The position numbers and the translations under genes are program-made. A stretch of 59,572 nt of DNA from Candidatus Saccharimonadales bacterium (lineage in GTDB: Bacteria; Patescibacteriota; Saccharimonadia; Saccharimonadales; 2-12-FULL-41-12). The stretch is taken from assembly GCA_041600715.1 (NCBI GenBank), contig JBFIJM010000005.1, forward strand, positions 1 to 59,572, read 5' to 3'. Under the pieces are notes generated by a model that was given only the letters and a program-made list of their open reading frames with translations, had not been told where the DNA came from and made no database searches. Within the stretch, counting starts at the first letter, position 1. Each line of letters opens with the position of its first letter. This document shows positions 1-59,572 of the stretch, piece by piece.

Positions 1-1
1 A

Positions 2-118
2 TCTTCTGCTACAAATGCAGGTTATGGTGCAAGAATCTTGGGTTATGTAAATGACCTAAAAAGAAATACACCTCAACTGAAAGATTATTATAGAGGTTTT
101 TCATTCGGGGTAATTTAA
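2..118 (+). CDS. 3' end of head completion/neck protein (partial)
   Basis: Open frame from the window edge, SSATNAGYGARILGYVNDLKRNTPQLKDYYRGFSFGVI*. Resembles the C-terminus of the post-capsid gene in Twort/SPO1-like gene order. Confidence 0.55.
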   Translation, partial: SSATNAGYGARILGYVNDLKRNTPQLKDYYRGFSFGVI

Positions 119-124
119 TAAACT

Positions 125-931
125 TTGTCAATGACTGATATAAACACACCTATAGTATCCCAAACTCCGCCTAATTTAGGGTCCTCCCCTAATATAGAGT
201 TCAGAAAAAATGATTTCGAACAAGCTATATGGTTAAAGGGTTATACGGTCATCCATGAAAAAGCTTTAAAATGTCCGTGTAAGAGTAAAAACTCAGACCA
301 GCAATCAAACTGCAAGAATTGCGGGGGGAGCGCGTGGATATACATTAATCCAACTGAGACAAAGGCTATTCTTCATTCAATGAATAGAAGTACTGAGTTC
401 AAGGAGTGGAGTGAAGAAGATATAGGGAAAGTGAATATATCTATGATGGATAAAGATAATCTATCCTACATGGACAGACTAACCCTAATTGACGGCAAGG
501 CTGTATTTGGGCAAGCCCTTCATTTTAAAGAAGCAGATGGAGTGTTGTTTACCTATACCGCATACAATATTAAGGAGATAACCTACATAGGATTATTTAT
601 AGACGTCAACAGTAAACTCCAAAGACTTGTGATTGGCGAAGATTACACTTATGAGAATAACACTATATACCTGAACTCAAAATACACAAGCACGTTTAAC
701 GCGAGCAATAAGGATATTTCAATATCAGTGAGATATGTTCACGCTCCTCAATTCTATGTAATTGACCTTGGAAGGGAAATGATGAATACTCAGATAAAAA
801 AAGAAGGAAGACAAGAATCCATCTCTATGCCGATTTCAGCAATAGGTAGAAGAGGTCATTATATTTTAGATAAGGAAAACTTATCAGGAACTAGGTTAGT
901 AGATAATTCATTCATAGACGAGTGTAAATAA
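125..931 (+). CDS. Putative neck/head-closure virion protein with Zn-binding cysteines
   Basis: CPC...CKNC motif near the N-terminus and position upstream of the tail sheath, as in Twort/SPO1-like head-tail joining genes. The start may be the ATG at 131. Confidence 0.6.
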   Translation: MSMTDINTPIVSQTPPNLGSSPNIEFRKNDFEQAIWLKGYTVIHEKALKCPCKSKNSDQQSNCKNCGGSAWIYINPTETKAILHSMNRSTEFKEWSEEDIGKVNISMMDKDNLSYMDRLTLIDGKAVFGQALHFKEADGVLFTYTAYNIKEITYIGLFIDVNSKLQRLVIGEDYTYENNTIYLNSKYTSTFNASNKDISISVRYVHAPQFYVIDLGREMMNTQIKKEGRQESISMPISAIGRRGHYILDKENLSGTRLVDNSFIDECK

Positions 932-941
932 ATAATAAGAA

Positions 942-1169
942 ATGGAAAACACATTAGTAAACCAAACAGCCTCAGTTGAAGTTAATGGGTATGAGTACCC
1001 AAAGAACACTCTATTTGTTCAACAAGAAGGTGAGAATGTAATAGTTAAAACTGTTAGTGAAGGCAAGATATTAGGCCAAGGAGAATTTGCATCTTGGAAA
1101 GCAGCAGGGGTACCTTATGCAAGCAAAAGTGCGTTAATAACTGCTTTAAGGGGAGCTCTGTTCGTATAG
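942..1169 (+). CDS. Small hypothetical virion-associated protein
   Basis: Tightly packed ORF with an A-rich leader within the morphogenesis operon. Confidence 0.6.
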   Translation: MENTLVNQTASVEVNGYEYPKNTLFVQQEGENVIVKTVSEGKILGQGEFASWKAAGVPYASKSALITALRGALFV

Positions 1170-1170
1170 T

Positions 1171-1962
1171 ATGATACCAATTGCCATAGACGTAGAATCA
1201 TTACCTTTCGAGGCAGCCGGAAATTCAGACCTGGTTGAGAGAGTAGTAGATAGTGTCGTAAAAGACATGACTGCTGCATTCGCTCGAGAATGGGAGCGTC
1301 AGGCGCAACAGGCTCTGCATCAAACCAGGGGTAGGTATTTAGAAAACTTACACGTCCTCGATACAGGCAGAATGACGGGGGCAGTAATGCTCGACTACAG
1401 CAAAGACCCTCTGATAAGAATGATTGAAGAAGGGGCTTCGGCGTTCGACCTGAAAGATGGGTTCGAGAAATCTCCTAAGAGAAAGCTAAAAGCAGACGGG
1501 GGATGGTATTTAACTGTTCCTTTTAGACATGCAACTCCAGGAGCAATTGGAGAGAGCAGTGTCTTCTCAAACAAGATGCCGGAGGATGTATACGAGGTTG
1601 CTAAAAAACTAAAGACCGATATAGACGTACCGGGTGGAGGAAAAAGGAGTAGGGGGCTAGCAATAGGAGAAATACCAGCAGAATATAAAACGCCAATAGC
1701 CAACATCGGAAATAACATCCCTGAATCAAAAGCTTTTAAAAGCATCTATGAAGGTGTTATAAAAATAAAGGACGCCAAGACATCCCAGAATGTGTACATG
1801 AGCTTCAGAAGGGTTTCCGATAAAAGTTTAATGGAGAGCTGGAATCACCCAGGGATTGATGAACACAATCTAGCAGACAAAGCATTGAATCAACTCAATC
1901 AAAACGCAGAGGTGGAATTAAACGCCGCAATGAATAAAATTTTAGCAACCTTAGGCTTTTAA
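1171..1962 (+). CDS. Putative neck/tail-completion (virion morphogenesis) protein
   Basis: YLTVPFRH and YMSFRRVSDKS...W.HPG motifs typical of the conserved neck gene of large myoviruses, plus synteny. Confidence 0.55.
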   Translation: MIPIAIDVESLPFEAAGNSDLVERVVDSVVKDMTAAFAREWERQAQQALHQTRGRYLENLHVLDTGRMTGAVMLDYSKDPLIRMIEEGASAFDLKDGFEKSPKRKLKADGGWYLTVPFRHATPGAIGESSVFSNKMPEDVYEVAKKLKTDIDVPGGGKRSRGLAIGEIPAEYKTPIANIGNNIPESKAFKSIYEGVIKIKDAKTSQNVYMSFRRVSDKSLMESWNHPGIDEHNLADKALNQLNQNAEVELNAAMNKILATLGF

Positions 1963-1964
1963 TA

Positions 1965-2681
1965 ATGGCAGTACTAGTCCCAGAAATACAGATATTTAAC
2001 GCGATAAAAACAATACTTGCTTTTATTAAAAAAGACTTTGATGCACACGTAAATGAACAAGACACATTATTATATAGGTTGTGTGGGGAGAATCAACTCC
2101 AAAGATACAACTTCTTTGAGCAAGCTAAAGCGGTTTTTTTAGCAAAAGAAGACAACCCGCGATTTTTAGATGTAAATGTATTCTTTAATTTAGAGAGGGC
2201 ATCTATACCAACAATCCACATCACACTACCAGCAGAGCAGTCAGATAAAGACGGACTAGGCATTGATGAAGGGTATCGTGGCATCCAGGAGACGAAAGGA
2301 ATGGGTGGAGAAGATGAGCAAGCTCCTAATTATACAAGAAGATTCGGAACCCAATTCCAGCTAATTGTTACAAGCGATAATTCAAACGAGGTGGTGCTTA
2401 TCTATCATCTTCTAAGAGCAATACTAATACCTGTAATTGACCATTTTAATATGGTTGGTTTAGAAAATATTAAGCTGAGTGGGAGAGACATTCAGAACAT
2501 GAACACTATTGTTCCGACACATATTTTTATGCGAGCGATAGGAATAGCATTAGAATACGAGGTAACGGTTGAGAGCCTGTTCCCTGAGGATGTAATTACA
2601 AAGATAGCGCTAGAGTTTTCAGTGCTACAAGACCCTCCTTCAGGAAACGAAGCAATACAGCCAGGTCCGACAATTCCATAG
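1965..2681 (+). CDS. Putative tail terminator/tail completion protein
   Basis: Size, P.IHITLPAE motif and position two genes upstream of the sheath. Confidence 0.5.
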   Translation: MAVLVPEIQIFNAIKTILAFIKKDFDAHVNEQDTLLYRLCGENQLQRYNFFEQAKAVFLAKEDNPRFLDVNVFFNLERASIPTIHITLPAEQSDKDGLGIDEGYRGIQETKGMGGEDEQAPNYTRRFGTQFQLIVTSDNSNEVVLIYHLLRAILIPVIDHFNMVGLENIKLSGRDIQNMNTIVPTHIFMRAIGIALEYEVTVESLFPEDVITKIALEFSVLQDPPSGNEAIQPGPTIP

Positions 2682-2698
2682 AAATAAAATTTGTCTAT
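2682..2698 (+). promoter_or_regulatory. Variant copy of the AAATAAAATTTGTTTAT motif (AAATAAAATTTGTCTAT)
   Basis: 16/17 match to the recurring motif. A TATTTTTA box lies further downstream at 2741-2748, not at the 20-nt spacing. Confidence 0.45.
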
Positions 2699-2771
2699 AT
2701 AAAATTCTAAGTTAGGGAACTTTATCGACGATTTAATTATTATTTTTATTCAATATTTACAATCGAGTAAT

Positions 2772-3059
2772 ATGAAAGAGTTTAAAAATCTAGCTGAAAT
2801 AAAAGAATTTTGTAAAGAGAACGATATTTCGGTCGCGCAGGGTGATAAAAAAGATGATTTACTCGATAAGATAAAAGCATGGGAATCTGCTAGTTCAGTG
2901 AAGAAAAACCCAGAAGGTGAGTTCACCGCTGCTGAATTTGGTCAATTACATAAGATAGAGCAAGTAGGCATAAAGTACTTAACAAAAGTCTTCGGTAATG
3001 AGAAGAATTCTTATAAAAATTGGATTCGAATCTGTAAGGATAAGAAAGTAATTGATTGA
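2772..3059 (+). CDS. Small protein with N-terminal HeH/LEM (Rho_N-like) helix pair
   Basis: KNLAEIKEFCKENDISVAQGDKKDDLLDKI fits the HeH/LEM pattern. Lies directly upstream of the sheath. Confidence 0.5.
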   Translation: MKEFKNLAEIKEFCKENDISVAQGDKKDDLLDKIKAWESASSVKKNPEGEFTAAEFGQLHKIEQVGIKYLTKVFGNEKNSYKNWIRICKDKKVID

Positions 3060-3084
3060 TTAAATAAATTTTAAAAATAAAAAA

Positions 3085-4713
3085 ATGGCTACAGAATTTT
3101 CATTCAACGGAAAAAACATAATTATACCAGGAGCGTATTCTACAATTAAATCAGGTCAAAAAAATCCACCTTTGGATTTAGATTTCGGAACCTTACTGAT
3201 TATAGATACAGGGAGCGGAGCCTCTTATGGAGGTGGAGCGGGTATAGATGGTCTACTAGCTAGCGGGAAGGACGCTATTTATGTATTAAATGATACTGAA
3301 GAAATGCAGGACTTCACTAAAGGTGGGCTGTGGCATTTATTAGCGAACCCTCTATTCAAGCCAGCTAATTTGGGAACGAATGGTGTATCACAAGTTCTTT
3401 TCGCTAAAGCAGCCACAACAGTAGCAGCTGAATTAACTTACACTTTCGTAGGAGGTGGTGCAAATGGAGGTACCGCCACTCTTCAAGTAAGAGACGAAGG
3501 GTTGATAGGAAACGGGGCACTAGATGCGAGACCAGAGTTAGTTAAAGGTTATGCTGCCGTAATGGAAGCAGGAGTATTAGATACAGCCAAATTCAAATTG
3601 AAATTCTACAGAGGTACTTTTACAGGGTTAGACCAAAACGGATTACCTTTCGATGAAGTAGCAGAAATCAACACTCTACCAGTATTACTAACTGAATCCA
3701 TTGAGTTCGATAACATGGCTGACTTAATCACCTGGATGACAAATGACTTTACTTTTAATTCATTCTTTAAGCTAAAAACAAGCGCTGTTGCTGGAACAGG
3801 AGTTGTTGATGCCGCTGATTTAGCCGCTAATTTAGCTTACAACTTAGCAGCAGGTGGTACAGAGGTATACTCTACTGCTAATCTAACAAAGGTATTAGAC
3901 GAAATTGCTGACATCAACATCAGCTTTATCTTCGCGGATGATTTTGGAGCTAGCGCTCAATCTGCCAACAACTTTAAAATACTCACTCATATAATAAATG
4001 ACAGTGTATTCAAACCTGAGCTTTATATAGCAGCAGGAAGCGATATCGGAGACTTTGCTCAATCACAACTTGATGCTGCGTTCTGGGACAATGATTCAGT
4101 TACAGTTGTTCACGGTGGTGTTAAGAAAGCCTCTAGAAACATAGGTACAGGATTTAAGGTTTATGATTCTTATTACAAAGCCGCCTCTGTAATAGGTAGA
4201 GAAGCGGGGCTAGAGCCTCAAGTACCACTGACTTTTAAGAACCTAGATATCGACGGAGAAGTCCACCCATTGAATGACAAAGAAGTAAAAATTGCACTGA
4301 AGGCTGGATTATTGATATCCAGAATAGAAGGAGGAAGTTTTGATATCACTAAAGGAATTAATTCTCTACAGAAAAACGATTTCTTGGTTAATGATGATGG
4401 AACCATTCATTCTAAGCAAATCAAGAGAATTGCTCGTCAGTTAAACAAAGAGATAATAGTTAACGCTAAAGAGCAACTATTGAAAGACCCTGAGGGAGTT
4501 AATAGGAACACTTTGTCAGAGCTAGATGTTCAGAAATGGATAGAAGGTTATTTGTTAAGAAAGATAGCTTCTCCTACAGCAGACAACCTAATCTTGAATT
4601 TTCAAGAAGTGACTGTTGTAAGAGACCAGGATGCTTATAAAATAACTTACAAGTTTACACCGAATTCAGAAATCTCATTCCTATTCTTCACAGGATTCAT
4701 TGTAAATGTTTAA
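3085..4713 (+). CDS. Contractile tail sheath protein
   Basis: 542 aa, N-terminal IPGAYS motif, C-terminal sheath features (PLTFK, ITKGINSL, YKFTP), and followed by a tube gene. Confidence 0.9.
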   Translation: MATEFSFNGKNIIIPGAYSTIKSGQKNPPLDLDFGTLLIIDTGSGASYGGGAGIDGLLASGKDAIYVLNDTEEMQDFTKGGLWHLLANPLFKPANLGTNGVSQVLFAKAATTVAAELTYTFVGGGANGGTATLQVRDEGLIGNGALDARPELVKGYAAVMEAGVLDTAKFKLKFYRGTFTGLDQNGLPFDEVAEINTLPVLLTESIEFDNMADLITWMTNDFTFNSFFKLKTSAVAGTGVVDAADLAANLAYNLAAGGTEVYSTANLTKVLDEIADINISFIFADDFGASAQSANNFKILTHIINDSVFKPELYIAAGSDIGDFAQSQLDAAFWDNDSVTVVHGGVKKASRNIGTGFKVYDSYYKAASVIGREAGLEPQVPLTFKNLDIDGEVHPLNDKEVKIALKAGLLISRIEGGSFDITKGINSLQKNDFLVNDDGTIHSKQIKRIARQLNKEIIVNAKEQLLKDPEGVNRNTLSELDVQKWIEGYLLRKIASPTADNLILNFQEVTVVRDQDAYKITYKFTPNSEISFLFFTGFIVNV

Positions 4714-4748
4714 CATTGATTAATTAAGAAAAATTAAAAATATAGAAA

Positions 4749-5264
4749 ATGGCTGATAAAGTTTTAACAGGAGCAATCGCAATAATCAAAGTACAAGGAG
4801 TTGCAGTAGGGAAAATGAAAGATATCTCTATTAACGAGTCCATTGGAAGGATTGATGTATCTAAAGGGTTGGGAAGTATCTTCTCTGATGAATTTGCTGT
4901 TATCAAATGGTCAGGAACTTGTTCTTGCAGTTTTTGGGAAATAAACTATAAAGTGTCTGGGGTTAGAAATGCTCTCAGGAGAGTGTTTGGAGCGAACATC
5001 TTATCTCAGATAGCTTCAGGTAACAACCAAGAGAATTTTGAAGACCAACTGGTACTCGACGATTTAGGTGTAGATGTTGACATCTATAAGAAGCTCACTG
5101 ATGTAATTGACCCTAATACACAATTGATTAAACCAAAGGCTGTTCCTTACGCAACAGTTAGAGGGATGTTTATCGAGAGTGATAATGTCAGTATCAATGA
5201 GGGGAATGTTGCTGGAAGAAATCAATCTTTTAGATACTTATACCCAGTTACTGAAACTAACTAA
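4749..5264 (+). CDS. Tail tube protein
   Basis: 171 aa directly after the sheath, with VLTGAIAIIKV.G..VG and GLGSI motifs typical of myophage tubes. Confidence 0.85.
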   Translation: MADKVLTGAIAIIKVQGVAVGKMKDISINESIGRIDVSKGLGSIFSDEFAVIKWSGTCSCSFWEINYKVSGVRNALRRVFGANILSQIASGNNQENFEDQLVLDDLGVDVDIYKKLTDVIDPNTQLIKPKAVPYATVRGMFIESDNVSINEGNVAGRNQSFRYLYPVTETN

Positions 5265-5291
5265 GAAAACCTACCACATTAATATTTAACT

Positions 5292-5317
5292 AAAGAGCCT
5301 CACTAGGCTCTTTTTTT
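5292..5317 (+). terminator. Intrinsic terminator after the tail tube gene
   Basis: AAAGAGCCT-cact-AGGCTCTTT perfect stem followed by a T run. Confidence 0.85.
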
Positions 5318-5356
5318 ATGTAAAATTTCTTATTTTTATAAAAAAATTATATAGAT

Positions 5357-5740
5357 ATGTCAGAAGATAAAAAAAAGAAGGAAGATGCGGTTCCTCAAAA
5401 AACGCAAAAGATTACTTACAAGGGAACTGAGTATGAACTAAAATTTCCTAACACAGGACAGTTAATGGACTTATCGTTAATGAAAGCGGAGCTCTCTAAC
5501 GGCAATTATAACATAATAGCTAATATGCCTGCGCTAGCTGATAATTTGGCTCAATTTTCAATCGACACAATCTGTCACCTAACGGTTCTATGTCCAGAGT
5601 TACTTAAAAGTCTAAATGTAAAGACTTATTCCGAAATGGAGCTAGTTGATATGAAGGCCTTAATACAAATTTATATTAAAGACATTCTACCTTGGATGAA
5701 TTCATGGTATAAGGTATTAAACGATATTGATGCGGAGTAA
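5357..5740 (+). CDS. Tail assembly chaperone (putative)
   Basis: Position between tube and tape measure, and a Y.LKFPN...L pattern. Confidence 0.6.
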   Translation: MSEDKKKKEDAVPQKTQKITYKGTEYELKFPNTGQLMDLSLMKAELSNGNYNIIANMPALADNLAQFSIDTICHLTVLCPELLKSLNVKTYSEMELVDMKALIQIYIKDILPWMNSWYKVLNDIDAE

Positions 5741-6063
5741 TGCAAGACTTAAAGAATCTACTTATCTACTGGAATAACAAATTCCCGTTTGATAGAGTAT
5801 ATAGGCAAAAACATGGTATAGCCTTCGGGTCGGAAGAACACCGGAGGGTAAACCAAATTGATGTTTATAACGATGCTTTAGAAGACAGATTATTTACCGA
5901 ATTCTATGAGGAACAGGCTGAGAGAAAGAGACTACAAGAGGCTTATGCTAAAGATGGTATTCTAAACAAAGAAGCTAGCAAGGCTTTAGAAGAGAGCCTA
6001 GAAGAAGTGTTTGATAATATAGATGTAACAAAATTAAACGAGGACCAAGATGGCGGACAATAA
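5740..6063 (+). CDS. Second tail assembly chaperone-like protein
   Basis: TAATG-coupled to the previous gene and overlapping the tape measure start. Confidence 0.5.
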   Translation: MQDLKNLLIYWNNKFPFDRVYRQKHGIAFGSEEHRRVNQIDVYNDALEDRLFTEFYEEQAERKRLQEAYAKDGILNKEASKALEESLEEVFDNIDVTKLNEDQDGGQ

Positions 6064-7924
6064 AACAGTAAAGTTCGGAGCTGATGTAACGGGACTAAAG
6101 TCTGCGATGAGAGATGCTTCCAAGGAAACCAAGGCTTATTACGATGAGCAGTTAACCAATGCGTCTAAGCTTTCTAATTCAACAGCCCAGCAAACTAACT
6201 TCATAAGGCTCCAAACCAAGGCCATCCAAGACAATATTAAGGCAGAGAGGGAAAAACAAGAAACCCTCATTGCAACCTTTAACATAGAGAAGGCAAGGAT
6301 TGAGAATCAACGTAAAGCAGGGGCTATCGATAGAGAGACTGCGGCGCAGCAAATAAAAGCGGCAGATAAAACACTAGGCCAGCAAATAAAGCAAGGGGAT
6401 TTAAAAATCCAAGGCCTAGATAAAGTGGTTGAAGGGCTAAAGGGAGTTAGGGATGAAATTTCCCTATCCGCGATGAAAGAGATTGCTTCTGATAAGAAGG
6501 GTGTCTTAGAGCAAATAAAAGCTTTTGATAAAGTATCAGCAGCAGGGCCGGGTAAGTTGTATGAGAAGTACACCCCAGAGCAGGTAATGAAGCTTCAGAC
6601 TCAGAAAGAGATGCTTCGAGGCGACTCTCAAGCTCAACAGCAACAGTCAATGTTTGGTGCAATACTGGGAGCAGAGGCTGTTAAGGGTGTTCTTAGTAAG
6701 ATTAGCCAAGTGGGTGGAGCGATGGCTGGCGCACAATCAGGGGAGCAATTTTTAGCAGATGCATTAAAAGGTATCCCTATTTTTGGTGAAATGATAGGTG
6801 GAGCTGTTGGTAGAAGTCAAGAAGAAAGCTACCAGGCCCAAACAGGAGCTAATAGATTTAGAGGTAGGGCCGGAAAGGGTGGAATGTTCTCTGCTTCAAA
6901 CCTAGGCTATTCTATCGCAGAAACAATGCCCCTTGCAGAACAAGTAGTTACAGCACTAGGTACTAGTCAAGATTTTAAATCAAGGACAAAAGATGTAATG
7001 GGGGCCGAAAGAGCTTTTTCATTAGATAGGGGTACTTTAACAGAAATGTTGAAACAACAGAGAATGCAAGATAGCGGTGATTTGGGTAAGAACGTATCTG
7101 TTGTATACAATACAATGAAAGAAAAAGGGTTTATTAAAGAAGGTGATACAACTCAATTTCAAGAGATTCTTCAATTACAAAACTCATTACTAGCAAAGCA
7201 ATCTGAGGTAATGGAGACCACTGACCCTCAAGTAGCTACAGGAATCATATCTGCATTCAAAACAGTGGGAGGTAGTTTTGGTGATGCTAGAGCAGCGGGA
7301 AGGATAGCTCAAATATCAGGTGCTCTCGCAGGACCGGGTAATGATTTCCAGAAAGCCAGGAATATGCAGGTATTGTCTAAAATCAAGCCAGGAGCCAGCT
7401 TATTTGAAACAATGGAGATGCAGGAGAAAGGGATAGCTCAAGAAGGGTTCCTAGCAGAGACATTAAAGCAGCTAGAAAAAGAAACAGGTGGAGGAGAAGG
7501 AATGATGTTAGCGACCAAAGCTAGATTAGGATTAGGAGCAGGAGCAACCAGACAATTAGTAGAACAGTTTCAGGGAGACAGAAGCATGTTTGATGAATTC
7601 GGTGGTTCTAAAGCAGAGCTTGAAGAGAGATTGAATCTACAGCAAATGGGTGGTAAGTTAACTGCCAATAGAGATAAGGAGCAGGCTAGAATATCCGATG
7701 CTTTCGTTAAAGGAGCTATACCTGGAATGAAACAAGTAGGAATAGAATTTGGCAGGGATGTCGGAAAAATGCTAAAAGAATCAGGGCTTCCTCTCGGAGA
7801 AGAGATAGGTCAAGGTATAATCAATTCACTGAATGGCACCTCGAGCAACACAGCTACAACAAGCACAGGGAACGCTACACTGGATGGAATGAAAGTGGCA
7901 ATGAATCTATTAAAAGAAGAATAA
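6050..7924 (+). CDS. Tape measure protein
   Basis: 624 aa Ala/Gly/Gln-rich helical protein after tube and chaperones. Confidence 0.75.
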   Translation: MADNKTVKFGADVTGLKSAMRDASKETKAYYDEQLTNASKLSNSTAQQTNFIRLQTKAIQDNIKAEREKQETLIATFNIEKARIENQRKAGAIDRETAAQQIKAADKTLGQQIKQGDLKIQGLDKVVEGLKGVRDEISLSAMKEIASDKKGVLEQIKAFDKVSAAGPGKLYEKYTPEQVMKLQTQKEMLRGDSQAQQQQSMFGAILGAEAVKGVLSKISQVGGAMAGAQSGEQFLADALKGIPIFGEMIGGAVGRSQEESYQAQTGANRFRGRAGKGGMFSASNLGYSIAETMPLAEQVVTALGTSQDFKSRTKDVMGAERAFSLDRGTLTEMLKQQRMQDSGDLGKNVSVVYNTMKEKGFIKEGDTTQFQEILQLQNSLLAKQSEVMETTDPQVATGIISAFKTVGGSFGDARAAGRIAQISGALAGPGNDFQKARNMQVLSKIKPGASLFETMEMQEKGIAQEGFLAETLKQLEKETGGGEGMMLATKARLGLGAGATRQLVEQFQGDRSMFDEFGGSKAELEERLNLQQMGGKLTANRDKEQARISDAFVKGAIPGMKQVGIEFGRDVGKMLKESGLPLGEEIGQGIINSLNGTSSNTATTSTGNATLDGMKVAMNLLKEE

Positions 7925-10900
7925 TGCCAAACAGCAAAGACTCATATCATAAACACCCTCACAGAGATTCTTCTATAGAAACCCTAATCGACTTCATTAC
8001 AGATGGGGCCTCGATAGGTCACGGATTAGATATAACAGAACTTGTTGCTTTTGAAGACGAACTAGGAGAAAAGAATATTGACAAGATATTTCAATTATAT
8101 AGCAGCGCAGAAGAGACTACATATTCTCCTGTCAGGAATGACTTAACTGCAACTAATGCAGATGAAATAGGAAGATTACCTTTGAAGATAGGTACAGAGC
8201 TAGTATTGCCGTTAGCAAAGGTTGATAGGGAGTTAAGAAAATTGGACACAAATCAAGTAGTTGATTTTAGGACGTTTAGCCAATTCATGTCAGCTCAGCT
8301 ATATTACCTGATGAAGGACCCTAAATATCAAAGAACATATAAGATTCAGTCCTCAGCCAAAGCCCATTCAATAAGAGAGATTTTTAACGACCTATCTGTT
8401 TGGGTGTGGAGTAGAAATTTATCTGTAGATGAAAAAGGAGAATATTCAGACGTACTCCTAGACATCACTCCCTTCATAAAAGACATAACATCATCAGTAT
8501 CAGCTAATGGAGGCAACTTCTCTATATCCCTAGCAGGCGTTACAACCGAATATGTTAAGAACGAGGGGTGGGTTATTGATAAGAACATGAAGTTTACAGA
8601 TGATACTTTTATAAGCGGGTCTGGTTTCTATAAACAAATCAAAGAGCAAGTTCTTAGAAACGACTACTTCTTCCATAATACACTGCAAGAAAACGATGTC
8701 GTGTTTATCAGGTATGAAAAATTAGATATAGAGCCAGACAGAGAAAACCCTGAAACACTATTTCAGATACCCAAATCCGAATTAGCAGGAAAGATTTTTG
8801 ATATGATAGGACTGATTGATAGCAATACACTATCTTCTTCAGCCACTAATTTAGATGTAACTGTTAGTATCTCCGGCAGAGACCTGTCAAAATTACTTAT
8901 TGAAGATGGTGTATACTTCTACCCATTTGATTACGTAAGTGATGGTATTTTTGGTAATGAAGATGCAGGGGATAGGTTAGAGAGATATGATGGTCAATTA
9001 CAGAGCAGGTTTCAATTAGGATTTAAAACGATTGACAATACCTTTAAATTCATATTCAATGCATTGTCTAGCATAAAGATTACATCAGATAGCTTGTTTG
9101 ACAGCTATGCTAGTAGCCGGGATATCGAGGATTTAGAGTATAAAGATAGAAGGAGTCGAAAATTTTATGCATCTAGAAATGCCTTGGTTCTTCAGCAAAA
9201 GCAAATAGAGGACCAAAACACTAATGTTCGAGAAATCAAGGAGATAATCGAACGAAGTGTGGGGTTTGATGGGGTACCTGACCCACCTTCTGCAAATGCT
9301 ATATATAATAGCCTAAAGGACTTTGTAGAAAAATTGAAGAAAGACGGATTAGCTAAAGAAGAAAACGGAAAGTTTGTTGGGTGGGAGAATACAACTTTCG
9401 AGGGAGTGGCTATTAAAGCAGACGTTATGCCAACATTCTTTGGTAATAGGTTATATCGAGATAAAAGAGTGTGGAGAGATGGAAATGGAAATGTGCTCAC
9501 AGACCAAGAAAGACTTGACTTCCTAAAAGTATTGGAAAGAAGTATAGCCAATATTCAATTAAAGATTAAAGATAATCTGCTAAACAGAGACCAGATTGAG
9601 AGCGAGGAGAAGATAGATGCCCCTGAGAGAGAAGAGACTGCAGAAAAGTCACTCAATGATTTCTTAATAGATGCAGTAGAAGAAAATAACGCTATTGTCG
9701 GGCAAAGAGACCAGCTTCCTAATGATGCGCAAGCAGCCACTGGGGGCAATCTTCAATCTGAGGCCCAAATAGAACAAAAATTAAAAATCAATTTCCTACA
9801 AGCAGAGATTGCGAGATTGCAAGCTAAAGGAAAATCTCTAAAAGCAATTATTCTACCCAAGAAATATGGAGCCTTAAACGACTTTGCTAGAGAAGCTATG
9901 GAGAGAATATGGTCTTTATTAAAACAGATAGAGACATATAACGCAACTGTACCTAAAGACGAATTAAGATTAGCAAAAGGTATTTGGCAGATTTTTAAAA
10001 TATTGGTAGATGATAATGTCAGAACTCGTAGGATAGTAGATAGTAGTATAGGTAATGAGCAAGGGAGTTTGATGAATGCATTAAGAAAAGTAGCACAAGA
10101 ACCATTTGTAGAAATGATATTCGATACTTACGGAGACCAATATTACGTTACTGTAAGAAAACCACCTTTTGATAAGAAAGGAATGATTAGTATGTTAGAA
10201 GACCAAGACGTGCTAGTAGGAAAACTCCCTTCATCCACTACTTTCAATGTAGATGATTTTACTTCAATTCAAACTAACCCAAAAGCTGAACCAAATCCGC
10301 CTCTCTTATCAGCAGCTGGAGAATCAGAAGATGTTACAGAACCAAAGACTCTTACAATAGACATAGATGACAATGACATTATAAGCGACCAATTAACTTA
10401 TGGGTTAACTAACCAAATCTATTCTTGGTACAGGCTGACACCTCAAAATTTAATAGCAGGTCAAGCTAACGATATGGCTTTTGCTTATCTAAAAGCAATA
10501 TACTTTAAAGAGTATGCTGATATATGGGGAAGTAAACCGCTAGATATCACAACCAATTATGTGCCTTATTTTCCAGTAGTAGACAAGAATTCAAAGCTGC
10601 CTACAGCTTATTTTATTAAACAAGGGATAATAGACCTGAAGTTCATGATTGAATCGAATGCCTACAACCCCTTTATAAGAAGCGGAACCGTCACCGTTAT
10701 AGGAAGCAGGCTATATAAGAAAGGTACCTTTGTGAGACTGAAATCAACACAAGAGGTATTCTATGTCGAGGGTGTATCAAATGCAACGTCTATTTCAGGG
10801 AGTGCAGTAAACAGGACAACAACCCTGCAATTATCAAGAGGGATGGTAGAGAAGTATATTAAGGGCATCGAAATAAACGGAATTAACCACTCGTATTTTA

Positions 10901-11091
10901 ACATTGTCAATACTGATATAGACGATAGAAAATTTCTTGAAATAGACCAAGGATATTCTGATTCTAATAAAATGCTGGCTAACTGGAAGGTAAACCCAGA
11001 GGTCTTTTATTTCTTTTTAAAGCAAAAACAATTTGCACATATTGCTAATTTTATCGACTTACCCTCGATAACAGATATTAAAGGACCTTAA
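7924..11091 (+). CDS. Baseplate hub (gp27/Tal-like) protein with a large insertion
   Basis: Follows the tape measure. Contains ISGRDLSKLLIED, PFVEM.FD..G, RKPPFD and FYVEGVS...TTTLQLSRG motifs typical of hub proteins. Confidence 0.7.
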   Translation: MPNSKDSYHKHPHRDSSIETLIDFITDGASIGHGLDITELVAFEDELGEKNIDKIFQLYSSAEETTYSPVRNDLTATNADEIGRLPLKIGTELVLPLAKVDRELRKLDTNQVVDFRTFSQFMSAQLYYLMKDPKYQRTYKIQSSAKAHSIREIFNDLSVWVWSRNLSVDEKGEYSDVLLDITPFIKDITSSVSANGGNFSISLAGVTTEYVKNEGWVIDKNMKFTDDTFISGSGFYKQIKEQVLRNDYFFHNTLQENDVVFIRYEKLDIEPDRENPETLFQIPKSELAGKIFDMIGLIDSNTLSSSATNLDVTVSISGRDLSKLLIEDGVYFYPFDYVSDGIFGNEDAGDRLERYDGQLQSRFQLGFKTIDNTFKFIFNALSSIKITSDSLFDSYASSRDIEDLEYKDRRSRKFYASRNALVLQQKQIEDQNTNVREIKEIIERSVGFDGVPDPPSANAIYNSLKDFVEKLKKDGLAKEENGKFVGWENTTFEGVAIKADVMPTFFGNRLYRDKRVWRDGNGNVLTDQERLDFLKVLERSIANIQLKIKDNLLNRDQIESEEKIDAPEREETAEKSLNDFLIDAVEENNAIVGQRDQLPNDAQAATGGNLQSEAQIEQKLKINFLQAEIARLQAKGKSLKAIILPKKYGALNDFAREAMERIWSLLKQIETYNATVPKDELRLAKGIWQIFKILVDDNVRTRRIVDSSIGNEQGSLMNALRKVAQEPFVEMIFDTYGDQYYVTVRKPPFDKKGMISMLEDQDVLVGKLPSSTTFNVDDFTSIQTNPKAEPNPPLLSAAGESEDVTEPKTLTIDIDDNDIISDQLTYGLTNQIYSWYRLTPQNLIAGQANDMAFAYLKAIYFKEYADIWGSKPLDITTNYVPYFPVVDKNSKLPTAYFIKQGIIDLKFMIESNAYNPFIRSGTVTVIGSRLYKKGTFVRLKSTQEVFYVEGVSNATSISGSAVNRTTTLQLSRGMVEKYIKGIEINGINHSYFNIVNTDIDDRKFLEIDQGYSDSNKMLANWKVNPEVFYFFLKQKQFAHIANFIDLPSITDIKGP

Positions 11092-11093
11092 TT

Positions 11094-12020
11094 ATGAGTA
11101 AAAAATACGTATCAACTAGAGAGATAAGTAAGCGTAATTCAGCCGGAATCGGGTATGTTACACTTCCACTAGATGTAGACAGAGATGTTTACATAAGGAA
11201 TGTCTATAGAAAAGGGTCTATATCTGTTGTATTGGATGATGGAGGGACAATTGATGATGTCCAGGTTACTAAGGGCTGCCTTAGTGAGCTAGTTTTTCCG
11301 GAATCATCAAAAGAGCTAGGGAGTATTGTTTTCTGGGTAAACATCCCGAAAAAGAATCAGCCCGTAATAGTAGGGTGCTTAAATAAGAGCAACGAGTTTG
11401 TTAACCTAAATGAAAACGAGTTCAGTTTTAAAAGAGGCAGTAAGTTCGGATTTGTAGAAGTATCAGGGAATGGTAAGAATGGGGATATGAACTTCATCGT
11501 CAATCACAACCAGGCTAGAGGCAAGATAAACATAATAGCCTCAAACAAGAAAGGAACCGCTGAGGTAAACGTTAACGTAAAGGGTGATGTAAATGTAAAG
11601 ACAAGCAAGAGGGTTAATATTTCTGCAGAGGAATCTTTTAATCTGACAGTGGGGGATGAAAACACGATAGCCGTCCTTAATTATAAAAAGAATGAGGGCT
11701 TTCAATACCTAGATGAATTCAATAATTCAATAGAGCTTAAAGCAGGAGAGGTTGTGATTAATACTTCCAGTGGAAAAAAGATAACAATAAATGACCAAGG
11801 CGGGATAACGATAGATGCAACAGATGAAGGGAACCTTATATTGAAAGCCGGAGTAACAGAGATTGAATTATCAGAACAAGGTTGTGTGATAGATACAGGA
11901 GATAAAGAGCTATTCTTGAATGGCGACAGAAGAGTGTTGTATGCTAAAAGTGACGGGGCTACTAAAATACAGCAAGTAGAAGATATAGGTATAAGTGAAA
12001 ATACAAGAGTAAGCTTATGA
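11094..12020 (+). CDS. Baseplate central spike (gpV/gp5-like)
   Basis: N-terminal OB-like region (LGSIVFWV..P..NQPVIVG) followed by repeated short beta strands. Confidence 0.65.
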   Translation: MSKKYVSTREISKRNSAGIGYVTLPLDVDRDVYIRNVYRKGSISVVLDDGGTIDDVQVTKGCLSELVFPESSKELGSIVFWVNIPKKNQPVIVGCLNKSNEFVNLNENEFSFKRGSKFGFVEVSGNGKNGDMNFIVNHNQARGKINIIASNKKGTAEVNVNVKGDVNVKTSKRVNISAEESFNLTVGDENTIAVLNYKKNEGFQYLDEFNNSIELKAGEVVINTSSGKKITINDQGGITIDATDEGNLILKAGVTEIELSEQGCVIDTGDKELFLNGDRRVLYAKSDGATKIQQVEDIGISENTRVSL

Positions 12021-12421
12021 GTATAGAGACTAAAATAAAATTTGGGGTTACTATGAACCCTAAAATGGGGACTAGAAAAATGACCAAGCTTTGGTTTGAT
12101 GAAGTTAGCCAACAGACTAGAGATTTGTACCCAGACCTGAATGAAATAATGGAGGAGTGTAGAACCATAAACGAAACACTTGATATTAAATCGAAACTAA
12201 AAGAAATCAAGAAGGACATATCTGACGCTACAACGCTAGCAATAAATACTGCAGCGGGTATAGTAGCAGGTATAGCTACACTACCCGCAGATATAGCAGC
12301 AGAAATAGCTGCATTAGCTGACGTACAGATTAGCATAGGCCTTCAGGAAGGTTGTAAGAAAAAGATTCATAAAGAGATTGATAAGATAATACCTACATAT
12401 TTACCAGACGAGGAAAATTAA
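12017..12421 (+). CDS. Hypothetical protein in the baseplate region
   Basis: ATGA overlap with the spike gene. Confidence 0.55.
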   Translation: MSIETKIKFGVTMNPKMGTRKMTKLWFDEVSQQTRDLYPDLNEIMEECRTINETLDIKSKLKEIKKDISDATTLAINTAAGIVAGIATLPADIAAEIAALADVQISIGLQEGCKKKIHKEIDKIIPTYLPDEEN

Positions 12422-12509
12422 AAATAAAATCGTGTTATATCTCTAGGAACAAAACTTCATTATAAGATAGGTTTTTTTACTATCTTTACTCAATAAATAA
12501 TTTATAGCT

Positions 12510-12980
12510 ATGAACGAAAGTAAAAATAACATCATCTCACTTGATTCTTACAAAGGAACTCAATTAGAGAAGTCTTACAAGACAGCAGGAGCCGCAGAAC
12601 CAAGTCTATCACTTATAGACCAAGCTAATGCTATTGCTAAGTCATGTAATGAAAATTATGCCAAAGAGGCTGTTACTGAAGAAGAGCTTGAAAAAGCATT
12701 CGAGCAACTCGATAACGTATTTGCACAGAATTTAGAAAAATCTGAATCTGACATGACTTTCGAAAGAACAGGTGATTTAGGTGACTATTCTTATTCTTTA
12801 ATCGAGAAAGGTGGAAAAGCTCCAAGCGAGGATGAAATCGAAAAGATGTCCAAAATGGAGAAAGGTGAGAAAAAGGCCTACATGGAAAAAATGGGATATT
12901 CTGACGTAGAGAAAGCCGATGATGAGGAAGATGAGGATGGTGACGGAATGGAAGATGAGGAGAAGTCAAACTACGCTTAA
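12510..12980 (+). CDS. Acidic protein with repeated [LIMV]-E/A-K-[SAGM] motifs, putative internal head protein
   Basis: LEKS, IAKS, LEKA, LEKS, IEKG, IEKM, MEKG, MEKM and VEKA in 156 aa. Has its own TATCTTTA box at 12481-12488. Confidence 0.55.
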   Translation: MNESKNNIISLDSYKGTQLEKSYKTAGAAEPSLSLIDQANAIAKSCNENYAKEAVTEEELEKAFEQLDNVFAQNLEKSESDMTFERTGDLGDYSYSLIEKGGKAPSEDEIEKMSKMEKGEKKAYMEKMGYSDVEKADDEEDEDGDGMEDEEKSNYA

Positions 12981-13058
12981 TTAGCCTTCTTTCTAAACGG
13001 GTGATTTAGGAGTAGACCCGATTACCCGAAGTAATAACTATTATAAGGATAATCGTAG

Positions 13059-13802
13059 ATGTCTCTAGAATTTGTCAAAAAAACATTAGTAACCAAATTA
13101 GGCGCACTTGGAAAGGTGGGCCTAAATGGATTATACCCGAATGATTTCGAACTATACGTGTTCGCATTAGAATTGGTTAATTCTAAGGGTGACACAGAGG
13201 AGTATTTCGTATTCCCTATAAATCCTACCAACTTTGACGAATCCTCTCAAGCCAACACCTCAGTTGTTAAGACAATGGGTGGAGTGGTAACTATAGATTC
13301 AAACACTTTTGACCCAGTTGATATAATAATGGGGGGTAATTTCGGAAGAAAGTTAAAGTTTTTGATAGGAGGGGAGCAAATAGATTTTGGAGCGCTATCT
13401 TATTCTACTAGGTCAGGTGTCTATAAGAATGCAAAGGATACTTTCAAGAAAGGTGTTTTTAATTCAAAGATAAAATCAGGATACGGGTGCATCAAGCTTC
13501 TGCAATCATTTCAAACCAAATCAACAGGTTTAGACCAATACAACAAACCCTATTCCCTCTACCTATACAACTTAGCATTAGGCAATAGTTATCTCATCAA
13601 AATTTTAAACCTGACTTTCAAGCAGGATATGAGTAGCAATGGAATATGGAATTATTCTATGCAAATAAAAGGACTAGGCACTATGGATTCAATAGAAGGT
13701 GGTAGGAGTCAAGGTTCATTGTCCGCAAGCTTGGCCGCAGCAAAAATAGTTCAGGGTGCAGCAAACGTTGCATTAAGTAAAACTAAAAGCTTATTAACGT
13801 AA
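13059..13802 (+). CDS. Baseplate/tail tube initiator-like protein
   Basis: YFVFPINP.NF...TMGG motif and synteny. Confidence 0.6.
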   Translation: MSLEFVKKTLVTKLGALGKVGLNGLYPNDFELYVFALELVNSKGDTEEYFVFPINPTNFDESSQANTSVVKTMGGVVTIDSNTFDPVDIIMGGNFGRKLKFLIGGEQIDFGALSYSTRSGVYKNAKDTFKKGVFNSKIKSGYGCIKLLQSFQTKSTGLDQYNKPYSLYLYNLALGNSYLIKILNLTFKQDMSSNGIWNYSMQIKGLGTMDSIEGGRSQGSLSASLAAAKIVQGAANVALSKTKSLLT

Positions 13803-13803
13803 A

Positions 13804-14736
13804 ATGGCTGCTCCTGATAACATACTAGAAGAGTTCGAAAGAATAACAAGATACGATATACGAGCGTACTTCATCAGATTTGCTAATTTCTTGGAGAACA
13901 ATCATCCTAAAATCATATCCTATTACAAAGGAGAGAGTAACAATATTCACACGGAGTCTTTTAACGTACTAAGTAACTTAACGCGTGAAGCAAAAAAAAT
14001 ATTAGAATTAGCATCGCGTAGTTCAAAGTTATTTAATAATTATAAATGGTGGTTGTTCATAGAGCAGATTGAGGATAGTTTAAATGTCTTAGAAACAACA
14101 GCAGCGGCACCGAAATGGTTGCGTAGTGTAGAAAACAACGTAAATTTCACCACAGACCCTGAGGTAGAGATTACTTTACAGCAGAGCCAAACTCTAGAGC
14201 AATTAGCAAGAAAAAAACTAGGCTTCGACAATTGGGATAATGATTGGGATGAGATAGCGAAAAGAAATGATTTAAGAGAAGAGGATTATACACCAGAAGG
14301 GGGTGTGTTTTTACAAGTTTCATTCAAAAACACATTCGCACCTACAGTACAGACGGTAGTAGATACGTTAAAAGACAATAGTATTTACGGAAAGGACATC
14401 TATAAGAAACTCACATTTGAAGATAATGACTTAGTTACACTAAACCCAGTTGACACATTTAAACAGTCAGTGGGTATATTAATACTGCTAAAAAAAGAAG
14501 ATAATCCCGAGTTTCCTAACCAGGGTTATAATTCAAAGCTAGTGGTAGGGAGCAATGTAAATTTTTTAAACTTCCCAACCCTACTAAGACAATTGATAGA
14601 AACTTTTAAAACAGATGATACGATTAGCTCAATGAGAGTACTGGATTTTAAAAGAGATGAGGATGCTGTTTATATTCAATATGAAGTAGAAGGAAGATTA
14701 GGTGATATTCAACAACTGAATACTACACTAACTTGA
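13804..14736 (+). CDS. Baseplate wedge protein (LysM-like region plus gp25-like C-terminus)
   Basis: QTLEQLA...W.EIA..NDL LysM-like segment and a C-terminal P.FP..G...DDTI segment, upstream of baseplate J. Confidence 0.6.
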   Translation: MAAPDNILEEFERITRYDIRAYFIRFANFLENNHPKIISYYKGESNNIHTESFNVLSNLTREAKKILELASRSSKLFNNYKWWLFIEQIEDSLNVLETTAAAPKWLRSVENNVNFTTDPEVEITLQQSQTLEQLARKKLGFDNWDNDWDEIAKRNDLREEDYTPEGGVFLQVSFKNTFAPTVQTVVDTLKDNSIYGKDIYKKLTFEDNDLVTLNPVDTFKQSVGILILLKKEDNPEFPNQGYNSKLVVGSNVNFLNFPTLLRQLIETFKTDDTISSMRVLDFKRDEDAVYIQYEVEGRLGDIQQLNTTLT

Positions 14737-14772
14737 TTTTTTTTTATTAATTTTAAGTAAAATTAGAACGGG

Positions 14773-15981
14773 ATGTCTTTAAACATAAAACCTACAACAG
14801 TCGAAGAGCGTAAACAGATTTACGCCCAAACTTTGTTAAATAAAACCAATAAGGTCAGCAAGATTGCGGACAACAGCGTATTGAATGCTCATGCTTATGG
14901 AGTAGCCAAGGTTGCAGGTAAAGCAGAAAAAGACATTGTTCTGGCGATGAGTAAGCTCTTTCCAGATTTAGCTCACGGAACCCAACTAGACCAAGCAGCT
15001 GATAATTTCGGTATAGCACCACGCTTCGCGACCAGTGAATCATCAACTTCTGTATTGATAGTGGGAGCCCCTGGAACACAATACATAGCGGGAACCCATA
15101 CTTTCGAAAGCAAGAGTGGAATTCAGTTTTCATTAGAGAATGATGTTACTATAGGAACTGAAGGCTTTACTTATGCTAAAATAAGAAGTATCGATGTAGG
15201 AGTGAAAACCAACGTGGAGCCTAACACAATTACAAAAGTATCTCCGGAGCCAACAGGTCACGATTATACTACAAACGAGTATTATGCCCAGTTCGGTAGA
15301 GATGCTGAGAGCGATTCTCTTTTTAGAACGAGAATAAAAGAAGGAAGTAATATCATAGCTACGAGAACGATATCTATGCTAGAGCAGGTGTTTATGAAAA
15401 TAAACAGTAATGTGTTGAGAGTTTTTTATCAAGGTATAAACCAACAAGGGCAACTAGTACTAGCTGTTGTTACACAAAACGGGATTGATTTAAACCAAAG
15501 CGAATTAGATGAAATATTAGATAGAGGAGAGCAATATTTCTCTCTAGTTGAGTTTAGACCTTATGGAAGCAATAGCTACAGTATTGAATTAAGAAACATA
15601 AGCTGGCAGTATATTGATATTTCCTTCAGAGTTGAGCTACTTCAAAACGCAAACGTAGATGTAGTTAGAAAGAATATCCAAATAGGTATATCGAAATACA
15701 TGGATTTCAGATATTGGGTGTCAGGAGAACAGAATGTAGAGTGGGATGAGCTTTTGCAGATAGTAAAAGGCGTTCAGGGGGTTAAGTATGTACCGGACCA
15801 ATATTTCTTTCCAAACAATGACGTTGCAACAGACCCAAACAGATTGCCTAGATTAAGAGGATTTAGGATGCTAAATCTAAACGGGTCAGTTATAGCTGAT
15901 TTACAAGGGGCAGTAAATGCCACCTTCTACCCGAATGTAGCTGACTTCTCGTTTCAACAAACTGTACTTACAACTATCTAA
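14773..15981 (+). CDS. Baseplate J-like wedge protein
   Basis: AHGTQLD..A...GIAPR, G..TNV..N.IT and GRDAESD..FR.RI motifs of the Baseplate_J family. Confidence 0.85.
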   Translation: MSLNIKPTTVEERKQIYAQTLLNKTNKVSKIADNSVLNAHAYGVAKVAGKAEKDIVLAMSKLFPDLAHGTQLDQAADNFGIAPRFATSESSTSVLIVGAPGTQYIAGTHTFESKSGIQFSLENDVTIGTEGFTYAKIRSIDVGVKTNVEPNTITKVSPEPTGHDYTTNEYYAQFGRDAESDSLFRTRIKEGSNIIATRTISMLEQVFMKINSNVLRVFYQGINQQGQLVLAVVTQNGIDLNQSELDEILDRGEQYFSLVEFRPYGSNSYSIELRNISWQYIDISFRVELLQNANVDVVRKNIQIGISKYMDFRYWVSGEQNVEWDELLQIVKGVQGVKYVPDQYFFPNNDVATDPNRLPRLRGFRMLNLNGSVIADLQGAVNATFYPNVADFSFQQTVLTTI

Positions 15982-16283
15982 TGAGTGAGACTAAAAACAT
16001 ACCAAACACAACTTCAGCTACGAGAATAGCTGGAAGTATTAGTATATTCACCGAATATCTCGGAAAAGAGTTTCCTAATATTATAAAGACTTTTATAGCT
16101 CAAATAGTAGGAAGTCAAGATAACGTACCCTATATTGAAGGTGAATTGATAATACAAGCAAAGAATCAGCCAACAGATATTGATTTTTACCTCAGTGACA
16201 AAGGCGCGCTGATACTAGTGGGTGACAGCTGCGAGTTGAAGGGGTATTCTATCGTTAATGGTTATTTAATTTATAAAGGATAA
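15981..16283 (+). CDS. Small baseplate/tail-associated protein
   Basis: TAATG coupling within the tail operon. Confidence 0.55.
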   Translation: MSETKNIPNTTSATRIAGSISIFTEYLGKEFPNIIKTFIAQIVGSQDNVPYIEGELIIQAKNQPTDIDFYLSDKGALILVGDSCELKGYSIVNGYLIYKG

Positions 16284-16286
16284 ACA

Positions 16287-17927
16287 ATGGCAAAGACAAG
16301 TAAAAATTTAGGTTTAGTTCAAGCCATCTTTGTAGGAACTACGCCTCCAAGCAATACCGCTCAATTATGGCATAATTTAAGTAACGGGCTACCATACTAC
16401 TACAATACACTAACTTCTCAATGGGAAACGTTGGTCGGAGGTGGAGGTGGAGGTCCTTTAAGCACAACCCTTGCCTTAGGTAAGCAGACATTAGGGAATG
16501 ATATTGTATATACACAAGGTGACGCAGCTGTGTTTGAAAACTCAGGCTTTAATGTACGAGTTGACGCAAATACTCTAAACGGCAATTATACACAGAAGCT
16601 TCAACCTAAATCAGGCGTCATTGCTTTACTCAGCGATATTACTGCTCACGATGGAAATGGTATCTTTTCTGCTTCTAATAATGGAGGGGCGGTGCCAGCA
16701 GGCTTTAGTGTTGCACTGGCGAGCACCTTTAATTTTTCAGGAGGAATAGGAGTTGGTTTTGGAATTACCCCCTCACAAAGAGTTGAGTTAGGAGAAGGCG
16801 ATTGGGTTGCTTTAAATAGTAATGCTTCAACTACTAACTATGGAGGAGTACGCTTCCAAGAGGTAGGGTTCCCTACTTATGGCGCAAGAATGTTCCAGGA
16901 CGGTAATGTTGATAGATTCATTATTACTACTATGAATGCAGGAGTAGATGCAGGCGGTATTGCTATGGCAAGAGGCTCAGGCCGAGTAGCTTTGTTTGCA
17001 GGCATTACTTCTATTAACCCTTTAGGAAGGCTCCATGTTCGAGGAGAAGGTATTACAAGCGCTACTAGAAGCATTTATGTAACTGACAGCGTAGATGACC
17101 CGACTTTCAGAGTACAGGATGATGGTACAACACTATTTGGATTAGCTACTAATCTGGCTACTAGAGGTAATGTGGAAATAACTGGAACAGGTAATGGTGA
17201 AATAAATATTCATCAGGCGGGTACCCAGGCAGTTAAAGCAAGAATTACATACAGTAGAGCTACATTGGGAGCAACGAGTTGTAAAGTATATGGCTCTGAT
17301 GCAATAGGTTACTCATTTACTTCTCAATATATTCAGTCAAATAACAACCCACTAACGAACGCTTATTTCTCAAGCGATACAGGTCCTTATCAAAATGGAA
17401 CATTCTCCAATTCGGATATTAGGTTTGGAGGAAATATGTCAATTAGAAATATAGCATCAGGAGCCAATGAAAAAACTGTTGCTAGTAGGTTAAGGCTTGA
17501 GTCCCTAGTATCTGCCACTATAAATGATTACGACCCCGGTGCAGATAATCTACATATCTTCGGTATAGCTAACCAAGGATGGATGCTTCATATAGATAAT
17601 ACAGGGGCAAATGTTGACACAGAAACTGCTGCTCTTGGTGTCGTAACGCAGTATAATATAGTAAAAATAGAAAGAATAGGAATATCTGCTGCTAATGGCG
17701 GTGTAGGCTCTACAGTTACCTATACAGAGGCAGCTTCGTTAAGAATTGAAGGGGCACCAACTAATGATTCAAGTACAGATATCACTAACCCCTACGCTCT
17801 TTATATTGTGCAAGATGAGAGTTATTTTGGAGGAAATGTAACACTAGCCAATCTACCAGTAGCAGCCGCAGGCTTGCCAACCGGAGGTCTTTGGAATAAT
17901 GCTGGAGTCGTTAATATAGCACCATAA
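16287..17927 (+). CDS. Tail fibre/spike protein 1
   Basis: Gly/Thr/Asn-rich beta-type sequence, GTTPPSNTAQLW anchor, poly-Gly hinge, LHVRG repeats and an LP....GLP.GGLWN C-terminus. Confidence 0.7.
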   Translation: MAKTSKNLGLVQAIFVGTTPPSNTAQLWHNLSNGLPYYYNTLTSQWETLVGGGGGGPLSTTLALGKQTLGNDIVYTQGDAAVFENSGFNVRVDANTLNGNYTQKLQPKSGVIALLSDITAHDGNGIFSASNNGGAVPAGFSVALASTFNFSGGIGVGFGITPSQRVELGEGDWVALNSNASTTNYGGVRFQEVGFPTYGARMFQDGNVDRFIITTMNAGVDAGGIAMARGSGRVALFAGITSINPLGRLHVRGEGITSATRSIYVTDSVDDPTFRVQDDGTTLFGLATNLATRGNVEITGTGNGEINIHQAGTQAVKARITYSRATLGATSCKVYGSDAIGYSFTSQYIQSNNNPLTNAYFSSDTGPYQNGTFSNSDIRFGGNMSIRNIASGANEKTVASRLRLESLVSATINDYDPGADNLHIFGIANQGWMLHIDNTGANVDTETAALGVVTQYNIVKIERIGISAANGGVGSTVTYTEAASLRIEGAPTNDSSTDITNPYALYIVQDESYFGGNVTLANLPVAAAGLPTGGLWNNAGVVNIAP

Positions 17928-17947
17928 CATTAAAAAAAAGAAAAATC

Positions 17948-18322
17948 ATGATACAAGTAAATGCAACAACACACACAAAAAGAGGGGTAACGATTTCAAT
18001 CGGGTCGATTTTATGTATAACGCCTCACTTCTTAGAGCCGAGGAGAAACGAAGAGCTCACAGCTGTCGAATATGATATGTCTTTCGATGTAAAGATTTAT
18101 AAAAACTTGGCTGACTATGAAGCAGGCAAAGACGTTTTGATTAATGACTCTATACTAGAATATAACATAGGGTTCACCGCTATTAATGTAGATATTGCAG
18201 CCCTAACTTCTGTCAATGATTTATTGCAAATATTAGCGAACCATATCGAAAATGGAGATGGTGGGGAATATGCAGGAGTGGGTGCAGGGAAGACAGCAAT
18301 TGTATTTCCCTATTCAGTTTAA
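17948..18322 (+). CDS. Hypothetical protein, possible fibre chaperone
   Basis: Small ORF immediately after the fibre gene. Confidence 0.55.
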   Translation: MIQVNATTHTKRGVTISIGSILCITPHFLEPRRNEELTAVEYDMSFDVKIYKNLADYEAGKDVLINDSILEYNIGFTAINVDIAALTSVNDLLQILANHIENGDGGEYAGVGAGKTAIVFPYSV

Positions 18323-18358
18323 ATAATCAAATAAATATAAATCGTAAAAATCGTAAAC

Positions 18359-18739
18359 ATGGGAAAGTTAAAGTTGAACACAAAACTAAAAGATGAAAAA
18401 GGTAATGAGCTTGGAACAAAAATTCAATGCTTGGTTGTGAATGCAAACAACACCTTCGAGACAGATAAGACGGGAAACCTTATAGTAGCAGAGAGAGAGG
18501 ATAATTCAATCAAGCAAACATTAAAAGATGTTATATGCACATCTCTCCTCCATGATAGTCCTAGTAAACCGCTATCGGGAGTAGAAAAGAGTAAGAGGTA
18601 CAAACTATGGTTATTGATAACTAACTCAGGAGAGACCGTAGATTTAAAGCCTGACGAGATTGTAATTATCAGAGACTGTATTCTAGAAGTACAGCCGATT
18701 TTGATTGGAGGTCAGTGCGAAGTATTATTAGAAGAATAA
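18359..18739 (+). CDS. Hypothetical protein, possible fibre chaperone
   Basis: EK.KRYKL....VDL..DEI..I pattern seen in small genes next to fibre genes. Confidence 0.55.
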   Translation: MGKLKLNTKLKDEKGNELGTKIQCLVVNANNTFETDKTGNLIVAEREDNSIKQTLKDVICTSLLHDSPSKPLSGVEKSKRYKLWLLITNSGETVDLKPDEIVIIRDCILEVQPILIGGQCEVLLEE

Positions 18740-18749
18740 AATAAAATAA

Positions 18750-20705
18750 GTGGCTGTAATTGAAAACAAAGCAACAGAGATTGGGGATGTCTTAATAATA
18801 AAGACAGAAGTGCCTATTATAGGCATAGTAACATTATTGTCATTTGTAGACGATACTGACGGTGAGGTTGTCAATAAGTATTTTCAAAAGACATTTAGAT
18901 ACAGCGTTGACGGCATTAATTTTTCTCCATACCTAGCACTAAGCACAGCCAATGTTCAAGGAATTGTAATTAATCCAACTGACTCACTAGTAATTGAATA
19001 CATATATCAAAGGAGTGGTTTAGATAATAGCGGCTCATTGATTTGGAATTCTACTACTCTTGATGGAGAATTTATAGAGGTGGTGTGCGGAGAGGCTTAT
19101 GAGAAATCAATGTACAGCGATTATTTTGGGTGCAATAATATCTGCTCCCTGAATTGGTCAATTAATGTCTTAGAGAAATTATATCAAGGAGGACTGCTAG
19201 CAAGCTATATTGAAAGAGGCTCTAGTAGCAGCAATGCAGAGGATAGGGATTTTATAGATTTCTGGAGGTCAGTTACACACTTCTTCGCCTTATTTGTTTG
19301 CCTAGCTAGGGCATTCGCTGAGTTTTATTCGGATGAGGGGTTATTAAAATGTTATCTGCAGCAGAGATGCCTATTCTTCTGTGAAGACACAGATTATCAA
19401 GAATTGTATTATCTAATGCAGAACTACCACGATGAAATAAGACAAAGAGGTACTAGGTGGATAATAAAGGAAAAGAATGCTTTCGAATTCATAAGTGATT
19501 GCCCCGATGAGAGCGAGAGTGTTTCAATATCAGCATCAGCGTCTATTTCAGGTTCAGCTGTCGAAGAAAAGAGTCTAAAATATATAGACGGAGAATTACT
19601 GAGATTAATTTGCTATGACATACTCGATGAATTCATGTTCTGTTTAAGCAAAGCTGAGAAATTAGGATGGAATATAGGCAATTCCTCTCCATTGTATGGT
19701 GGGATGTCAAATCAGAACTGTGTCAATAAGGCTTATGAGGACTCACGCGATATCAAAGACCTTTCTCTATATCCTTTAATTAACCCTGATAAAGCGGTTG
19801 TGGTAAATGACGGAGGAAAACAAGTAATGCACCTAGCGAATGTTCCTAGCGGAGAAGTTGCAGGAATTGGAGCCCTCGATTTTGCAAAAGCATTAAAAGT
19901 TGACCCCCAGCTAGATTATGAAATCACGTTCGTGGTCAGGCAAGATTCAGACATAAGCGAGAGTGCAAGCTTCAGTGATAGCAATAACGACGGAGTGCAA
20001 GACGGTAACTTAACATTCGGATGTTTTGCATTTAATTCATTCGGAGGGCTAGAGATTCTACAAAATATTCAAGATGGTTCAAACGAAGACCTGTTTTTTC
20101 AAAGAGTGAATCTGCAGCGGGATGATAAGTACATTTATATTAGAGGTATAATATTTAACTATAACAAATATCCAGTTTTCTCCCCTTTAAGTTTTTATAA
20201 GAAGGGAAAAATCGTATCTTTAGGTAATGTTTATTACAGAGTGATTAAGGACAACATTTTAGGGATAACACCGGGGACAACACCAATATCTTTTACATAT
20301 TTTACCCCTATACCAATAAATGAGCTTAATCCCACACTAAAGAACAGTTTAAATATCGGTCAGAATTTAAAGTTTAAGGATAATGTGAATTACATTATGC
20401 CTTACATCGTTTTAGATAATGAGAAAGGGCTGGGAGGAGAGTTGTTTATTTGGGATGTAAAAGTGAAACCTGTTTCGACACCATACAGTCACGGGTTCAT
20501 TCAGCAACCAAATTTTATCCATATTTGGATGAAGAACAGGAATGGAAAGCATAGTGATGAGCAAATAAGACAAAACATGAGAAAGTTTTTATTACCTTAT
20601 GACTGCACTTTCAACAACATTGTACTACAACCAAGCGCAGCTGAATTAGAAGCAGCTAATCTAGGGGAATACAATGATGATTTTAATGATGATTTTAATA
20701 CATAA
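18750..20705 (+). CDS. Baseplate wedge/fibre-attachment protein
   Basis: EIRQRGT and GWNIGNSSP motifs (gpI/gp7-like), Ser-X tracts and a C-terminal YNDDFNDDFN. Confidence 0.55.
   Translation: MAVIENKATEIGDVLIIKTEVPIIGIVTLLSFVDDTDGEVVNKYFQKTFRYSVDGINFSPYLALSTANVQGIVINPTDSLVIEYIYQRSGLDNSGSLIWNSTTLDGEFIEVVCGEAYEKSMYSDYFGCNNICSLNWSINVLEKLYQGGLLASYIERGSSSSNAEDRDFIDFWRSVTHFFALFVCLARAFAEFYSDEGLLKCYLQQRCLFFCEDTDYQELYYLMQNYHDEIRQRGTRWIIKEKNAFEFISDCPDESESVSISASASISGSAVEEKSLKYIDGELLRLICYDILDEFMFCLSKAEKLGWNIGNSSPLYGGMSNQNCVNKAYEDSRDIKDLSLYPLINPDKAVVVNDGGKQVMHLANVPSGEVAGIGALDFAKALKVDPQLDYEITFVVRQDSDISESASFSDSNNDGVQDGNLTFGCFAFNSFGGLEILQNIQDGSNEDLFFQRVNLQRDDKYIYIRGIIFNYNKYPVFSPLSFYKKGKIVSLGNVYYRVIKDNILGITPGTTPISFTYFTPIPINELNPTLKNSLNIGQNLKFKDNVNYIMPYIVLDNEKGLGGELFIWDVKVKPVSTPYSHGFIQQPNFIHIWMKNRNGKHSDEQIRQNMRKFLLPYDCTFNNIVLQPSAAELEAANLGEYNDDFNDDFNT
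20673..20699 (+). repeat. 12-bp tandem repeat AATGATGATTTT (about 2.25 copies) encoding NDDFNDDFN
   Basis: Read directly from the sequence. Confidence 0.85.
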
Positions 20706-20710
20706 GCAAG

Positions 20711-23008
20711 ATGGCAGTATTAACATACGAACAGCTAGTTACTGAATTAGCTCAAAAGATTAAGGCGAACGGGAACCGAGAAATCACTGGGTCCGTTCTG
20801 AACCTTTATCTACAAGGACTCCTAGACTCAGGGACCTTAAAGCATGTGGTTGCTGATACTGCAGCAAGAAATTCTATTACGACAAAATATGTCGGGATGA
20901 GAGTTTTTGTTATAAGCGATGATAAGACCTACACTTTAAAAGCAGATGGTACTAGCTGGGGGGAGACAATCGAAGACGCCTTTACTCAAGCAGAAGTAAC
21001 AGCACTTGTGGCAAACAAAGTAGATAAAATAGCAGGAAAGGGATTGTCTACAAATGATTTTACAAATCCTTTAAAAGCCAAACTAGACTCTATTGAAGCG
21101 GATGCCACAGCAAATGATACAGACGCTAATCTAAGAGATAGAACAACCCACACAGGAGAGCAACCGACTAGCACTATAACCGGGTTAGATACCATTATTG
21201 CAGGAATACTAGATGATATCCTTAATATTGAGTTAGGGTCAACCACCTTTGCTATTAGAGAAATGGTTATTACTACAGATGAGATTTATGCTTGTAATAG
21301 TGATGACCACACAATAGTGTCTATCAATAATACAGCAACAAATAGAATAGTAGTGCTACCTGATACTACTGAGAGTGAAGGAAGGATTATAGTTGTTAAG
21401 AAAGGAGATAATGCAGGAGACCTCTTAACAGTATATCCAAATGATTACACAGCTAGTATATCTAATAGTGATAGCCCGCAATTAATAGAGGGAGAGGTCA
21501 GTTTCAATATACCTTTTTTCGGAGACTCTTTTACATTCCAGGAAAAAGAAGGGGATTGGTACGTCATTTCTGCATATCATGCTAGCTCAGTCGATTCCGT
21601 AAATGGGAAGACAGGGGTGGTCACTTTAGATACAGGAGATATTCCAGCGGTCGCAGACAAGAATTATATGACTGATGCAGAGCAGTCAAAACTAGGAGGC
21701 ATTGAAGCCAATGCAGACGTAACAGACACGGCTAATGTAGATGCAGCTGGGGCTACAATGAACACTGATTCTAGTTTAACAGGAAATAGTTATTTCTTAG
21801 ATGAGGATAACATGGCATCTGATGATGCTACAAAAGTTGCCTCCCAACAATCTATTAAAAAGTATGTTGATGACTCAATAGCGGGAGCTATTTCAAGTGA
21901 AATGAGTTACAAAGGTGGTTATAACGCTGCCACAAACACCCCCGACCTAGATACCTCTCCAAGCGGAGTTAAGATAGGAGATATGTATACCGTTACAGTA
22001 GCAGGGACATTCTTTACTACAGCGGTAGATGCAGGTGACGTTCTTATTGCAGAGCAAGATAACGCAGACATAGAATCATCCTGGACTATTGTTGAAAAGA
22101 ACTTGGTCGGAGCCTTATTGGGGGCAAATAACCTAAGTGATGTAGATAGCGCCTCAATAGCGTTTGATAATATAAAACAATCAGCCACTACCACCAAAGA
22201 AGGTGTTGTGGAGAGAGCCACACAGACTGAGGTTCATGCTGGTACAGATGATACAAGATACATTACTCCGAAAAAGTTAAACGATGAAAAAGGAATAGCT
22301 GACGGCCTCGCTTCATTAAATGGCAGCGGTTTACTACCTACAGCCCAATTACCACTATTAAAAAGATCACAAGTAAGACAAGATTCAGCAAATTGGGTAG
22401 GTAATGGGCAGAGATGTAGAGTAGGGGCATCATGGATAGATTTTGCTGTAGAGGATTTTGATACTGATACATTCCACGACAACACTGTTTACGTGAGTGG
22501 CACAGCTACAGGTACTCACTCCACAACAACCTTACAGGATACATCTAAATCATGGACTGTAGATGAGTGGGCAGGATATACTGTTAAGATTACAGGGGGT
22601 ACAAATGCTGATGAGGTGGTAAAAATTCTATCTAATACTGCCAATACATTAACTGTAGATACTACATGGATTACCACAGTAGATAATACATCCACCTATG
22701 AGATAACATTAAGGGGTAGATTTTTAGTGCCTGAAACAGGTTTATATTTAGTATCTCCTAGACTTACTTACTCAGCCAGCTTAGGTAGGATTTTAGGCAC
22801 TTATATTTACAAAAATAATACATTTTTTAATAGCGCTTTCGGCGTAGGGATTAGTGTTGAATCTACAGTAACCTATCCTCCTGAATATATGGAACTAACA
22901 GCCGGAGATTATATTGAAATTAAAGGTTATCAGGGAGGGGCAGGAGCTCACCCATTATTAGCATTCGGAAACAGAGTAAGGTGCACAATTATTAAAATAG
23001 GAAACTAA
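20711..23008 (+). CDS. Tail fibre protein 2
   Basis: N-terminal KANGNREITG domain, KVDK..GKGLSTNDFT motif, VDSVNGKTGVV and ANNLSDV fibre repeats, and a C1q-like C-terminal beta domain. Confidence 0.8.
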   Translation: MAVLTYEQLVTELAQKIKANGNREITGSVLNLYLQGLLDSGTLKHVVADTAARNSITTKYVGMRVFVISDDKTYTLKADGTSWGETIEDAFTQAEVTALVANKVDKIAGKGLSTNDFTNPLKAKLDSIEADATANDTDANLRDRTTHTGEQPTSTITGLDTIIAGILDDILNIELGSTTFAIREMVITTDEIYACNSDDHTIVSINNTATNRIVVLPDTTESEGRIIVVKKGDNAGDLLTVYPNDYTASISNSDSPQLIEGEVSFNIPFFGDSFTFQEKEGDWYVISAYHASSVDSVNGKTGVVTLDTGDIPAVADKNYMTDAEQSKLGGIEANADVTDTANVDAAGATMNTDSSLTGNSYFLDEDNMASDDATKVASQQSIKKYVDDSIAGAISSEMSYKGGYNAATNTPDLDTSPSGVKIGDMYTVTVAGTFFTTAVDAGDVLIAEQDNADIESSWTIVEKNLVGALLGANNLSDVDSASIAFDNIKQSATTTKEGVVERATQTEVHAGTDDTRYITPKKLNDEKGIADGLASLNGSGLLPTAQLPLLKRSQVRQDSANWVGNGQRCRVGASWIDFAVEDFDTDTFHDNTVYVSGTATGTHSTTTLQDTSKSWTVDEWAGYTVKITGGTNADEVVKILSNTANTLTVDTTWITTVDNTSTYEITLRGRFLVPETGLYLVSPRLTYSASLGRILGTYIYKNNTFFNSAFGVGISVESTVTYPPEYMELTAGDYIEIKGYQGGAGAHPLLAFGNRVRCTIIKIGN

Positions 23009-24984
23009 TGGCAGTATTAAGAACATATGATTTAAATGTAGATTTTTCCAATGGGTTACACCCTAAATTATTAGAGGATCAGATAGTAGCATCAGGTCAT
23101 GTAACAGGGTTTACTGATATACTACTGAATGGAGAAAATTTAGAGGTTCATGGAGCCACATTAAATGATGGACCAGGATTAGATGTAGTAATATCAAACC
23201 ACAGTTTTAATCCTGCCTTAGAAGAATTTGATGAAAGCGAACAGGCTAAGTTAGATGGAATAGAGCCGGGTGCTCAAGTAAATGTTAAATCTGATTGGAA
23301 CGCAGTTAGTGGTGATGCTGAGATACTTAATAAACCAGCAACAATGCCTCCCACATCACATACACATACAGCTTCAGATGTTACTGATTTTGATGCCGAG
23401 GTAGGTAATCATATTGATGTAGCTGCAAATACCACTAATAGACATACACACTCTAATAAGACAATATTAGACAATACAACAGCTTCTTTTACAACAGCAG
23501 ACGAAACTAAGCTAGATGGCATAGAAGCAAACGCAACAGCAGACCAAACAGCAGGAGAAATTAAAACAGCATACGAAAGTAATGCTAACACTAATGCTTT
23601 TACTGATGCAGAGCAAACAAAGTTAGCAGGAATAGAAACAGGGGCAGATGTAACTGATACAGCTAATGTAACAGCAGCCGGAGCTTTAATGGACTCAGAA
23701 GTTGATGCAGATATTAAGACATTATCTTTACCAGCTAACACAACTATTTCAACATTTGGAGCAAGTTTAATTGATGATATTGATGCTCCAACAGCAAGAA
23801 CCACTTTAGGGGTAGATGCAGCAGGAACAGATAACTCTACTAACGTAACTCTTGGTGGTGTACCTAATGATACTACTGATGATACATTAGATTTAACAGG
23901 ACAAACATTAACAGTAAACTTAGCAACAGTAACAACAGATGGTGCTATGGCTTCTACTGATAAGTCTAAATTAGATGGTATAGCTACTGGTGCTACTGCC
24001 AATGATACTGATGCAAATTTAAAAAATAGAGCCAACCATACGGGAACACAGGCAGCTTCAACCATTTCTGATTTTGCAGCCACAGTTAGGTCTACAGTAT
24101 TAACAGGAATATCTTTTGCTACAGCTACAGCAATTACAGCAGCAGATTCAATACTAACTGCCTTTGGGAAGCTACAAGCACAAGTTACAATTAACAATGC
24201 TAAAGTAACAAATGCTACTCATACGGGAGACGTGACAGGGGCAACTGCATTAACAATAGCAAACAACGCTGTAACCTATGCCAAGTTCCAACAAGCATCA
24301 GCAGGATTTACACTTTTAACCAAGCCAACTACGGGAGCAGGAAATTATTCAGAATTAACATTAGCTACCGATGGAACATTAGGAAGAATTGGAAGTGGAA
24401 ATATTGTAAGCGTTACACCAACACAACAAACTGCTAAACTAAATCTTTTCACAGCAGCCTTAAAAGGATTGGTTCCTTTAAGTGGAGGTGGAACCACAAA
24501 CTTCCTTCGAGCTGACGGGACTTGGGCAGCACCATCTGGGAGTAGGTTAAGAACCATTAATGATATATCAACTGATTGGATTACAATTTTTGCAGGAGCA
24601 ACATTGACTTATATAACTAATGATAGGTTATACTATAATGTAACAGGAAATGGGTCAACGGGAACTTTAGCTAAAGAGTATATTATACCAGCTGATTTCA
24701 CTAGCTTTCCTGCAAACTCATTTTCAGTGGATATTAGGGCTGACAATATTGGTGGTAGTGCAGGGGTTTACGTGAGTGTTTATAAGAACGGAGTAGTAGA
24801 TTCCACACTAAATAATCTACTACTGATTTCAAGCACAATTAATGTGTGGGAAAAAATAACAGCATCATTTGGCTCAACATACGCCCCTGGAGACAGGATA
24901 TTGGTTAAAGTTTTACTACAGTCAGCATCCCCATCACCAAACACCCTTGATATGGGAATGGTAAGTATAAATTATAACGATTAA
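23008..24984 (+). CDS. Tail fibre protein 3
   Basis: Repeated KLDGIE/KLAGIE, HTH(T/S) metal-binding motifs, NFLRADGTW motif and Thr/Ala richness. Confidence 0.8.
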   Translation: MAVLRTYDLNVDFSNGLHPKLLEDQIVASGHVTGFTDILLNGENLEVHGATLNDGPGLDVVISNHSFNPALEEFDESEQAKLDGIEPGAQVNVKSDWNAVSGDAEILNKPATMPPTSHTHTASDVTDFDAEVGNHIDVAANTTNRHTHSNKTILDNTTASFTTADETKLDGIEANATADQTAGEIKTAYESNANTNAFTDAEQTKLAGIETGADVTDTANVTAAGALMDSEVDADIKTLSLPANTTISTFGASLIDDIDAPTARTTLGVDAAGTDNSTNVTLGGVPNDTTDDTLDLTGQTLTVNLATVTTDGAMASTDKSKLDGIATGATANDTDANLKNRANHTGTQAASTISDFAATVRSTVLTGISFATATAITAADSILTAFGKLQAQVTINNAKVTNATHTGDVTGATALTIANNAVTYAKFQQASAGFTLLTKPTTGAGNYSELTLATDGTLGRIGSGNIVSVTPTQQTAKLNLFTAALKGLVPLSGGGTTNFLRADGTWAAPSGSRLRTINDISTDWITIFAGATLTYITNDRLYYNVTGNGSTGTLAKEYIIPADFTSFPANSFSVDIRADNIGGSAGVYVSVYKNGVVDSTLNNLLLISSTINVWEKITASFGSTYAPGDRILVKVLLQSASPSPNTLDMGMVSINYND

Positions 24985-24989
24985 GAATT

Positions 24990-25373
24990 ATGGAAATAGC
25001 AGCACAAGAAAGAGACTTAACTACACTTGAAGGACTTAAAGCTTTTAGGTACGAAGAAATTGACAAGAGAACAGGGGAACTAATTAGTGAGGGTTTTGTT
25101 TACGCAACAAAAACCTTCTCTTTATCCCTGTCTGCTCAAATCAATATCTCTGCTTTAAATCAAAGCAAGGATACTCTATCGTACCCTATTGATTATAACA
25201 CAATAGATGACTCGGGGGTTTATCAGGTAATAGATTCTACCGATATGGGTAATATGTATATGGCAGCTTTAGCTACAAAGAAAGGGCATTTAGATAGTGG
25301 CAGTACTTTAAAGGCTCAAGTAAGGTCCGCTATTGATAAAACCGCCGTAAATGCTATTATAGATAACAGATGA
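24990..25373 (+). CDS. Tail fibre assembly chaperone (DUF4376-like)
   Basis: LK....EID......I..GF.Y...F and LKAQV..A......AI patterns, directly after a fibre gene. Confidence 0.65.
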   Translation: MEIAAQERDLTTLEGLKAFRYEEIDKRTGELISEGFVYATKTFSLSLSAQINISALNQSKDTLSYPIDYNTIDDSGVYQVIDSTDMGNMYMAALATKKGHLDSGSTLKAQVRSAIDKTAVNAIIDNR

Positions 25374-25837
25374 TGTATTTTTTCAGAAATATCTTAACCT
25401 TAACAGGAGCATTAATAATCAGCTGCTTTATATTCCCTCTCGGAACGCCCTATGCTGTAGGACACGCAATTGTTTTATCTTTTAAGACTAAAAGGTGGGA
25501 GTGGTTCAAATTAATCATTAGATTTATCGATGGAATATTTTATGCATTAGGATACTTACTATTCCATACTGCGAAGTTTTTAGATATTTTGTGGAACACA
25601 ATGGCAGGAGAGATGTTCGAAGATATTGTTACTACTAGAGAAGATACTTTATTTGGAGTTAGAGGTATTACGATATCAGAATCGGTGGGAAAAGAAGAAG
25701 TATCAGGCTTCTTGGTAGAGACAGGGAAGAAATTTACTAAGGGGTTAAATAAAATATTTGGCCAGTCTCAACATGCAGCAGATGCATACCACTTAGGGTT
25801 GCTAAGAAAAGAGTTAGAAAGTAAATATTACAATTAA
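25370..25837 (+). CDS. Membrane protein following the fibre genes
   Basis: Hydrophobic N-terminal segments and a D..WN....TISE.VGK...H motif. Confidence 0.6.
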   Translation: MMYFFRNILTLTGALIISCFIFPLGTPYAVGHAIVLSFKTKRWEWFKLIIRFIDGIFYALGYLLFHTAKFLDILWNTMAGEMFEDIVTTREDTLFGVRGITISESVGKEEVSGFLVETGKKFTKGLNKIFGQSQHAADAYHLGLLRKELESKYYN

Positions 25838-25849
25838 AAAAGAGATAAG

Positions 25850-28141
25850 ATGTTTGTAAAATTTGAACCAGGAGAATTTTTAGAGAAACAAGAACTAGAG
25901 CGTTTCCGTAAATCACTAGATGAAAAAGGATTTCGTGAATTCTTATTAGACAATACTTTAAAGTTCGGTTTGATTGATAAACAATATTTCAATGAAACTA
26001 GAGTCGTTCAAGACCAATTTGAAAACGGACAGGTATTTGAGACAGCAGGTCTAACTATTGCTCACAAAGAAATTGAAGCTATCAATAAAGATGGTTTGGT
26101 TATCTATAGAAAAGAAACAACTAATATTTCAGTACCTGCGGATAGCCAATGGTACTGGGTTAAGATAAAGCATCAGTACACCCCTAGAGAATTAGGTACT
26201 TTTTCTATCGATGATAAAGGAAATCTAGTGGGAACAGGTACAGCCGAGCTACTGACTATATTAAGAGGGCAACCTTATTTTCCCTCAAGAGTAAGATTCT
26301 CGAATGCGGTAAATAACACTTTAGAGTATGATGTGTTAGAGGTGGTGGATGACCAAAATGCAGTTCTACAAGGATACTTCACGCCAGAGACGGGTCTCGA
26401 GTTAGTAGTAGTAGGAACATTTGCGCCTGACGTTACTCCAACGGCGGCACAAAAAGATATTTTTCAATACGATGATTGTCAATTATCACTCGTTTTAGAA
26501 ACCTCTACTAATGTAGCTCCAACAAAATTAGTTGGAGAAGAATTTTATCTAGCCAGAGTTAAGAATGATGGTGTTGCAGTTTTCATTCAAGATAAAAGAA
26601 TTGAGTTATGGAAAACAAAAGCCAATTTCTATTTACACAATGTTGATAAGACAGTAAATAATTTATTCGGTGTAGAAAACATAAAGTTTGACCACGGTAA
26701 TTCAACAAGGGACTATAACATCATAGAGATTGGATGGGGGATGAGGTCAGCCAACTGGTCTGTAGATGCAAAACTGAATACACTAACACTTTCTGGTGGC
26801 AACGGAGGTAGGTATAAAGATGTGTCTTATCCTAACACAGGAGATTTCGATGGTTGGTTGGTGTACTGGCCAGATGGTAGTTTCTCTAATGTAGTGTCCT
26901 CGACACAAAACGGAAGTCAAGTAAACCTTTTATTAGACCAGCTAGATATCGATAAAGTATCTCCTAACGGAGGAGTTACTTTCAACGCAGTAGAGTTAGT
27001 TGTAGTACCGAACGCAGAAGAGATTGAAATAGAATTAGTGCCATGGACAGACGGCGATGCTGACTTAGCGCAACCTGAAGCAGACATGCCAACAACAGCT
27101 CATCAACTATATAGTTTTCCAATCGCAGACCAGAGAGGAGAGTGCAGAGCCCTAGTGTTTGCTGAAACAGTTCAATTCGGGATAAGATATCGATACAGAA
27201 AGAATAATGAGTATTCTGCAAAACTAGATATGCTAGGAGATACCCAATTCGGCCATTACACAGAGAAATCATTTGATGGGAACGGATATTTGCTACCAGC
27301 CGTTGCATCTGCATCTTATGCCGCAAACCTAGTTGCAGGTAATATAAAGACATACGGCGACCTTAAAGTTTTCCTAAACTTAAAGAGTGATGCCTATATT
27401 AATCAAATCGAATCGATTGACTTAGGCGACCTATTGGGTGTAGAGACAAGAGCGATTGCTACAACCCCAAATGATGTAACACTGACAGTGGGAGTTGATA
27501 GACAATACCAGTACGTCAACGGCTCGCAGTTTACCTTAAATGATAATAAAAGAATCGTTCTTGCTGATGGATTAAGAAACGGTAACTTCTTTATCATACA
27601 CGTAAAACAAGTTCTTATATTACAAGGCAATAGCTTCAGTATTGTTGACTCCACCTTTTCAACATTAAAGAATTTTGATTCATATGATGAAAATCAATTG
27701 AAAACTTCAACTGAAGGAATATTTATAAAATGTACTTGGGATGGATTAAAGTGGATTTTAAACTCCGTTGATGAAAGAAATGTGTTAGACCCAACAACGC
27801 TTGCTCACTGGGATACACTTGTATCAGGAACAGTAGCTCTGAGATACTTGAATGATTTTAGTGGAGGCCTTCAGGCTGCACCTTTCACTTTTCCAGTAGA
27901 ATCTTATGATAGAATAATAAGCGTTACTACAAGTGGAACTGGAATAACAGACTTCGATACACAAGGATTCACAGAGTCAGGTATAGGTACAGGAATTTAT
28001 CATCGAGTTGCTCGTATATTGGGTTACGGAGGCGCAATAATTACCGTTCCAGCAGGGTGTAGGTTTCAACTCACCATCGAGGACCCTTCAGGGCCAGGGA
28101 TAGGAGGGGCTACGTGGACCATACATAAATTTAGAGGTTAA
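25850..28141 (+). CDS. Large baseplate/tail structural protein
   Basis: 763 aa beta-rich protein with FLEK.EL and YLARV...IQDKR motifs of myophage baseplate proteins. Confidence 0.55.
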   Translation: MFVKFEPGEFLEKQELERFRKSLDEKGFREFLLDNTLKFGLIDKQYFNETRVVQDQFENGQVFETAGLTIAHKEIEAINKDGLVIYRKETTNISVPADSQWYWVKIKHQYTPRELGTFSIDDKGNLVGTGTAELLTILRGQPYFPSRVRFSNAVNNTLEYDVLEVVDDQNAVLQGYFTPETGLELVVVGTFAPDVTPTAAQKDIFQYDDCQLSLVLETSTNVAPTKLVGEEFYLARVKNDGVAVFIQDKRIELWKTKANFYLHNVDKTVNNLFGVENIKFDHGNSTRDYNIIEIGWGMRSANWSVDAKLNTLTLSGGNGGRYKDVSYPNTGDFDGWLVYWPDGSFSNVVSSTQNGSQVNLLLDQLDIDKVSPNGGVTFNAVELVVVPNAEEIEIELVPWTDGDADLAQPEADMPTTAHQLYSFPIADQRGECRALVFAETVQFGIRYRYRKNNEYSAKLDMLGDTQFGHYTEKSFDGNGYLLPAVASASYAANLVAGNIKTYGDLKVFLNLKSDAYINQIESIDLGDLLGVETRAIATTPNDVTLTVGVDRQYQYVNGSQFTLNDNKRIVLADGLRNGNFFIIHVKQVLILQGNSFSIVDSTFSTLKNFDSYDENQLKTSTEGIFIKCTWDGLKWILNSVDERNVLDPTTLAHWDTLVSGTVALRYLNDFSGGLQAAPFTFPVESYDRIISVTTSGTGITDFDTQGFTESGIGTGIYHRVARILGYGGAIITVPAGCRFQLTIEDPSGPGIGGATWTIHKFRG

Positions 28142-28155
28142 TAAATAAAGACAAG

Positions 28156-28755
28156 ATGATATTTTACTACACAAATTCACCAGAAGCCGGAGGCATACAA
28201 ACAATAGCAAGACTATCGATAGGTGGTTATGTGAGTGGAAGCATCGTGCCTAACGATGTCTTGAATGAGATATTTTCAAACATTTCATTGAATACCGAAA
28301 AGAACAATCAGTATAGACTACTGGCGTTGAAAAACACCATGACAACAGCTGCAGAAAATATAGTAGTAAAAGTTTACATGAACGAAGACATCATCTCACA
28401 GTTTGAAATGGCCTTTGTATTACCTGCTTTGGATAAATGTGATGATTACGTATTTGAGAAAATATCGAGCCAGTATGCCAAGCCTCTTAATGGGAGCTTC
28501 ACGATACTGACTGATGGTATTAATTTGAATGTGGGTACATTAAATCCTGGAGAAGTAATAGGTATATGGATAGCTAGAAAATTCGATACAGTAGGCAATG
28601 AGGCAAAGTCCTGTGAGGAGTTATGTGATGACTATAATAATGATGTGGTGATAGAAAAAGAAGACAACATCCAAATCGATGTTTGTTGGGATGATGCAGA
28701 AAGTGTATCTGTTTCAGTATCTGCATCAGCTTCCGAGTCCGCATCAGCTTCCTAG
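28156..28755 (+). CDS. Tail/baseplate protein with a C-terminal Ser-X repeat
   Basis: SIGG...N..F..IS...YR.LAL and L.PGE.IGIWI.R motifs, ending ESVSVSVSASASESASAS. Confidence 0.55.
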   Translation: MIFYYTNSPEAGGIQTIARLSIGGYVSGSIVPNDVLNEIFSNISLNTEKNNQYRLLALKNTMTTAAENIVVKVYMNEDIISQFEMAFVLPALDKCDDYVFEKISSQYAKPLNGSFTILTDGINLNVGTLNPGEVIGIWIARKFDTVGNEAKSCEELCDDYNNDVVIEKEDNIQIDVCWDDAESVSVSVSASASESASAS

Positions 28756-28792
28756 CAAAGTTTTGAAGATTTACATAAAATAATTTTATTAT

Positions 28793-28814
28793 AAATAAAA
28801 TTTGTTTATCTTTA
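28793..28814 (+). promoter_or_regulatory. Motif copy at the start of the replication operon
   Basis: AAATAAAATTTGTTTAT (28793-28809) overlapping a TATCTTTA box (28807-28814). Confidence 0.6.
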
Positions 28815-28840
28815 GGCTTTAACAAATCGGAAATCGGAAA

Positions 28841-29428
28841 ATGCAAAAGAAAGTATGGGCTCTATATGAGCTTTTTTATCAGAAGCTTTACAATCAAGAA
28901 TTGTATATTTATTCTCCCTCAGAGAGTGCTTATAAGCAAACGGATAATTTCCTCAAGCTTCTGGATAAACAATACACATTAGAATCAATCGGAAATGATT
29001 TTCTGGTTACATATTTCATTTTTCAATTTGCTTACTGGAGCGAATTAGATATTTCAGCATACAATAAGAACATTGTTATATCCTACATAATAGGGCCTAA
29101 AGCATTCCAGCGATGGCTAGACAGAGACACCGAGTTTGACTATACAATAAATTTATTTCAGGTTAAAAAAACAAAGGTAACAAGGGGAGAGGCCTTAAAT
29201 CTAATTAAGGAGGTCAATGAGGAGCGACACGATGTTCTGAAACACGAGGAACAGGAAAAGACTAGATTTGTTAATACAGACAGACAATTAACTAATTGCA
29301 TAGAAAACACCACCCTTTACAACCCAAAATCAATACATTGTATTACGTGTAAAGAGAAAGTGACATGCAAGGAGCTACTAGAGGATAGATTCCCTCAGAT
29401 ATTTTATCATAGATTTAAAAGAAAATAA
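28841..29428 (+). CDS. Hypothetical protein with C-terminal Cys cluster, first gene of the replication operon
   Basis: C...HCITC....C motif, abutting the helicase gene. Confidence 0.6.
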   Translation: MQKKVWALYELFYQKLYNQELYIYSPSESAYKQTDNFLKLLDKQYTLESIGNDFLVTYFIFQFAYWSELDISAYNKNIVISYIIGPKAFQRWLDRDTEFDYTINLFQVKKTKVTRGEALNLIKEVNEERHDVLKHEEQEKTRFVNTDRQLTNCIENTTLYNPKSIHCITCKEKVTCKELLEDRFPQIFYHRFKRK

Positions 29429-30784
29429 ATGCAACTATCGGAAGATTTTATAATAGAGTTTTTTAAAGCCTGCGTCACAAGCAGGACCACCCTCGAGCTA
29501 GGATTGATTCACTTAAAGGATAATTTCCTGCCAACAGATGCTCACAAGAAGGTTTGGAAAAACATATCCCATATTTATGAGCTGAATGAAGTAGTCCCTA
29601 CAATCGGTGTTTTAAGTGAAAGAGTTAAGGGCGATGAAGAAGCAGAAGCTTTATTGGTAAAAATAAAACAGTGTAGAGTTACAGATAAAAAAGAAATGCT
29701 TATCAATCAGCTAGAGTCTTTTCTAAAAGAAATGAGATTCAAAGAGCTGTATAAAAAGGTGGGTACTTTATATAACCAAGAAAAAACAGAAGAAGCCATT
29801 GAATTACTGGCCAAGGAGAGTGAAGAGATATTTATGTTTAACTTCAAGAAAGACCTCCACTCAAAAGTATTTGGTCAATTCGAAGAAAGACAAACTGAAA
29901 GAAAACAAAGTGCCACTAATATAGATAAAACTAAAGTGCCAACCGGAATACACCCATTCGACCACTACACAAGAGGGGGTATATCAGCAGGAACCTCTGC
30001 GCTATTTTTGGCAAGGTCAGGGGTTGGTAAATCAACATTGTTAAGATGGCTAGGATTACATGCGGCTAGATTGGGCTTTAGAGTAGTTCATTTTCAAGCA
30101 GAGGGAACCGAAAGAGAAGCTATGGATGCCTACGATGCAGCGTGGACATCTATTGACTTAGAAGAGATGGAGCTAGGGAATATTCCTGCTAGTAAAAAAT
30201 CAAGGATTGAAAAAGTAAGAGCAGACATTGTGAATAGAAAGGGAGAGATATATGTCATCGCATCAGAGCAATTCGAGAGCATGTCCCTCAATGACTGTAG
30301 AGACCATCTTATAGAGGTAGAGAAAACTCACGGAAAAGTACACTTAGTGTTATTCGATTACCTGGAGATTTTTACAGTAAAAGGAAAATATTTTAACAGT
30401 GAGAATAGTGAAAGAAAAAGAAGAGAAGATATTGCGAATAAGATAACAAATATCGCAACAGAATTTAAGCTCGCTACTGCTACCGCTACTCAGGCTAACG
30501 ATATTAAGCCTGATAAATGGAATAGCCCTGACTATGTTATGACACGAAGTGATATAAGTGAATTCAAGGGTGCTTTAAAGCCATTCAGTTATTTTGCAAC
30601 TCTGAATCAGACTATAGATGAATATGAAGCGGGGGTGATGAGGATATTTAATGATAAGTTTAGAAAATACAAATCAGGGCAAACCTTTAGAATTTTCCAG
30701 TCAATGAGTAATAGTAGATTCTATGACAGCAAAAGAACCCTAGAAGCATTTTGGGATGAAGCATCAAAACAAACATCTAGATGA
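29429..30784 (+). CDS. dnaB: Replicative DnaB-like (SF4) helicase
   Basis: VPTGI..FD, Walker A ARSGVGKS, FQAEG, Walker B LFDYLE, and TATQAN. Confidence 0.9.
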   Translation: MQLSEDFIIEFFKACVTSRTTLELGLIHLKDNFLPTDAHKKVWKNISHIYELNEVVPTIGVLSERVKGDEEAEALLVKIKQCRVTDKKEMLINQLESFLKEMRFKELYKKVGTLYNQEKTEEAIELLAKESEEIFMFNFKKDLHSKVFGQFEERQTERKQSATNIDKTKVPTGIHPFDHYTRGGISAGTSALFLARSGVGKSTLLRWLGLHAARLGFRVVHFQAEGTEREAMDAYDAAWTSIDLEEMELGNIPASKKSRIEKVRADIVNRKGEIYVIASEQFESMSLNDCRDHLIEVEKTHGKVHLVLFDYLEIFTVKGKYFNSENSERKRREDIANKITNIATEFKLATATATQANDIKPDKWNSPDYVMTRSDISEFKGALKPFSYFATLNQTIDEYEAGVMRIFNDKFRKYKSGQTFRIFQSMSNSRFYDSKRTLEAFWDEASKQTSR

Positions 30785-31728
30785 AATTAGACTTGGACAT
30801 ATTAAAATCACTGATAGATGGAGGTCGTTATGATAATGACAAAAAGAACGTCTACGGAGTCTGCCCGTACTGCGGGGGAAACGAATTCGGCGTATCAACT
30901 CAGGATAACCATTTATTTGGATGCTTCAGGAAAAGTCAATGTGGGGTCACAGGAAATATTTTTAAGCTATTAAAGAAGCTAGACAGAGAGGACCTGCTCG
31001 AGGCAGAAGTAATCAGGTTAGGTGAAAAACTAGATATAGAGCTGGATAGAAATGAGAAGGATGAAGCAGATTACGAATTAACATCTCCGTCGATAAAACC
31101 ACCAATAGGTTTTAGGAGGGTGACTAAAAACGAATACTTAGAAAAAAGAGGGTTTACATCATTCGACAAATATACAGTAGGAACAACGCTATTGGATAAA
31201 GCATATAAAAACAGAGTGATTTTTCTAATTGAAGAGGACGGCGAGGTAAAAGGTTTCTTGGGAAGGGGGGTGAGTGATGATGTTAAACCAAAATATAAGA
31301 ATTCAAAATCTGACTTTGCCAAACTCCTATTAGGTATAGAGGAAATTGAAGAGAGCACCCACACACTAATATTAGTAGAAGGGCTCCTAGATAAGGATAA
31401 TGTAGACAAGCTGTTAAAACTAGATGAGCAAAGCGAAATCAAATGCTGCTGTACCTTTGGAGCGAAGGTGTCTGTTTACCAGATTATAAAAATGAAAATG
31501 TTCAATATAAAAAACATCCTCTTGTTTTATGAGGGAGATGTTATAGGCATTATCCAAAACTACGCTTTTAAGCTCGAAAAAGAGTTTGAGAAAGTATCAA
31601 TAATTCTACCACCTGAGGATAAAGACCCGGGTGATATTAATCTAGAAGAAATAGAAGAGAGCCTCGAGAAGAAGTATAGCCCTATGTATTTCTATAGAAA
31701 AAAATTAAATATTATTAAATTAAAGTAA
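30781..31728 (+). CDS. DNA primase (Zn ribbon plus TOPRIM)
   Basis: CPYC...CF....C zinc ribbon, YLEKRG, PKYKNS, LVEGLLD and KDPGD. Confidence 0.88.
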   Translation: MKLDLDILKSLIDGGRYDNDKKNVYGVCPYCGGNEFGVSTQDNHLFGCFRKSQCGVTGNIFKLLKKLDREDLLEAEVIRLGEKLDIELDRNEKDEADYELTSPSIKPPIGFRRVTKNEYLEKRGFTSFDKYTVGTTLLDKAYKNRVIFLIEEDGEVKGFLGRGVSDDVKPKYKNSKSDFAKLLLGIEEIEESTHTLILVEGLLDKDNVDKLLKLDEQSEIKCCCTFGAKVSVYQIIKMKMFNIKNILLFYEGDVIGIIQNYAFKLEKEFEKVSIILPPEDKDPGDINLEEIEESLEKKYSPMYFYRKKLNIIKLK

Positions 31729-31747
31729 AATTTCATATTTTTAGAGA

Positions 31748-32215
31748 ATGAGTGTAAGTAGAAAATTAAGCGTCACAGAACTATTCGATATACTTCAGCA
31801 AGAATACATCGTTTGCCAGCTCAGGGCGAAGATTTACCTAAAAGAGCATCTGAAGGAATATTGGGGTAAAGTGGCTGATGGCAAGAAAAGGAAAATCATA
31901 GATATAGCTAAAAAGAATTCACTACCATGCATCTTTGACCACAAAGAGATAGAAGGGGAGTACAACAAGAAGGTGTTTAGGGAAAAAGGCTATCCACATT
32001 TTTACTACACATCTAGAGAAGTGAAAGAGCAGCAAGAATATTGGGACCTGTGGAATTATTATTACAAAGATTCCCCCGTCAAAACATTCTTTGATGATAA
32101 AGAGCCTGAAGAGGGTGTGGTTATCAAAAACAATATAGAAGAAAAGCAAGTACTAGTCAAAATAGATAAAAAGGAATACCTGATATCTATGGAGAAAGTG
32201 ACTCGAATATTTTAA
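31748..32215 (+). CDS. Hypothetical protein with SH3/KOW-like C-terminus
   Basis: ORF between primase and polymerase with a beta-strand-rich C-terminus. TATTTTTA box at 31736-31743. Confidence 0.55.
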   Translation: MSVSRKLSVTELFDILQQEYIVCQLRAKIYLKEHLKEYWGKVADGKKRKIIDIAKKNSLPCIFDHKEIEGEYNKKVFREKGYPHFYYTSREVKEQQEYWDLWNYYYKDSPVKTFFDDKEPEEGVVIKNNIEEKQVLVKIDKKEYLISMEKVTRIF

Positions 32216-32227
32216 ACAATCGGTATT

Positions 32228-35200
32228 ATGAAAATCGAAAATTGGTGTGAGCTGAACAAGCTCAATTTCTCTTTTGTAGAGAAAAATTCTTCCCTAATAC
32301 AAGTAGACCAAAGGTCATTTGTTATTATTAAAAGCAAAAACGGGACCCTCTTTGATGAGGACTTCACATTACAACTTGACAAGTATGAAACTGATTTAAT
32401 CAGTCAATACAAAATCGAAAACTACCTTTTTGAATTCGGAGAAAAATGGTATTATAGCCTAATTGATGACGTCGAAGTAACATTAAGGCCTTTCAAGTAC
32501 ATCGGTAAAGCCAAACTATCCGATTATTTTGATTTCCCTTATTTAGGTATTCATGGAAAATATGACCTGTGTAATGGCAGTAGAGACTATGAAGATTGGA
32601 TTAAGAAAGCACAATTCCTAGGTATAGACACAATAGGTTTATGTGAAACTAATACACTAGCTGGGACACTAGCTTTTCAAAGTGCTTGTGAGAAAATGGG
32701 CATGGGTTACATCATCGGAGAAGAGGTTTTGGTCAGAGATACAAAACTAAACGAAGAGTTTTTTGTAAAACTGTACGTGAAAAATGATAAGGGGTGGGAG
32801 AACCTACTTCTGGTTAACTCAGAGGTGAATGTGCATAACGAAGAGAAATTCATCGAGCTAGATAAATTAGTAGAGTTTTCAAAAGACTTAATCTGCACAA
32901 CAGCCCACTTAAACCCAAAGCATATTAAGAAGATGAAATCGGCTTTCCCGGGACAATTGTATTTTCAGTTCGATACCGTAGAGTACCTTTCCGATGAAAA
33001 AGATAAAGAACATCTCCTGAACCTGAAAAATTATCTAGATAATTTCTTCGACGTAATTGAGCCAGTGATAATTTGCGATAGTTATTATTTAGATACAGAA
33101 GACCATCACATCCGCCATACTTTAAATAAGATAGGGAAAACGAATTTCTATAATCAGTCAGCCAATCAATATTTCAAATCAACAGATGATATCTTCTGTC
33201 AAATTATTCCATTATTCAAGGATAGTGACGAGAGGCTAGATACGTTAATAGAAAGAAGTCTAGCTAGTTTACAGGAAATCAAAGAGGCATGCGACTTCTC
33301 TATCGAAACAGGAGTGTTTCATTTACCTCAATATGAAATGACTAAAGAGGAAGAGAACCTCTACAGCGGTAACGAAGACTTGTTCTGGAGCTTAATAGAA
33401 AAAGCTGTAGATGAAAAGCTAGTCGACAAGGTAGATGATTTAGATGTCTACATGAAGCGGATTGAGAAAGAAGTATCCGTACTGCAAAAAGGAGGCTTCC
33501 TAGATTATTTTCTAGTATTATGGGATATAGTAAACTGGTGTAATACTCAAGGTATAATGTCAGGGGTGGGTAGAGGCTCCGCGGCAGGTTCGCTAGTAGC
33601 ATATTTACTAGGTCTAGTAAAAGTAGACCCAATTAAATATGACCTAATCTTCGAGAGATTCCTGAATGAGTCACGTTTAAAGAGCTCAGCACCTGATATT
33701 GATATGGATTTTCCTGGAAATAGGAGAGACGAAATAAAAAGGTATATAGAGCAGAGATATCAGCCTGAGTATGTAACCTCAATTGGGACATTCGGTACCC
33801 TAAAGATGCGAGCAGCCATAAAGGACTTAGGAAGACAAAAAGGGTTACAGCCTCAAATTGTAAATTACTTTACAGCAATGATTAACCCAGAATCCTCTTT
33901 TACAGATATATTTAGACAGGCAATGACAACGCCAAGGCTAAAGCAATTTGTTCAAGAGAACGCAGATTGGATTAACTCGATACCTCTATGCTATGGGCAA
34001 CCCAAGAACCAATCAATACATCCAGCAGGGGTGGTAATCGCTCCGAAAAAAGACCAACATGGAAGAGATAGAAATATGTACACCTGGATGCCTATCAAAA
34101 AAGTAGAAGGGGTGCTGGTTACTGAATGGGAGGGTTACTATATAGATATGGCTGGATTTTTAAAAGCAGACATCCTAGGTATCAGGCAATTGGAAAAATT
34201 CCAAAGCATTATTGACCTAGTGAAAGAAGAGTGTAATAAAGAAATCGTTTTTGAAGACATACCACTAGATGAAGAGCCAGTATATGAATTATTCAGAGCA
34301 GGGCTGAACGAAGATGTGTTTCAATTCGGGGCCGCTGGTCTAAAAGGGTATTGTCAATTACTAAAGCCTGATAATATCGAAGACTTAATTGCAACAGTAG
34401 CATTATATAGACCGGGGCCTATGGAAATCGGAGCCCACAAGAAATATGCTAAGATTAAAAACGGAGAAGCTTTTCCTGAATACCTCTTAGGAACAAAAGA
34501 GATTACTCAGTCAACTTATTCAAATATTGTTTATCAGGAACAAGTAATGAGTATTTGTGTGGCAGTAGGGGGGTTTAGTTTAGCAGAGGCAGATGATGTA
34601 AGGCGAGCGATGGGAAAAAAGAACATTGAATACCTAAAAAATTACCAAGAGCAATTCGTAACTAACGCTATATCGACAGGATATAATAAGATAGATGCCA
34701 TCAAGTTATGGAACAACCTAGAGAGTTTTGCATCTTATGCATTCAACCGTTCACATGCCACGGCTTATGCATTCACAGGATACTACTGCCAATGGTTCAA
34801 AGAAAATTATCCATTACAATTTTGGTTAACTTCGCTAAAATATGCTGATGCAGATAAAGTACCTTCGAGAATTAATGAGATACATAAGACATCTCCTATA
34901 AAAATATTACCTCCAGATGTGAATTATTCTCAGCCCGGGTATGTAAGTGATACAAAAAAGAATCATATTTACTGGTCTCTAACGTCCGTTAAGTTTATTA
35001 GCGAGAAAGCATCTGAGTCCATAATTGCAGAGAGGGAATCAGGGGGAGGGTTTCTTTCGCTAGAAGATTTTTATGCTAGGGTGGAGAAGAAAACTGTAAA
35101 TAAAAGAGTAATTTTAAATCTGATTTTATGCGGAGCCTTCGACCAAATCTATAACATAGATTCAAGTCAACCCGAGAAAAGATTTAGTTTAATTAAAGAA

Positions 35201-35656
35201 TACTGCGACTTGACCAAAAGCGACATACCGGGAGAATTCAACGATGACGTTAATTGGAAAAGTTATTTTTACACTCTAAAGCAAAAGCAGTTATGTGGAT
35301 TAGGTTATCTCAATTATGCAAAGCTATATGAATCTGTGGATATGCAAGGCACTTTAGTTTCAGAAGATATTTTCTTCTCAGAGGAGGCTCGAGGTATCCA
35401 CAAGTGCGTGGGGGGAGTTATATCTGAAGTAATAGAGAGAAAAAGCAAGAAGGGACCCTTTGCGATGATATCTCTGGACTGTAATAATGAAATGGTTACA
35501 TGCATCATGTGGGCCGAGATATGGCCTGAGTACAAAGAACAATTATTAAATAATAAAGAAAGAATTTTATTTATAGCAGGGGAAATAAAACATGACACTT
35601 TCCGTCAATGTAATATTTTACAAACCAACAAGGCTACAAAAATAAAGATTGTATAA
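32228..35656 (+). CDS. dnaE: DNA polymerase III alpha subunit (family C, DnaE-type)
   Basis: PHP domain, GRGSAAGSLVAYLLG, FERFLN, PDIDMDF, HPAGVV, FLKADILG, ALYRPGP, YQEQVM, YAFNRSH and a C-terminal OB fold. Confidence 0.95.
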   Translation: MKIENWCELNKLNFSFVEKNSSLIQVDQRSFVIIKSKNGTLFDEDFTLQLDKYETDLISQYKIENYLFEFGEKWYYSLIDDVEVTLRPFKYIGKAKLSDYFDFPYLGIHGKYDLCNGSRDYEDWIKKAQFLGIDTIGLCETNTLAGTLAFQSACEKMGMGYIIGEEVLVRDTKLNEEFFVKLYVKNDKGWENLLLVNSEVNVHNEEKFIELDKLVEFSKDLICTTAHLNPKHIKKMKSAFPGQLYFQFDTVEYLSDEKDKEHLLNLKNYLDNFFDVIEPVIICDSYYLDTEDHHIRHTLNKIGKTNFYNQSANQYFKSTDDIFCQIIPLFKDSDERLDTLIERSLASLQEIKEACDFSIETGVFHLPQYEMTKEEENLYSGNEDLFWSLIEKAVDEKLVDKVDDLDVYMKRIEKEVSVLQKGGFLDYFLVLWDIVNWCNTQGIMSGVGRGSAAGSLVAYLLGLVKVDPIKYDLIFERFLNESRLKSSAPDIDMDFPGNRRDEIKRYIEQRYQPEYVTSIGTFGTLKMRAAIKDLGRQKGLQPQIVNYFTAMINPESSFTDIFRQAMTTPRLKQFVQENADWINSIPLCYGQPKNQSIHPAGVVIAPKKDQHGRDRNMYTWMPIKKVEGVLVTEWEGYYIDMAGFLKADILGIRQLEKFQSIIDLVKEECNKEIVFEDIPLDEEPVYELFRAGLNEDVFQFGAAGLKGYCQLLKPDNIEDLIATVALYRPGPMEIGAHKKYAKIKNGEAFPEYLLGTKEITQSTYSNIVYQEQVMSICVAVGGFSLAEADDVRRAMGKKNIEYLKNYQEQFVTNAISTGYNKIDAIKLWNNLESFASYAFNRSHATAYAFTGYYCQWFKENYPLQFWLTSLKYADADKVPSRINEIHKTSPIKILPPDVNYSQPGYVSDTKKNHIYWSLTSVKFISEKASESIIAERESGGGFLSLEDFYARVEKKTVNKRVILNLILCGAFDQIYNIDSSQPEKRFSLIKEYCDLTKSDIPGEFNDDVNWKSYFYTLKQKQLCGLGYLNYAKLYESVDMQGTLVSEDIFFSEEARGIHKCVGGVISEVIERKSKKGPFAMISLDCNNEMVTCIMWAEIWPEYKEQLLNNKERILFIAGEIKHDTFRQCNILQTNKATKIKIV

Positions 35657-35674
35657 ATTTTAAATTCAAAGAAG

Positions 35675-37579
35675 ATGGACATAAAGCAGAAAACACCTTG
35701 GGGTGGAATAGGATACATAACCATGAAGAGAACCTATGCAAGACGTTTAAAAGAAGACGATGCAAGTTCTCCTACAGAAGAATTTTATCAAATAATTCAA
35801 AGGGAGCTCCAAGCCTGCGAAAAACAATTAGGTCTAACATTCACTGAAAAAGAAAAAGAAGAGTACTTCAATTCAAGAATGCAATTGAAGTGGTCAGTAG
35901 CAGGGCGCTTCATGTGGCAGTTGGGGACAAAGACGGTTGATAAATTAGGTCTACCTTCTTTACAGAATTGCGCAGGAGTAGTAGTAGATGAGCCCATAAG
36001 ACCTTTTACCTGGACAATGGAAATGCTGATGCTAGGGTCAGGCGTTGGATATAATATCCAAAGAGAGCATGTATACCAATTACCTAAATTGAAAGGGAAA
36101 ATTAAAATCAAACGACTAGATACAGCAGATGCTGACTATATAGTACCTGACACACGCGAAGGATGGATAAAACTAGTAGGCAAGGTACTGAAGGCTCATT
36201 TTTATAGAGGACAAGGCTTTACTTACTCGACACAACTTGTCCGTTCAAAAGGGGCTCCTATCAAAGGCTTTGGCGGATTAGCATCAGGACCTGAGGATTT
36301 ATGTTGGGGTGTGGAAGAAATTCATAAAATACTAAACATTAGAGCAAGGCAGAAAGTGAGGCCGGTCGATTGTTTAGATATCATGAATATAATTGGTGCA
36401 GTCGTAGTCTCAGGGAATGTAAGGAGGTCAGCTCAATTGGCCATCGGAGATTCTGACGACATAGAGTACTTGAAAGCAAAGAGATGGGATTTAGGTAAAA
36501 TTCCAAATTGGAGAAATATGAGTAACAACTCAGTGGCCTGCGATGATATAGAATCACTACCAAAGGAGTTCTGGGATACTTACGAGCAAGGAGAGCCTTA
36601 TGGATTAATTAATCTACAGTTATCGCGTAAAATAGGCAGAACTAACGAATACAAATATCCTGACCATGATGTAGTGGTTTACAACCCATGCGCAGAGCAA
36701 TCACTCCACAACTTTGAAACCTGCTGCTTAGCAGAGCTTTTTCTTCCAAACATAACATCCTATAAAGAACTAATTAAGGTGATAAGTCTAGCCTATAGAG
36801 TGAACAAACACTCGCTGGCATTAAAATGCGCGTTGGAGGAAACAGAAAAAATTGTTAATGCTAATATGAGAATGGGTATTGGGGTGACAGGTGTACTACA
36901 AGCATCAGAGGAGCAGAGGAGCTGGCTGAAAGAGGCATATGTGTGGCTAAGAGAGTATGATGAGAAATATTCAGCAGCAAATAATTTCCCGGTATCTATC
37001 AAGCTAACAACAGTGAAGCCAAGTGGTACTTTAAGTTTATTAGCAGGGGTAACACCAGGCGTTCACCCAAACCCTGCAGGACCTTATTATATAAGAAGAA
37101 TAAGGATTGCTACAAATAGTAATCTACTATCAGTGTGCAAGTCTCATGGATACCATATAGAACCTCAAAGAAAGTTTGATGGCAATGATGATAAGTCGAC
37201 AATGGTAGTGAGTTTTCCATGTAGCGTGCCAGAGGGCACACCTGTGGCGGGGAATTGTAACTGGAAAGAGCAACTGGAAATGATTAAAAGAATGCAGGCT
37301 GAATGGTCAGATAATTCTGTTAGCTGTACCGTCTATTATAAAAAGTCGGATTTAAAAGATATCAAGGAATATCTTAGAACTCATTACAACGAAAGTTTCA
37401 AAACACTGAGTTTTCTGTTAGAGAGCGACCACGGGTTTGACCAAGCCCCTTATGAAACAATAACTAAAAAAGAATACAAGAAAATGATGAAGGGCGTAAG
37501 ACCTATCATGTCTGTTGAGGTCGAAGAAGAAGATTTTCAAGTAGACGATTGCGATACAGGCGCTTGCCCTATAAAATAA
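35675..37579 (+). CDS. nrdJ: Class II (adenosylcobalamin-dependent) monomeric ribonucleotide reductase
   Basis: LQNC, GNVRRSA, NPCAEQ, ETCCLAE, TTVKPSGT and C-terminal CDTGACPIK. Confidence 0.92.
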   Translation: MDIKQKTPWGGIGYITMKRTYARRLKEDDASSPTEEFYQIIQRELQACEKQLGLTFTEKEKEEYFNSRMQLKWSVAGRFMWQLGTKTVDKLGLPSLQNCAGVVVDEPIRPFTWTMEMLMLGSGVGYNIQREHVYQLPKLKGKIKIKRLDTADADYIVPDTREGWIKLVGKVLKAHFYRGQGFTYSTQLVRSKGAPIKGFGGLASGPEDLCWGVEEIHKILNIRARQKVRPVDCLDIMNIIGAVVVSGNVRRSAQLAIGDSDDIEYLKAKRWDLGKIPNWRNMSNNSVACDDIESLPKEFWDTYEQGEPYGLINLQLSRKIGRTNEYKYPDHDVVVYNPCAEQSLHNFETCCLAELFLPNITSYKELIKVISLAYRVNKHSLALKCALEETEKIVNANMRMGIGVTGVLQASEEQRSWLKEAYVWLREYDEKYSAANNFPVSIKLTTVKPSGTLSLLAGVTPGVHPNPAGPYYIRRIRIATNSNLLSVCKSHGYHIEPQRKFDGNDDKSTMVVSFPCSVPEGTPVAGNCNWKEQLEMIKRMQAEWSDNSVSCTVYYKKSDLKDIKEYLRTHYNESFKTLSFLLESDHGFDQAPYETITKKEYKKMMKGVRPIMSVEVEEEDFQVDDCDTGACPIK

Positions 37580-37595
37580 ATTAAAGACTAGAGAT

Positions 37596-38072
37596 ATGAA
37601 ATACCAATCAACAAAACGCTTCGATAATTTTTCGATTGCACTAAGACAACACAAAGCATCACACAGCCACTGCGAATTACTTCATGGCTACGCATTCGAG
37701 TTTAAGATAACCTTTGAAAGTAATGAGGAGGGTATAGATGAACAGTTAGATGATATGAATTGGATAGTCGACTTCGGCGGCTTTAAAACACAGCCCGTAG
37801 GGAATGGATTAAAAGATTGGATGAACCTAATGTTTGACCACACTACCTTATTAGAAAAAGATGACCCTGTGTTAGATATTTTTCAACAACTAGAGCAGAT
37901 GGGTGTACTAAAGCTCCACGTTCTTGATAAAATGGGCGCCGAGAGCATAGCCAGATTAGTCTTTGATAAAATGAATGATGTATTAAGCAAGACAGATGGG
38001 GCGAGGTGTCGGGTACATAAAGTAGAATGCTTCGAGAACAGCAAAAACAGCGGTATATTCACAAGAAGTTAA
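37596..38072 (+). CDS. queD: 6-carboxy-5,6,7,8-tetrahydropterin synthase QueD (QueD-like)
   Basis: HC.LLHGY, W.VDFG, FDH and GAESIA motifs, next to queE/folE/queC. Confidence 0.85.
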   Translation: MKYQSTKRFDNFSIALRQHKASHSHCELLHGYAFEFKITFESNEEGIDEQLDDMNWIVDFGGFKTQPVGNGLKDWMNLMFDHTTLLEKDDPVLDIFQQLEQMGVLKLHVLDKMGAESIARLVFDKMNDVLSKTDGARCRVHKVECFENSKNSGIFTRS

Positions 38073-38112
38073 AGATAATCTATTGATTTTCAGAGAAATA
38101 TGTGGTTTTCAT

Positions 38113-38152
38113 AAATAAAATTTGTTTATGTGTGTCAATGTACATATCTTTA
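38113..38152 (+). promoter_or_regulatory. Phage promoter AAATAAAA-TTTG-N20-TATCTTTA
   Basis: TTTG at 38121-38124 and TATCTTTA at 38145-38152. The spacing matches Bacteroidota -33/-7 promoters. Confidence 0.8.
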
Positions 38153-38180
38153 TGGCTTATAAACACTTAAACATCGGAAA

Positions 38181-40244
38181 ATGAAAAAATCGGAACCAAT
38201 CAAACTAAGGCCATACCAGACCACTGATATTGAGAATATTGAAAAAGCCTGGGATACACACCGCTCGGTATTATACCAGCTACCTACGGGTGGGGGCAAG
38301 AGTGTAGTGCTTACAAAACTAGTAAGTGATTACCCGGATGAACAAATAATAATCTTTGCACATAAAAGGAGGCTATTAACACAACTCCATGAAAGGTTAA
38401 ATGGAATGGGGATTAAAACAGGAATACTGTTTGGTCAAAGGTCTGAGGATTTAGACTCGCCTGTGGTTGTAGTATCTATTCGTACCGCAGTAAATGATAA
38501 GCGCCTTGAAAAGTTAATGCTTAGGGAGTGGAATAGAGTGATTATAGATGAGGCACGTCATTCCCGTACTAGTAGCTATGATAAGGTGCTCACAGCATTA
38601 GTGAAAAAATATCCGATGCATAAACTCTTGGGTGTGGATGCAACACCTCATCGTAAGGATGGTAAAAGGTTAGATAAGCACTTCCAAGTTCTGGTAAATT
38701 CAGGAGAAACAACAGCCTCACTGATTGATAAAGGCTTTCTATCTAAATACAAAACCTTTCAGTCACCCATTGACAAAGAATCGCTGAAGGAGCAGGTAAA
38801 GGAAAACAGCAATGATTATCAATCTACTGAACTGAGCGGATATATGCGTCAACCAAAATACCTGGAATATATAGTCGATACTTACAAGAAGTTCGGTGAA
38901 GAAAAACAGGCTATTGCTTTCGCCGTAGACTTAGCTCACGCAAAAGACTTGAGAAACTGTTTTATAAATCATGGAGGCTATAAGCCAAGCGAGATAGTCC
39001 AAATTGATTCGAGGAAGAAGCCGAAAGAAATCGATGCAGCCTTTGCAGGATATGAAAAGAAAGAGATTCAGATACTAATCAATGTAGAAATGATTACTGA
39101 AGGAGTAGACCTTCCTGACACGGGATGTATAATAGGAGCCAGACCTACAAAGTCATTAACACTTTACTTACAGATTGTCGGCAGAGGAACTCGTATCAAA
39201 AATGACGGGAGTGACCTAATAGTACTCGACTGCTGTGGTTGGACCGAAGAATACGGAACATTAAGTTCTCCAAAAACCTGGTCGCTGAATCCTGACATAG
39301 ACCCAAATAACCCGAGGAAAGGAAATAAGATAGTGGGGAGGAATGCAGCAGGTGAGTACACTGAGGATTTAACTGAGTTCGTAGGAGAAATAGTTGAGAT
39401 GACTGCTGAGGAATATATCAGGAACTTATCCAAGGGTTTAGAGTATGCCGAGGAAGAAAATAAAAGTATTGATGACAAGATTCAAGATTTACTCACTGCA
39501 CTAGCAGAGCTTATTGTTAAGTTAATGAAGGATGGTCATGCTAATTTACAATACAAAGTGAGTATCAATTACCGTAGAGTTAAAATCGAATACTTTCACA
39601 AATCAATAAAGAAGGATGAGTATAACTACAGACATCATTCAATCGATTTAGAATTTGAAAAAGATGGCGATACATCAGAATTCTTTCCTCAAATGAATTA
39701 CGGGTATGATAAGAGTGAGACCAAAAACCAAATCATCGACTTACAAATAGCTCTAGGTAAAATGTCCGAGGTATTTAATAACAAGAAAAAGCTAGATGGG
39801 TTAGAAGATGACGCTAAGGGATTTATATCACAAATCACTGACTTAGAAGAATCTAAAATTAATCTGGATGAATTCAAGGAGCAGGCTAGAAGGTTTAAAA
39901 GAGAGCAGTGGGAGAAGAAAATAGATGACCACTTTATAGAAAGCAGCAAGTTTATGTTTGAAAAGACTTTGCGTTATAACGCTTTCTTCAGAGATTACAG
40001 TAGAGGTTTCAACATAGAAGGGGTTGAATTTCCGAAAGGAAAAATTAACAAGACCAATAATATAATGATTCTCCATAAGGTAAGAATGGATAGGAATTGG
40101 CGTTATAAGGAAGAAAACAAGCCCGAGTATACTGAATCAAGAGTAACGGAGACAAGGGAGTATATTAAAATAGATAAAATCCATGAATTACTTAAGGCCG
40201 GAAAGTGGGGTGAGGTAAAAAAAGAAGAATTAGAAACAGTTTAA
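38181..40244 (+). CDS. Superfamily 2 (DExH, RadD/UvsW-like) helicase with a long C-terminal extension
   Basis: LRPYQ, LPTGGGKS, IIDEARH, ATP.R.DG, ITEGVDLP and QIVGRGTR. Confidence 0.9.
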   Translation: MKKSEPIKLRPYQTTDIENIEKAWDTHRSVLYQLPTGGGKSVVLTKLVSDYPDEQIIIFAHKRRLLTQLHERLNGMGIKTGILFGQRSEDLDSPVVVVSIRTAVNDKRLEKLMLREWNRVIIDEARHSRTSSYDKVLTALVKKYPMHKLLGVDATPHRKDGKRLDKHFQVLVNSGETTASLIDKGFLSKYKTFQSPIDKESLKEQVKENSNDYQSTELSGYMRQPKYLEYIVDTYKKFGEEKQAIAFAVDLAHAKDLRNCFINHGGYKPSEIVQIDSRKKPKEIDAAFAGYEKKEIQILINVEMITEGVDLPDTGCIIGARPTKSLTLYLQIVGRGTRIKNDGSDLIVLDCCGWTEEYGTLSSPKTWSLNPDIDPNNPRKGNKIVGRNAAGEYTEDLTEFVGEIVEMTAEEYIRNLSKGLEYAEEENKSIDDKIQDLLTALAELIVKLMKDGHANLQYKVSINYRRVKIEYFHKSIKKDEYNYRHHSIDLEFEKDGDTSEFFPQMNYGYDKSETKNQIIDLQIALGKMSEVFNNKKKLDGLEDDAKGFISQITDLEESKINLDEFKEQARRFKREQWEKKIDDHFIESSKFMFEKTLRYNAFFRDYSRGFNIEGVEFPKGKINKTNNIMILHKVRMDRNWRYKEENKPEYTESRVTETREYIKIDKIHELLKAGKWGEVKKEELETV

Positions 40245-40255
40245 AAATAAAGTAT

Positions 40256-41020
40256 ATGGGAAAAACACAATTAGCAGTATCAGAGGCATTTTACTCTCTA
40301 CAAGGAGAAGGCAAGACAGTAGGTATTCCCTCTGTCTTCCTAAGATTAAAATCCTGCAACCTAACCTGCGGGTTCACACAGAAGCAGGCAAATAGTTATG
40401 TTAAGGGCGAAATTGATATAATGAAGAAAGACCTGCCTGATTCAACATGGTTCTGTGATACAGTAAATGTATTTCTAACCGGGCACAAGAAAGATTTCGA
40501 AGACGTCCTGCCAATTGACTTCGTACATAGGCTACGCCAAGGTGCCCACTTAATAGTTACAGGGGGAGAGCCTTTACTACAAAGAGAGGGGATTGTAAAT
40601 TATTTAACTTGGTTTATCAATAAGTATCAATTCACGCCTTTCGTAGAACTAGAGACAAATGGAACTATACCTCTGGAGAATTTAGGTGAATATATAGACC
40701 AAGTAAACTGTTCGCCTAAATTATCTAACTCTGGTGTTAAACTCGAGGCTAGATACTGCCCGAATGTTATAGAAAAACTGAATGAGAGGAGAGATACTAT
40801 CTTTAAATTCGTAATTTCATCCTCTCAAGATTGGCAGGAGGTTGTAGAGGATTATCTACCCTATATAGACAAAAAGAAAATCTGGCTCATGCCAGCAGCT
40901 TCAACGCTAAAAGAATTATTAATTAACAATAAAGTAACCGCTCAAATGGCTATCGACAATTGTGTGAATTTCACATCACGTATTCAGGTAGAGGTTTGGG
41001 ATAAAACAACAGGAGTATGA
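40256..41020 (+). CDS. queE: 7-carboxy-7-deazaguanine synthase QueE (radical SAM)
   Basis: FYSLQGEG...G.PSVFLRL..CNL.C...CDT, TGGEPLLQ, ETNGT, SPKL and KFV. Confidence 0.92.
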   Translation: MGKTQLAVSEAFYSLQGEGKTVGIPSVFLRLKSCNLTCGFTQKQANSYVKGEIDIMKKDLPDSTWFCDTVNVFLTGHKKDFEDVLPIDFVHRLRQGAHLIVTGGEPLLQREGIVNYLTWFINKYQFTPFVELETNGTIPLENLGEYIDQVNCSPKLSNSGVKLEARYCPNVIEKLNERRDTIFKFVISSSQDWQEVVEDYLPYIDKKKIWLMPAASTLKELLINNKVTAQMAIDNCVNFTSRIQVEVWDKTTGV

Positions 41021-41646
41021 TGGAAAAGAAACATGCACACCACAACAAACCTCTATCTAAAGAGGAGAAAGAGAAAATGATAGCGGAAGCATCTAAACAC
41101 TATGCTGGGTTTATGACAGCTCTAGGGATAGACCATGAAAATGACCCTAATAGCAAAGACACTCCGATGAGAGTAGCCAAGTCATTTGTTAATGACCTTA
41201 TAAAAGGGCGCTATCAAGAAGAGCTGAAAATAACCTCATTTGACAATATCGAGAAATATGATGGTTTAGTGTTCCAAGGGAATATTGATATGAAGTCAAT
41301 GTGCTCACATCATCACCTAGCTTTTGCAGGTGTTGTTCATGTAGCATACATTCCAGCACCTGATGGAAAAATCATCGGCCTATCTAAGCTGAATAGAATA
41401 GTAGAATATTACAGCAGGAGACCTCAAGTCCAGGAGAACCTCACTCAACAGATTTCTAAGCATATAGATAAGGTGTGTGAAAAGAACCTGGGTGTAGCAG
41501 TGTTAGTGGAAGCACAACATACTTGCTGCTCACACAGAGGTATTAAGCATGAGTCAACTATGAAAACATCTAAGCTGACAGGAGTGTTCTTAGATAATGA
41601 AAATCTTGCTAGACAAGAATTTTATGATTTTGTAAATAATTTATAA
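41017..41646 (+). CDS. folE: GTP cyclohydrolase I
   Basis: DTP.RVAK, SMCSHH, IGLSKLNR, RRPQVQE and H.CC..RG. Confidence 0.95.
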   Translation: MMEKKHAHHNKPLSKEEKEKMIAEASKHYAGFMTALGIDHENDPNSKDTPMRVAKSFVNDLIKGRYQEELKITSFDNIEKYDGLVFQGNIDMKSMCSHHHLAFAGVVHVAYIPAPDGKIIGLSKLNRIVEYYSRRPQVQENLTQQISKHIDKVCEKNLGVAVLVEAQHTCCSHRGIKHESTMKTSKLTGVFLDNENLARQEFYDFVNNL

Positions 41647-41658
41647 ATAAATAGAGAT

Positions 41659-42171
41659 ATGAAAACAGGAAAACAATTACTCGATGCGGGCATCATTACC
41701 GGAGAAATCAATGAAAAGAATGTCGCACAGCACGGCATCGACCTGAATGTAAAAAGAATTCAGAGAATGCTGGACGTAGGTTTTATACCAAAGGATGGTA
41801 AAACTAGGCTAGTTAGATATAGCGATGTAGAGATACACAAAGACAGCGAATCTAATATTGAGAAGTGGCACTTAGAGCCCGGAGCCTACAACGTAGACTT
41901 TGTTCAGGGATGTGATATCCCTAATGACAAAATGCTATTGCTAAGACAAAGAAGCAGTCTATTGAGAAATGGAACAATACTTCATTCATCAGTATTCGAC
42001 GCCGGCTTTAAAACTGAACACATGGGCTCTGTAATCATCGTAGCACATCCTATTGAAATAGAAGTAGGGGCTAGAATTTGCCAGGTATATGCGCATGATT
42101 CAAATCCTGTAGAAAATCTATATGAAGGTCAATTTCAGGGGGATAAGCAAAGAGAGGGGGAAGAGTCATGA
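41659..42171 (+). CDS. Trimeric dUTPase/dCTP deaminase superfamily protein
   Basis: GIDL, RSSL.RNG, VFDAGF, G.RICQ and C-terminal Y.GQFQ. Confidence 0.85.
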   Translation: MKTGKQLLDAGIITGEINEKNVAQHGIDLNVKRIQRMLDVGFIPKDGKTRLVRYSDVEIHKDSESNIEKWHLEPGAYNVDFVQGCDIPNDKMLLLRQRSSLLRNGTILHSSVFDAGFKTEHMGSVIIVAHPIEIEVGARICQVYAHDSNPVENLYEGQFQGDKQREGEES

Positions 42172-42941
42172 TTAAAGTATCACATGAAATACCGATAAGG
42201 TTGTTCCCTCAGCATGATTTTATTAATGACTACCCTTATGCATTAGCACATTTGTTAATGAAAGGAACAGAGCATTATGAATCGACATACGCGAAATTCT
42301 ATAAAGCTAAGCTTCAAACTGCAGAGTTTTCAATACTAGACAACAGCTGCTATGAGCTCGGAGAACCAATTGATAGTCACATCTTGTATGTGTTAGGTGA
42401 GGAATATAAGCCGACTCACCTAGTAGTACCTGATATGTATCAAAACATGGCTGGTACAGTAGGCTCAGTATTCAGATATATTGAGGAATATGGGCAAGAT
42501 TCTACGCCAAAATTCTTCGCTGTAGTACAAGGAACCACTTTAGAGGAGTACATCGAGTGCTTTGACGTCTTTGCAAAAGAACCCACTATTGATATAGTAG
42601 GCGTTAATTTTAAAACATTGTCTGATGGGAAGGGTAGACAGGATTTTTTACAGCACCTTATCGAGACAGGGAAAGATAAGATGAAAAAAATTCATCTATT
42701 AGGCTGCGAGAACGCCTCTGAATTTCTAGAGTATAGCAATGAGGTGATGAGGATAGTTCATTCTGTGGATACAAGCGCCCCGATAGTGCATGGGTGGAAT
42801 CTGAATAAGTTTACCAATGAGCCATTCAATTATGAAAAGCCTGATGAGAAGATTGCAGAGCATTTGTTTAAAACGCTAAATAGACAGCAGCGCGATATGA
42901 TTAGTCATAATGTGAGGATGTTCAGAAGCTTTATACATTAA
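42168..42941 (+). CDS. TGT-fold (DpdA-like) deazaguanine transglycosylase
   Basis: ILDNS.YE.G, VVPD, FAVVQG, HLLG and SVDTS align in order with tRNA-guanine transglycosylase motifs. No C-terminal Zn site. Embedded in the preQ0 cluster. Confidence 0.75.
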   Translation: MIKVSHEIPIRLFPQHDFINDYPYALAHLLMKGTEHYESTYAKFYKAKLQTAEFSILDNSCYELGEPIDSHILYVLGEEYKPTHLVVPDMYQNMAGTVGSVFRYIEEYGQDSTPKFFAVVQGTTLEEYIECFDVFAKEPTIDIVGVNFKTLSDGKGRQDFLQHLIETGKDKMKKIHLLGCENASEFLEYSNEVMRIVHSVDTSAPIVHGWNLNKFTNEPFNYEKPDEKIAEHLFKTLNRQQRDMISHNVRMFRSFIH

Positions 42942-42943
42942 TT

Positions 42944-43486
42944 ATGAGTAGAATAATATTGTCAGGTGTTCAGTCAAGTGGTAAATCAACCCTGCTGAAG
43001 GATATAAGATTAGATGTACCGGAATTAACCATCTATGACGAGATAGTGAGAACTCTAATTAAGAAGGGTGTCAAGATAAACAGAGAGGCTGACCATGAAT
43101 CTCAATGTGCGATATTAAAAGCGCATTACGAGAACTCTCTTGCGAATGATGAGTTTATCTCCGATAGAGGGGCAATAGATGCCTTTGTTTATGGCACATG
43201 GAGTTATCTGAATGGGGATTTTACGTACGAGGAGCATAAAATTCAGGAGCAGATTTTCTTAGGGTGTCTACCAAGATACACACACAACTTTTATTTACCA
43301 ATAGAATTCAAGGCTATTGAGGATGAAGTAAGAGATACAAATGAAGAGTATCGAGAAGAACTGGAGAGAATCTACTACATGACTTATGACAAGTATGACA
43401 TACCCTTTGTAGAGCTAAGGGGCTCTGTGGATGAGAGGCTCGGTATTTTCTGGAGCAATGTGATTTATAAAACAAAGCAGAAATAA
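42944..43486 (+). CDS. P-loop nucleotide kinase-like protein (AAA_28/NadR/TMK-like)
   Basis: SGVQSSGKST Walker A, ISDRGAID, and a D.VR lid. Confidence 0.8.
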   Translation: MSRIILSGVQSSGKSTLLKDIRLDVPELTIYDEIVRTLIKKGVKINREADHESQCAILKAHYENSLANDEFISDRGAIDAFVYGTWSYLNGDFTYEEHKIQEQIFLGCLPRYTHNFYLPIEFKAIEDEVRDTNEEYREELERIYYMTYDKYDIPFVELRGSVDERLGIFWSNVIYKTKQK

Positions 43487-43520
43487 ACTTTGTTTATGTA
43501 AAATAAACAAAGTAAATTTA
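43481..43520 (+). promoter_or_regulatory. Promoter AAATAAAC-TTTG-N20-TAAATTTA with an overlapping 11-bp inverted repeat
   Basis: TTTG at 43489-43492 and TAAATTTA at 43513-43520. ACTTTGTTTAT (43487-43497) and ATAAACAAAGT (43503-43513) are inverted repeats. Confidence 0.75.
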
Positions 43521-43523
43521 GGT

Positions 43524-44063
43524 ATGAGAAAATCGGAGAATATTTCAAAGTACAATTTGGCGTGGCAGCTATGTCGTATTTCTATCAAAGGGAGTGGGTT
43601 TAACTGCGAAGAGAAGATATTAAAAGTCTTTTCATATTTCGAGGAAAAACCATCTCTTCAAAGGTGGGAGCGTGTCTATAACTTCTTGGAGGGACTTCAA
43701 AGAGGGTATAAGGCTGCAAGGATGGATAATGAGATAATGCTAATCCAAACACATCTCGACTGCTTTAAAATAAGTGAAGGTCTAGAATTAGAGGAAGAAG
43801 AAACTGACGACTGGGATTCTATTGAATGGAATGCTATGAATTTAGGAATCAAGCTCTACAAAGACCTTTTCAAGAGAAGTGAGAAGTGGCTCAAAGGTGG
43901 ATATTTTCATAAAGAGCAAGAGGCTTTTGTTGATAAATTACATGAGGTGCTAATAAAAGGAGGCTGGGTGTACTCGGCTCACGACAGACATAATATAAAG
44001 AGATTAAGAGAACTAAGGGCTAATTCATTAACTATGAAGAATAAGCATAATTTCTTTTTTTAA
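43524..44063 (+). CDS. Hypothetical helical protein inside the que cluster
   Basis: 179 aa ORF filling the gap between the kinase and queC. No recognised motif. Confidence 0.6.
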   Translation: MRKSENISKYNLAWQLCRISIKGSGFNCEEKILKVFSYFEEKPSLQRWERVYNFLEGLQRGYKAARMDNEIMLIQTHLDCFKISEGLELEEEETDDWDSIEWNAMNLGIKLYKDLFKRSEKWLKGGYFHKEQEAFVDKLHEVLIKGGWVYSAHDRHNIKRLRELRANSLTMKNKHNFFF

Positions 44064-44080
44064 CATTTAAAACAATAACA

Positions 44081-44749
44081 ATGAAAAAAGCAGTAGTAAT
44101 ATTTTCAGGTGGACAAGACTCCACAACATGCCTAGGATGGGCATTGAATAGATATGATGTAGTAGAGGCTATAACATTCAACTATGGACAGAAACACTCT
44201 GTCGAATTAAAATGTGCCGAGATAATCTGTGAAAAAGCAGGGGTAAAACAAACAGTAGTTGACATCTCTTTCCTGGGTACAATTGTGGAAAGCGCATTAA
44301 CGTCCAATGGAGATGTAAATAAGATAAACGATAAAGGGCTCCCGGCATCATTTGTGCCAAACAGAAATCAACTCTTCATCACACTTGCACACGCCTATGC
44401 TCAGAAAATAGGTGCAGAGACATTAATCACAGGAACTTGCGAAACTGATTTCAGCGGATACCCTGATTGCCGACAAGTATTCATCGATTCGATTGCATTG
44501 TCTTCTAATCTAGGTTCAGATTCTAAAATCAAAATCGAAACTCCACTAATGTACCTAAACAAAGCGGAGACCTTTAAAATGGCTCAAGAAGAGGGTTGCC
44601 TAGAAGAAGTAATTGAATTAAGTCACACTTGTTATAACGGAGTGAGGGATATATTGTATGACTGGGGTTATGGATGCAATGATTGCCCTGCCTGTGAATT
44701 GAGAAGAAAAGGTTGGGAAGAGGCGTCTAATCAATCAATTAATGATTAA
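44081..44749 (+). CDS. queC: 7-cyano-7-deazaguanine synthase QueC
   Basis: FSGGQDS, FNYGQKH..EL, FVPNRN, GYPDCR and TCYNG...GC..CPAC..R. Confidence 0.96.
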   Translation: MKKAVVIFSGGQDSTTCLGWALNRYDVVEAITFNYGQKHSVELKCAEIICEKAGVKQTVVDISFLGTIVESALTSNGDVNKINDKGLPASFVPNRNQLFITLAHAYAQKIGAETLITGTCETDFSGYPDCRQVFIDSIALSSNLGSDSKIKIETPLMYLNKAETFKMAQEEGCLEEVIELSHTCYNGVRDILYDWGYGCNDCPACELRRKGWEEASNQSIND

Positions 44750-44753
44750 ATAG

Positions 44754-44793
44754 AAATAAAATTTGTTTATTAAAAATAAAGTAATTATATTTA
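44754..44793 (+). promoter_or_regulatory. Phage promoter AAATAAAA-TTTG-N20-TATATTTA
   Basis: TTTG at 44762-44765 and TATATTTA at 44786-44793. Confidence 0.8.
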
Positions 44794-44820
44794 GGGAAAT
44801 ATTTAAAAACTAAAATCGTT

Positions 44821-45453
44821 ATGTCAAAAAAAACAGCAGAAGTAATTAGAAAAGAGACTAAGACTAAGCTATCTAAATATGGTAGCCCCCAGCTCTTAGC
44901 AAAATTAGAAAAAGGCGGGTTTATCGGAGTGTCTGAGGAAGTAGCCTTGGAAATCCTAGAAGAGAGAGAGAAGAAAAAAGAGACTGCAGATAACAAAGGT
45001 TCTAGCTGGGCCAAGAACGGCTCTCATAAAAAAGTAACCAAGTCGGAGCCGGAGGAAGAAGAGCAGATTGGTGAAGAAGAGGAAGAGTCTATAGAAAAAG
45101 AAGAAGGCGAAGAGAAGATTGAAAAAATAGAGGAGACTAAGCCTTTAGGTGAGAGTGTGGCTGCGAAAGCAGTTAGGCTGTCAGCTGAAAAGAAAGCTGC
45201 TGGAGAAAAGGTGGTAGCCAAAGAAGAACCAGCACCCAAAGCTGCTGTTAAAAAGCCTACTGTAAAGAAAACATCTTTCACAGGAGAGGAGTTAGACCAA
45301 CAGGCTGCAATTGTAGCAGAGAAAATTTCAAAGTCTGACAAAATTCGAAAGCTACACGCATTAGGATTATCTGTTTCGCAGATAAGTAAAGTAGAAGGGT
45401 TAGATGCTATCTACCAACAAGTCAGAGGCGTTGTTAAAAAGATGGAGTCGTAA
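44821..45453 (+). CDS. Charged low-complexity protein with a C-terminal HTH
   Basis: SKSDKIRKLHALGLSVSQISK....IYQQVRGVV helix-turn-helix pattern. Confidence 0.6.
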   Translation: MSKKTAEVIRKETKTKLSKYGSPQLLAKLEKGGFIGVSEEVALEILEEREKKKETADNKGSSWAKNGSHKKVTKSEPEEEEQIGEEEEESIEKEEGEEKIEKIEETKPLGESVAAKAVRLSAEKKAAGEKVVAKEEPAPKAAVKKPTVKKTSFTGEELDQQAAIVAEKISKSDKIRKLHALGLSVSQISKVEGLDAIYQQVRGVVKKMES

Positions 45454-46001
45454 TGATGGAGGAGGCAGAAGTAATTTCGTTCCCTTTGGGAGATAAAGTG
45501 GTGTTGCTAAAGCTCACATCCTTTGACGAAATAGATACGGACGAAATTACTAAAATACAGTATCATAACATCATAGGCGAGCTACTTACCTGCTCAACTG
45601 TTCTAAACAGGTTTGGGAATATGGTGGCAGAGGCAGATGAGCTTCTAGCAAAAGCTAAACTAGGATACGATATCTTTTACGCCCAAGAGTATGCCAAGGC
45701 CGCTAAAGAAGGGACTATTAAATACACTAATACTAGGCAAAGAGAAGTAGTGGAGATTCCGTCCTCGAATAAAATTGAGCAAGTAATAAAGGCCAAGCCT
45801 GAGTATGCATCAAAAATAAGAGAAGTCATTAGATTACAGAAACAGCGAGATATAATCAATTCCTTGTATTGGGCTGTTAAATCGAAAGATGATAAATTAA
45901 ATAAATTAACAGACAAAATCAGACCCGAGGACTTTAGTAAAGAACTAGTGGAAGAGGAAATCAACGGAATATTAATCAGAGTTAAACAGAAAGCAATATA
46001 A
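45453..46001 (+). CDS. UvsY-like recombination mediator (putative)
   Basis: Helical 182 aa protein directly upstream of the SSB in a T4-like recombination module. Confidence 0.45.
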   Translation: MMEEAEVISFPLGDKVVLLKLTSFDEIDTDEITKIQYHNIIGELLTCSTVLNRFGNMVAEADELLAKAKLGYDIFYAQEYAKAAKEGTIKYTNTRQREVVEIPSSNKIEQVIKAKPEYASKIREVIRLQKQRDIINSLYWAVKSKDDKLNKLTDKIRPEDFSKELVEEEINGILIRVKQKAI

Positions 46002-46024
46002 ATTTAATTTTAAAAAGTAAAAAC

Positions 46025-47416
46025 ATGGCAGAAGCTAAAAAATTTGACAGGTCTAAATTCAAAGACACTGTAACAGCAGAGCAGCTACAAGCTCAAGACC
46101 AAGCGGTTGAAAAGGCTGCGGGTAAAGATTATGACAATAACTATGCCTCATGGCATAAAATTGAAGAGGGTGTAAACAAGTTCCGGTTATACCCAGCGCA
46201 TCCAAATGAAGAAGGTCACTCATTCGTAGTACCTGTTCAAAGATGGTGGCTGACAGTGGAGGTAGAAGAGAAGGATGACAAAGGGAATGTAGTGATGAAT
46301 GGAAGTAGTCCTAAAATGAAAAAAGTGCGAAAAAGAGTGTTCGACGGGCGTGTTCACAGTAAAGTGGGAAAAGATGTAGTCAACGAATACATTGAGTTTT
46401 TAACAAGAACTCTCAGGGGAGAGGGATTGAGTGAAGCCGAGATTACAGAAAAACTTCTCCCTATTTATGGTAGATTCTCTCCAGTGCCAGCTCAAAGAGT
46501 AAATGGTATCACGGGGAAACCTGAATGGGTGATGTTTGCAGAGAAAGTTCAAGGAGAGCAGAGAATATTTGGTAAACTCCCAATTGGGAAGGCTGTTAAA
46601 ATAAGACTGAACGACCTCATTGCGAGAGAGTCTGCTGACGAGCCTATAGGTAGTGAGGCGACTAATCCATTCACTGACCCAGATGATGGTAGACTATTGG
46701 AGATTACCTATAATGGGAAAGCAACAAAAGCAGCCGATTATTATAAAACCGAAATAGATTCCTCTTTTGACAAAGACACTAAGATGATTAAATTAATGCC
46801 TTTGTCTGATGATGACCTAGGTAAGTTCATGGAATTCGATTCATTGCATGACCAATACGTTGATTGCTATACAACAAGAGATTTCGAGGTGGCAATGGAA
46901 GGATTGAAGAATCTAGATGAAGAGAATGACTTTGGAGTATTTCAATATGACGTATTCCTAGACACTTGTGAGGAATTGTCAAAAGCTTATCCTGAGCCGA
47001 AAGCAAAAAGCGAAACAGAAGATGCTTCAAAAGAAGAATCTAAAGAAGTAGGTGAATTCGATTTCGACAATATGGATAGAAATGCCCTGAAAATCTTTAA
47101 CAGAGATAATAACTGCGGCCTCGTGGTGACCAAGAACATGGATGATGACGCAATCAGGGAGGAATTGTACGCATGGCTAGATGCACAGCAACAGGCATTA
47201 GCAACAGCAGATAATGAGCCAGAAGAAGAAGAAGTAGAAGTAGAAGAGATGGAGGAAGAAGTAGAAGAGGTAGAAGAGGAAGTGGAAGAAGAAGAGGACT
47301 CTGCTATAGATGACTTACCTTTCGATGCTAAAGAAAGAGGTGCTCCAGTAAAGCCTGAAAAGGAATTATCAACAGCTGAGAGAATCAAAGCTTTGAGAGA
47401 GAAGCAGAAATCATAA
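46025..47416 (+). CDS. Single-stranded DNA-binding protein, gp32-like
   Basis: G.N.FRL.P, FTDPDDGR.L.I motif, and an acidic tail ending in DDLPF. Confidence 0.7.
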   Translation: MAEAKKFDRSKFKDTVTAEQLQAQDQAVEKAAGKDYDNNYASWHKIEEGVNKFRLYPAHPNEEGHSFVVPVQRWWLTVEVEEKDDKGNVVMNGSSPKMKKVRKRVFDGRVHSKVGKDVVNEYIEFLTRTLRGEGLSEAEITEKLLPIYGRFSPVPAQRVNGITGKPEWVMFAEKVQGEQRIFGKLPIGKAVKIRLNDLIARESADEPIGSEATNPFTDPDDGRLLEITYNGKATKAADYYKTEIDSSFDKDTKMIKLMPLSDDDLGKFMEFDSLHDQYVDCYTTRDFEVAMEGLKNLDEENDFGVFQYDVFLDTCEELSKAYPEPKAKSETEDASKEESKEVGEFDFDNMDRNALKIFNRDNNCGLVVTKNMDDDAIREELYAWLDAQQQALATADNEPEEEEVEVEEMEEEVEEVEEEVEEEEDSAIDDLPFDAKERGAPVKPEKELSTAERIKALREKQKS

Positions 47417-47486
47417 TTAAATTGACCTTACCGCTGCATTGTAAGTAGGTGACTTGTTAGTGGAATATGAACTAACCGCAACCCAC

Positions 47487-47516
47487 GGGGGAAGGGCGTT
47501 ATCTTCCCCCATTTTT
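47487..47516 (+). terminator. Intrinsic terminator after the SSB gene
   Basis: GGGGGAAG-ggcgttat-CTTCCCCC followed by ATTTTT. Confidence 0.75.
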
Positions 47517-47535
47517 AACAACTTAAAATCGGAAA

Positions 47536-48561
47536 ATGGCAAATACTAAGAGAACAGCGATAGCCGTAATAGGGACAGACAGCCATCTAAAAAAAGATAA
47601 TGAAAGTCTAGTCACATCTTGCTTCGAGCAAGCAAGGGCATTAATGATAGAATTAGAAGTAGAGGACTTTATCCATGCAGGAGACTTCTTTACAATAAGA
47701 AATGCCCAACCTGAAGATTCACTGCGCACAGCGAAAACAATATATCAAATGTTCGGGGGTTACAATTTTTGGCAAATCCCGGGCAACCATGACAAGACTA
47801 GCCTGGACAGCCCCAATAGCTACCTAGATGTCTTTGATAAATACTGTAATTTAATTCGAGAAGAGGGTTATCTAGACCTAGAGGGTGTTAGAGTTCATTT
47901 CATCCCGTATTTCAAAGAAGATGGTAGCTATAAGGATTATCTAAAGAAAGCAATAAAAAATATCGACACAGCAAAGAAAAACGTGTTAATCACGCATATC
48001 GCTGTAAGTGGGGTAAAGAATAATGATGCTAGTGTAGTAGAGAACTCTATAACATCTAAATTATTTGCTAAGTTCGATACTGTAATGACAGGACATTATC
48101 ATAACAGGAGTAAAGTAGGAAAGAACATTCATTATATCGGCTCAATGTACGCGGGTAGTTATGGAGAGGATAATGAGAAAGGTTTAACAGTATTGTATAA
48201 CGATGGGTCATTCGATTATTTTCAGCTGGACTTCCCTCATTACATAAAAGTAGAGGTGAAGGCAGGTGACAAAGAAGACCTCAAGAAAGTCCAGAAAGAG
48301 CATAAAGACTCTAAGAATCATGTAAGACTAGTCTTCAAGGGGGAGAAGAGCAAATTGGAGGCCATCAACAAAACAGAACTAGAAGCACTAGGTTTCGATG
48401 TTAAGTATGAGGATAGCACTAAAATTATTAACAAGCAGATAGCCGAGGGTGAACTAATGATGTTCAACAGGTCTAATTTAAAAGAGGCATTTACAGAGTT
48501 TTGTAAAGCTGGGAATATTAAGAACATAACAATAGGTGAGTTTTACCTAGAGCAAATTTAA
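47536..48561 (+). CDS. Mre11/SbcD-like metallophosphoesterase nuclease
   Basis: D.H, AGDFF, GNHD, TH, GHYH and YIGS motifs. Confidence 0.9.
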   Translation: MANTKRTAIAVIGTDSHLKKDNESLVTSCFEQARALMIELEVEDFIHAGDFFTIRNAQPEDSLRTAKTIYQMFGGYNFWQIPGNHDKTSLDSPNSYLDVFDKYCNLIREEGYLDLEGVRVHFIPYFKEDGSYKDYLKKAIKNIDTAKKNVLITHIAVSGVKNNDASVVENSITSKLFAKFDTVMTGHYHNRSKVGKNIHYIGSMYAGSYGEDNEKGLTVLYNDGSFDYFQLDFPHYIKVEVKAGDKEDLKKVQKEHKDSKNHVRLVFKGEKSKLEAINKTELEALGFDVKYEDSTKIINKQIAEGELMMFNRSNLKEAFTEFCKAGNIKNITIGEFYLEQI

Positions 48562-48568
48562 AATCGGT

Positions 48569-50656
48569 ATGTGGAATTTGAAAAGCATAGAAGCAAAAGA
48601 CTTCCTTTCTTATAAAGAAATGGAACTCGGTATTAAGCCTAAAGAAACAACTTTAATCTACGGCAAGAATTTGACTGACAAAGGTGTAGCTAGTAATGGC
48701 TCAGGGAAGTCAAGTATACTGGAGGTATTGTGTTTCGGTTTAACCGGGAATAGTCTGCGTAAGGTAAAGAACAAAGAATTGATAAGGAATGGAGAAGGAG
48801 TGGCTACTATCACAGTGAGTGTAGAAAACCCTGTCATACCCATGACTTTAAGGATTGTAAGAACAATCGATGAAAAGAAGGCATCCACTGTTCGATTGTA
48901 TGAGAATGACACTCTCAGGGAAGACCTAATGGATTTAAAGCCTAAAGAAACAGATAAGGTAATATTAGAGCACCTGGAAATCAGTTATAATGACATAGTC
49001 AACTACTATCTGATTTCAAAGGAGAAATACGCATCACTGCTATTATCATCCGACACTCAAAAGAAAGAGGTCATAAATAGGTTCTCGAAAGCGGATTATA
49101 TAGATGCGGTTTTCCCAAAGATAGACCAAGACATTGAAATGCAAGAAGGGGCTACTGTAAAGTATACAGGAATAAAAGATGGGTGTTTATCTAAAATTGA
49201 ATTATTGACTGAGCAGATAGAGGCGTTAAAAGAGAAAGACGTTGATGCTGAAAAACAAGAGAGAATTCAAAAAATCAAAGCCTCTATTGATACTAAGATG
49301 GGTGAGATTGAGTCGGAGATTAAGAATGAACAAGAAGCTGGGCAGAAGGTCGAGGGCCACGAGGATAAGAAGAAAAAATTAACAAGTAGTCTGGAGAAAC
49401 TGGTTGGTGTAGAGAAACTCAATCAAGAGGTTAATGACTTGGAGGGTAAAGAAAAAGACCTGTTCCTGAATTTCAAAGAAGAGGAGAATGATAATTATCT
49501 AGGGCCGATAAGCGATGTACAAGATATTATTAAAAGAGGTAGAATTGATATACAAGAGTGTGATGACCTACTGAAGTCGTCAAACACTACATTAGCCACT
49601 CTGCGAAAAATAGAGATGGGTGAGATTGAATGTCCTGCGTGTAAGCATACTTTTCTAGTAGGAGACCAAGAATTAACCCTAGAGGAGTGTAAAGAAAAGA
49701 TTGTCCAGGAGACAGAGGTTATCGAACTTATCGAGTCTGACAAGAAAGAGAAACAAAATACTTTAGAGGAATCAGAGGGTCTTTTAAAGGAATTGCAAAA
49801 GGAACTTGGAGCGTTTAGAGAAAAATATAATACGAAAACTCAAGGTCTGAATAATGAGATAGCTGAGAAGAGAAGAAAGATAGGGGAGGTGGATAAAGAA
49901 AAGAGTGAAATAGAATCGCAAATAAGAGGATGCGATAATTTTATCGACCTGGAGCAGAGAAAGCAGGATAGGGCTAATAACGTGATTACATCTCTTCAGG
50001 ATGAGATTAAGGAGCATGAGAGAAAAATAGGGGAGGTAGAAAAAGAGGCTAATCCTATCACAAAGCAAATAAAGGAGCTCAGCGGTCAGATAAAGGCTCA
50101 GGAAAAGGTGATAGCAGATAATGCTAAAGACTTAGAGAAGGAGCAAGATAAATTAGACGAGCTGAAAGAATGGAAGATGAATTTTAAAAGATTCAAATCA
50201 TTCCTTGCAAATCAGTCGTTAACCTTAATAGAGCAACAGGCCAATCATTTCCTAGATAAGATGAAGTGTGACAATAGAGTGAGGATAGATGGCTTTAGGG
50301 AGTTGGCTAATGGAAAAATGAAAGAAGAGATTGCAATAGAGATAAGCAGAGACAGCCTGACCACTGAGAGTTTTGGTAAATTCTCGGGAGGAGAAAAGGC
50401 AAAGGTAGACTTATCCTGCATACTGGCAATGCAGACGTTAATAAATACATCCTGTAAGAATGGAGGGCTGGATTTATTGTTCTGCGATGAGATATTAGAA
50501 AGTGCAGATGAGACTGCAATGAATTCGATAGCGACTTCATTGTCCTATGTAGACAAAACGGTATTTATGATATCGCAGAATCAACCAAATGTTGATTGTA
50601 ATATGTTAGAAGTTAAAAAAGAAAATAAAATCAGTAATATTATAAGTTATGGCTAA
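48569..50656 (+). CDS. Rad50/SbcC-like SMC ATPase
   Basis: NGSGKS Walker A, coiled coils with a CPAC zinc hook, FSGGEK signature and LLFCDE Walker B. Confidence 0.92.
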   Translation: MWNLKSIEAKDFLSYKEMELGIKPKETTLIYGKNLTDKGVASNGSGKSSILEVLCFGLTGNSLRKVKNKELIRNGEGVATITVSVENPVIPMTLRIVRTIDEKKASTVRLYENDTLREDLMDLKPKETDKVILEHLEISYNDIVNYYLISKEKYASLLLSSDTQKKEVINRFSKADYIDAVFPKIDQDIEMQEGATVKYTGIKDGCLSKIELLTEQIEALKEKDVDAEKQERIQKIKASIDTKMGEIESEIKNEQEAGQKVEGHEDKKKKLTSSLEKLVGVEKLNQEVNDLEGKEKDLFLNFKEEENDNYLGPISDVQDIIKRGRIDIQECDDLLKSSNTTLATLRKIEMGEIECPACKHTFLVGDQELTLEECKEKIVQETEVIELIESDKKEKQNTLEESEGLLKELQKELGAFREKYNTKTQGLNNEIAEKRRKIGEVDKEKSEIESQIRGCDNFIDLEQRKQDRANNVITSLQDEIKEHERKIGEVEKEANPITKQIKELSGQIKAQEKVIADNAKDLEKEQDKLDELKEWKMNFKRFKSFLANQSLTLIEQQANHFLDKMKCDNRVRIDGFRELANGKMKEEIAIEISRDSLTTESFGKFSGGEKAKVDLSCILAMQTLINTSCKNGGLDLLFCDEILESADETAMNSIATSLSYVDKTVFMISQNQPNVDCNMLEVKKENKISNIISYG

Positions 50657-50882
50657 AGAAACACTAGAAGCACTGTTCAGTAAATTACAAGAGCAGACAA
50701 ACGAAACAAAAGGATTGGTATTTACCCAAAGTTTTGGCAAGAAATCTCAAATGTGGGGGTTCTACGTCTTTTCTACAAAGAAGAAGATTGAGAATAAAGA
50801 CCTGAACAAGGCATTGTCGGATACGATTAAGTATATCGATGAGAATAGAGTTAAGGACGGAAAATCTTTTAAAATGAAATAA
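50649..50882 (+). CDS. Hypothetical protein
   Basis: Overlaps both neighbouring genes within the operon. Confidence 0.6.
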   Translation: MAKETLEALFSKLQEQTNETKGLVFTQSFGKKSQMWGFYVFSTKKKIENKDLNKALSDTIKYIDENRVKDGKSFKMK

Positions 50883-51415
50883 TGGTAAGTATTGGAATAG
50901 ACGTAGGAAAGAAGGGTGCACTAGCACTACTCAGTCATGATAAGAAATTGAGGTTATACGAAGCTATACCTTTAATAAACAAAGAAATTGATGTGACTGA
51001 GCTTAGTAAAATCTTCAAGCTTTGGAATTCAACCTATGACATAGGGATAGTAGGCATTGAAGATGTGCATTCAATCTTCGGAGCGGGGGCTAAAGCAAAC
51101 TTTCAGTTCGGCAGGTGTTTAGGTCTGCTGGAGGGGTTTACAATAGCGAATGGGATACCATTTATTAAGGTAGCGCCTAAAGCTTGGCAGAAAGAAATGT
51201 GGGAAGGTGTCGACATTATAAAAGACAACACAGGGAAGAAAACTAAGCAAGGTAATATCAAGTATAAAACCAATACAAAAGCTACGTCATTAATAGCTGC
51301 GCAAAGGTTATTTCCAGGTGAGGAATTTTTAGCGACAGAAAGGTCGTACACACCTCATGATGGAATAGTAGACGCATTATTGATTGCAGAGCATTGTAGA
51401 CGCAAATATTTATAA
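50882..51415 (+). CDS. RuvC-like Holliday junction resolvase
   Basis: IGIDVG..G, IEDV, F.FG, P..WQK and DG..DALLIA. Confidence 0.85.
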   Translation: MVSIGIDVGKKGALALLSHDKKLRLYEAIPLINKEIDVTELSKIFKLWNSTYDIGIVGIEDVHSIFGAGAKANFQFGRCLGLLEGFTIANGIPFIKVAPKAWQKEMWEGVDIIKDNTGKKTKQGNIKYKTNTKATSLIAAQRLFPGEEFLATERSYTPHDGIVDALLIAEHCRRKYL

Positions 51416-51417
51416 AT

Positions 51418-51735
51418 ATGATGACAGGAAATTTTTGGTGCATGGATTGTGACTGTGAGAAGAATCACAACCAGAGAAATTTTACAGCACCTATCGAGAG
51501 TGCTGATAGCAAGGAAGAAGTATTCTGCCCAAACAATAAAGACCTAAAGCTAAAGCTGATGGGAGTAAAGACTTTTACTATCGCCACACATGAGCGTATT
51601 AGGGGTAAGGGTAGAAGTGCTGCGGAAAAGGCTATAAGAAGAAAAGAATCATTTCACGACCAAGTGTCAACTAAGATGCAGTTGGATGCAACAGAGAGGA
51701 GGCATTTTGGAAAAAAGTTTGGAAAACCGAAATAA
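51418..51735 (+). CDS. Small Cys-containing (zinc-ribbon-like) basic protein
   Basis: WC.DC.C...CP motif. Confidence 0.5.
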   Translation: MMTGNFWCMDCDCEKNHNQRNFTAPIESADSKEEVFCPNNKDLKLKLMGVKTFTIATHERIRGKGRSAAEKAIRRKESFHDQVSTKMQLDATERRHFGKKFGKPK

Positions 51736-52034
51736 TGAGAGAGATATTCACAATACAGATGGAGCCCGCAGAAGGGAATACCTTTGATTGGGCTAACTAC
51801 AGGAAAAATCGTAACTTTAAACAAAAAGTAAAAATGGAAGAGATAACGGAAATGCAACACTGGAGAAAGAACTATATGTGGGTTACTTTCTTTATGCTAG
51901 GAATGGCAGCATTAGGCTTTTTTACAGCCGAGCAACCACTGAATTACTTTATATCAGCAGCCTTCATTGGAATCATACTGATAATATTTATCGGTAATCA
52001 CATGAGTTGGAAGAAGAAATTCGGACCTAAATGA
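51735..52034 (+). CDS. Small two-helix membrane protein
   Basis: Two hydrophobic segments in the C-terminal half. Confidence 0.55.
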   Translation: MREIFTIQMEPAEGNTFDWANYRKNRNFKQKVKMEEITEMQHWRKNYMWVTFFMLGMAALGFFTAEQPLNYFISAAFIGIILIIFIGNHMSWKKKFGPK

Positions 52035-52381
52035 TTGGCGGGCTAGGCATAGTAGTCACCTTCGGGTTCACTATAATGGCAGCTCTCGTGGATGCAGAAC
52101 ATTTGCTCAAAAAAGAGTATATAGACAGTCACAGGTCTAGATGGTATCTAAGGACCTGCTTCTTTCTAGCCTTCAGCTTTCATAATTGGGTGTGGGTGTT
52201 AGCCTCTGCATTATTGTTCACAGCACTATTTGACCAAATACTAAATCATTTCAGGACCAAACCATTTTGGTATTTAGGCACCGTAGCAAAATGGGACCTC
52301 TTTTTTAGCAAGAGGAAATGGCTATATATTGCGGTCAAAATCCTATGCCTACTTCTATCTCTTTTTTTATTTCTTTACTAA
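52031..52381 (+). CDS. Membrane protein
   Basis: Several hydrophobic segments and an FD..LN......YLGT.A..D motif. Confidence 0.6.
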   Translation: MIGGLGIVVTFGFTIMAALVDAEHLLKKEYIDSHRSRWYLRTCFFLAFSFHNWVWVLASALLFTALFDQILNHFRTKPFWYLGTVAKWDLFFSKRKWLYIAVKILCLLLSLFLFLY

Positions 52382-52385
52382 AAGA

Positions 52386-52415
52386 GTTGTTTATTAATAA
52401 TTTTTATTAATTTTA
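52386..52415 (+). promoter_or_regulatory. Weaker promoter variant GTTG(TTTAT)-N18-TAATTTTA
   Basis: Partial motif TTGTTTAT and a TAATTTTA box at 52408-52415, just before the structured leader. Confidence 0.5.
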
Positions 52416-52423
52416 CAGTTAAC

Positions 52424-52535
52424 AAACTTATGATGCGGGATTAAGTTTTTAAATAGCAAGTTAGCATATCTCTATATAATAATTTGAACCTTAAAACCCT
52501 GACGCCGCATCGTTGGGGTTTTTTTTATGCGGGAT
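52424..52535 (+). ncRNA. Candidate cis-regulatory leader RNA (two hairpins with complementary loops, the second terminator-like)
   Basis: Hairpin 1 is AAACTTA/TAAGTTT with loop TGATGCGGGAT. Hairpin 2 is AAAACCCTGACG/CGTTGGGGTTTT with loop CCGCAT, followed by a T run. Confidence 0.65.
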
Positions 52536-53414
52536 AATTACATTAAATATTTCTACGGCTCTTATAAGCACGCTAAACAAAAAGGTTTAAGCAGTGAGTA
52601 TTTGTTTTATCTCAAATTAAAACTCTTGAAGGATGGAGAACTAAGAGTGGGAACGATTACTAAGGTAATTCAAGAGGTGTCGTCTTACTCTCCCGCATCA
52701 ATAAGTATTTACCTAAAGAGACTAGTAGAGGCAGGTTTCCTAATCCCATTCGTAATCAAAGGCAAAGTCGTAGGCTACCAAGTCATCTCTTATAAAAGAG
52801 CTCTCAGACGAATAGGTGTCAAGACTAGATTTACGGGTGTGAGTAAGAATATAGCAAAAGAGCATAGGTTCCAGAGGTTAATCACCAATGAATTGATTGA
52901 CAATAAGATATTCAAGAACTTCATTGAGATGATGGATGTATATCAAAACTCTGAGAAGCAATTATATAAGGAAAAACAAAAAATAAAAAGGAAAATAAAA
53001 TATCAGAGAGAAAAGGATGATAGCATAACAACAAGGAAAACAATCAGGAAACTTAAAGAGGACCTCAAGTCTGTTCAGATGATGCCAGGGAATCGTTTCA
53101 AATTAAGTTGCAGAAGGCTTTCAAGGTTATTAGGCTATAAGAGTATCCAACAAGGCTCTTTGATAGAACGTAGAGCTGAGGACAATGGGTTCTTGGAGAT
53201 ACATAGAAGTTTCGGCGTGGTCGAGAAAAAGATTAGCTTCTTAGAATACCTACCAATGAAAGCATTAGATGATTCATTGTATTGGATGTTCGGGAACGTA
53301 GTAAAGAATGATTGTAACATATTATTATTTACGAGTGTTTTTCTAGGTCATTTCGAGGATAACAAACAAAGCGCACTGACATCTTTGGGCCAAGCCAAAG
53401 CTACAGCAAAATAG
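52527..53414 (+). CDS. Basic winged-helix DNA-binding protein, replication-initiator-like
   Basis: Two HTH-like segments (SYSPASISIYLKRLVEAGFL and LSCRRLSRLLGYKS...AEDNGFL) and very high Lys/Arg content. Confidence 0.55.
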   Translation: MRDNYIKYFYGSYKHAKQKGLSSEYLFYLKLKLLKDGELRVGTITKVIQEVSSYSPASISIYLKRLVEAGFLIPFVIKGKVVGYQVISYKRALRRIGVKTRFTGVSKNIAKEHRFQRLITNELIDNKIFKNFIEMMDVYQNSEKQLYKEKQKIKRKIKYQREKDDSITTRKTIRKLKEDLKSVQMMPGNRFKLSCRRLSRLLGYKSIQQGSLIERRAEDNGFLEIHRSFGVVEKKISFLEYLPMKALDDSLYWMFGNVVKNDCNILLFTSVFLGHFEDNKQSALTSLGQAKATAK

Positions 53415-53484
53415 CATTACGAATGCATTTTACTTTTGTTTATTATCAGATAATATTAAAATATTATACCCGAATGAATTCGGG
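53414..53484. repeat. AT-rich cluster of short palindromes
   Basis: GCATT-acg-AATGC, TATTATC-a-GATAATA, TAATATT-aa-AATATTA and CCCGAAT-ga-ATTCGGG. Confidence 0.6.
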
Positions 53485-53530
53485 GGTTTATTCTCAAACT
53501 GTTAGAAATGAAGGTTTTAGGATATTCTAA

Positions 53531-53570
53531 AAATAAAATTTGTTTATTTCAGCAGAAAGACTTACTTTTA
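53531..53570 (+). promoter_or_regulatory. Phage promoter AAATAAAA-TTTG-N20-TACTTTTA
   Basis: TTTG at 53539-53542 and TACTTTTA at 53563-53570. Confidence 0.8.
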
Positions 53571-53593
53571 TGTAAATTAAAAATAATCGGAAA

Positions 53594-53755
53594 ATGAAAG
53601 ATTCAAGAAAATTATCAAGCGTAGTGGAGGACTTATACTTAATAGCAAGCTACTTCTGCCTGTCGCTCAACTACAGGGCTGACTTCCACCTCGCAAAAGA
53701 GATGGAGTATGATATGAATATGAAAATTAAAAATCTACTTCATGTCGCGCTATAA
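53594..53755 (+). CDS. Small hypothetical protein (53 aa, not in the ORF track)
   Basis: MKDSRKLSSVVEDLYLIASYFCLSLNYRADFHLAKEMEYDMNMKIKNLLHVAL*. First ATG after a promoter, with an AATCGGAAA leader. Confidence 0.6.
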   Translation: MKDSRKLSSVVEDLYLIASYFCLSLNYRADFHLAKEMEYDMNMKIKNLLHVAL

Positions 53756-53933
53756 AAAATCATTAGAGGTGATGCTCGAGAAGGAGTCGGTTAGAGTATG
53801 TGTATACTTAAATGACAACAATCTAGAGGCCACCAAAGAAAACATCGAGGCTTTTTATAAAAGCATTAATAAGACAGTTAACAAGAATGGTATCAAGCAG
53901 ATGTTCAAATACCTGAATCTACCAAAACTCTAA
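53742..53933 (+). CDS. Hypothetical protein
   Basis: Packed small ORF in an early-type cluster. Confidence 0.55.
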   Translation: MSRYKKSLEVMLEKESVRVCVYLNDNNLEATKENIEAFYKSINKTVNKNGIKQMFKYLNLPKL

Positions 53934-53938
53934 GTACA

Positions 53939-54133
53939 ATGACGGACGAAGAAAGAGACCACCGCCCTCAAGAACTCATCGATAAGATGAATAGAGATGA
54001 GCATGTTTCTAGATGGGATGTGTTTCATTACAGAAAAGCAATTAGAGCAATAATAAGAGATAACCCTTCAACATATGGGCACCTCGAGTATGAATTTGAA
54101 GACTTAGTGGATTCAGCAAAAGAGAGTTTATGA
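53939..54133 (+). CDS. Hypothetical protein
   Basis: Packed small ORF. Confidence 0.55.
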   Translation: MTDEERDHRPQELIDKMNRDEHVSRWDVFHYRKAIRAIIRDNPSTYGHLEYEFEDLVDSAKESL

Positions 54134-54462
54134 TAGAATTAGCAGGTACCCCAGAAACAGATGAATTAACTCAGGCATGGCTCATGTCATTAGCCTGTGG
54201 CCAAATCATTTTAGAGAATCAAGAACTCTTAGAGGGTTCTAATAAGTATAGACAATCACTAAAACAAGCCACTAAGAGATTTCTAATAGAGGTGGAAAGG
54301 GCAATCGAACCTGACATTAATGCCATATTCGGAGAATGTGAAGAAACCTCTCAGGAGATAATAAAAGCAATCGAGGCACTGTCAAAAGTCGCATCAAAGA
54401 TGAATCCCGCCAATCTAGACAGATTAACTAGGTTCATCGAGAAGACGGGGATGGCGGAATGA
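54130..54462 (+). CDS. Hypothetical helical protein
   Basis: ATGA overlaps on both sides. Confidence 0.6.
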   Translation: MIELAGTPETDELTQAWLMSLACGQIILENQELLEGSNKYRQSLKQATKRFLIEVERAIEPDINAIFGECEETSQEIIKAIEALSKVASKMNPANLDRLTRFIEKTGMAE

Positions 54463-55949
54463 GTGAAATAGCAACAGAGAAGATAACATATTCAATATAT
54501 CAGGAAGCAATCTTCGACACGGTACTTACAACAAACAAGAACATAGTAGTAAATGCAACTGCCGGCTCAGGTAAGACATTTACTGCGGTAGAGATTTCCC
54601 AGCTAATTCCAGCAAACAAGGAGGCTGCTTTCCTAGCATTCAACAAATCTATAGTCGAGGAACTCAGTATGAAGTTGGCACCTCACATAAAATGTACCAC
54701 ACTGCATTCATTAGGTATGCAGATATTAATGGGTTTCTACAAAGCAAGGTTGATAGTAAATGAATTCAAGACATTCAGGTTCTCAGAGAAATACGTAAAA
54801 CATCTAGAGAGAAAGGAGAAATTCAGAAAACAATTCTTGTACAGAGATGCTCTAGATAAACTAAGGATGACTATGGCACCTATAACCGATAGCAGTATAA
54901 TGAAGATATCTGATTATTATGACCTAATGCTGGAGGAAGAGGATATACCCAACATAGTAGCTATTCTGGAGGACATGAAGGTATATAATTATTTTTTAGG
55001 GGCAGAGAACAATATAATAGATTACGTGGATATGATATACCTGCCCGTTACCCAAGAGAGGCTGAAACTACCGAAGTATGATTTCACGATTATTGATGAG
55101 CTCCAGGATTTAAACAAATGTCAACAGGAGTTCGTCAAGAAGCTTATAGGGCAGAAAGGTAGGTTTATAGGATTAGGGGATGACTACCAATGCATCTACT
55201 CATTCCTAGGCGCAGACTCGGGGAGCTTCAAATCATTCGCAGCACTACCCAACACCGTTGAGCTACCACTAAGCATATCATATAGGTGTGCTAAAAACAT
55301 AGTAAAGGAGGCCCAGAATATATGCAAGACTATAGAGCCAGCTAAAAATGCAATAGAGGGTAAAGTAAGGAGCGGTAATTTTGATGAGGTGGAAGAAGGA
55401 GACTTTGTCTTATGCAGAAATAACAGACCACTGATTAGTGCATACTTTCAGTTGATACAGAGGGGTCTAAAATGCACAATAAGAGGAAAAGACATTGAGC
55501 AAGGATTAGTAAACCTCATTATTAAGTCGAAGAATAAATCTACAGAGGCTGGTATTCAAAGATTAAACGAGGATTTAGCAGTGAAGGCAATGAAGCTGAA
55601 AGACAAAGGTGTGTCGAAGCCCACAAACAATGCATCTTACGTGATGTTACTGGAAAAAGTCAATACAATCAAAATGATTATTGAGTTCAAAAAGTTTGGT
55701 ATGATGGACCAAGTCATTAATTTTATAGAAGAAATCTTTAATGATGACAGGGAAGGGGTGCAGCTTATGACTATTCATAAATCGAAAGGATTGGAATCGA
55801 CAAAAGTCTTCCTCATAGAAGTGTTTGAAGGAAAAAGGTTAATACCCTCTCAATACGCAATACAATTATGGGAGCTAGAGCAAGAACAGAATCTCTTGTT
55901 TGTAGCAACCACTAGGGCTAAAGAAGAATTAATTTTTTTAACGTTATAA
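54459..55949 (+). CDS. UvrD/Rep-like superfamily 1 helicase
   Basis: ATAGSGKT, TLHSLG, IIDELQD, GD..Q.IYSF.GA, SYRC, TIHKSKGLE and FVA.TRA. Confidence 0.92.
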   Translation: MSEIATEKITYSIYQEAIFDTVLTTNKNIVVNATAGSGKTFTAVEISQLIPANKEAAFLAFNKSIVEELSMKLAPHIKCTTLHSLGMQILMGFYKARLIVNEFKTFRFSEKYVKHLERKEKFRKQFLYRDALDKLRMTMAPITDSSIMKISDYYDLMLEEEDIPNIVAILEDMKVYNYFLGAENNIIDYVDMIYLPVTQERLKLPKYDFTIIDELQDLNKCQQEFVKKLIGQKGRFIGLGDDYQCIYSFLGADSGSFKSFAALPNTVELPLSISYRCAKNIVKEAQNICKTIEPAKNAIEGKVRSGNFDEVEEGDFVLCRNNRPLISAYFQLIQRGLKCTIRGKDIEQGLVNLIIKSKNKSTEAGIQRLNEDLAVKAMKLKDKGVSKPTNNASYVMLLEKVNTIKMIIEFKKFGMMDQVINFIEEIFNDDREGVQLMTIHKSKGLESTKVFLIEVFEGKRLIPSQYAIQLWELEQEQNLLFVATTRAKEELIFLTL

Positions 55950-56650
55950 TGGCAAAGAAAGGATTCACAGGTACACCAATTACCGAGATAGCGAACGATA
56001 AGACTAAGAAAGTTTTCTTCTTTTTACTTACATATAAAAATGGTAAGGTAAAAAGATATGAGAATTCTAACTTTAAGGAGCTAGAGAAGAAAAGAAAAGA
56101 GGTGTCCGATAGAGAGGCTATGAGAGTTAAAAAAGCATTCGAGAAAAAAATACCAAAAGAGGATATTCAAATATTAAAGAAAAGTGCAGGGGAGGGTAGA
56201 GGAAAGAAAAAGACTGTGGTGCGCTCAGGGAACATAGAGTTATTGCAATTAAGAAAGAAAGTAATTCTAGAGGCTAAAATTAAAGGGCTTAGCGACATAC
56301 AAATCAAATCATTAATCTCGACTGAATTTGAGATAAGCGAGGTGCATGTATCCAGGGAGATTGCATTAATAGAAGAGGAGATAAGAAGTCAGGCTATTGT
56401 ATCTCATGAGGAAATACTACTCAGTCATCTAACAAAATATGAATTACTATATTCCAAGTTCAAAGAAGAAGGGGCAGATGCTTATGCATTGAAGGCATTA
56501 AGGAATAAAGAGAATGTAGCAGGGCTTCATGACCAGACTGTAAACATTCAAATAAATAATTATATGGAGAGCGAATTTAGCATAAATTTACTACCAAAAG
56601 AAAAGCAGGAAAGGCTAAAAGAATTATTAACCAAAGTAAAAGTTACCTAG
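55949..56650 (+). CDS. HTH protein, terminase-small-subunit-like (paralogue A)
   Basis: HTH-like GLSDIQIKSLISTEFEISEVHVSREI segment and an AL.AL..KE...GLH....NIQINN motif. Confidence 0.45.
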   Translation: MAKKGFTGTPITEIANDKTKKVFFFLLTYKNGKVKRYENSNFKELEKKRKEVSDREAMRVKKAFEKKIPKEDIQILKKSAGEGRGKKKTVVRSGNIELLQLRKKVILEAKIKGLSDIQIKSLISTEFEISEVHVSREIALIEEEIRSQAIVSHEEILLSHLTKYELLYSKFKEEGADAYALKALRNKENVAGLHDQTVNIQINNYMESEFSINLLPKEKQERLKELLTKVKVT

Positions 56651-57565
56651 ATGTCACTCACATACATATTCAAAACAGGGAAGCACAAGGATAAACAAAT
56701 CAGTTGGGTTAAGAAAAATGATTTCAAATACCTAAAGGATGTTAATAAGGGTAAAGTCAAAATAAAGCTGACACAGCGAATTAAGGATTTTATCGAGAAA
56801 ATGTGCGAGGATAAAATAGAAACCTCGACAGTAGTCGTCGATGAGGTGATACAGCTATACAAAGAAGGTAACAAGAGGACAGACATACATGAAATACTAG
56901 TAAAGAGAGATTACACCCCTGACTATGCCAATTTTATAATAAATAGTGCTAGCAGTAAAATTATTCAAGGATTTGAGGAGGACAAGAGTTATTTAATAGG
57001 GCTACACCTAAAAAGATACGACAGCACTCACAACAAGCATATGGATACGGCAGCCACTCTGGTGGGCTTCAAGCATAAGTATAAAAGGATAGAGCATTAC
57101 ATCCTAGCAATGGATTCCTTAATAGCAAAAGAAAGATTGCTAGGACTTCATTCGAAAAAATATAATATCCAGCTAAACAATTTCATTAACCGGGATAGAG
57201 TGCAATCCACAAGCTCAGGGTACAGCTTTGATTCACTATCAACAAAAGAACTTACAGAGCTAGCTCAATTAATAGCAGAGACTAAAGTAGCACAACAAGA
57301 TAAACAGGAAATCCAATTATTTGATGAAGCAATGATTCAAACAGGCAAAATTGTACAAGACATTGTCGAAACAATAGAAGACATTGACCACGAGGAAGTC
57401 GAATCTCCTTTGACAAAAGTACACCATAAAGACATTTTTGGTAGTAAATTAAAAGAGGTCCAAAAGAAAACAGGAAACACTATTGATACTGTAGAGGATA
57501 AAATAAGGCAGTCAAACAAATCAGCCTTTGAGTTAATAATGAATAAGCAGAAAAATGAGAAGTAG
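56651..57565 (+). CDS. Paralogue B of the preceding protein
   Basis: Shares HL..Y, AM.SL..KE...GLH....NIQLNN. The N-terminus has F..GKHK...I..V...D..YL. Confidence 0.45.
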   Translation: MSLTYIFKTGKHKDKQISWVKKNDFKYLKDVNKGKVKIKLTQRIKDFIEKMCEDKIETSTVVVDEVIQLYKEGNKRTDIHEILVKRDYTPDYANFIINSASSKIIQGFEEDKSYLIGLHLKRYDSTHNKHMDTAATLVGFKHKYKRIEHYILAMDSLIAKERLLGLHSKKYNIQLNNFINRDRVQSTSSGYSFDSLSTKELTELAQLIAETKVAQQDKQEIQLFDEAMIQTGKIVQDIVETIEDIDHEEVESPLTKVHHKDIFGSKLKEVQKKTGNTIDTVEDKIRQSNKSAFELIMNKQKNEK

Positions 57566-57782
57566 AGGCAGAAGAAAAACCATAAGAATACAGCATGCAG
57601 TAATACTGATGTTATTAATAGGACTGGCGTCGTCACATCTTTATGTGAGAAAACAAAGACAATTAGATAAGATAAGAACAGATGCAGCCTACAATAGACT
57701 CTGGAAAAAATACGATTGGAAGACCAAAAGGCTAAGAATTTACACGGAGCTAGTTTACACTAAGTTGTACAATAACAAATAA
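57555..57782 (+). CDS. Small basic single-pass membrane protein
   Basis: One hydrophobic helix flanked by Arg/Lys. Confidence 0.5.
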   Translation: MRSRGRRKTIRIQHAVILMLLIGLASSHLYVRKQRQLDKIRTDAAYNRLWKKYDWKTKRLRIYTELVYTKLYNNK

Positions 57783-57797
57783 TTAAGTAGTTTGTAG

Positions 57798-57837
57798 AAA
57801 TAAAATTTGTTTATGTCTCGAAAGGTATGTATTTTTA
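57798..57837 (+). promoter_or_regulatory. Phage promoter AAATAAAA-TTTG-N20-TATTTTTA
   Basis: TTTG at 57806-57809 and TATTTTTA at 57830-57837. Confidence 0.8.
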
Positions 57838-57861
57838 GGTTCTAATTTAAAATCGGTAAAA

Positions 57862-58290
57862 ATGGAAAAACAAGTTAAAGAAAGCCCAGTAAGAGATTAC
57901 ACTCACTGGGCAAAGAGATTTGATACAGTTAAACACATTACAAAATCAAGTGTTTACGGATTTAATAGTCACGGGACCTTCTGTGGTTCTTCAGCAGCAT
58001 GCTTAGGCAATAACTATGCTATGTCTGATATGGAGGTGTGTCCCGAGTGCATTAAGCTAAAGCCAAGGTTATTAAAGGATATAGCAAAAGAAATTTATCA
58101 AGACTGGGGTCGAGTTCACCCATATGCGTCACCTTATCTAGGCGCAATGTCTACGCTAGACTACATACACGAGAATTATCATTTAGATAGTGCAGACAGT
58201 GTAGTGAGATATTTTCTTAGTAATGCAGGAACCTGGAGAGGTAAGGTTGCAAGAAGAGTGAAGCTAGAACTAAAAGCAATGCTCAAGTGA
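57862..58290 (+). CDS. Early-type protein: N-terminal His/Cys Zn-finger fused to a conserved helical phage domain
   Basis: H...FC....C...CPEC followed by IA.EI..DW....PYA.PYL.AM...YFLSNA.TWRG..ARRVK.ELK. Confidence 0.65.
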   Translation: MEKQVKESPVRDYTHWAKRFDTVKHITKSSVYGFNSHGTFCGSSAACLGNNYAMSDMEVCPECIKLKPRLLKDIAKEIYQDWGRVHPYASPYLGAMSTLDYIHENYHLDSADSVVRYFLSNAGTWRGKVARRVKLELKAMLK

Positions 58291-58397
58291 AAACTAGACA
58301 CTGGTGCCTACTTATTTTTATAGGCGTGTTAATATTAATCTCCATAGCTGCTCACATAATGCATTACATTGTATTTGGGCGGCTATGGGTTTATTAA
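58287..58397 (+). CDS. Possible 36-aa membrane peptide (not in the ORF track)
   Basis: GTGA overlap with the upstream stop. MKTRHWCLLIFIGVLILISIAAHIMHYIVFGRLWVY* fills the gap exactly. Confidence 0.45.
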   Translation: MKTRHWCLLIFIGVLILISIAAHIMHYIVFGRLWVY

Positions 58398-58406
58398 GAG
58401 AAAGGT

Positions 58407-58676
58407 ATGAAAGCAGGAATAGAAGAACAACTACTAGCAGCTGACCTAATAAAGCTACTCGAGGATAACTCACTAAAGAGCATTGCGGATATGTTTAACA
58501 CAAACACAAACATGGTATTTAAGGCACTGAAGGTAAAAATGAATTCAGACTCGTATTTAAAGTCTGCAGGAGAAGACCCAACTGAACTAACAAGAGGGGC
58601 ATGGCAGGAATTAAAAGAGAGCGATATTTATAAGGATGTGTTATTAGGAAGTAAAACCATAGGGGATGTCAAATAA
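58407..58676 (+). CDS. Hypothetical protein, possible HTH
   Basis: SLKSIADMFNTNTNMVFKAL HTH-like segment. Confidence 0.5.
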   Translation: MKAGIEEQLLAADLIKLLEDNSLKSIADMFNTNTNMVFKALKVKMNSDSYLKSAGEDPTELTRGAWQELKESDIYKDVLLGSKTIGDVK

Positions 58677-58848
58677 AGAATTACCGTACACCACTATCGC
58701 TGAGATGCATAAGTATATAATCAATAAGGCTTTAGATAAGGCTCCAAATAAAAAAGAGGCAGCAAAACTATTAGGTATAACAGAGAGAACCTTGTATACC
58801 AAGATTGCTGAGTACAGACAAAGAGATAGAGATGCAAGAACCAAATAA
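58666..58848 (+). CDS. Stand-alone Fis/NtrC-type HTH (HTH_8) protein
   Basis: I.KAL....NKKEAAKLLGITERTLYTKI.EY is a near-canonical HTH_8 signature. Confidence 0.8.
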   Translation: MSNKELPYTTIAEMHKYIINKALDKAPNKKEAAKLLGITERTLYTKIAEYRQRDRDARTK

Positions 58849-59008
58849 TCCACTTAGTTGCCACATAGGGACGCACTTCACTAGAAAAGAAGGAAAAGCA
58901 AATATATGTATGTACTGTAATGTCGAAGTTATTAAAGCAGAGCATATAGTGATAAAATATCCAGCCCAGCCAATAGAAACCCCCTCCAATAGTGGAGATA
59001 ACAACTAA
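58805..59008 (+). CDS. Small Cys/His protein
   Basis: LSCHIG.H...C.YC motif. The true start may be the ATG at 58832. Confidence 0.5.
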   Translation: MLSTDKEIEMQEPNNPLSCHIGTHFTRKEGKANICMYCNVEVIKAEHIVIKYPAQPIETPSNSGDNN

Positions 59009-59319
59009 AAACTAAACAGATGGAAATAGAAAGAATAGAAGAGATACAAAAAACAACAGCCCACCCAAATAGTGTAAGCGTTCAACAAGCATTGTTAACC
59101 GTATGGAATGAATGTGAACAATCCCTCACCAAAGAGAACGAAGAACTAAGGGCAGACGTTGAAAGATTGGAATTAGGCAGAGAAACAGATGAAGAAGTGA
59201 TTAATCAATTAGAAGCAAGGGTAAAGGAGTTGGAGGATAAGCTAAATAAAAACCACAAAGGAACGAAGGGCGGAGCCTTTACTCGTTCTTGTGATTAACC
59301 CCTAAAAACTAAACAGATG
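59005..59319 (+). repeat. 18-bp direct repeat CTAAAAACTAAACAGATG (59005-59022 and 59302-59319) flanking one gene
   Basis: Perfect copies, each ending in the ATG of consecutive genes. Confidence 0.85.
59020..59298 (+). CDS. Small coiled-coil protein
   Basis: Heptad pattern ENEELRADVERLE...LEARVKELEDKL. Confidence 0.6.
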   Translation: MEIERIEEIQKTTAHPNSVSVQQALLTVWNECEQSLTKENEELRADVERLELGRETDEEVINQLEARVKELEDKLNKNHKGTKGGAFTRSCD

Positions 59320-59472
59320 ACTGACTACGAACAGGGCCAGATTGATTTAATCCAACACATCAAGAAGGAATGCAAGTTCATAGTAGAGAATTCAGAGGGC
59401 GAAAATCTTTACACCGATATGCTAATTATGTTAATGAGTTTAAAACCAAAAGAGAAATGCAAGAATACATAA
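59317..59472 (+). CDS. Small hypothetical protein (51 aa, not in the ORF track)
   Basis: MTDYEQGQIDLIQHIKKECKF...KNT*, starting at the repeated leader. Confidence 0.55.
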   Translation: MTDYEQGQIDLIQHIKKECKFIVENSEGENLYTDMLIMLMSLKPKEKCKNT

Positions 59473-59572
59473 AGACATTAGAAGAAGTGCAAGGAGTTAG
59501 TTTAGCTGACGCGCTCATGTTTATATTACAAGAGAACAGAAATAAACTATTCACAGTTGAAATACTATCTGA
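59457..59572 (+). CDS. Hypothetical protein, truncated by the window end
   Basis: MQEYIKTLEEVQGVSLADALMFILQENRNKLFTVEILS..., open to the edge. Confidence 0.45.
   Translation, partial: MQEYIKTLEEVQGVSLADALMFILQENRNKLFTVEILS

Follow-up and report, generated by a model that had tools for sequence, protein, structure and literature searches.

Introduction

The closest described systems come from phage T4 and from leaders complementary to ribosomal RNA. T4 RegA acts at AU-rich, poorly defined sites that are short, single-stranded and located at or over the AUG of several mRNAs, including those for replication and recombination, and T4 regA regulates its own mRNA. The sites of T4 RegB are GGAG in early leaders; its target is the Shine-Dalgarno (SD) sequence itself. 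The Bacillus thuringiensis cryIIIA STAB-SD and the T7 gene 10 epsilon represent a 5'-leader stabilizer and an rRNA-complementary enhancer, respectively.

Here, we analyzed a 59,572-nt stretch of DNA (the window) from a phage of Bacteroidota-type bacteria, in which a word, AATCG(G), recurs at gene starts. As with RegA, the word is short, single-stranded and placed at or over the AUG of several mRNAs, replication and recombination mRNAs among them, but it contains CG, occurs also on late structural genes (capsid included) away from the AUG, and belongs to a phage whose host lacks SD-based initiation. The likeness to RegB is that a four- to six-letter, sense-only word just upstream of starts marks a set of mRNAs; the phage leaders, however, have no SD and carry another word. 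Similar to STAB-SD and epsilon, the word lies near or far from the AUG, is sometimes multi-copy and has a perfect 16S complement (nt ~719-724), whereas this complement is not in the 3' tail, the variants break the pairing rules and the hosts make no use of the word. Excerpts of two papers describe Bacteroidota leaders as A-rich and SD-less with A at -3, and the promoters as -33 TTTG and -7 TAnnTTTG (PMC6847099, PMC7797042). The phage leaders and their TTTG and TAnnTTTA(G/T)G boxes conform to these rules, and AATCG(G) is an additional C/G-containing word within the A-rich context, which does not appear in the leader descriptions of those excerpts (PMC6847099, PMC7797042).

Results

The window joins contig C15; contig C24 is probably the same phage, giving a total of ~93 kb. 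The phage sequence used below consisted of reverse-complemented C15, the window and C24, and 5.4% of it was non-coding. All gene starts were first-ATG ORF calls made by script, not by a trained gene finder, with 67 + strand starts in the window and 106 genes in the whole-phage position profile. Pfam-A (E <= 0.001) was searched with 95 proteins (37 + 58) of the window, C15 and C24, a set that omits 11 ORFs of the window, most of them for large structural proteins, and PHROGs with 27 proteins. TTAAAA and TAAAA were enriched in the phage leaders, as in two Bacteroidia genomes.

The original prediction described AATCGG as recurring before start codons of replication and early genes. All of its sites were present, AATCG variants and first-codon copies included, as listed below (genes are named by the position of their ATG).

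2761..2766, + strand: AATCGA, 5 nt before ATG 2772 (95-aa protein)
13051..13056, + strand: AATCGT, 2 nt before ATG 13059 (protein weakly resembling a tail-tube-initiator family)
18340..18354, + strand: tandem AATCGT-AAA-AATCGT (copies at 18340 and 18349), 5 nt before ATG 18359
28824..28837, + strand: tandem AAATCGG-AAATCGG (AATCGG at 28825 and 28832), 3 nt before ATG 28841
32218..32223, + strand: AATCGG followed by TATT, in the 12-nt spacer between the stop at 32215 and the dnaE ATG at 32228
32233-32237, + strand: second dnaE copy, AATCG, codons 2-4
38173..38177, + strand: ATCGG followed by AAA, 3 nt before ATG 38181 (DEAD/ResIII helicase)
38188-38193, + strand: second helicase-gene copy, AATCGG, codons 3-5 of gene 38181
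43531..43536, + strand: AATCGG, codons 3-5 of gene 43524
44814..44819, + strand: AATCGT, 1 nt before ATG 44821 (210-aa protein)
47527..47532, + strand: AATCGG followed by AAA, 3 nt before ATG 47536 (SbcD-like phosphoesterase)
48562..48567, + strand: AATCGG followed by T, filling the 7-nt spacer between the stop at 48561 and ATG 48569 (SbcC-like AAA_23 protein)
53585..53590, + strand: AATCGG followed by AAA, 3 nt before ATG 53594 (53-aa ORF), with a class promoter upstream
57851..57856, + strand: AATCGG followed by TAAAA, 5 nt before ATG 57862 (142-aa protein, phrog_13953), with a class promoter upstream

Gene 28841 encodes a 195-aa protein with four conserved Cys and opens the replication module, the gene at ATG 32228 was identified as DnaE by Pfam, and gene 18359 encodes a 126-aa protein of the structural module. 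Ahead of the sbcD word at 47527 lie a T run (47512-47516) and, before that, a terminator-like hairpin (47487-47494 / 47503-47510); no promoter box was seen there.

The overall count of AATCGG in the window is ordinary (the two strands together hold 21 copies, where 14.6 +/- 3.5 are expected, and 6 of 100 shuffles gave at least as many), and its placement is the striking part. The -20..-1 zone of the 67 starts held 7 of the 16 + strand copies, a 45-fold enrichment (p 3.6e-10; Bonferroni 1.5e-6), together with 8 of 29 copies of ATCGG and 12 of 56 copies of AATCG. These three were the sole enriched words of that zone not made of A and T only. When each leader was shuffled, AATCGG occurred 0.13 times on average and at most 3 times, and the observed 7 was reached in 0 of 5000 shuffles; recurrence at starts is thus non-random, and stronger than first described.

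The placement is also strand-specific. Throughout the ~93-kb phage, 14 of 28 sense copies of AATCGG were wholly non-coding, compared with 1.5 expected (p 3.3e-11), the other half lying inside coding sequence; the reverse complement was non-coding in 1 of 6 copies, which was not significant. Its only intergenic copy (CCGATT, 13018-13023) shares a leader with the 13051 word. Around the ATG of the 106 genes, AATCG start positions peaked at -20..-1 (12) and 0..+9 (4), with 0-3 per 10-nt bin elsewhere, and the profile of CGATT was flat. The word ends 0-5 nt before the ATG at seven window genes, and at four more with an AATCG variant; four genes have it at +5 to +7. The AATCG part of the predicted motif held up and its final G did not, the conserved core being AATCG plus one of G, T and A. 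Downstream, the word was continued by A more often than by U, and no sequence conserved at a fixed distance upstream was found. Tandem copies were 5-13 nt apart (5, 7, 8, 9 and 13). The predicted unpaired probability of the word was 0.38-0.71, which did not exceed the values of the flanking sequence, and the known cis-regulatory RNA families of Rfam 15 gave 0 window matches at gathering score.

Leaders of orthologous genes in related phages retain the word. For gene 28841, the tandem was kept in L030 (AAATCGGGAATCGGAA-ATG), a single copy in L031 (ACATCGGAAA-ATG), and AAATCG-ATG was found in Chryseobacterium phage MA9V-3. The dnaE site was degenerate in the two closest relatives, L030 (AATCAG) and L031 (AATTGG), and the L032 dnaE leader read AAAAAATCGT-ATG. 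Helicase gene 38181 had AAAATCGG 9 nt before the ATG in L031 and ATAATCGAAATC-ATG in L002. The sbcD orthologue carried AAAATCGG-ATG in L001 and AAAATCGAAC-ATG in MA9V-3, likewise behind a hairpin; the MA9V-3 sbcC orthologue carried ATATCGTC-ATG. ATCGTT-ATG of gene 44821 was kept in L031. Furthermore, a tandem AATCG precedes one orthologous gene in both L002 and MA9V-3 (alignment Z = 40).

Conservation extends down to MA9V-3, whose DnaE is 41% identical: five ATCGG genes of the window have an orthologue there, and three of them (gene 28841, sbcD and sbcC) keep the word; the sequence flanking it in the MA9V-3 sbcD and sbcC leaders was unalignable. In the window, L030 and L031, the word-to-ATG gap of gene 28841 was 3, 2 and 3 nt, and the distance from the -7 box to the word 8, 8 and 18 nt; the gap at gene 44821 was 1 nt in the window and L031 alike. 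Enrichment is modest in individual distant relatives, which use AATCGT/A: non-coding copies of AATCG made up 19 of 158 in MA9V-3 (10.9 expected, p 0.01), 6 of 27 in L002 and 10 of 37 in L033.

Restriction of the word to replication and early genes, as originally described, was not borne out, since major capsid and other structural genes carry it. All six major-capsid leaders compared had 1-4 copies ~30-60 nt upstream of the ATG, and the remaining sequence of these leaders had diverged. The word there either overlaps the stop codon of the preceding gene or starts no more than ~35 nt from it; in L076 it lies 31 nt from that stop, behind a hairpin. In four structural-gene leaders of C15, capsid included, it lies 21-43 nt from the ATG, off the initiation region.

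In two Bacteroidia genomes sharing the TTAAAA leader style of the phage, none of the 297 and none of the 160 copies of AATCGG lay in a leader (328 + 332 = 660 genes). Among 301 Bacteroidia genomes, one of them the unpublished G183, AATCGGAAAATG occurred at most 7 times per genome, compared with 3 times in the 59.6-kb window, and in 9 of 10 sampled host matches its ATG opened no ORF of at least 60 aa. In Cellulophaga phage phi13:1, a distant relative (DnaE 37% identical), 0 of 343 copies of ATCG lay in the 55 leaders. The word is therefore a feature of the phage lineage without general use in host leaders.

A promoter class precedes part of the sites in the window.

28795..28809, + strand: ATAAAATTTGTTTAT, conserved element with the -33 TTTG of the class
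38115, 44756, 53533 and 57800, + strand: further exact copies of ATAAAATTTGTTTAT
2684 and 43483, + strand: copies of ATAAAATTTGTTTAT with one mismatch

These are the seven + strand matches with at most one mismatch (five exact); up to two mismatches gave 9 matches where 1.05 were expected, a number that none of 100 shuffles attained, and the two-box promoter pattern gave 5 against 0 expected. The copy at 2684-2698, upstream of the 2761 word, belongs to a near-consensus promoter. Downstream of all seven comes a TAnnTTTA(G/T)G-like box, and after it, at or near the ATG, an AATCG word. The distance from box to word is not fixed (6-19 nt), and the word is predicted to fall at +2 to +15 of the transcript. 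At gene 43524 the -7-like box TAAATTTAGG adjoins the ATG, so that its transcript may be almost or entirely leaderless, as judged by the transcription start spacing rule given in an excerpt of PMC6847099. TAnnTTT[AG] boxes of the phage had AATCG 3-22 nt downstream in 8 of 101 cases, and three control words in 1-4. The word also occurs without any promoter box, at dnaE, sbcC and sbcD; it was rejected as a -33/-7 sigma-A promoter box or fixed-distance partner, given its variable distance and the sites lacking a box.

Discussion

We tentatively favor the possibility that the word is an mRNA operator, bound by a sequence-specific RNA-binding factor that would act on the initiation of translation. 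AAUCG with G, U or A as its next base would be a short single-stranded sense element, mostly at -12 to +10 around the AUG and otherwise close to the 5' terminus where the leader is longer, and the operator would overlap the landing site of the ribosome. Because SD-less initiation needs an open A-rich leader, a protein on AAUCGG 0-5 nt before the AUG could gate the 30S subunit. The copies in the 7- and 12-nt intercistronic spacers are compatible with an RNA-level signal, as is the ATG gap, which is kept while the promoter gap changes; the tandem spacings would be easier to reconcile with flexible single-stranded RNA than with a dimer site on DNA. We infer that the reader would be a protein and would be phage-linked, and we likewise infer its direction of effect: for the replication genes we lean to repression or timing, and the multi-copy capsid sites could equally reflect activation or stabilization.

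The predicted post-transcriptional signal was partly upheld, in its strand-specific, start-linked, RNA-fitting placement, but its link to RegA or RegB was not, with no homologue in 95 proteins. RegA, RegB, CsrA, RRM, KH and S1 domains had no match among the 95 proteins (Pfam) or the 27 (PHROGs). A T4 RegA-type system was rejected because the RegA family (Pfam 'Bacteriophage translational regulator') was missing from those 95, and the T4 RegB system because no RegB family match was found and the target word is AATCG(G), not GGAG. CsrA-type sites were rejected as well: GGA is contained in 5 of 8 window ATCGG copies (ATCGGA), but distant relatives' AATCGT/A lack it, and CsrA had no match. RegA-like or RegB-like action at the word would hence be an analogy. 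No candidate reader emerged among these proteins, and the fold prediction for the best candidate failed (pLDDT 50).

A somewhat unlikely alternative is that AAUCG(G) is cut by a phage or host endoribonuclease, as GGAG is by T4 RegB. A cut beside the AUG would inactivate replication-gene mRNAs, and a cut in the distal part of a capsid-gene leader would separate the capsid mRNA, in a stable form, from the cistron before it. One mechanism would then cover both geometries, 0-5 nt before the ATG and, for capsid genes, near the upstream stop while the ATG distance varies from ~30 to ~60 nt; the sense-only occurrence and the hairpin ahead of the sbcD word in the window and MA9V-3 also fit. However, no RegB-like or other ribonuclease was linked to the word, the nuclease-type matches being limited to two on C24, one to a DEDDh exonuclease and one NinG-like, and the half of the sense copies within coding sequence would be cut too unless context matters.

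The path from all seven ATAAAATTTGTTTAT promoters through a box to the word ~6-19 nt on makes a DNA-level or 5'-end-linked role possible. The word could be an asymmetric operator or promoter-proximal element at ~+2 to +15, bound by a regulator or sensed by a pausing polymerase. Gene 43524, whose word lies inside the ORF with the box at the ATG as if placed by the promoter, and the excess of AATCG over the control words after boxes point the same way. We nevertheless consider such an element unlikely: no box precedes the dnaE and sbcC copies, which occupy spacers of 7-12 nt, or the sbcD copy, which follows a terminator, the box distance shifts from 8 to 18 nt among relatives at a constant ATG gap, upstream conservation at a fixed distance is lacking, and the tandem spacings misfit the helical phasing of a dimer.

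The word was rejected as an SD, and the predicted lack of complementarity to the canonical anti-SD was confirmed: AAUCGG is complementary neither to the 16S tails compared, those of five Bacteroidia genomes (..GGAA(C/U)ACCUCCUUU(C/U)U..), contig C1 of the bin (..GGAUUACCUCCUUUCU..) and G001 (..GGAAUACCUCCUUCAU..), nor to the alternative anti-SD of Chryseobacteria, given as AUCUCAUU in an excerpt of PMC7797042. Pairing with 16S nt ~719-724 (5'-CCGAUU-3', helix 23a junction/bulge), as an SD substitute or standby site on ribosomes with a sequestered anti-SD, is improbable. CCGAUU is the sole perfect complement in the examined 16S sequences. Of six Bacteroidia 16S genes, four contain it and the rest read CCAAUU and CCGAUA, and in the Rfam model these columns are junction and bulge, mostly unpaired. 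The '723 bulge loop' of Yusupova et al. 2001 reportedly lies at the cleft holding the SD helix, and the proximal single and distal multiple copies presumably resemble SD and STAB-SD use. Against this, the hosts do not use such a word, as the two genomes with no AATCGG in 660 leaders both have CCGAUU, and neither do the leaders of phi13:1. Wobble-compatible variants were not enriched (AATTGG 1.5-fold; GATCGG and AGTCGG 0), a sixth base of G, T or A breaks the sixth pair, the prevalence of A as next base leaves the complementarity unextended, and by our own arithmetic a 6-mer complement arises in a 1.5-kb rRNA by chance in about 1 of 3 cases.

That the word is a functionless by-product of composition, shared leader ancestry or gene-start miscalls is hardly credible and has nearly been refuted by shuffling and by recurrence across lineages, for although the whole-window count is ordinary, starts are first-ATG calls and close relatives share ancestry, so that their sites are not independent, the leader count was never reached by shuffling, the non-coding share is 14 of 28 sense against 1 of 6 antisense copies, and the word persists in all six capsid leaders and at MA9V-3 sbcD and sbcC despite unalignable flanks.

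Returning to the mRNA operator, the reader would be a sequence-specific RNA-binding factor encoded or recruited by the phage lineage, and by analogy with regA it could be the product of whichever gene carries the strongest site. Since the word stands at gene starts of the phage and its relatives and not of the sampled possible hosts, it looks like a phage-specific mRNA control signal, through which the factor would govern the efficiency or the timing of ribosome initiation at the genes that bear it.

Phage genome and relatives

All 67 ORFs taken as genes in the window lie on the + strand. By Pfam and PHROGs searches, the first 28 kb encode baseplate and tail proteins, and the window also encodes replication genes (DnaB-like helicase, DnaG-like primase, and DnaE), a class II ribonucleotide reductase, a repair and recombination set (DEAD/ResIII helicase, SbcD-like and SbcC-like proteins, Holliday-junction resolvase, and UvrD-like helicase), and QueD, QueE, FolE, and QueC of the 7-deazaguanine pathway. 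No tRNA was present in the window. The 7-deazaguanine set spans 37596-44749 (QueD-like, 37596; QueE-like, 40256; GTP cyclohydrolase I, 41017; dCTP-deaminase-like, 41659; QueC, 44081) and includes two genes of unknown function, 42168 (phrog_19058) and 43524. This set suggests that the phage DNA carries modified guanine, as that of related Cellulophaga phages does; the scans run turned up no transglycosylase of the DpdA type.

The leaders were A-rich and lacked a Shine-Dalgarno (SD) word, their most enriched words being TTAAAA and TAAAA, a pattern that two Bacteroidia genomes share. Ranked by DnaE identity, the closest named phages were Chryseobacterium phage MA9V-3 (41%), Cellulophaga phages phiST, phi13:1, and phi19:2 (37%), and Tenacibaculum phage Larrie (35%); megablast gave no near-identical phage records. 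Because of this leader style and these nearest phages, we conclude that the window comes from a phage whose host is of Bacteroidota type. A QueC search of genome contigs for the host returned matches from mixed phyla, without Flavobacteriales.

The window is the entire contig C5 of bin G000 (30 contigs, 1.59 Mb). Another contig of the bin, C15, is joined to its start in reverse complement (C15rc), as shown by the identity of C15rc 26033-26157 with window 2-126, followed by one mismatch. C15 encodes an SU10-like major capsid protein, sugar-modifying enzymes, and a NUDIX protein. A third contig, C24 (7.3 kb), encodes a portal, a DEDDh exonuclease, and a NinG-like protein, and matches the window in leader style and in carrying the word, with two AAAATCGGAAAT(C/T)-ATG sites; we infer that it belongs with the window, and infer its placement likewise. 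C15rc, the window, and C24 were taken as one phage of 92.9 kb in total; at ~93 kb, it is near MA9V-3 (103 kb) in size. The contigs of the bin are mixed: C1 (771 kb, 42% GC, with a 16S gene) has AGGAG and TATAAT ahead of starts, most others have TATATA or AATATA, and C18 and C20 resemble pieces of SD-using phages. The phage was probably mis-binned, and C1, with its AGGAG and TATAAT, is unlikely to be its host.

Placement of the word

The original prediction was that AATCGG recurs before start codons and is enriched there over shuffled leaders. Every site that it listed was found in the window, and the enrichment was confirmed. The total of AATCGG was unremarkable (21 copies against 14.6 expected; 6 of 100 shuffles reached 21); it is the placement that is remarkable. 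Of the 16 + strand copies, seven stood 20 nt or less upstream of a start (67 starts; 45-fold, Bonferroni p 1.5e-6), a count that 0 of 5000 leader-by-leader shuffles reached (mean 0.13). In the same -20..-1 interval, ATCGG had 8 of its 29 copies and AATCG 12 of 56, and these three were the sole enriched leader words that are not pure A/T. Over the full length of the phage, half of the sense copies of AATCGG (14 of 28) were wholly non-coding, where 1.5 were expected from the non-coding share of 5.4% (p 3.3e-11); its reverse complement on the same strand was non-coding in one of six copies. Across 106 genes, AATCG starts peaked at -20..-1 (12) and at 0..+9 (4), with 0-3 per 10-nt bin elsewhere, and CGATT was flat across the same gene starts. 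Copies just past the ATG included the following.

AATCG copies just past the ATG
dnaE: ATGAAAATCGAA
DEAD/ResIII helicase (38181): ATGAAAAAATCGG
Gene 43524: ATGAGAAAATCGG

Three local cases are recorded here. At C15rc 9813-9870, AATCGG-ATA-ATG starts an upstream ORF of nine codons, and the stop of this ORF lies over codons 2-3 of a 369-aa gene at C15rc 9842; therefore, the rule of word, 3 nt, and ATG applies here to the mini-ORF and not to the main gene. The start of a 651-aa ORF is ambiguous (GTG at 18750 or first ATG at 19110), and the word is at neither. The leader of gene 13059 (13018-13056) has the sole intergenic antisense copy, CCGATT at 13018; CGATTA there could pair with TAATCG at 13049-13054, giving a possible hairpin that would mask the sense word.

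Promoters and start codons

A promoter class in the window is marked by ATAAAATTTGTTTAT, of which five + strand copies are exact and two have one mismatch. The AATCG word stands before or at the ATG behind all seven.

Copies of ATAAAATTTGTTTAT in the window and the genes behind them
2684-2698, +, promoter element, gene 2772
28795-28809, +, promoter element, gene 28841
38115-38129, +, promoter element, gene 38181
43483-43497, +, promoter element, gene 43524
44756-44770, +, promoter element, gene 44821
53533-53547, +, promoter element, gene 53594
57800-57814, +, promoter element, gene 57862

Allowing two mismatches on both strands, nine matches were found against 1.05 expected, a number that no shuffle of 100 reached; five of the seven copies also fit TTTGTTTAT-N(0-24)-TAnnTTTAKG, for which none was expected. 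ATAAAATTTGTTTAT is an extended -33 element, and TAnnTTTA(G/T)G follows ~20 nt further on, or directly after it at 28795. This matches the Bacteroidota architecture of -33 TTTG and -7 TAnnTTTG, the -7 box spanning -12 to -5, described in the available text of PMC6847099; by the spacing rule given there, the word would lie at ~+2 to +15 of the predicted transcripts. The association of box and word was at background level in two host genomes, MA9V-3, and phi13:1.

Some copies have no promoter box: one lies in the 12-nt spacer ahead of dnaE, one fills the 7-nt spacer ahead of sbcC (48569), and one before sbcD (47536) stands 10 nt past the T run of a terminator-like hairpin. This GC-rich hairpin, GGGGGAAG ... 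CTTCCCCC with its T run, is at 47487-47516, between genes 46025 and sbcD; the sbcD leader of MA9V-3 also has a hairpin (CACGA-TCT-TCGTG) shortly ahead of its AAAATCG word. For gene 28841, the distance from box to word was 8 nt in the window and in the relative L030 and 18 nt in the relative L031, with word-ATG gaps of 3, 2, and 3 nt. The gap was 1 nt in both the window and L031 for gene 44821, and 3, 0, and 2 nt in the window, the relative L001, and MA9V-3 for sbcD. Judged from these spacings, the word in the three genes is tied to the start codon rather than to the promoter. Four structural-gene leaders of C15 differ, that of the capsid gene among them: here 21-43 nt separate the end of the word from the ATG, and the word lies close to where the intergenic stretch begins. 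A candidate in-frame non-AUG start after the capsid-leader word (ATT, 11 codons) was rejected, as it was not conserved in the relative L074.

Conservation in relatives

The relatives compared were contigs L030 (DnaE identity 89%), L001 and L031 (DnaE 80%, helicase 71%), L074-L078 (capsid 88-66%), and L002, L033, and L032 (helicase 47, 46, and 40%), together with MA9V-3; a helicase profile search added one relative from IMG/VR and one close relative from 25 metagenome loci. The word recurred in orthologous leaders.

Orthologous leaders carrying the word
Gene 28841: window, AAATCGGAAATCGGAAA-ATG; L030, AAATCGGGAATCGGAA-ATG; L031, ACATCGGAAA-ATG; MA9V-3, AAATCG-ATG
sbcD (47536): window, AAAATCGGAAA-ATG; L001, AAAATCGG-ATG; MA9V-3, AAAATCGAAC-ATG
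sbcC (48569): window, AAAATCGGT-ATG; MA9V-3, ATATCGTC-ATG
Helicase (38181): window, ACATCGGAAA-ATG; L031, AAAATCGG 9 nt before ATG; L002, ATAATCGAAATC-ATG
Gene 44821: window, ATCGTT-ATG; L031, ATCGTT-ATG

The dnaE site was degenerate in L030 (AATCAG) and L031 (AATTGG), and L032 has AAAAAATCGT-ATG. AATCG was present in all six capsid leaders compared, starting no more than ~35 nt from the upstream stop or running over it; in L076 the distance is 31 nt and a hairpin precedes the word. There were two copies each in the phage, L074, and L076, one each in L077 and L078, and four in MA9V-3; the remainder of each leader was unalignable. A tandem AATCG-AATCGTT-ATG heads orthologous 130/146-aa proteins starting MVTGFE in L002 (4554) and MA9V-3 (40400 of the reverse complement of L003), aligned with Z = 40, for which no orthologue was found in the window.

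Taken singly, the distant relatives showed only modest non-coding enrichment of AATCG (MA9V-3, 19 of 158 against 10.9 expected, p 0.01; L002, 6 of 27; L033, 10 of 37), and the antisense word was lower in every one of them. At -20..-1 of MA9V-3 genes, AATCG had 14 of 158 copies (4.1-fold, p 1.4e-5) and ATCGG 0 of 44. In the phage and close relatives pooled, AATCGG was enriched 15.8-fold and AATCGT 7.8-fold at -25..-1; in the distant relatives, AATCGT (7.9-fold) and AATCGA (3.3-fold) were enriched and AATCGG was not (0 of 25). The core is therefore AATCG with G, T, or A as the next base; it usually comes after TTAAA or AA and is often followed by AAA. No further conserved position was found up to 45 nt upstream, nor was a longer promoter-like consensus found around it. 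Tandems were common and their periods varied (7 at 28824, 9 at 18340, 8 in the capsid leader, and 5, 7, 9, and 13 in MA9V-3). By partition-function folding, the accessibility of the word was unremarkable.

Host leaders

Use of the word as a general leader feature of the host, which would have told against a phage signal, was not seen in the genomes searched. Two complete Bacteroidia genomes sampled at class level (G221 and G208, 400 kb each) share the TTAAAA leader style (9.4- and 4.3-fold); 0 of 297 and 0 of 160 AATCGG copies fell in leaders of their 328 and 332 genes, and ATCGG was at most 0.4-fold there. The 12-mer AATCGGAAAATG occurred 0-7 times per genome in 301 Bacteroidia genomes (at least once in 186; the unpublished genome G183, with one match, is included) and three times in the 59.6-kb window. 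Among 10 host matches inspected, the ATG opened an ORF of at least 60 aa once, seemingly internal to a longer frame. In phi13:1, a distant relative with a Flavobacteriaceae host, ATCG was in 0 of 55 leaders, with 343 copies in the stretch. The word was thus not found as a host leader element in the genomes searched, among which the true host need not be.

Within the bin, C1 showed no enrichment (ATCGG 6 of 967, 0.8-fold), and the other 28 contigs pooled, C15 and C24 included, gave AATCGG 4 of 283 (2.3-fold, p 0.097). Counts on contigs C3 and C4 are inflated by unrelated tandem repeats: a 20-nt unit present at least five times on the C3 - strand at ~6796-6890 (five AATCGG, 20 nt apart) and a run of GAATCG hexamers at C4 11931-11960.

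Candidate reader and mode of action

Pfam searches of 95 proteins and PHROGs searches of 27 gave no match to RegA, RegB, CsrA, RRM, KH, S1, or S21, and no Rfam family was found in the window. The strongest ATG-proximal site, a tandem, belongs to gene 28841, whose 195-aa product carries a basic tail and four invariant cysteines (C153, C167, C170, and C176). Our guess, modelled on translational repressors that regulate themselves, is that this protein could be the reader; a replication role is equally compatible with the location of its gene, upstream of the DnaB-like helicase. Structure prediction from a four-sequence alignment gave it an unusable fold (mean pLDDT 50.5), a PDB sequence search gave no matches, and the Atlas held no named relative (best score 0.79, unnamed clusters).

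We tentatively favor, at somewhat less than even confidence, the reading that the word acts at the RNA level, within the initiation region, and is recognised by a sequence-specific factor tied to the phage lineage, because of the strict strand specificity, the tiny intercistronic spacers, the conserved gap to the ATG, the copies just past the ATG, and the irregular tandem spacing. Placed 0-5 nt before the AUG in an SD-less leader, the word would most simply block 30S binding and so give repression or timing; the distal multi-copy sites of the capsid gene, the most highly expressed gene, may instead suggest activation, stabilisation, or processing there. Cleavage at the word by an endonuclease would cover both geometries, ATG-proximal and distal, with one activity, and we consider it rather unlikely. 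A DNA operator, which accounts for the perfect link of the word to the promoter class but leaves the promoter-less sites unexplained, is more doubtful again.

As the original prediction had supposed for the canonical anti-SD, the word did not match the 16S 3' tail of the bin's own 16S gene or of the Bacteroidia 16S genes examined; nor did it match AUCUCAUU, the alternative anti-SD of Chryseobacteria in the available text of PMC7797042. One perfect 16S complement, 5'-CCGAUU-3', was found at nt ~719-724 (our E. coli numbering) in four of six Bacteroidia 16S genes, in columns shown by the Rfam model as the junction and bulge of helix 23a. We take this segment to be the '723 loop', lining the cleft that holds the SD helix; the available text of PMC7797042 makes no mention of it. 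AAUCG(G) might, though improbably, be a phage-owned SD substitute that recruits the SD-blind Bacteroidota 30S, via the exposed 16S CCGAUU or via a phage adaptor bridging word and platform; if true, this phage lineage would have a private translation-initiation channel. Direct pairing of the word with nt ~719-724 is the boldest reading and very unlikely, being weakly contradicted: host genes with CCGAUU 16S do not use the word, its wobble-compatible variants are not enriched, its sixth base varies in ways that such pairing would not permit, and the complementarity stops at its ends. Chance placement is hardly credible, and the remaining probability falls to something outside these readings.

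The RNA-level element that we favor resembles T4 RegA and RegB, the translational repressor and the endoribonuclease, in kind, as a leader operator or processing word, and differs from them in the word itself, the SD-less host, its occurrence on capsid as well as replication genes, and the absence of a recognisable reader. The supposed restriction of the word to replication and early genes was not supported, since the capsid gene and other structural genes are marked too. No description of the word or of a similar leader motif in Flavobacteriia phages was found in the accessible part of the open-access PMC and bioRxiv literature.

To our knowledge, how Bacteroidota ribosomes choose start sites without SD pairing is still open. 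We know of almost nothing on gene control in Bacteroidota phages. The word has six letters, clear statistics, and ~20 target leaders defined in one phage, and the ATAAAATTTGTTTAT ... TAnnTTTAKG promoter class outlines a candidate phage regulon. Kept down to the cultured MA9V-3, the word gives direct experimental access to post-transcriptional control in a system without SD pairing. It could serve as a compact regulatory part in Bacteroidota genetics and, if it gates translation, would be the first such operator set described for Bacteroidota phages.

Follow-up and report, generated by a model that had tools for sequence, protein, structure and literature searches.

A gene cluster on a Candidatus Saccharimonadales contig (JBFIJM010000005.1, assembly GCA_041600715.1) places a transglycosylase-like gene among genes for preQ0 synthesis and nucleotide metabolism, and raises the question of whether guanine is replaced in finished DNA or on free nucleotides, before replication. 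We analysed the stretch of 59,572 nucleotides that carries it (the window) and compared it with 83 other loci, giving 84 in total, that encode the same transglycosylase family, DpdA3.

A putative phage module for guanine replacement

The cluster lies within a replication module, between ribonucleotide reductase, polymerase and recombination genes. The features, all on the + strand, are given with their family matches and E-values:

32228..35656, + strand: DnaE-type DNA polymerase III alpha, 1142 aa (PF07733 7.5e-66; PF17657 2.9e-44)
35675..37579, + strand: class II (B12-type) ribonucleotide reductase, directly upstream of QueD (PF02867 1.6e-13; PF21995 1.6e-10)
37596..38072, + strand: QueD-like 6-carboxytetrahydropterin synthase, 158 aa (PF01242 4.6e-13; phrog_2389 8.4e-35; TIGR03367 3e-07, below its cut-off)
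38181..40244, + strand: SF2 DNA helicase inside the cluster, 687 aa (ResIII 3.3e-17; Helicase_C 2.4e-12; phrog_16 1.3e-71)
40256..41020, + strand: QueE-like radical-SAM 7-carboxy-7-deazaguanine synthase, 254 aa (phrog_2076 3.5e-47; TIGR04349 1e-20, below cut-off)
41017..41646, + strand: GTP cyclohydrolase I FolE, 209 aa (PF01227 8.7e-49; NF006824 2.7e-49)
41659..42171, + strand: dCTP-deaminase/dUTPase-fold NTP pyrophosphatase, 170 aa (PF22769 2.1e-12; NF002598 4.1e-28)
42168..42941, + strand: putative DpdA3-family minimal TGT-fold 7-deazaguanine transglycosylase, 257 aa (tblastn; phrog_19058 8.1e-24; AlphaFold2 model and fold matches)
42944..43486, + strand: AAA_28 (NadR-RNK/deoxynucleoside-kinase-like) P-loop nucleoside or nucleotide kinase, 180 aa (PF13521 1.4e-17)
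43524..44063, + strand: ORFan without family match, 179 aa, pI 8.3
44081..44749, + strand: QueC 7-cyano-7-deazaguanine (preQ0) synthase, 222 aa (PF06508 8.7e-74; TIGR00364 2.5e-74, 249 bits versus a cut-off of 150)

Family and profile matches thus bear out the presence of FolE, QueD, QueE and QueC stated in the initial annotation, with QueE matching five TIGR QueE models (1e-20 to 2e-11, each below its curated cut-off) and Pfam Radical_SAM (0.0075). By homology, these four enzymes are expected to convert GTP into preQ0 as the free base. In line with the stated lack of a queF- or arcS-like gene, a general Pfam scan gave no ArcS-, QueF- or formyltransferase-like match in the 62 ORFs of the window, and PF14489 (QueF) had 0 matches across the whole 1.59-Mb assembly. 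Since QueC is present while QueF, a formyltransferase and a decarboxylase are absent, the base carried is predicted to be dPreQ0. Collectively, the gene content supports the proposal of a 7-deazaguanine DNA-modification module, which would be a phage module replacing guanine in virion DNA.

QueE and FolE overlap by 4 nt, the stop of the dUTPase-fold gene and the start of DpdA3 share an ATGA (42168-42171), and a 2-nt gap (42942-42943) separates the DpdA3 stop from the kinase start, the latter two read directly from the sequence; the DpdA3 and kinase genes are translationally coupled. Promoter-like (36 versus 33.7) and terminator-like (8 versus 7.4) sites in 35000-47000 show no excess over shuffles and are thus uninformative on operon structure. 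The helicase, whose BLAST cluster occurs in 7 of the 84 loci (the window, L004 and L081 among them), is probably a replication or recombination gene rather than a pathway enzyme. The reductase upstream, of a cluster found near DpdA3 in 15/84 loci, provides a context of deoxynucleotide supply.

A minimal transglycosylase of the DpdA3 subfamily

The 257-aa protein has no TGT match in Pfam, where only DUF6610 appears (E 0.0049, below cut-off). Its AlphaFold2 model (pLDDT 96.3) matches a tRNA-guanine transglycosylase and bacterial DpdA, both in Foldseek (2pot, E 2.8e-6; 7ui4, E 1.7e-5) and in VIA-align (TGT, Z 16.3 over 228 residues; 7ui4, Z 16.2 over 235 residues), and identifies it with high confidence as a TGT-fold barrel. 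The CxCxxC zinc motif is found in 0/57 family members, so that a TGT fold without the zinc site, as originally proposed, holds. The barrel is not the unplaced novelty that it had been taken for: by tblastn it matches the "DNA guanine transglycosylase" of Flavobacterium phage immuto (31.6%, 6e-24) and the CP220 group (36.6-37.9%, 2e-22 to 2e-21), and this sequence similarity places it in DpdA3, a subfamily already described (Hutinet 2023) and linked to complete G replacement.

The invariant residues of DpdA3 include D58, D89, Q121, G122, H176, L178, G179, D201, T202 and S203, and a weak HMM alignment to 7ui4 (E 0.15) places L178 and D201 on Leu236 and Asp256 of bacterial DpdA. Homology therefore supports that the barrel retains the Asp pattern with which TGT and DpdA exchange bases covalently. 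To our knowledge, all characterised TGT-fold transglycosylases act on a polynucleotide, and this counts against a free nucleotide as substrate. An ordinary post-replicative exchange of G for preQ0 by DpdA3 in phage DNA, with the kinase and nucleotide enzymes in a supply role, is a serious reading, to which we assign rather less than an even chance. DpdA3 has the fold and catalytic residues of DNA/RNA transglycosylases, and Hutinet 2023 suggests that every DpdA subfamily, DpdA3 included, acts after replication. The absent zinc motif does not distinguish DpdA3 from enzymes that act on DNA: the DNA-acting DpdA1 of phage 9g lacks CxCxxC as well and is likewise compact, the authors stating that phage DpdA1 inserts preQ0 in DNA (Hutinet 2023); neither loss of the motif nor acidic pI separates the two subfamilies.

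DpdA3 is nevertheless minimal, its aligned span of 228-235 residues comparing with ~360 aa in TGT and 413 aa in bacterial DpdA, with just 56 residues beyond the putative nucleophile. Bacterial DpdA carries a 128-residue insertion after strand 8 (Ins8) that is described as forming the DNA-binding surface (PMC10164549); most of it is missing from DpdA3, which argues against exchange on DNA, as does the report that DpdA3 expressed in E. coli gave no DNA modification (Hutinet 2023).

The barrel also lacks the insertions with which TGT holds tRNA. This bears on a reading without any DNA modification, in which the cluster provides more preQ0 or queuosine to host tRNA and the barrel works on tRNA. 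[quoted passage not shown] Yet the location in a replication module and the fully modified DNA that LC-MS is reported to have shown in each of the three DpdA3 phages examined make it hardly credible.

A kinase found almost only beside DpdA3

The kinase profile matches NadR (6gye, 1.5e-8), a deoxynucleoside kinase (8puu, 5.1e-8) and a TMPK (2pbr, 3.7e-4), and guanylate kinase 1ex6 with no more than E 0.037 over the P-loop. Its AlphaFold2 model (pLDDT 91.9) retrieves 6gyf and 2jat in Foldseek (TMq 0.71-0.74), then TMPKs. By profile and model, the enzyme thus appears closest to nucleoside kinases (NadR ribosylnicotinamide kinase, deoxynucleoside kinases), and next to TMPKs. A plain dTMP kinase, which was to speak against the initial proposal, is ruled out by the AAA_28 match and these nearest solved relatives.

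A polynucleotide-kinase-like enzyme acting on DNA ends, which with the HD-AAA_33 protein in CP220 would repair abasic sites and nicks left by massive base exchange, seems very unlikely. In one Bacillus phage record, the feature beneath the DpdA3 match (the gene region) carries the label "polynucleotide kinase", and gp055 of CP220 joins an HD phosphohydrolase to a kinase domain of AAA_33, a Pfam family that includes polynucleotide kinase. Against this, the conserved partner is AAA_28, the HD-AAA_33 protein occurs in CP220 only of the 84 loci, and the profile matches and 50 listed Foldseek matches are all nucleoside/nucleotide kinases, with no polynucleotide kinase among them.

Homologues of the AAA_28 kinase occur in 63 of the 84 loci, always on the DpdA3 strand (63/63), 62 downstream and 10 within 50 nt; most of the loci belong to one of two large DpdA3 clades at 50% identity, with 45 and 29 members, so these counts are not independent events. 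Where at least 2.5 kb of downstream sequence is available, the kinase is present in 57/64 loci. It is found in 8 of 9 DpdA3 clusters (50% identity); the exception is Bacillus phage BSP7, where DpdA3 is overlapped by a different P-loop kinase (phrog_761, 9.5e-16). Two loci (L051, L082) carry the DpdA3-kinase pair alone on the + strand, flanked by minus-strand genes. Reciprocally, a search with kinase patterns alone gave 79 loci, of which 76 contain DpdA3, among them 62/62 of those with at least 2.6 kb upstream. In 50,697 phage records, tblastn with the kinase gave 18 matches, 16 of them among the 26 DpdA3 records; the 233 DpdA1/2-type records come mostly from genera missing from the kinase list, and the DpdA1 cluster of phage 9g has no annotated kinase. 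Five loci (L043-L046, L069) show no AAA_28 kinase despite adequate flank; their contigs are 6-49% complete (four searched), and in four of the loci a small DUF3310 ORF stands alone in the kinase slot.

The kinase thus appears to be found almost only beside DpdA3; this linkage of barrel and kinase, initially named as a test, is conserved and holds in both directions among phages that differ widely. Salvage of released guanine could also explain it: complete post-replicative exchange would free one guanine and use one GTP per G, and a PRTase with a GMP-type kinase would turn the guanine back into GTP for use by FolE. Since 100% replacement demands a high flux, this would account for a kinase with DpdA3 and not with the low-level DpdA1/2, and immuto and L059 do have PRTase genes between those for QueE and FolE. 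However, hosts already possess a guanylate kinase, PRTase occurs in just 6/84 loci, the kinase is in profile and fold more like a nucleoside kinase than like guanylate kinase, and its tie to DpdA3 is much closer than its tie to FolE.

Variable neighbours

The dUTPase-fold gene matches NF002598 (archaeal-type dUTPase) at 98 bits versus a cut-off of 130, and its profile matches the "probable dUTPase" 9w59 (1.2e-23); the window holds no other dUTPase, MazG or HD gene. It occurs in 27/84 loci, usually 2.5-4.3 kb from DpdA3, with the two side by side in no loci but the window and its closest relative, and has homologues in Bacteroides and Chryseobacterium phages without a DpdA3 match. Of the trio originally proposed, the DpdA3-kinase pair therefore stands, but the dUTPase-fold gene is not DpdA3-specific, which suits the post-replicative reading, where it would be the phage's ordinary dUTPase; what is left of the trio is a pair accompanied by a variable NTP hydrolase. 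Nucleotide enzymes in the 84 neighbourhoods comprise NTP hydrolases (34), PRTases (6), IMPDH/GMP-reductase-like proteins (3) and NT5C (1). No dGTP-specific hydrolase was identified among them.

The unknown 179-aa gene ahead of queC is an ORFan rather than a conserved component of the system: it has no usable match in Pfam, PHROGs, NCBIfam or Atlas and no homologue by profile in the 83 other loci (L001-L083), tblastn at E<=1 over all loci being also empty, and L004, the closest relative, has no gene between its kinase and QueC.

Possible base exchange before replication

These observations suggest that base exchange in the phage may precede replication and take place on free DNA building blocks, not in finished DNA. 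On comparative-genomic grounds, it is about an even bet that DpdA3 and the kinase have a deoxynucleoside or deoxynucleotide in free form as their substrate. DpdA3 would exchange guanine for preQ0 on free 2'-deoxyguanosine or dGMP, the coupled AAA_28 kinase would phosphorylate the product, and host kinases would complete the triphosphate for incorporation by the phage's own DnaE replicase, which would need to accept the modified dNTP. An NTP hydrolase (dUTPase-fold here, MazG-like in some relatives, HD-domain in CP220) may supply dG/dGMP and lower dGTP. A modified-dGTP route was already raised for Campylobacter phages (Hutinet 2019, PMC6884629).

We count as support the family and fold of DpdA3, its minimal barrel, the linkage, reciprocity, specificity and type of the kinase, the nucleotide-enzyme neighbourhoods and the literature. 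We count against it the polynucleotide substrates of characterised relatives, the published post-replicative reading, the zinc motif and pI as non-separators, the NTP hydrolase (archaeal-type dUTPase-like in the window, present in 34/84 loci only), the kinase-less loci and guanine salvage.

The kind of system was already known, and what this analysis adds is the lack of a zinc motif shared with DpdA1 of phage 9g, the reduction of the trio, and the statistics of kinase-DpdA3 linkage, through which exchange on free nucleotides gains comparative-genomic support. Guanine replacement is reported as complete in CP220, phiST and immuto and as at most 30% for other DpdA subfamilies. If true, the pre-replicative route would account for the complete replacement in these three DpdA3 phages, and would represent a genome-wide replacement of guanine before replication.

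A phage contig with a 7-deazaguanine gene cluster

The window corresponds to the complete contig C5 (59,572 bases, 37.7% GC) of an assembly of 30 contigs and 1.59 Mb that is rated 98.65% complete. Its gene content and strand bias point to a phage, with 67 of the 69 called ORFs on the + strand and with baseplate and tail genes alongside a replication block encoding a DnaB-like ATPase, a primase, the DnaE polymerase III alpha protein, a class II ribonucleotide reductase, and SbcCD-like and UvrD proteins. The GC content of this contig compares with 42% for the largest contig of the assembly, and an exact terminal repeat was looked for on C5 and is absent. The replication block includes the following cluster:

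37596-44749 (+): whole cluster, with its genes in the order below
First gene (+): QueD
Second gene (+): SF2 helicase
Third gene (+): QueE
Fourth gene (+): FolE
41659-42171 (+): dCTP-deaminase/dUTPase-fold gene
42168-42941 (+): 257-aa protein (barrel)
42944-43486 (+): P-loop kinase
Eighth gene (+): 179-aa ORFan
Ninth gene (+): QueC

Family-profile matches confirm the four preQ0 genes (FolE, QueD, QueE and QueC, all inside 4.6 kb) and their neighbours as read in the initial annotation, and the ATGA overlap between the dUTPase-fold and barrel genes and the 2-nt gap between barrel and kinase were both verified in the sequence. The lack of QueF, first noted for the window, extends to the whole assembly (0 matches). 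Using profiles built from the phage genes, we found no FolE, QueD, QueE or QueC elsewhere in the assembly; the single QueD-profile match in the whole assembly means that a second QueD-like gene is absent (DpdL was sought through the QueD profile only). Contig C1 gave weak matches to the profiles of DpdA3 (E 1.4e-4), the dCTP-deaminase fold (E 2.7e-5) and the kinase (E 5e-4).

By megablast, the region matched none of the phage records, and a promoter and terminator scan stayed at chance level. The 179-aa gene noted before QueC is an ORFan with no relative in any search (an Atlas search gave no usable match) and is missing from the closest relative of the window, locus L004. Downstream of QueC lie three ORFs without firm family match (44821-47416; clusters c69, c50 and c51), one encoding a Lys/Glu-rich protein of 210 aa with a weak HC2 match and one a 463-aa protein whose C-terminal tail is long and acidic. 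The second and third have homologues behind QueC both in L004 and in another DpdA3 locus, L005, whereas the first has one in L004 only. The 350-aa QueC ORF of L004 (L004:7319-8371) is split by an insert of ~130 aa with a LAGLIDADG-like motif.

The 257-aa barrel belongs to the DpdA3 subfamily

By tblastn, the 257-aa protein matches 26 of 50,697 phage records, including a gene of Flavobacterium phage immuto that is annotated as DpdA (31.6% identity over 99% of the query, 6e-24) and a hypothetical protein of CP220-group Campylobacter phages (36.6-37.9%, 2e-22 to 2e-21); phiST gave no match at E<=1e-3. It is also matched by phrog_19058 (8.1e-24), and by no Pfam TGT profile (PF01702) at E<=0.01, DUF6610 alone appearing at 0.0049, under its cut-off. 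An AlphaFold2 model built from a 57-sequence alignment reached a pLDDT of 96.3. Every top Foldseek match listed was a tRNA-guanine transglycosylase (TGT) or a bacterial DpdA, with probability 1.00 to TGTs and to the bacterial DpdA structure 7ui4, and VIA-align gave Z 16.3 to TGT (228 residues) and Z 16.2 to 7ui4 (235 of 413 residues).

Residues invariant in the 57 DpdA3 sequences include D58, D89, Q121, G122, H176, L178, G179, D201, T202 and S203. The best PDB profile match, a weak HMM alignment with 7ui4 at E 0.15, places L178 on Leu236 and D201 on Asp256, which in bacterial DpdA are reported to stack on the base and to act as the nucleophile, respectively (PMC10164549). We infer that D58 and D89 map onto the Asp triad of TGT and DpdA. 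The C-terminal zinc subdomain of TGTs carries a CxCxxC...H motif; CxCxxC is present in none of the 57 sequences, and the model stops 56 residues past the putative nucleophile. The barrel thus has a TGT fold and no zinc site, as first proposed. Its placement among the DpdA subfamilies came out differently from what the initial annotation implied: it is a member of the published DpdA3 rather than an unplaced novelty. As judged from sequence and model, its base-exchange site is intact, and fold and active site together predict that it performs base exchange.

Two features were discarded as pointers to the substrate. Loss of the zinc motif does not mark a non-DNA substrate, since the DpdA1 of phage 9g also lacks CxCxxC, and isoelectric point or net charge does not serve as a proxy of DNA binding, the median pI being 5.44 for DpdA3 (n=84) versus 5.77 for 9g-type DpdA1 (n=11).

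The neighbouring gene encodes an AAA_28 kinase

The sole Pfam match of the window kinase is PF13521 (AAA_28, 1.4e-17), which covers 164 of 164 profile positions; NCBIfam gave no match. Its invariant residues are G13, K14, T16, R36, R75, D79, D127 and R130. Compared with PDB profiles, it scores best with the NadR ribosylnicotinamide kinase (1.5e-8), followed by deoxynucleoside kinase (5.1e-8) and, at a distance, the thymidylate kinase (TMPK) 2pbr (3.7e-4). The same ranking is seen with the structural model (pLDDT 91.9), for which Foldseek gave 6gyf (NadR) and 2jat (Mycoplasma deoxynucleoside kinase; TMq 0.71-0.74) ahead of TMPKs. The possibility that this would turn out to be a plain dTMP kinase (PF02223) was therefore rejected, as Pfam returns AAA_28 alone and NadR outscores TMPK; phrog_2107, labelled 'thymidylate kinase', matches at 3.6e-14, the label being annotation only. 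Based on sequence and model, we regard the protein as a predicted nucleoside or nucleoside-monophosphate kinase. A complex prediction of DpdA3 with the kinase scored 0.00, which gives no verdict and is evidence neither way.

DpdA3 and the kinase are reciprocally linked

Searching IMG/VR with the DpdA3 alignment yielded 561 confirmed stretches. The 84 loci compared are the best 80 of these plus the window and three phages, CP220, immuto and the Bacillus phage BSP7. Searched with iterated profiles over all ORFs, 63 of the 84 carry a kinase homologue, always on the DpdA3 strand (63/63) and downstream in 62, at 50 nt or less in 10 and with a median gap of 804 nt. Where at least 2.5 kb of downstream sequence is available, the kinase is found in 57 of 64 loci. 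Two DpdA3 clades account for 74 of the 84 loci, so that these counts exaggerate how many independent events there were; with DpdA3 collapsed at 70% identity the kinase is present in 30 of 35 clusters, and at 50% in eight of nine. The recurrent gene order is DpdA3-(formyltransferase)-kinase-QueF, and in two loci (L051 and L082) DpdA3 and the kinase stand alone between minus-strand genes.

Seven loci with adequate flanks lack the kinase near DpdA3. In one of them, BSP7, DpdA3 overlaps with a P-loop kinase of another kind (phrog_761, 9.5e-16). In L039 a homologue lies ~40 kb from DpdA3 on the same contig (G005:C1:50410-50922, minus strand; 3.5e-45), with a single internal TAA stop that may reflect a broken gene or a boundary effect. 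The remaining five (L043-L046 and L069) have no AAA_28 kinase, nor was a homologue found in the contigs of L043, L044, L046 and L069 searched whole (6-49% complete). Small DUF3310 ORFs (84-115 aa) fill the kinase slot in L044 (7309-7563), L045 (2451-2708 and 3632-3979), L046 and L069. The T7 gp1.7 'nucleotide kinase' also carries DUF3310 (residues 122-184), a weak hint that such ORFs might be substitute kinases, given that their size is about that of the domain alone.

The linkage holds from the kinase side as well. A scan with a sub-alignment of nine sequences, restricted to one kinase sub-clade (at least 57% identity to the seed), confirmed 247 stretches; DpdA3 was present in 76 of the 79 best new loci and in 62 of 62 with at least 2.6 kb of upstream sequence. 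The kinase query matched 18 of the 50,697 phage records: 16 are DpdA3 records, and the other two amount to a weak match in Streptomyces phage LukeCage. Querying with 9g DpdA1 returned 233 records, mostly from Mycobacterium, Escherichia, Pseudomonas and Vibrio phages; none of the dominant genera of these DpdA1/2-type records occurs among the kinase matches, as far as the names displayed go. The longer relatives listed, which for the ~437-aa range are the best 120 of 199 matches, include no DpdA3-kinase fusion: those of the kinase are two unrelated giant helicase-like proteins, and those of DpdA3 only three intein-bearing forms. The latter (P0121, P0122 and P0123; 616-652 aa) contain Intein_splicing and LAGLIDADG_2 domains and represent intein-interrupted genes.

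The trio of barrel, kinase and dUTPase-fold protein that had been put forward is thus conserved, and reciprocally so, for the DpdA3-kinase pair; its third member is variable and unproven. Among the open-access texts searched, only one of which uses the name DpdA3 for a DNA-modification protein, we found no report of a conserved DpdA3-kinase cassette or of a nucleotide-level route for DpdA3.

Nucleotide enzymes around DpdA3 are variable

The dUTPase-fold protein scores 47.9 bits with PF22769 (cut-off 27) and keeps the family motifs; it reaches 98 bits with the archaeal dUTPase model NF002598, under the cut-off of 130, and its best PDB relative is the 'probable dUTPase' 9w59 (1.2e-23). It is the sole NTP hydrolase detected in the window, where no MazG or HD gene was found. 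The specific tie to DpdA3 suggested by the initial annotation did not survive the comparison: the gene adjoins DpdA3 only in the window and L004, it occurs in 27 of the 84 loci and mostly several kilobases away, and its phage homologues belong to Chryseobacterium and Bacteroides phages that themselves have no DpdA3 match. An NTP hydrolase of some fold is found in 34 of 84 DpdA3 neighbourhoods, elsewhere as a MazG-like protein (immuto and five loci), a canonical dUTPase (three loci) or an HD protein (CP220).

In CP220 (locus L001), gp055 (L001:6862-7893), directly upstream of DpdA3, is an HD phosphohydrolase fused to an AAA_33 kinase, so that two kinases and a phosphohydrolase surround DpdA3 in this phage. 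Other loci have an IMPDH/GMP-reductase-like gene near DpdA3 (PF00478, 3.9e-36; L041:7522-8589, L064:7378-8349 and L082:1712-2671), PRTase genes (six loci) or an NT5C-like 5'-deoxynucleotidase immediately upstream (L039).

Comparison with known systems

The cluster belongs to the DpdA3 kind, already in print, and differs from the three characterized members in its gene set. CP220 and immuto share with the window phage a homologous minimal TGT-fold protein of 257-264 aa (31.6-37.9% identity), with FolE, QueD and QueE co-encoded in the DpdA3 phages described (Hutinet 2023, NAR). The same AAA_28 kinase adjoins or lies near DpdA3 in CP220 and immuto, with an NTP hydrolase nearby, and this hydrolase has a dCTP-deaminase/dUTPase fold in the window, is MazG-like in immuto and phiST, and is an HD protein in CP220. 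Whereas immuto has QueF and a formyltransferase, the window phage has QueC and neither of these; phiST has DpdL, and the window phage lacks a second QueD-like gene. In CP220, a QueC-like enzyme presumably makes ADG. The presence of QueC without QueF, formyltransferase or second QueD-like gene predicts dPreQ0 as the base in the window phage, a base not listed for any DpdA3 phage in Table 1 of Hutinet 2023.

Phages with DpdA1 or DpdA2, such as Pseudomonas phage iggy (dPreQ0) and Enterobacteria phage 9g (dG+), likewise combine the preQ0 pathway with a TGT-fold transglycosylase beside replication genes. However, 9g DpdA1 has no detectable sequence similarity to DpdA3 (no significant profile alignment; hhalign probability 0.2), and its cluster has no annotated kinase, three unknown genes there being without Pfam family. 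Replacement of G is reported as partial in both, up to 27% in 9g (PMC6884629) and about 16.5% in iggy. Bacterial DpdA shares with DpdA3 the TIM-barrel core, the HLLG and (I/V)D(S/T) motifs and, in the weak alignment, the nucleophilic Asp. It is described as a 413-aa protein in which Ins1 and Ins8 (128 residues) form a DNA-binding crescent and which requires the DpdB ATPase (PMC10164549). In contrast to this 128-residue insertion after the nucleophile region, DpdA3 has 56 residues there in total, and Pfam scans revealed no DpdB-like gene in the window.

Pathways that act before replication offer another comparison. The T4 hydroxymethyl-C route uses a dCTPase, a dCMP hydroxymethylase and a dNMP kinase, and the Z-genome route DatZ, MazZ and PurZ. 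Hydrolase, mononucleotide-remaking enzyme and kinase form a shared logic, as do clustering with replication genes and complete replacement; in the window, candidates for the mononucleotide-making enzyme and the kinase are predicted, tightly linked. Yet T4 and Z-genome phages build the base on the nucleotide, whereas in the window phage a finished base would be brought in by exchange, and they have a hydrolase for the canonical dNTP, where the window has one dUTPase-fold candidate and no dGTP-specific hydrolase was identified. Nucleoside 2'-deoxyribosyltransferases exchange bases on free deoxynucleosides through a covalent glycosyl-enzyme intermediate, the very chemistry proposed below, in an unrelated fold. 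None of that family was detected in the window by Pfam scans, and Hutinet 2019 raised the idea that phages might carry undetected deoxyribosyltransferases (PMC6884629).

Where the base may be exchanged

From the homology of FolE, QueD, QueE and QueC, the cluster enzymes would make preQ0. DpdA3 would then swap the free 7-deazaguanine base onto a free deoxynucleoside or deoxynucleotide, and the NadR/dNK-like kinase would phosphorylate the product towards a polymerase substrate. We see an even chance that DpdA3 is the first TGT-fold enzyme to act on a free deoxynucleoside or deoxynucleotide and forms, with the kinase, a two-gene cassette leading to a polymerase substrate. Of the route drawn in the initial annotation, the gene observations and the pairing of barrel and kinase stand, while the specific dUTPase tie has been dropped.

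Several observations argue for exchange at the nucleoside or nucleotide level: the linked kinase is specific, reciprocal and often translationally coupled, and has nucleoside-kinase character; the barrel is minimal, with 56 residues past the nucleophile; and guanine-nucleotide enzymes (PRTase, IMPDH/GMP-reductase-like, NT5C) lie nearby. To our knowledge, every TGT-fold enzyme acts on polynucleotides, and action on a mononucleotide would have no precedent; this weakens the proposal, as do the likewise zinc-less and acidic 9g DpdA1 and the fact that no dGTP hydrolase was identified. Published data lend it further support: Hutinet 2023 reported that G is completely replaced in all three DpdA3 phages analyzed, that cells infected with CP220 contain the free nucleoside of ADG, and that DpdA3 expressed in E. 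coli did not modify DNA.

A lesser yet substantial probability goes to post-replicative exchange in DNA with the kinase in a supporting role, in keeping with the known habit of the fold; the kinase linkage could then come from recycling of released guanine to GTP for FolE at very high flux. A DNA-end repair role, or a tRNA role, appears improbable. Exchange at the nucleoside or nucleotide level would revive a modified-dGTP route proposed earlier for Campylobacter phages (PMC6884629).

Implications for complete guanine replacement

The route to 100% guanine replacement in phages has been a question since 2019, and the modified-dGTP idea was set aside in 2023 on the discovery of DpdA3, a putative DNA enzyme. 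While the type of system was already known, the DpdA3-kinase pairing, specific and reciprocal among the sequences compared, makes the mechanism directly testable with purified proteins. Should the nucleotide-level route prove false, this would be an ordinary DpdA3 system, with the kinase probably serving to support flux. If true, it would represent new chemistry for the TGT superfamily and a second natural pathway of whole-genome purine substitution, beside the Z-genome, and would open enzymatic access to 7-deaza-dGTP analogues.

Follow-up and report, generated by a model that had tools for sequence, protein, structure and literature searches.

The spacer in front of a gene for a winged-helix protein, most likely of a marine phage, probably encodes a new self-pairing regulatory RNA, which would limit the amount of DNA-binding protein that is made. 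It lies in a contig of 59,572 nt, the whole stretch of DNA that was analyzed here and that we call the window. The spacer contains two predicted hairpins, and their apical loops can form six contiguous base pairs with each other in all four loci at which the leader was compared. Since these loops covary, with three unrelated loop pairs in three lineages, we consider the kissing-loop pairing to be real. The reading that we favour, with moderate confidence, is that the ~105-130 nt 5' of the gene constitute a self-contained, cis-acting leader RNA of the plus strand with kissing loops, which would attenuate transcription, mask the start or do both.

The window, the leader and its relatives

The window is one entire contig of a binned genome, and all 68 listed ORFs of at least 45 codons are on its plus strand. 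The contig-encoded replication and nucleotide functions comprise a DnaE-type polymerase, DnaB-like and DnaG-like proteins, a ribonucleotide reductase and QueC/FolE/QueD; SbcC, a Holliday-junction resolvase and a UvrD helicase are also encoded, a phage-type set for recombination and replication. The genomes of the relatives of the bin measure 0.6-1.2 Mb, and the gene family downstream of the leader is absent from all 29 other genomes of the bin's family (30 were searched, including the window's own). Because of the phage-type functions and the absence of the gene from these 29 relatives, the contig is most likely a phage that was binned together with a small genome. Inspected by eye and not counted, none of the 68 ORF starts shows a Shine-Dalgarno motif within 30 nt on its 5' side, and the stretches before them appear A-rich. 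The features of the leader and the gene are as follows.

52382..52526, plus strand: leader spacer, 145 nt
52408..52417, plus strand: conserved box TTAATTTTAC upstream of hairpin 1, of which TAATTTTAC is identical in all four loci
52424..52448, plus strand: hairpin 1, with a 7-bp A/U-rich stem (AAACTTA/TAAGTTT) and an 11-nt loop TGATGCGGGAT at 52431-52441 (element X1)
52446..52489, plus strand: linker TTTTTAAATAGCAA ... TATCTCTATATAATAATTTGAAC, 44 nt, the best-conserved primary sequence of the four leaders
52493..52522, plus strand: hairpin 2, with a 12-bp stem and a 6-nt loop CCGCAT at 52505-52510 (element X'1), intrinsic-terminator-like
52519..52526, plus strand: run of eight T, four of them paired in the hairpin 2 stem and four free, with the ATG next
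52527..52535, plus strand: second occurrence of ATGCGGGAT, the 9-mer of loop 1, covering the start codon (element X2), from an exact repeat search
52527..53414, plus strand: ORF of 295 aa, with two predicted winged-helix domains joined by a long coiled-coil hairpin, of an unnamed family
52691..52700, plus strand: ORF-internal site TCCCGCATCA (element X'2), codons 55-58 (S-P-A-S), a 10-nt perfect complement of loop 1
53469..53484, plus strand: candidate gene-closing terminator hairpin CCCGAATGAATTCGGG, found on both strands by the terminator scan and weak, with a T-poor plus-strand tail

An earlier note on this DNA had described hairpin 1, the terminator-like hairpin 2 and the 9-mer that occurs twice, and all of these are present where it had placed them. 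The two hairpins differ in strength. The folding energy of hairpin 1 is -2.4 kcal/mol and is equalled by 18 of 200 shuffles, so this hairpin is weak; it is followed by a run of five to six T. Hairpin 2 is strong, with a folding energy of -13.8 kcal/mol (z -3.5) that is equalled by 1 of 200 shuffles, and its 12 pairs include five G-C and two G-U pairs. Four free T follow it (the scan gives the tail as TTTTATGCGG), and the ATG of the 295-codon ORF lies at 52527. The terminator scan places hairpin 2 among four terminator-like sites in 3 kb, where shuffled sequences yield 1.2. The minimum-energy fold of the entire leader is no better than that of shuffles (z -1.1). The Rfam search of the window gave as its best result rnk_leader, which at 26.2 bits (E 0.13) is far below the gathering threshold of 50, and that of the three relatives gave no matches, in agreement with the earlier note, which had recognized no named family.

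The protein family has 13 close members among 5.8 billion clusters, and a profile search finds 85 wider representatives at E <= 0.001, the 13 members included. Four of the 13 members, representing three lineages, form the leader comparison: the window; L002, a metagenome contig whose protein is the closest relative with 86% identity to that of the window; L001, an IMG/VR contig of 58.9 kb (64% identity); and L033, an uncultured phage of 634,780 bp (LR745206.1; 51% identity). Protein-pattern scans returned no relative from the species-representative genomes and L001 alone from IMG/VR; the scans with family member P0010 found only L001 again, and a scan and tblastn with family member P0014 found nothing beyond the known loci. 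In three DNA-pattern scans (27, 48 + 120 and 0 + 15 loci), whose loci were filtered by hairpin, T run, ATG and the family HMM, the known IMG/VR contig and chance matches were all that was recovered. A tblastn search against plasmids gave no match. Four marine-metagenome runs of one study, none of them listed as RNA, yielded two short contigs, both 3' of the ATG, and no variants.

The order of the leader is the same in all four loci: box, short hairpin, linker, strong hairpin, T7-T8 and ATG. The box has the form T(T/A)AATTTTAC and the linker the form TTTTTA.A...TAGCAA.T.A ... TAT.T...TATATAAT(AAT)TTGA. The slot of hairpin 1 is occupied in L002, L001 and L033 by hairpins with other stem and loop sequences, and the energies of hairpin 1 across the four loci, from -2.4 to -4.6 kcal/mol, are marginal when it is taken alone. 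The strong hairpin 2 begins with AAAA(A)CCC and ends with GGG(G)TTTT; its energies are -13.8, -13.3, -19.9 and -19.0 kcal/mol, with z values from -2.6 to -4.4. The two hairpins are spaced by 44, 43, 55 and 54 nt, and the distance from the end of hairpin 2 to the ATG is 4, 3, 2 and 2 nt. Thus, the terminator-like character that the earlier note had assigned to hairpin 2 agrees with the scan, and the hairpin abuts the ATG at every locus. By its sequence, hairpin 2 has the form of an intrinsic terminator, a G+C-rich stem-loop with a U run, in all four leaders. Leader and gene travel together as one cassette, which is found in a ~60-kb phage and in a 635-kb phage.

The box and the linker bear on where the transcript begins. 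A possible role of the box TTAATTTTAC is that of a -7 promoter element of the Bacteroidota type, as GTTG lies 19 nt upstream of it, and the conserved linker also contains promoter-like boxes, TATAAT..TTTG. From the sequence we cannot tell which of these two candidates is the transcription start, the one before hairpin 1 (GTTG-N19-TAATTTTA) or the one at the linker boxes. A start at the linker boxes would map to the base of hairpin 2, and hairpin 1 would then not be on the RNA of hairpin 2. The 44-nt linker itself may serve as promoter or operator, or it may fold into a third hairpin (CAAGTTA/TAATTTG). RNAalifold, run on a MAFFT alignment of the four leaders, misaligns the variable hairpins, which makes its consensus of -2.25 kcal/mol meaningless; the consensus hints at a possible linker hairpin, for which no covariation was found among the four leaders. 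A candidate lower stem pairs 52418-52423 with 52460-52465, and all three changes between the window and L002 in this stem are compatible with pairing, including one double change from C-G to U-A and one change from U-G to C-G. These changes suggest a single RNA that covers hairpin 1 and part of the linker.

Two further candidates for conserved leader features were rejected. The first is a 15-bp antiterminator-like helix between the 5' arm and loop of hairpin 1 and the loop and 3' arm of hairpin 2. It is part of the minimum-energy fold in the window and L002 and is not kept in L001 and L033, where the loop pairing extends beyond the loops by no more than 1-2 bp. The second is a leader peptide. 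A mini-ORF lies in or near hairpin 1 in three of the four loci, and its position and peptide differ (MMRD, MVRD, MKIFK); L001 has no leader mini-ORF that starts with ATG.

Covariation of the two loops

The earlier note had proposed from the window alone that the two loops pair with each other. In the relatives the loop sequences have changed and the complementarity is kept at all four loci, so that the proposal survives the check which the note had set for it. The loop pairs are as follows.

Window: ATGCGG/CCGCAT
L002: GTGCGG/CCGCAT, one G-U
L001: GGGAAG/CTTTCC, one G-U; 8 bp with the closing pairs opened
L033: AGCCAA/TTGGCT, both loops 6 nt and complementary throughout

Hairpin 2 of L001 is branched, and the loop that pairs with loop 1 there caps its first arm. 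The calculated probabilities of such complementarity, obtained by swapping loop 1 for random sequence of the leader composition, are 0.0014, 0.0025, 0.012 and 0.003 for the four loci. Fisher's method over the three independent lineages gives a combined p of ~1e-5, in which the 4-bp hairpin 1 of L001 was picked after its complementarity had been seen. The empirical background is consistent with these p values: 2-3 complementary 6-mers occur per 6-7 kb in the window and L033, namely two plus-strand complements of the loop 2 6-mer in 6 kb of the window (loop 1 and the start codon) and three 6-mers complementary to loop 2 in 6.9 kb of L033. The kissing duplexes have energies from -6.4 to -9.7 kcal/mol, with -9.4 kcal/mol for loop 1 and loop 2 of the window. 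This pattern suggests that selection maintains the complementarity of the loops while their sequences drift.

An ordinary terminator with chance matches would be a simpler reading, in which hairpin 2 closes the upstream operon and the loop matches are coincidental. Hairpin 2 does have the textbook shape of a terminator, and the fold of the whole leader stands out no more than that of shuffles. However, chance would have to produce complementarity with new sequences in three lineages, to which the combined p value above applies. The neighbourhood in L033 also argues against this reading, as no upstream operon on the same strand is there to be terminated. The upstream neighbour genes of L033 are on the opposite strand, in divergent orientation, and the leader, which is kept as a whole, is preceded by two convergent terminators. 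Since the leader is retained with its upstream genes on the other strand, hairpin 2 is not merely the terminator of a preceding operon. We regard the reading as extremely unlikely, and it is the least probable of those considered.

The strand on which the pairing lies can be read from three observations. First, each wobble is a G-U pair when read as plus-strand RNA. Second, hairpin 2 is weaker on the minus strand in the window and L002, with -10.0/-7.3 against -13.8/-13.3 kcal/mol, a difference of 3.8 and 6.0 kcal/mol. Finally, two paired positions differ by substitution between the window and L002, one in loop 1 and one in an arm of hairpin 2; both are A to G, and pairing is kept only as plus-strand RNA. 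For these reasons the loop-loop pairing is placed in the plus-strand RNA, as judged from these comparisons.

The same observations bear on countertranscript control of the pT181/pIP501 type, in which an antisense RNA would bind hairpin 1 or hairpin 2 and drive termination at hairpin 2. A terminator directly before an initiator-like gene is a hallmark of such attenuation, and L033 has a minus-strand terminator ~170 nt upstream of hairpin 1 that serves no ORF. In the window, however, no minus-strand promoter-like or terminator-like site was found within 52382-52526, where the consensus of the scan covers sigma-70-type promoters only. In addition, the structure is better on the plus strand, and an antisense RNA leaves the complementarity between loop 1 and loop 2 unexplained. 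We consider countertranscript control highly improbable.

The cis-acting leader RNA that we favour would work as follows. The apical loops of hairpin 1 and hairpin 2 can form a kissing complex of 6-7 bp. Hairpin 2 would end most transcripts ahead of the gene, and in the read-through RNA it would mask the ribosome landing site of an mRNA that has no Shine-Dalgarno motif. The kiss between the hairpins would then tune termination, the masking of the start or both, and the outcome would be a low and controlled level of the protein. Whether the kiss raises or lowers expression is not readable from the sequence. Bacteroidota-like hosts do not rely on Shine-Dalgarno-led initiation, and RNA structure around the AUG is therefore expected to be a main control point.

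Complementary sites at the start codon and inside the gene

The loop 1 sequence recurs at the start codon. The 9-mer ATGCGGGAT has exactly two sites in the 59,572 bases, one beginning at 52433 and the other at 52527. Allowing one mismatch raises this to 10 sites where 6.9 are expected, not a significant excess. The shorter ATGCGG has 13 sites against 9.9 expected, and four of the 13 lie within 52433-52698. The copy at the start codon, X2, complements loop 2 over 6 nt and 52691-52698 over 8 nt. The complement between loop 2 and the start region is 6 nt in the window and 8 nt in L001, where the apical loop of hairpin 2 together with its closing C, CCTTTCCA, is a perfect complement of TGGAAAGG at the start codon. 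The start sequences of L002 (ATGCAAGAT) and L033 (ATGCAACAA) have no such copy and leave 4 nt each. When codons 2-5 are resampled from the same ORF, the p values of the start complement are 0.013 for the window, 0.55 for L002, 0.015 for L001 and 0.74 for L033.

These data bear on the mutually exclusive switch of the earlier note, in which loop 1 and the start codon are alternative partners of loop 2, taken here as the core of a general control of termination and translation. All six nucleotides of loop 2 can pair with either partner in the window, and in L001 the 8-nt start complement exists beside the loop 1 pairing. However, Fisher's combined p runs from 0.007 to 0.11, depending on whether the window or L002 is counted, and the loop motif of L001 is common: 6.9 kb contain 19 sites that match over 6 nt or more. 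The choice of loop 2 between loop 1 and the start codon may thus be possible in two lineages; it cannot be a general mechanism, since only 4 nt are complementary in L002 and L033. As an account of the whole family we hold the switch to be doubtful.

A further element, absent from the earlier note, lies within the ORF, where 52691-52700 complements loop 1. The repeat finder reports the loop 1 stretch TGATGCGGGA and this site as an inverted repeat. For each locus, the ORF was searched with its own loop 1 and two flanking bases on each side. In the window, the best complement of loop 1 lies at +165 to +174 with 10 Watson-Crick pairs (codon-shuffle p 0.007), and it is the sole 10-mer match to loop 1 in the ORF. 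L002 has a complement at the equivalent place with 10 pairs, one of them G-U. In L001, the best complement lies at +162 to +170 with 9 Watson-Crick pairs (p 0.003), or 11 pairs from +160 when G-U is counted, and its sequence differs (GCAGGGGAA / TTCCCCTGC); it is the sole Watson-Crick complement of at least 6 nt of loop 1 in 6.9 kb. The ORF of L033 has no complement of loop 1 beyond 5 nt. The energies of the duplexes between loop 1 and the ORF site are -19.0 kcal/mol in the window, -18.4 in L002 and -11.9 in L001, and the surroundings of the site fold worse than shuffles (z +1.3, +1.4 and +0.7), that is, they are weakly structured.

The sequence comparison thus points to homologous sites of two kinds in two lineages, X in loop 1 and the start region and X' in loop 2 and at +165 of the ORF. 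The third lineage, L033, has the loops only and no further X or X' elements. A lock of four elements cannot be the general mechanism, because the start element is missing in two of the four loci and the ORF site in one. In the lineages of the window and L001, each X could pair with each X', and the AUG would always be lockable in the finished mRNA. Translation would then take place mainly on nascent transcripts, in the kinetic window in which loop 1 holds loop 2 and X'2 has yet to be made.

An alternative extends this into a co-transcriptional timer, for which a four-element RNA network would extend from the leader into the ORF as far as its nt 175. X1 would hold X'1 as the start codon emerges, which would leave the nascent mRNA accessible to ribosomes. 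When transcription has passed X'2, the stronger duplex of X1 with X'2 (-19 kcal/mol) would free X'1, and X'1 would then lock the AUG. If this is true, each mRNA would yield its dose-sensitive product, a DNA-binding or initiator protein, only in a brief burst, and accumulated full-length mRNA could titrate hairpin 1 of nascent leaders in trans and favour termination at hairpin 2. We regard the timer as unlikely.

Hairpin 1 could also lie on a small RNA of its own, or at the 3' end of the transcript from upstream, and act in trans on the loop of hairpin 2 and on the +165 site. Several observations are consistent with this: the best-conserved sequence lies in the linker, whose AATTTG is shared with the recurrent intergenic motif AAATAAAATTTGTTTAT of the phage; an mRNA that starts at the TATAAT..TTTG box would begin at the base of hairpin 2 and have this as its 5'-terminal hairpin; five to six T follow hairpin 1; and the duplex of loop 1 with the ORF site (-19.0 kcal/mol) exceeds that with loop 2 (-9.4 kcal/mol). 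The stem of hairpin 1 is, however, too weak for a terminator, and the changes between the window and L002 suggest a lower stem that spans hairpin 1 and part of the linker. Weighing both sides, we think a trans-acting hairpin 1 distinctly unlikely, and the self-contained cis-acting leader remains our preferred reading.

The encoded protein and comparison with known systems

The AlphaFold (AF2) model of the 295-aa protein has a mean pLDDT of 82.5. Its predicted domains are a winged helix at ~20-95, a helical hairpin at 126-185, a winged helix at ~190-235 and a small beta domain, and the coiled-coil hairpin between the two winged helices would measure roughly 60 residues. Foldseek against the PDB returns only winged helices of the MarR, PadR and MecI type at E ~0.01, and none at E <= 0.001; the matches of a wide structural search mostly reflect the coiled coil. 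The sole whole-length structural match is 2nra_C, the R6K pi initiator bound to iteron DNA, and it is weak (Z 6.9, within the noise range of the tool, with 182 residues aligned at an rmsd of 4.9). BFVD gives four matches at E <= 0.001, of which three are unnamed and one is a 'Helix-turn-helix domain protein'; 'Replication initiator protein' ranks eighth (E 0.011) and 'Replication protein O' sixteenth (E 0.033). No Pfam family matches the protein, PHROGs, NCBIfam (above its cut-off) and the PDB sequence profile give it no name, and 9 of 62 wider relatives have wHTH matches that are no more than marginal. Neither Rep_3 nor any other Pfam, PHROG or NCBIfam model matches its sequence.

The model thus supports a winged-helix DNA-binding protein, and the winged-helix gene of the earlier note is borne out by the model and the Foldseek matches. 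That the protein is a replication initiator is plausible. The likeness to initiators that the earlier note had seen retains the weak match to R6K pi and the low-ranked viral annotations, but it has no counterpart in a sequence match to Rep_3. No iterons or tandem repeats were found near the gene, and the predicted recognition helices are nearly unchanged between lineages (SPASISIYLKR and SPASITIYLKK).

A DNA-binding product raises the reading that the repeated 8-mers are sites at the DNA level, operators or iterons through which the winged-helix protein would regulate its own gene or act at an origin. The window has four copies that alternate in orientation (52433, 52505, 52527 and 52691; two direct and two inverted, within 270 bp), L001 likewise has four, and the only whole-length structural match binds iterons. 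Yet the motif is entirely different in each lineage despite near-identical recognition helices, and L033 has just the two loop copies. The first two copies lie exactly within the apical hairpin loops at all four loci, the variants are compatible with G-U pairing rather than matches to a consensus, and no tandem iteron array is nearby. We therefore judge DNA-level sites to be very unlikely.

By analogy, the leader would function like the attenuators and pseudoknots of rep genes and like the closure of start sites in RNA phages, yet it departs from the features that define each of them. In pT181 repC and pIP501 repR, countertranscripts drive the transcription attenuation of plasmid rep genes. 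The leader resembles them in the intrinsic-terminator form just upstream of an initiator-type start codon and in loop-loop contacts that would decide its fate. It differs in that one strand, and probably one RNA, carries both kissing loops, the scan gave no antisense promoter, and the alternative helix, the 'preemptor', is not conserved. In repA/repZ of IncB, IncI-alpha and IncL/M plasmids, a pseudoknot activates translation; it forms only if a leader peptide is translated, and an antisense RNA blocks it. Here also a leader hairpin loop can pair at the translation start of the gene, as the earlier note had seen in likening it to the plasmid pseudoknots; however, this pairing of at least 6 nt is present in two of the four loci and is not family-wide, the mini-ORF varies between loci, and the AUG itself would be covered by the pairing.

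Single long-range helices control translation starts in the folding of the MS2 maturation-gene leader, in the Min Jou interaction and in the fold-back of hok mRNA. As in these, the start site would be closed by a distant segment of the same RNA, and the time for translation would be set by folding or ribosome passage. Unlike these, the window has two X and two X' elements, two of which lie on hairpin loops, and the mRNA would be that of a dsDNA phage. As regards the protein only, R6K pi and RepA/Rep_3 share with the model two winged-helix domains in one chain of ~290 aa, whereas the family here has no sequence match to them, a coiled-coil hairpin between the domains and no iterons that were found.

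To our knowledge, hardly any work has addressed cis-regulatory RNAs in phages with Bacteroidota-like hosts, and no such leader is described in the parts of the literature available to us. The covariation makes the element real and directly testable, although its family is small and the mechanism is a proposal. If the switch is confirmed, it would be a new architecture among the RNA controls of initiator-type genes and a small, orthogonal regulator, reprogrammable because its loops are exchangeable in pairs, as in the natural lineages. Classical kissing complexes, namely ColE1 RNA I/RNA II, R1 CopA/CopT, TAR/TAR*, the L2-L3 contact of purine riboswitches and the 5'UTR-3'CITE contact of plant RNA viruses, provide a likeness for the loops, as apical loops of 6-7 nt are complementary and covary here too, and those of L033 are exactly 6 nt. 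We know of none among them in which a 5' hairpin contacts the loop of a terminator-type hairpin abutting a start codon. What distinguishes the present leader is a covarying kiss that ties an upstream hairpin to a terminator-shaped hairpin at the start codon, and in two lineages the leader is additionally tied to a site in the coding region.

Apparent movement of the leader and its gene

In LR745206.1, a 634,780-bp uncultured phage (locus L033, winged-helix protein 51% identical to that of the window), the leader and the winged-helix gene are found as a single cassette at about 587,280-588,380, corresponding to 52400-53414 in the window. The neighbours of this cassette are unrelated and the genes upstream are divergent; the gene upstream of the leader in L002, a metagenome contig with an 86% identical protein, is also unlike that of the window. 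Judged from these sequences, the leader/gene module seems to move among very different phages.

The binned genome containing the window contig (G000, contigs C1-C30) comprises one 771-kb contig of 42% G+C and 29 others of 1.6-70 kb and 34.5-43.4% G+C. Its relatives have genomes of 0.6-1.2 Mb and do not carry the winged-helix gene of the window. By eye and uncounted, no Shine-Dalgarno motif was seen 5' of the window's gene starts, which points to a Bacteroidota-like phage host and not the organism of the bin. The window contig is probably mis-binned.

Coding and pairing potential of hairpin 1

The loop of hairpin 1 holds a mini-ORF, ATG ATG CGG GAT TAA (M-M-R-D-stop), at window 52430-52444, which resembles the opening codons of the main ORF (M-R-D). 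The mini-ORF of L002 reads M-V-R-D-stop, L033 has a different one directly 3' of hairpin 1, and L001, a 58.9-kb IMG/VR contig, has no ATG-started mini-ORF at hairpin 1. A ribosome translating the mini-ORF would open the hairpin.

The 7-mers CGCATCA and ATCCCGC, both complementary to loop 1, lie at window 54390-54410, 14 nt apart from start to start, within the 3' end of a 110-aa gene. Chance alone would put about 1.8 7-mers of this kind into 6 kb, so the pair is probably a coincidence.

Terminator-like hairpins and a probable promoter motif

A convergent pair of terminator-like hairpins occupies positions 2660-2731 of L033, 130-200 nt 5' of the leader. To the right of the minus-strand hairpin there is no ORF of 50 aa or more for it to serve, and a non-coding minus-strand transcript out of the L033 leader region is possible. 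In the window, another terminator-shaped hairpin (47480-47535, GGGGGAAG...CTTCCCCC, then ATTTTT) lies 24 nt 5' of the ATG of an SbcD-like gene, with no promoter motif in between. This phage may generally set expression levels by partial terminators within its gene train.

An intergenic motif, AAATAAAATTTGTTTAT, recurs in the window 45-60 nt 5' of gene starts, many of which have AAATCGGAAA immediately 5'. This arrangement is probably the predominant kind of promoter in the phage, accompanied by a short leader signal. AAATAAAATTTGTTTAT is absent from the spacer ahead of the winged-helix gene.

Window positions of AAATAAAATTTGTTTAT (approximate starts)
2683, copy
near 12422, variant
28796, copy
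38112, copy
44754, copy
53530, copy
57800, copy

Possible genes for a 7-deazaguanine base

The sequences of three window genes together suggest synthesis of a 7-deazaguanine base by the phage, perhaps for modifying its DNA.

Window genes suggesting 7-deazaguanine synthesis
37596-38072, QueD-like (PTPS)
41017-41646, GTP cyclohydrolase I
44081-44749, QueC
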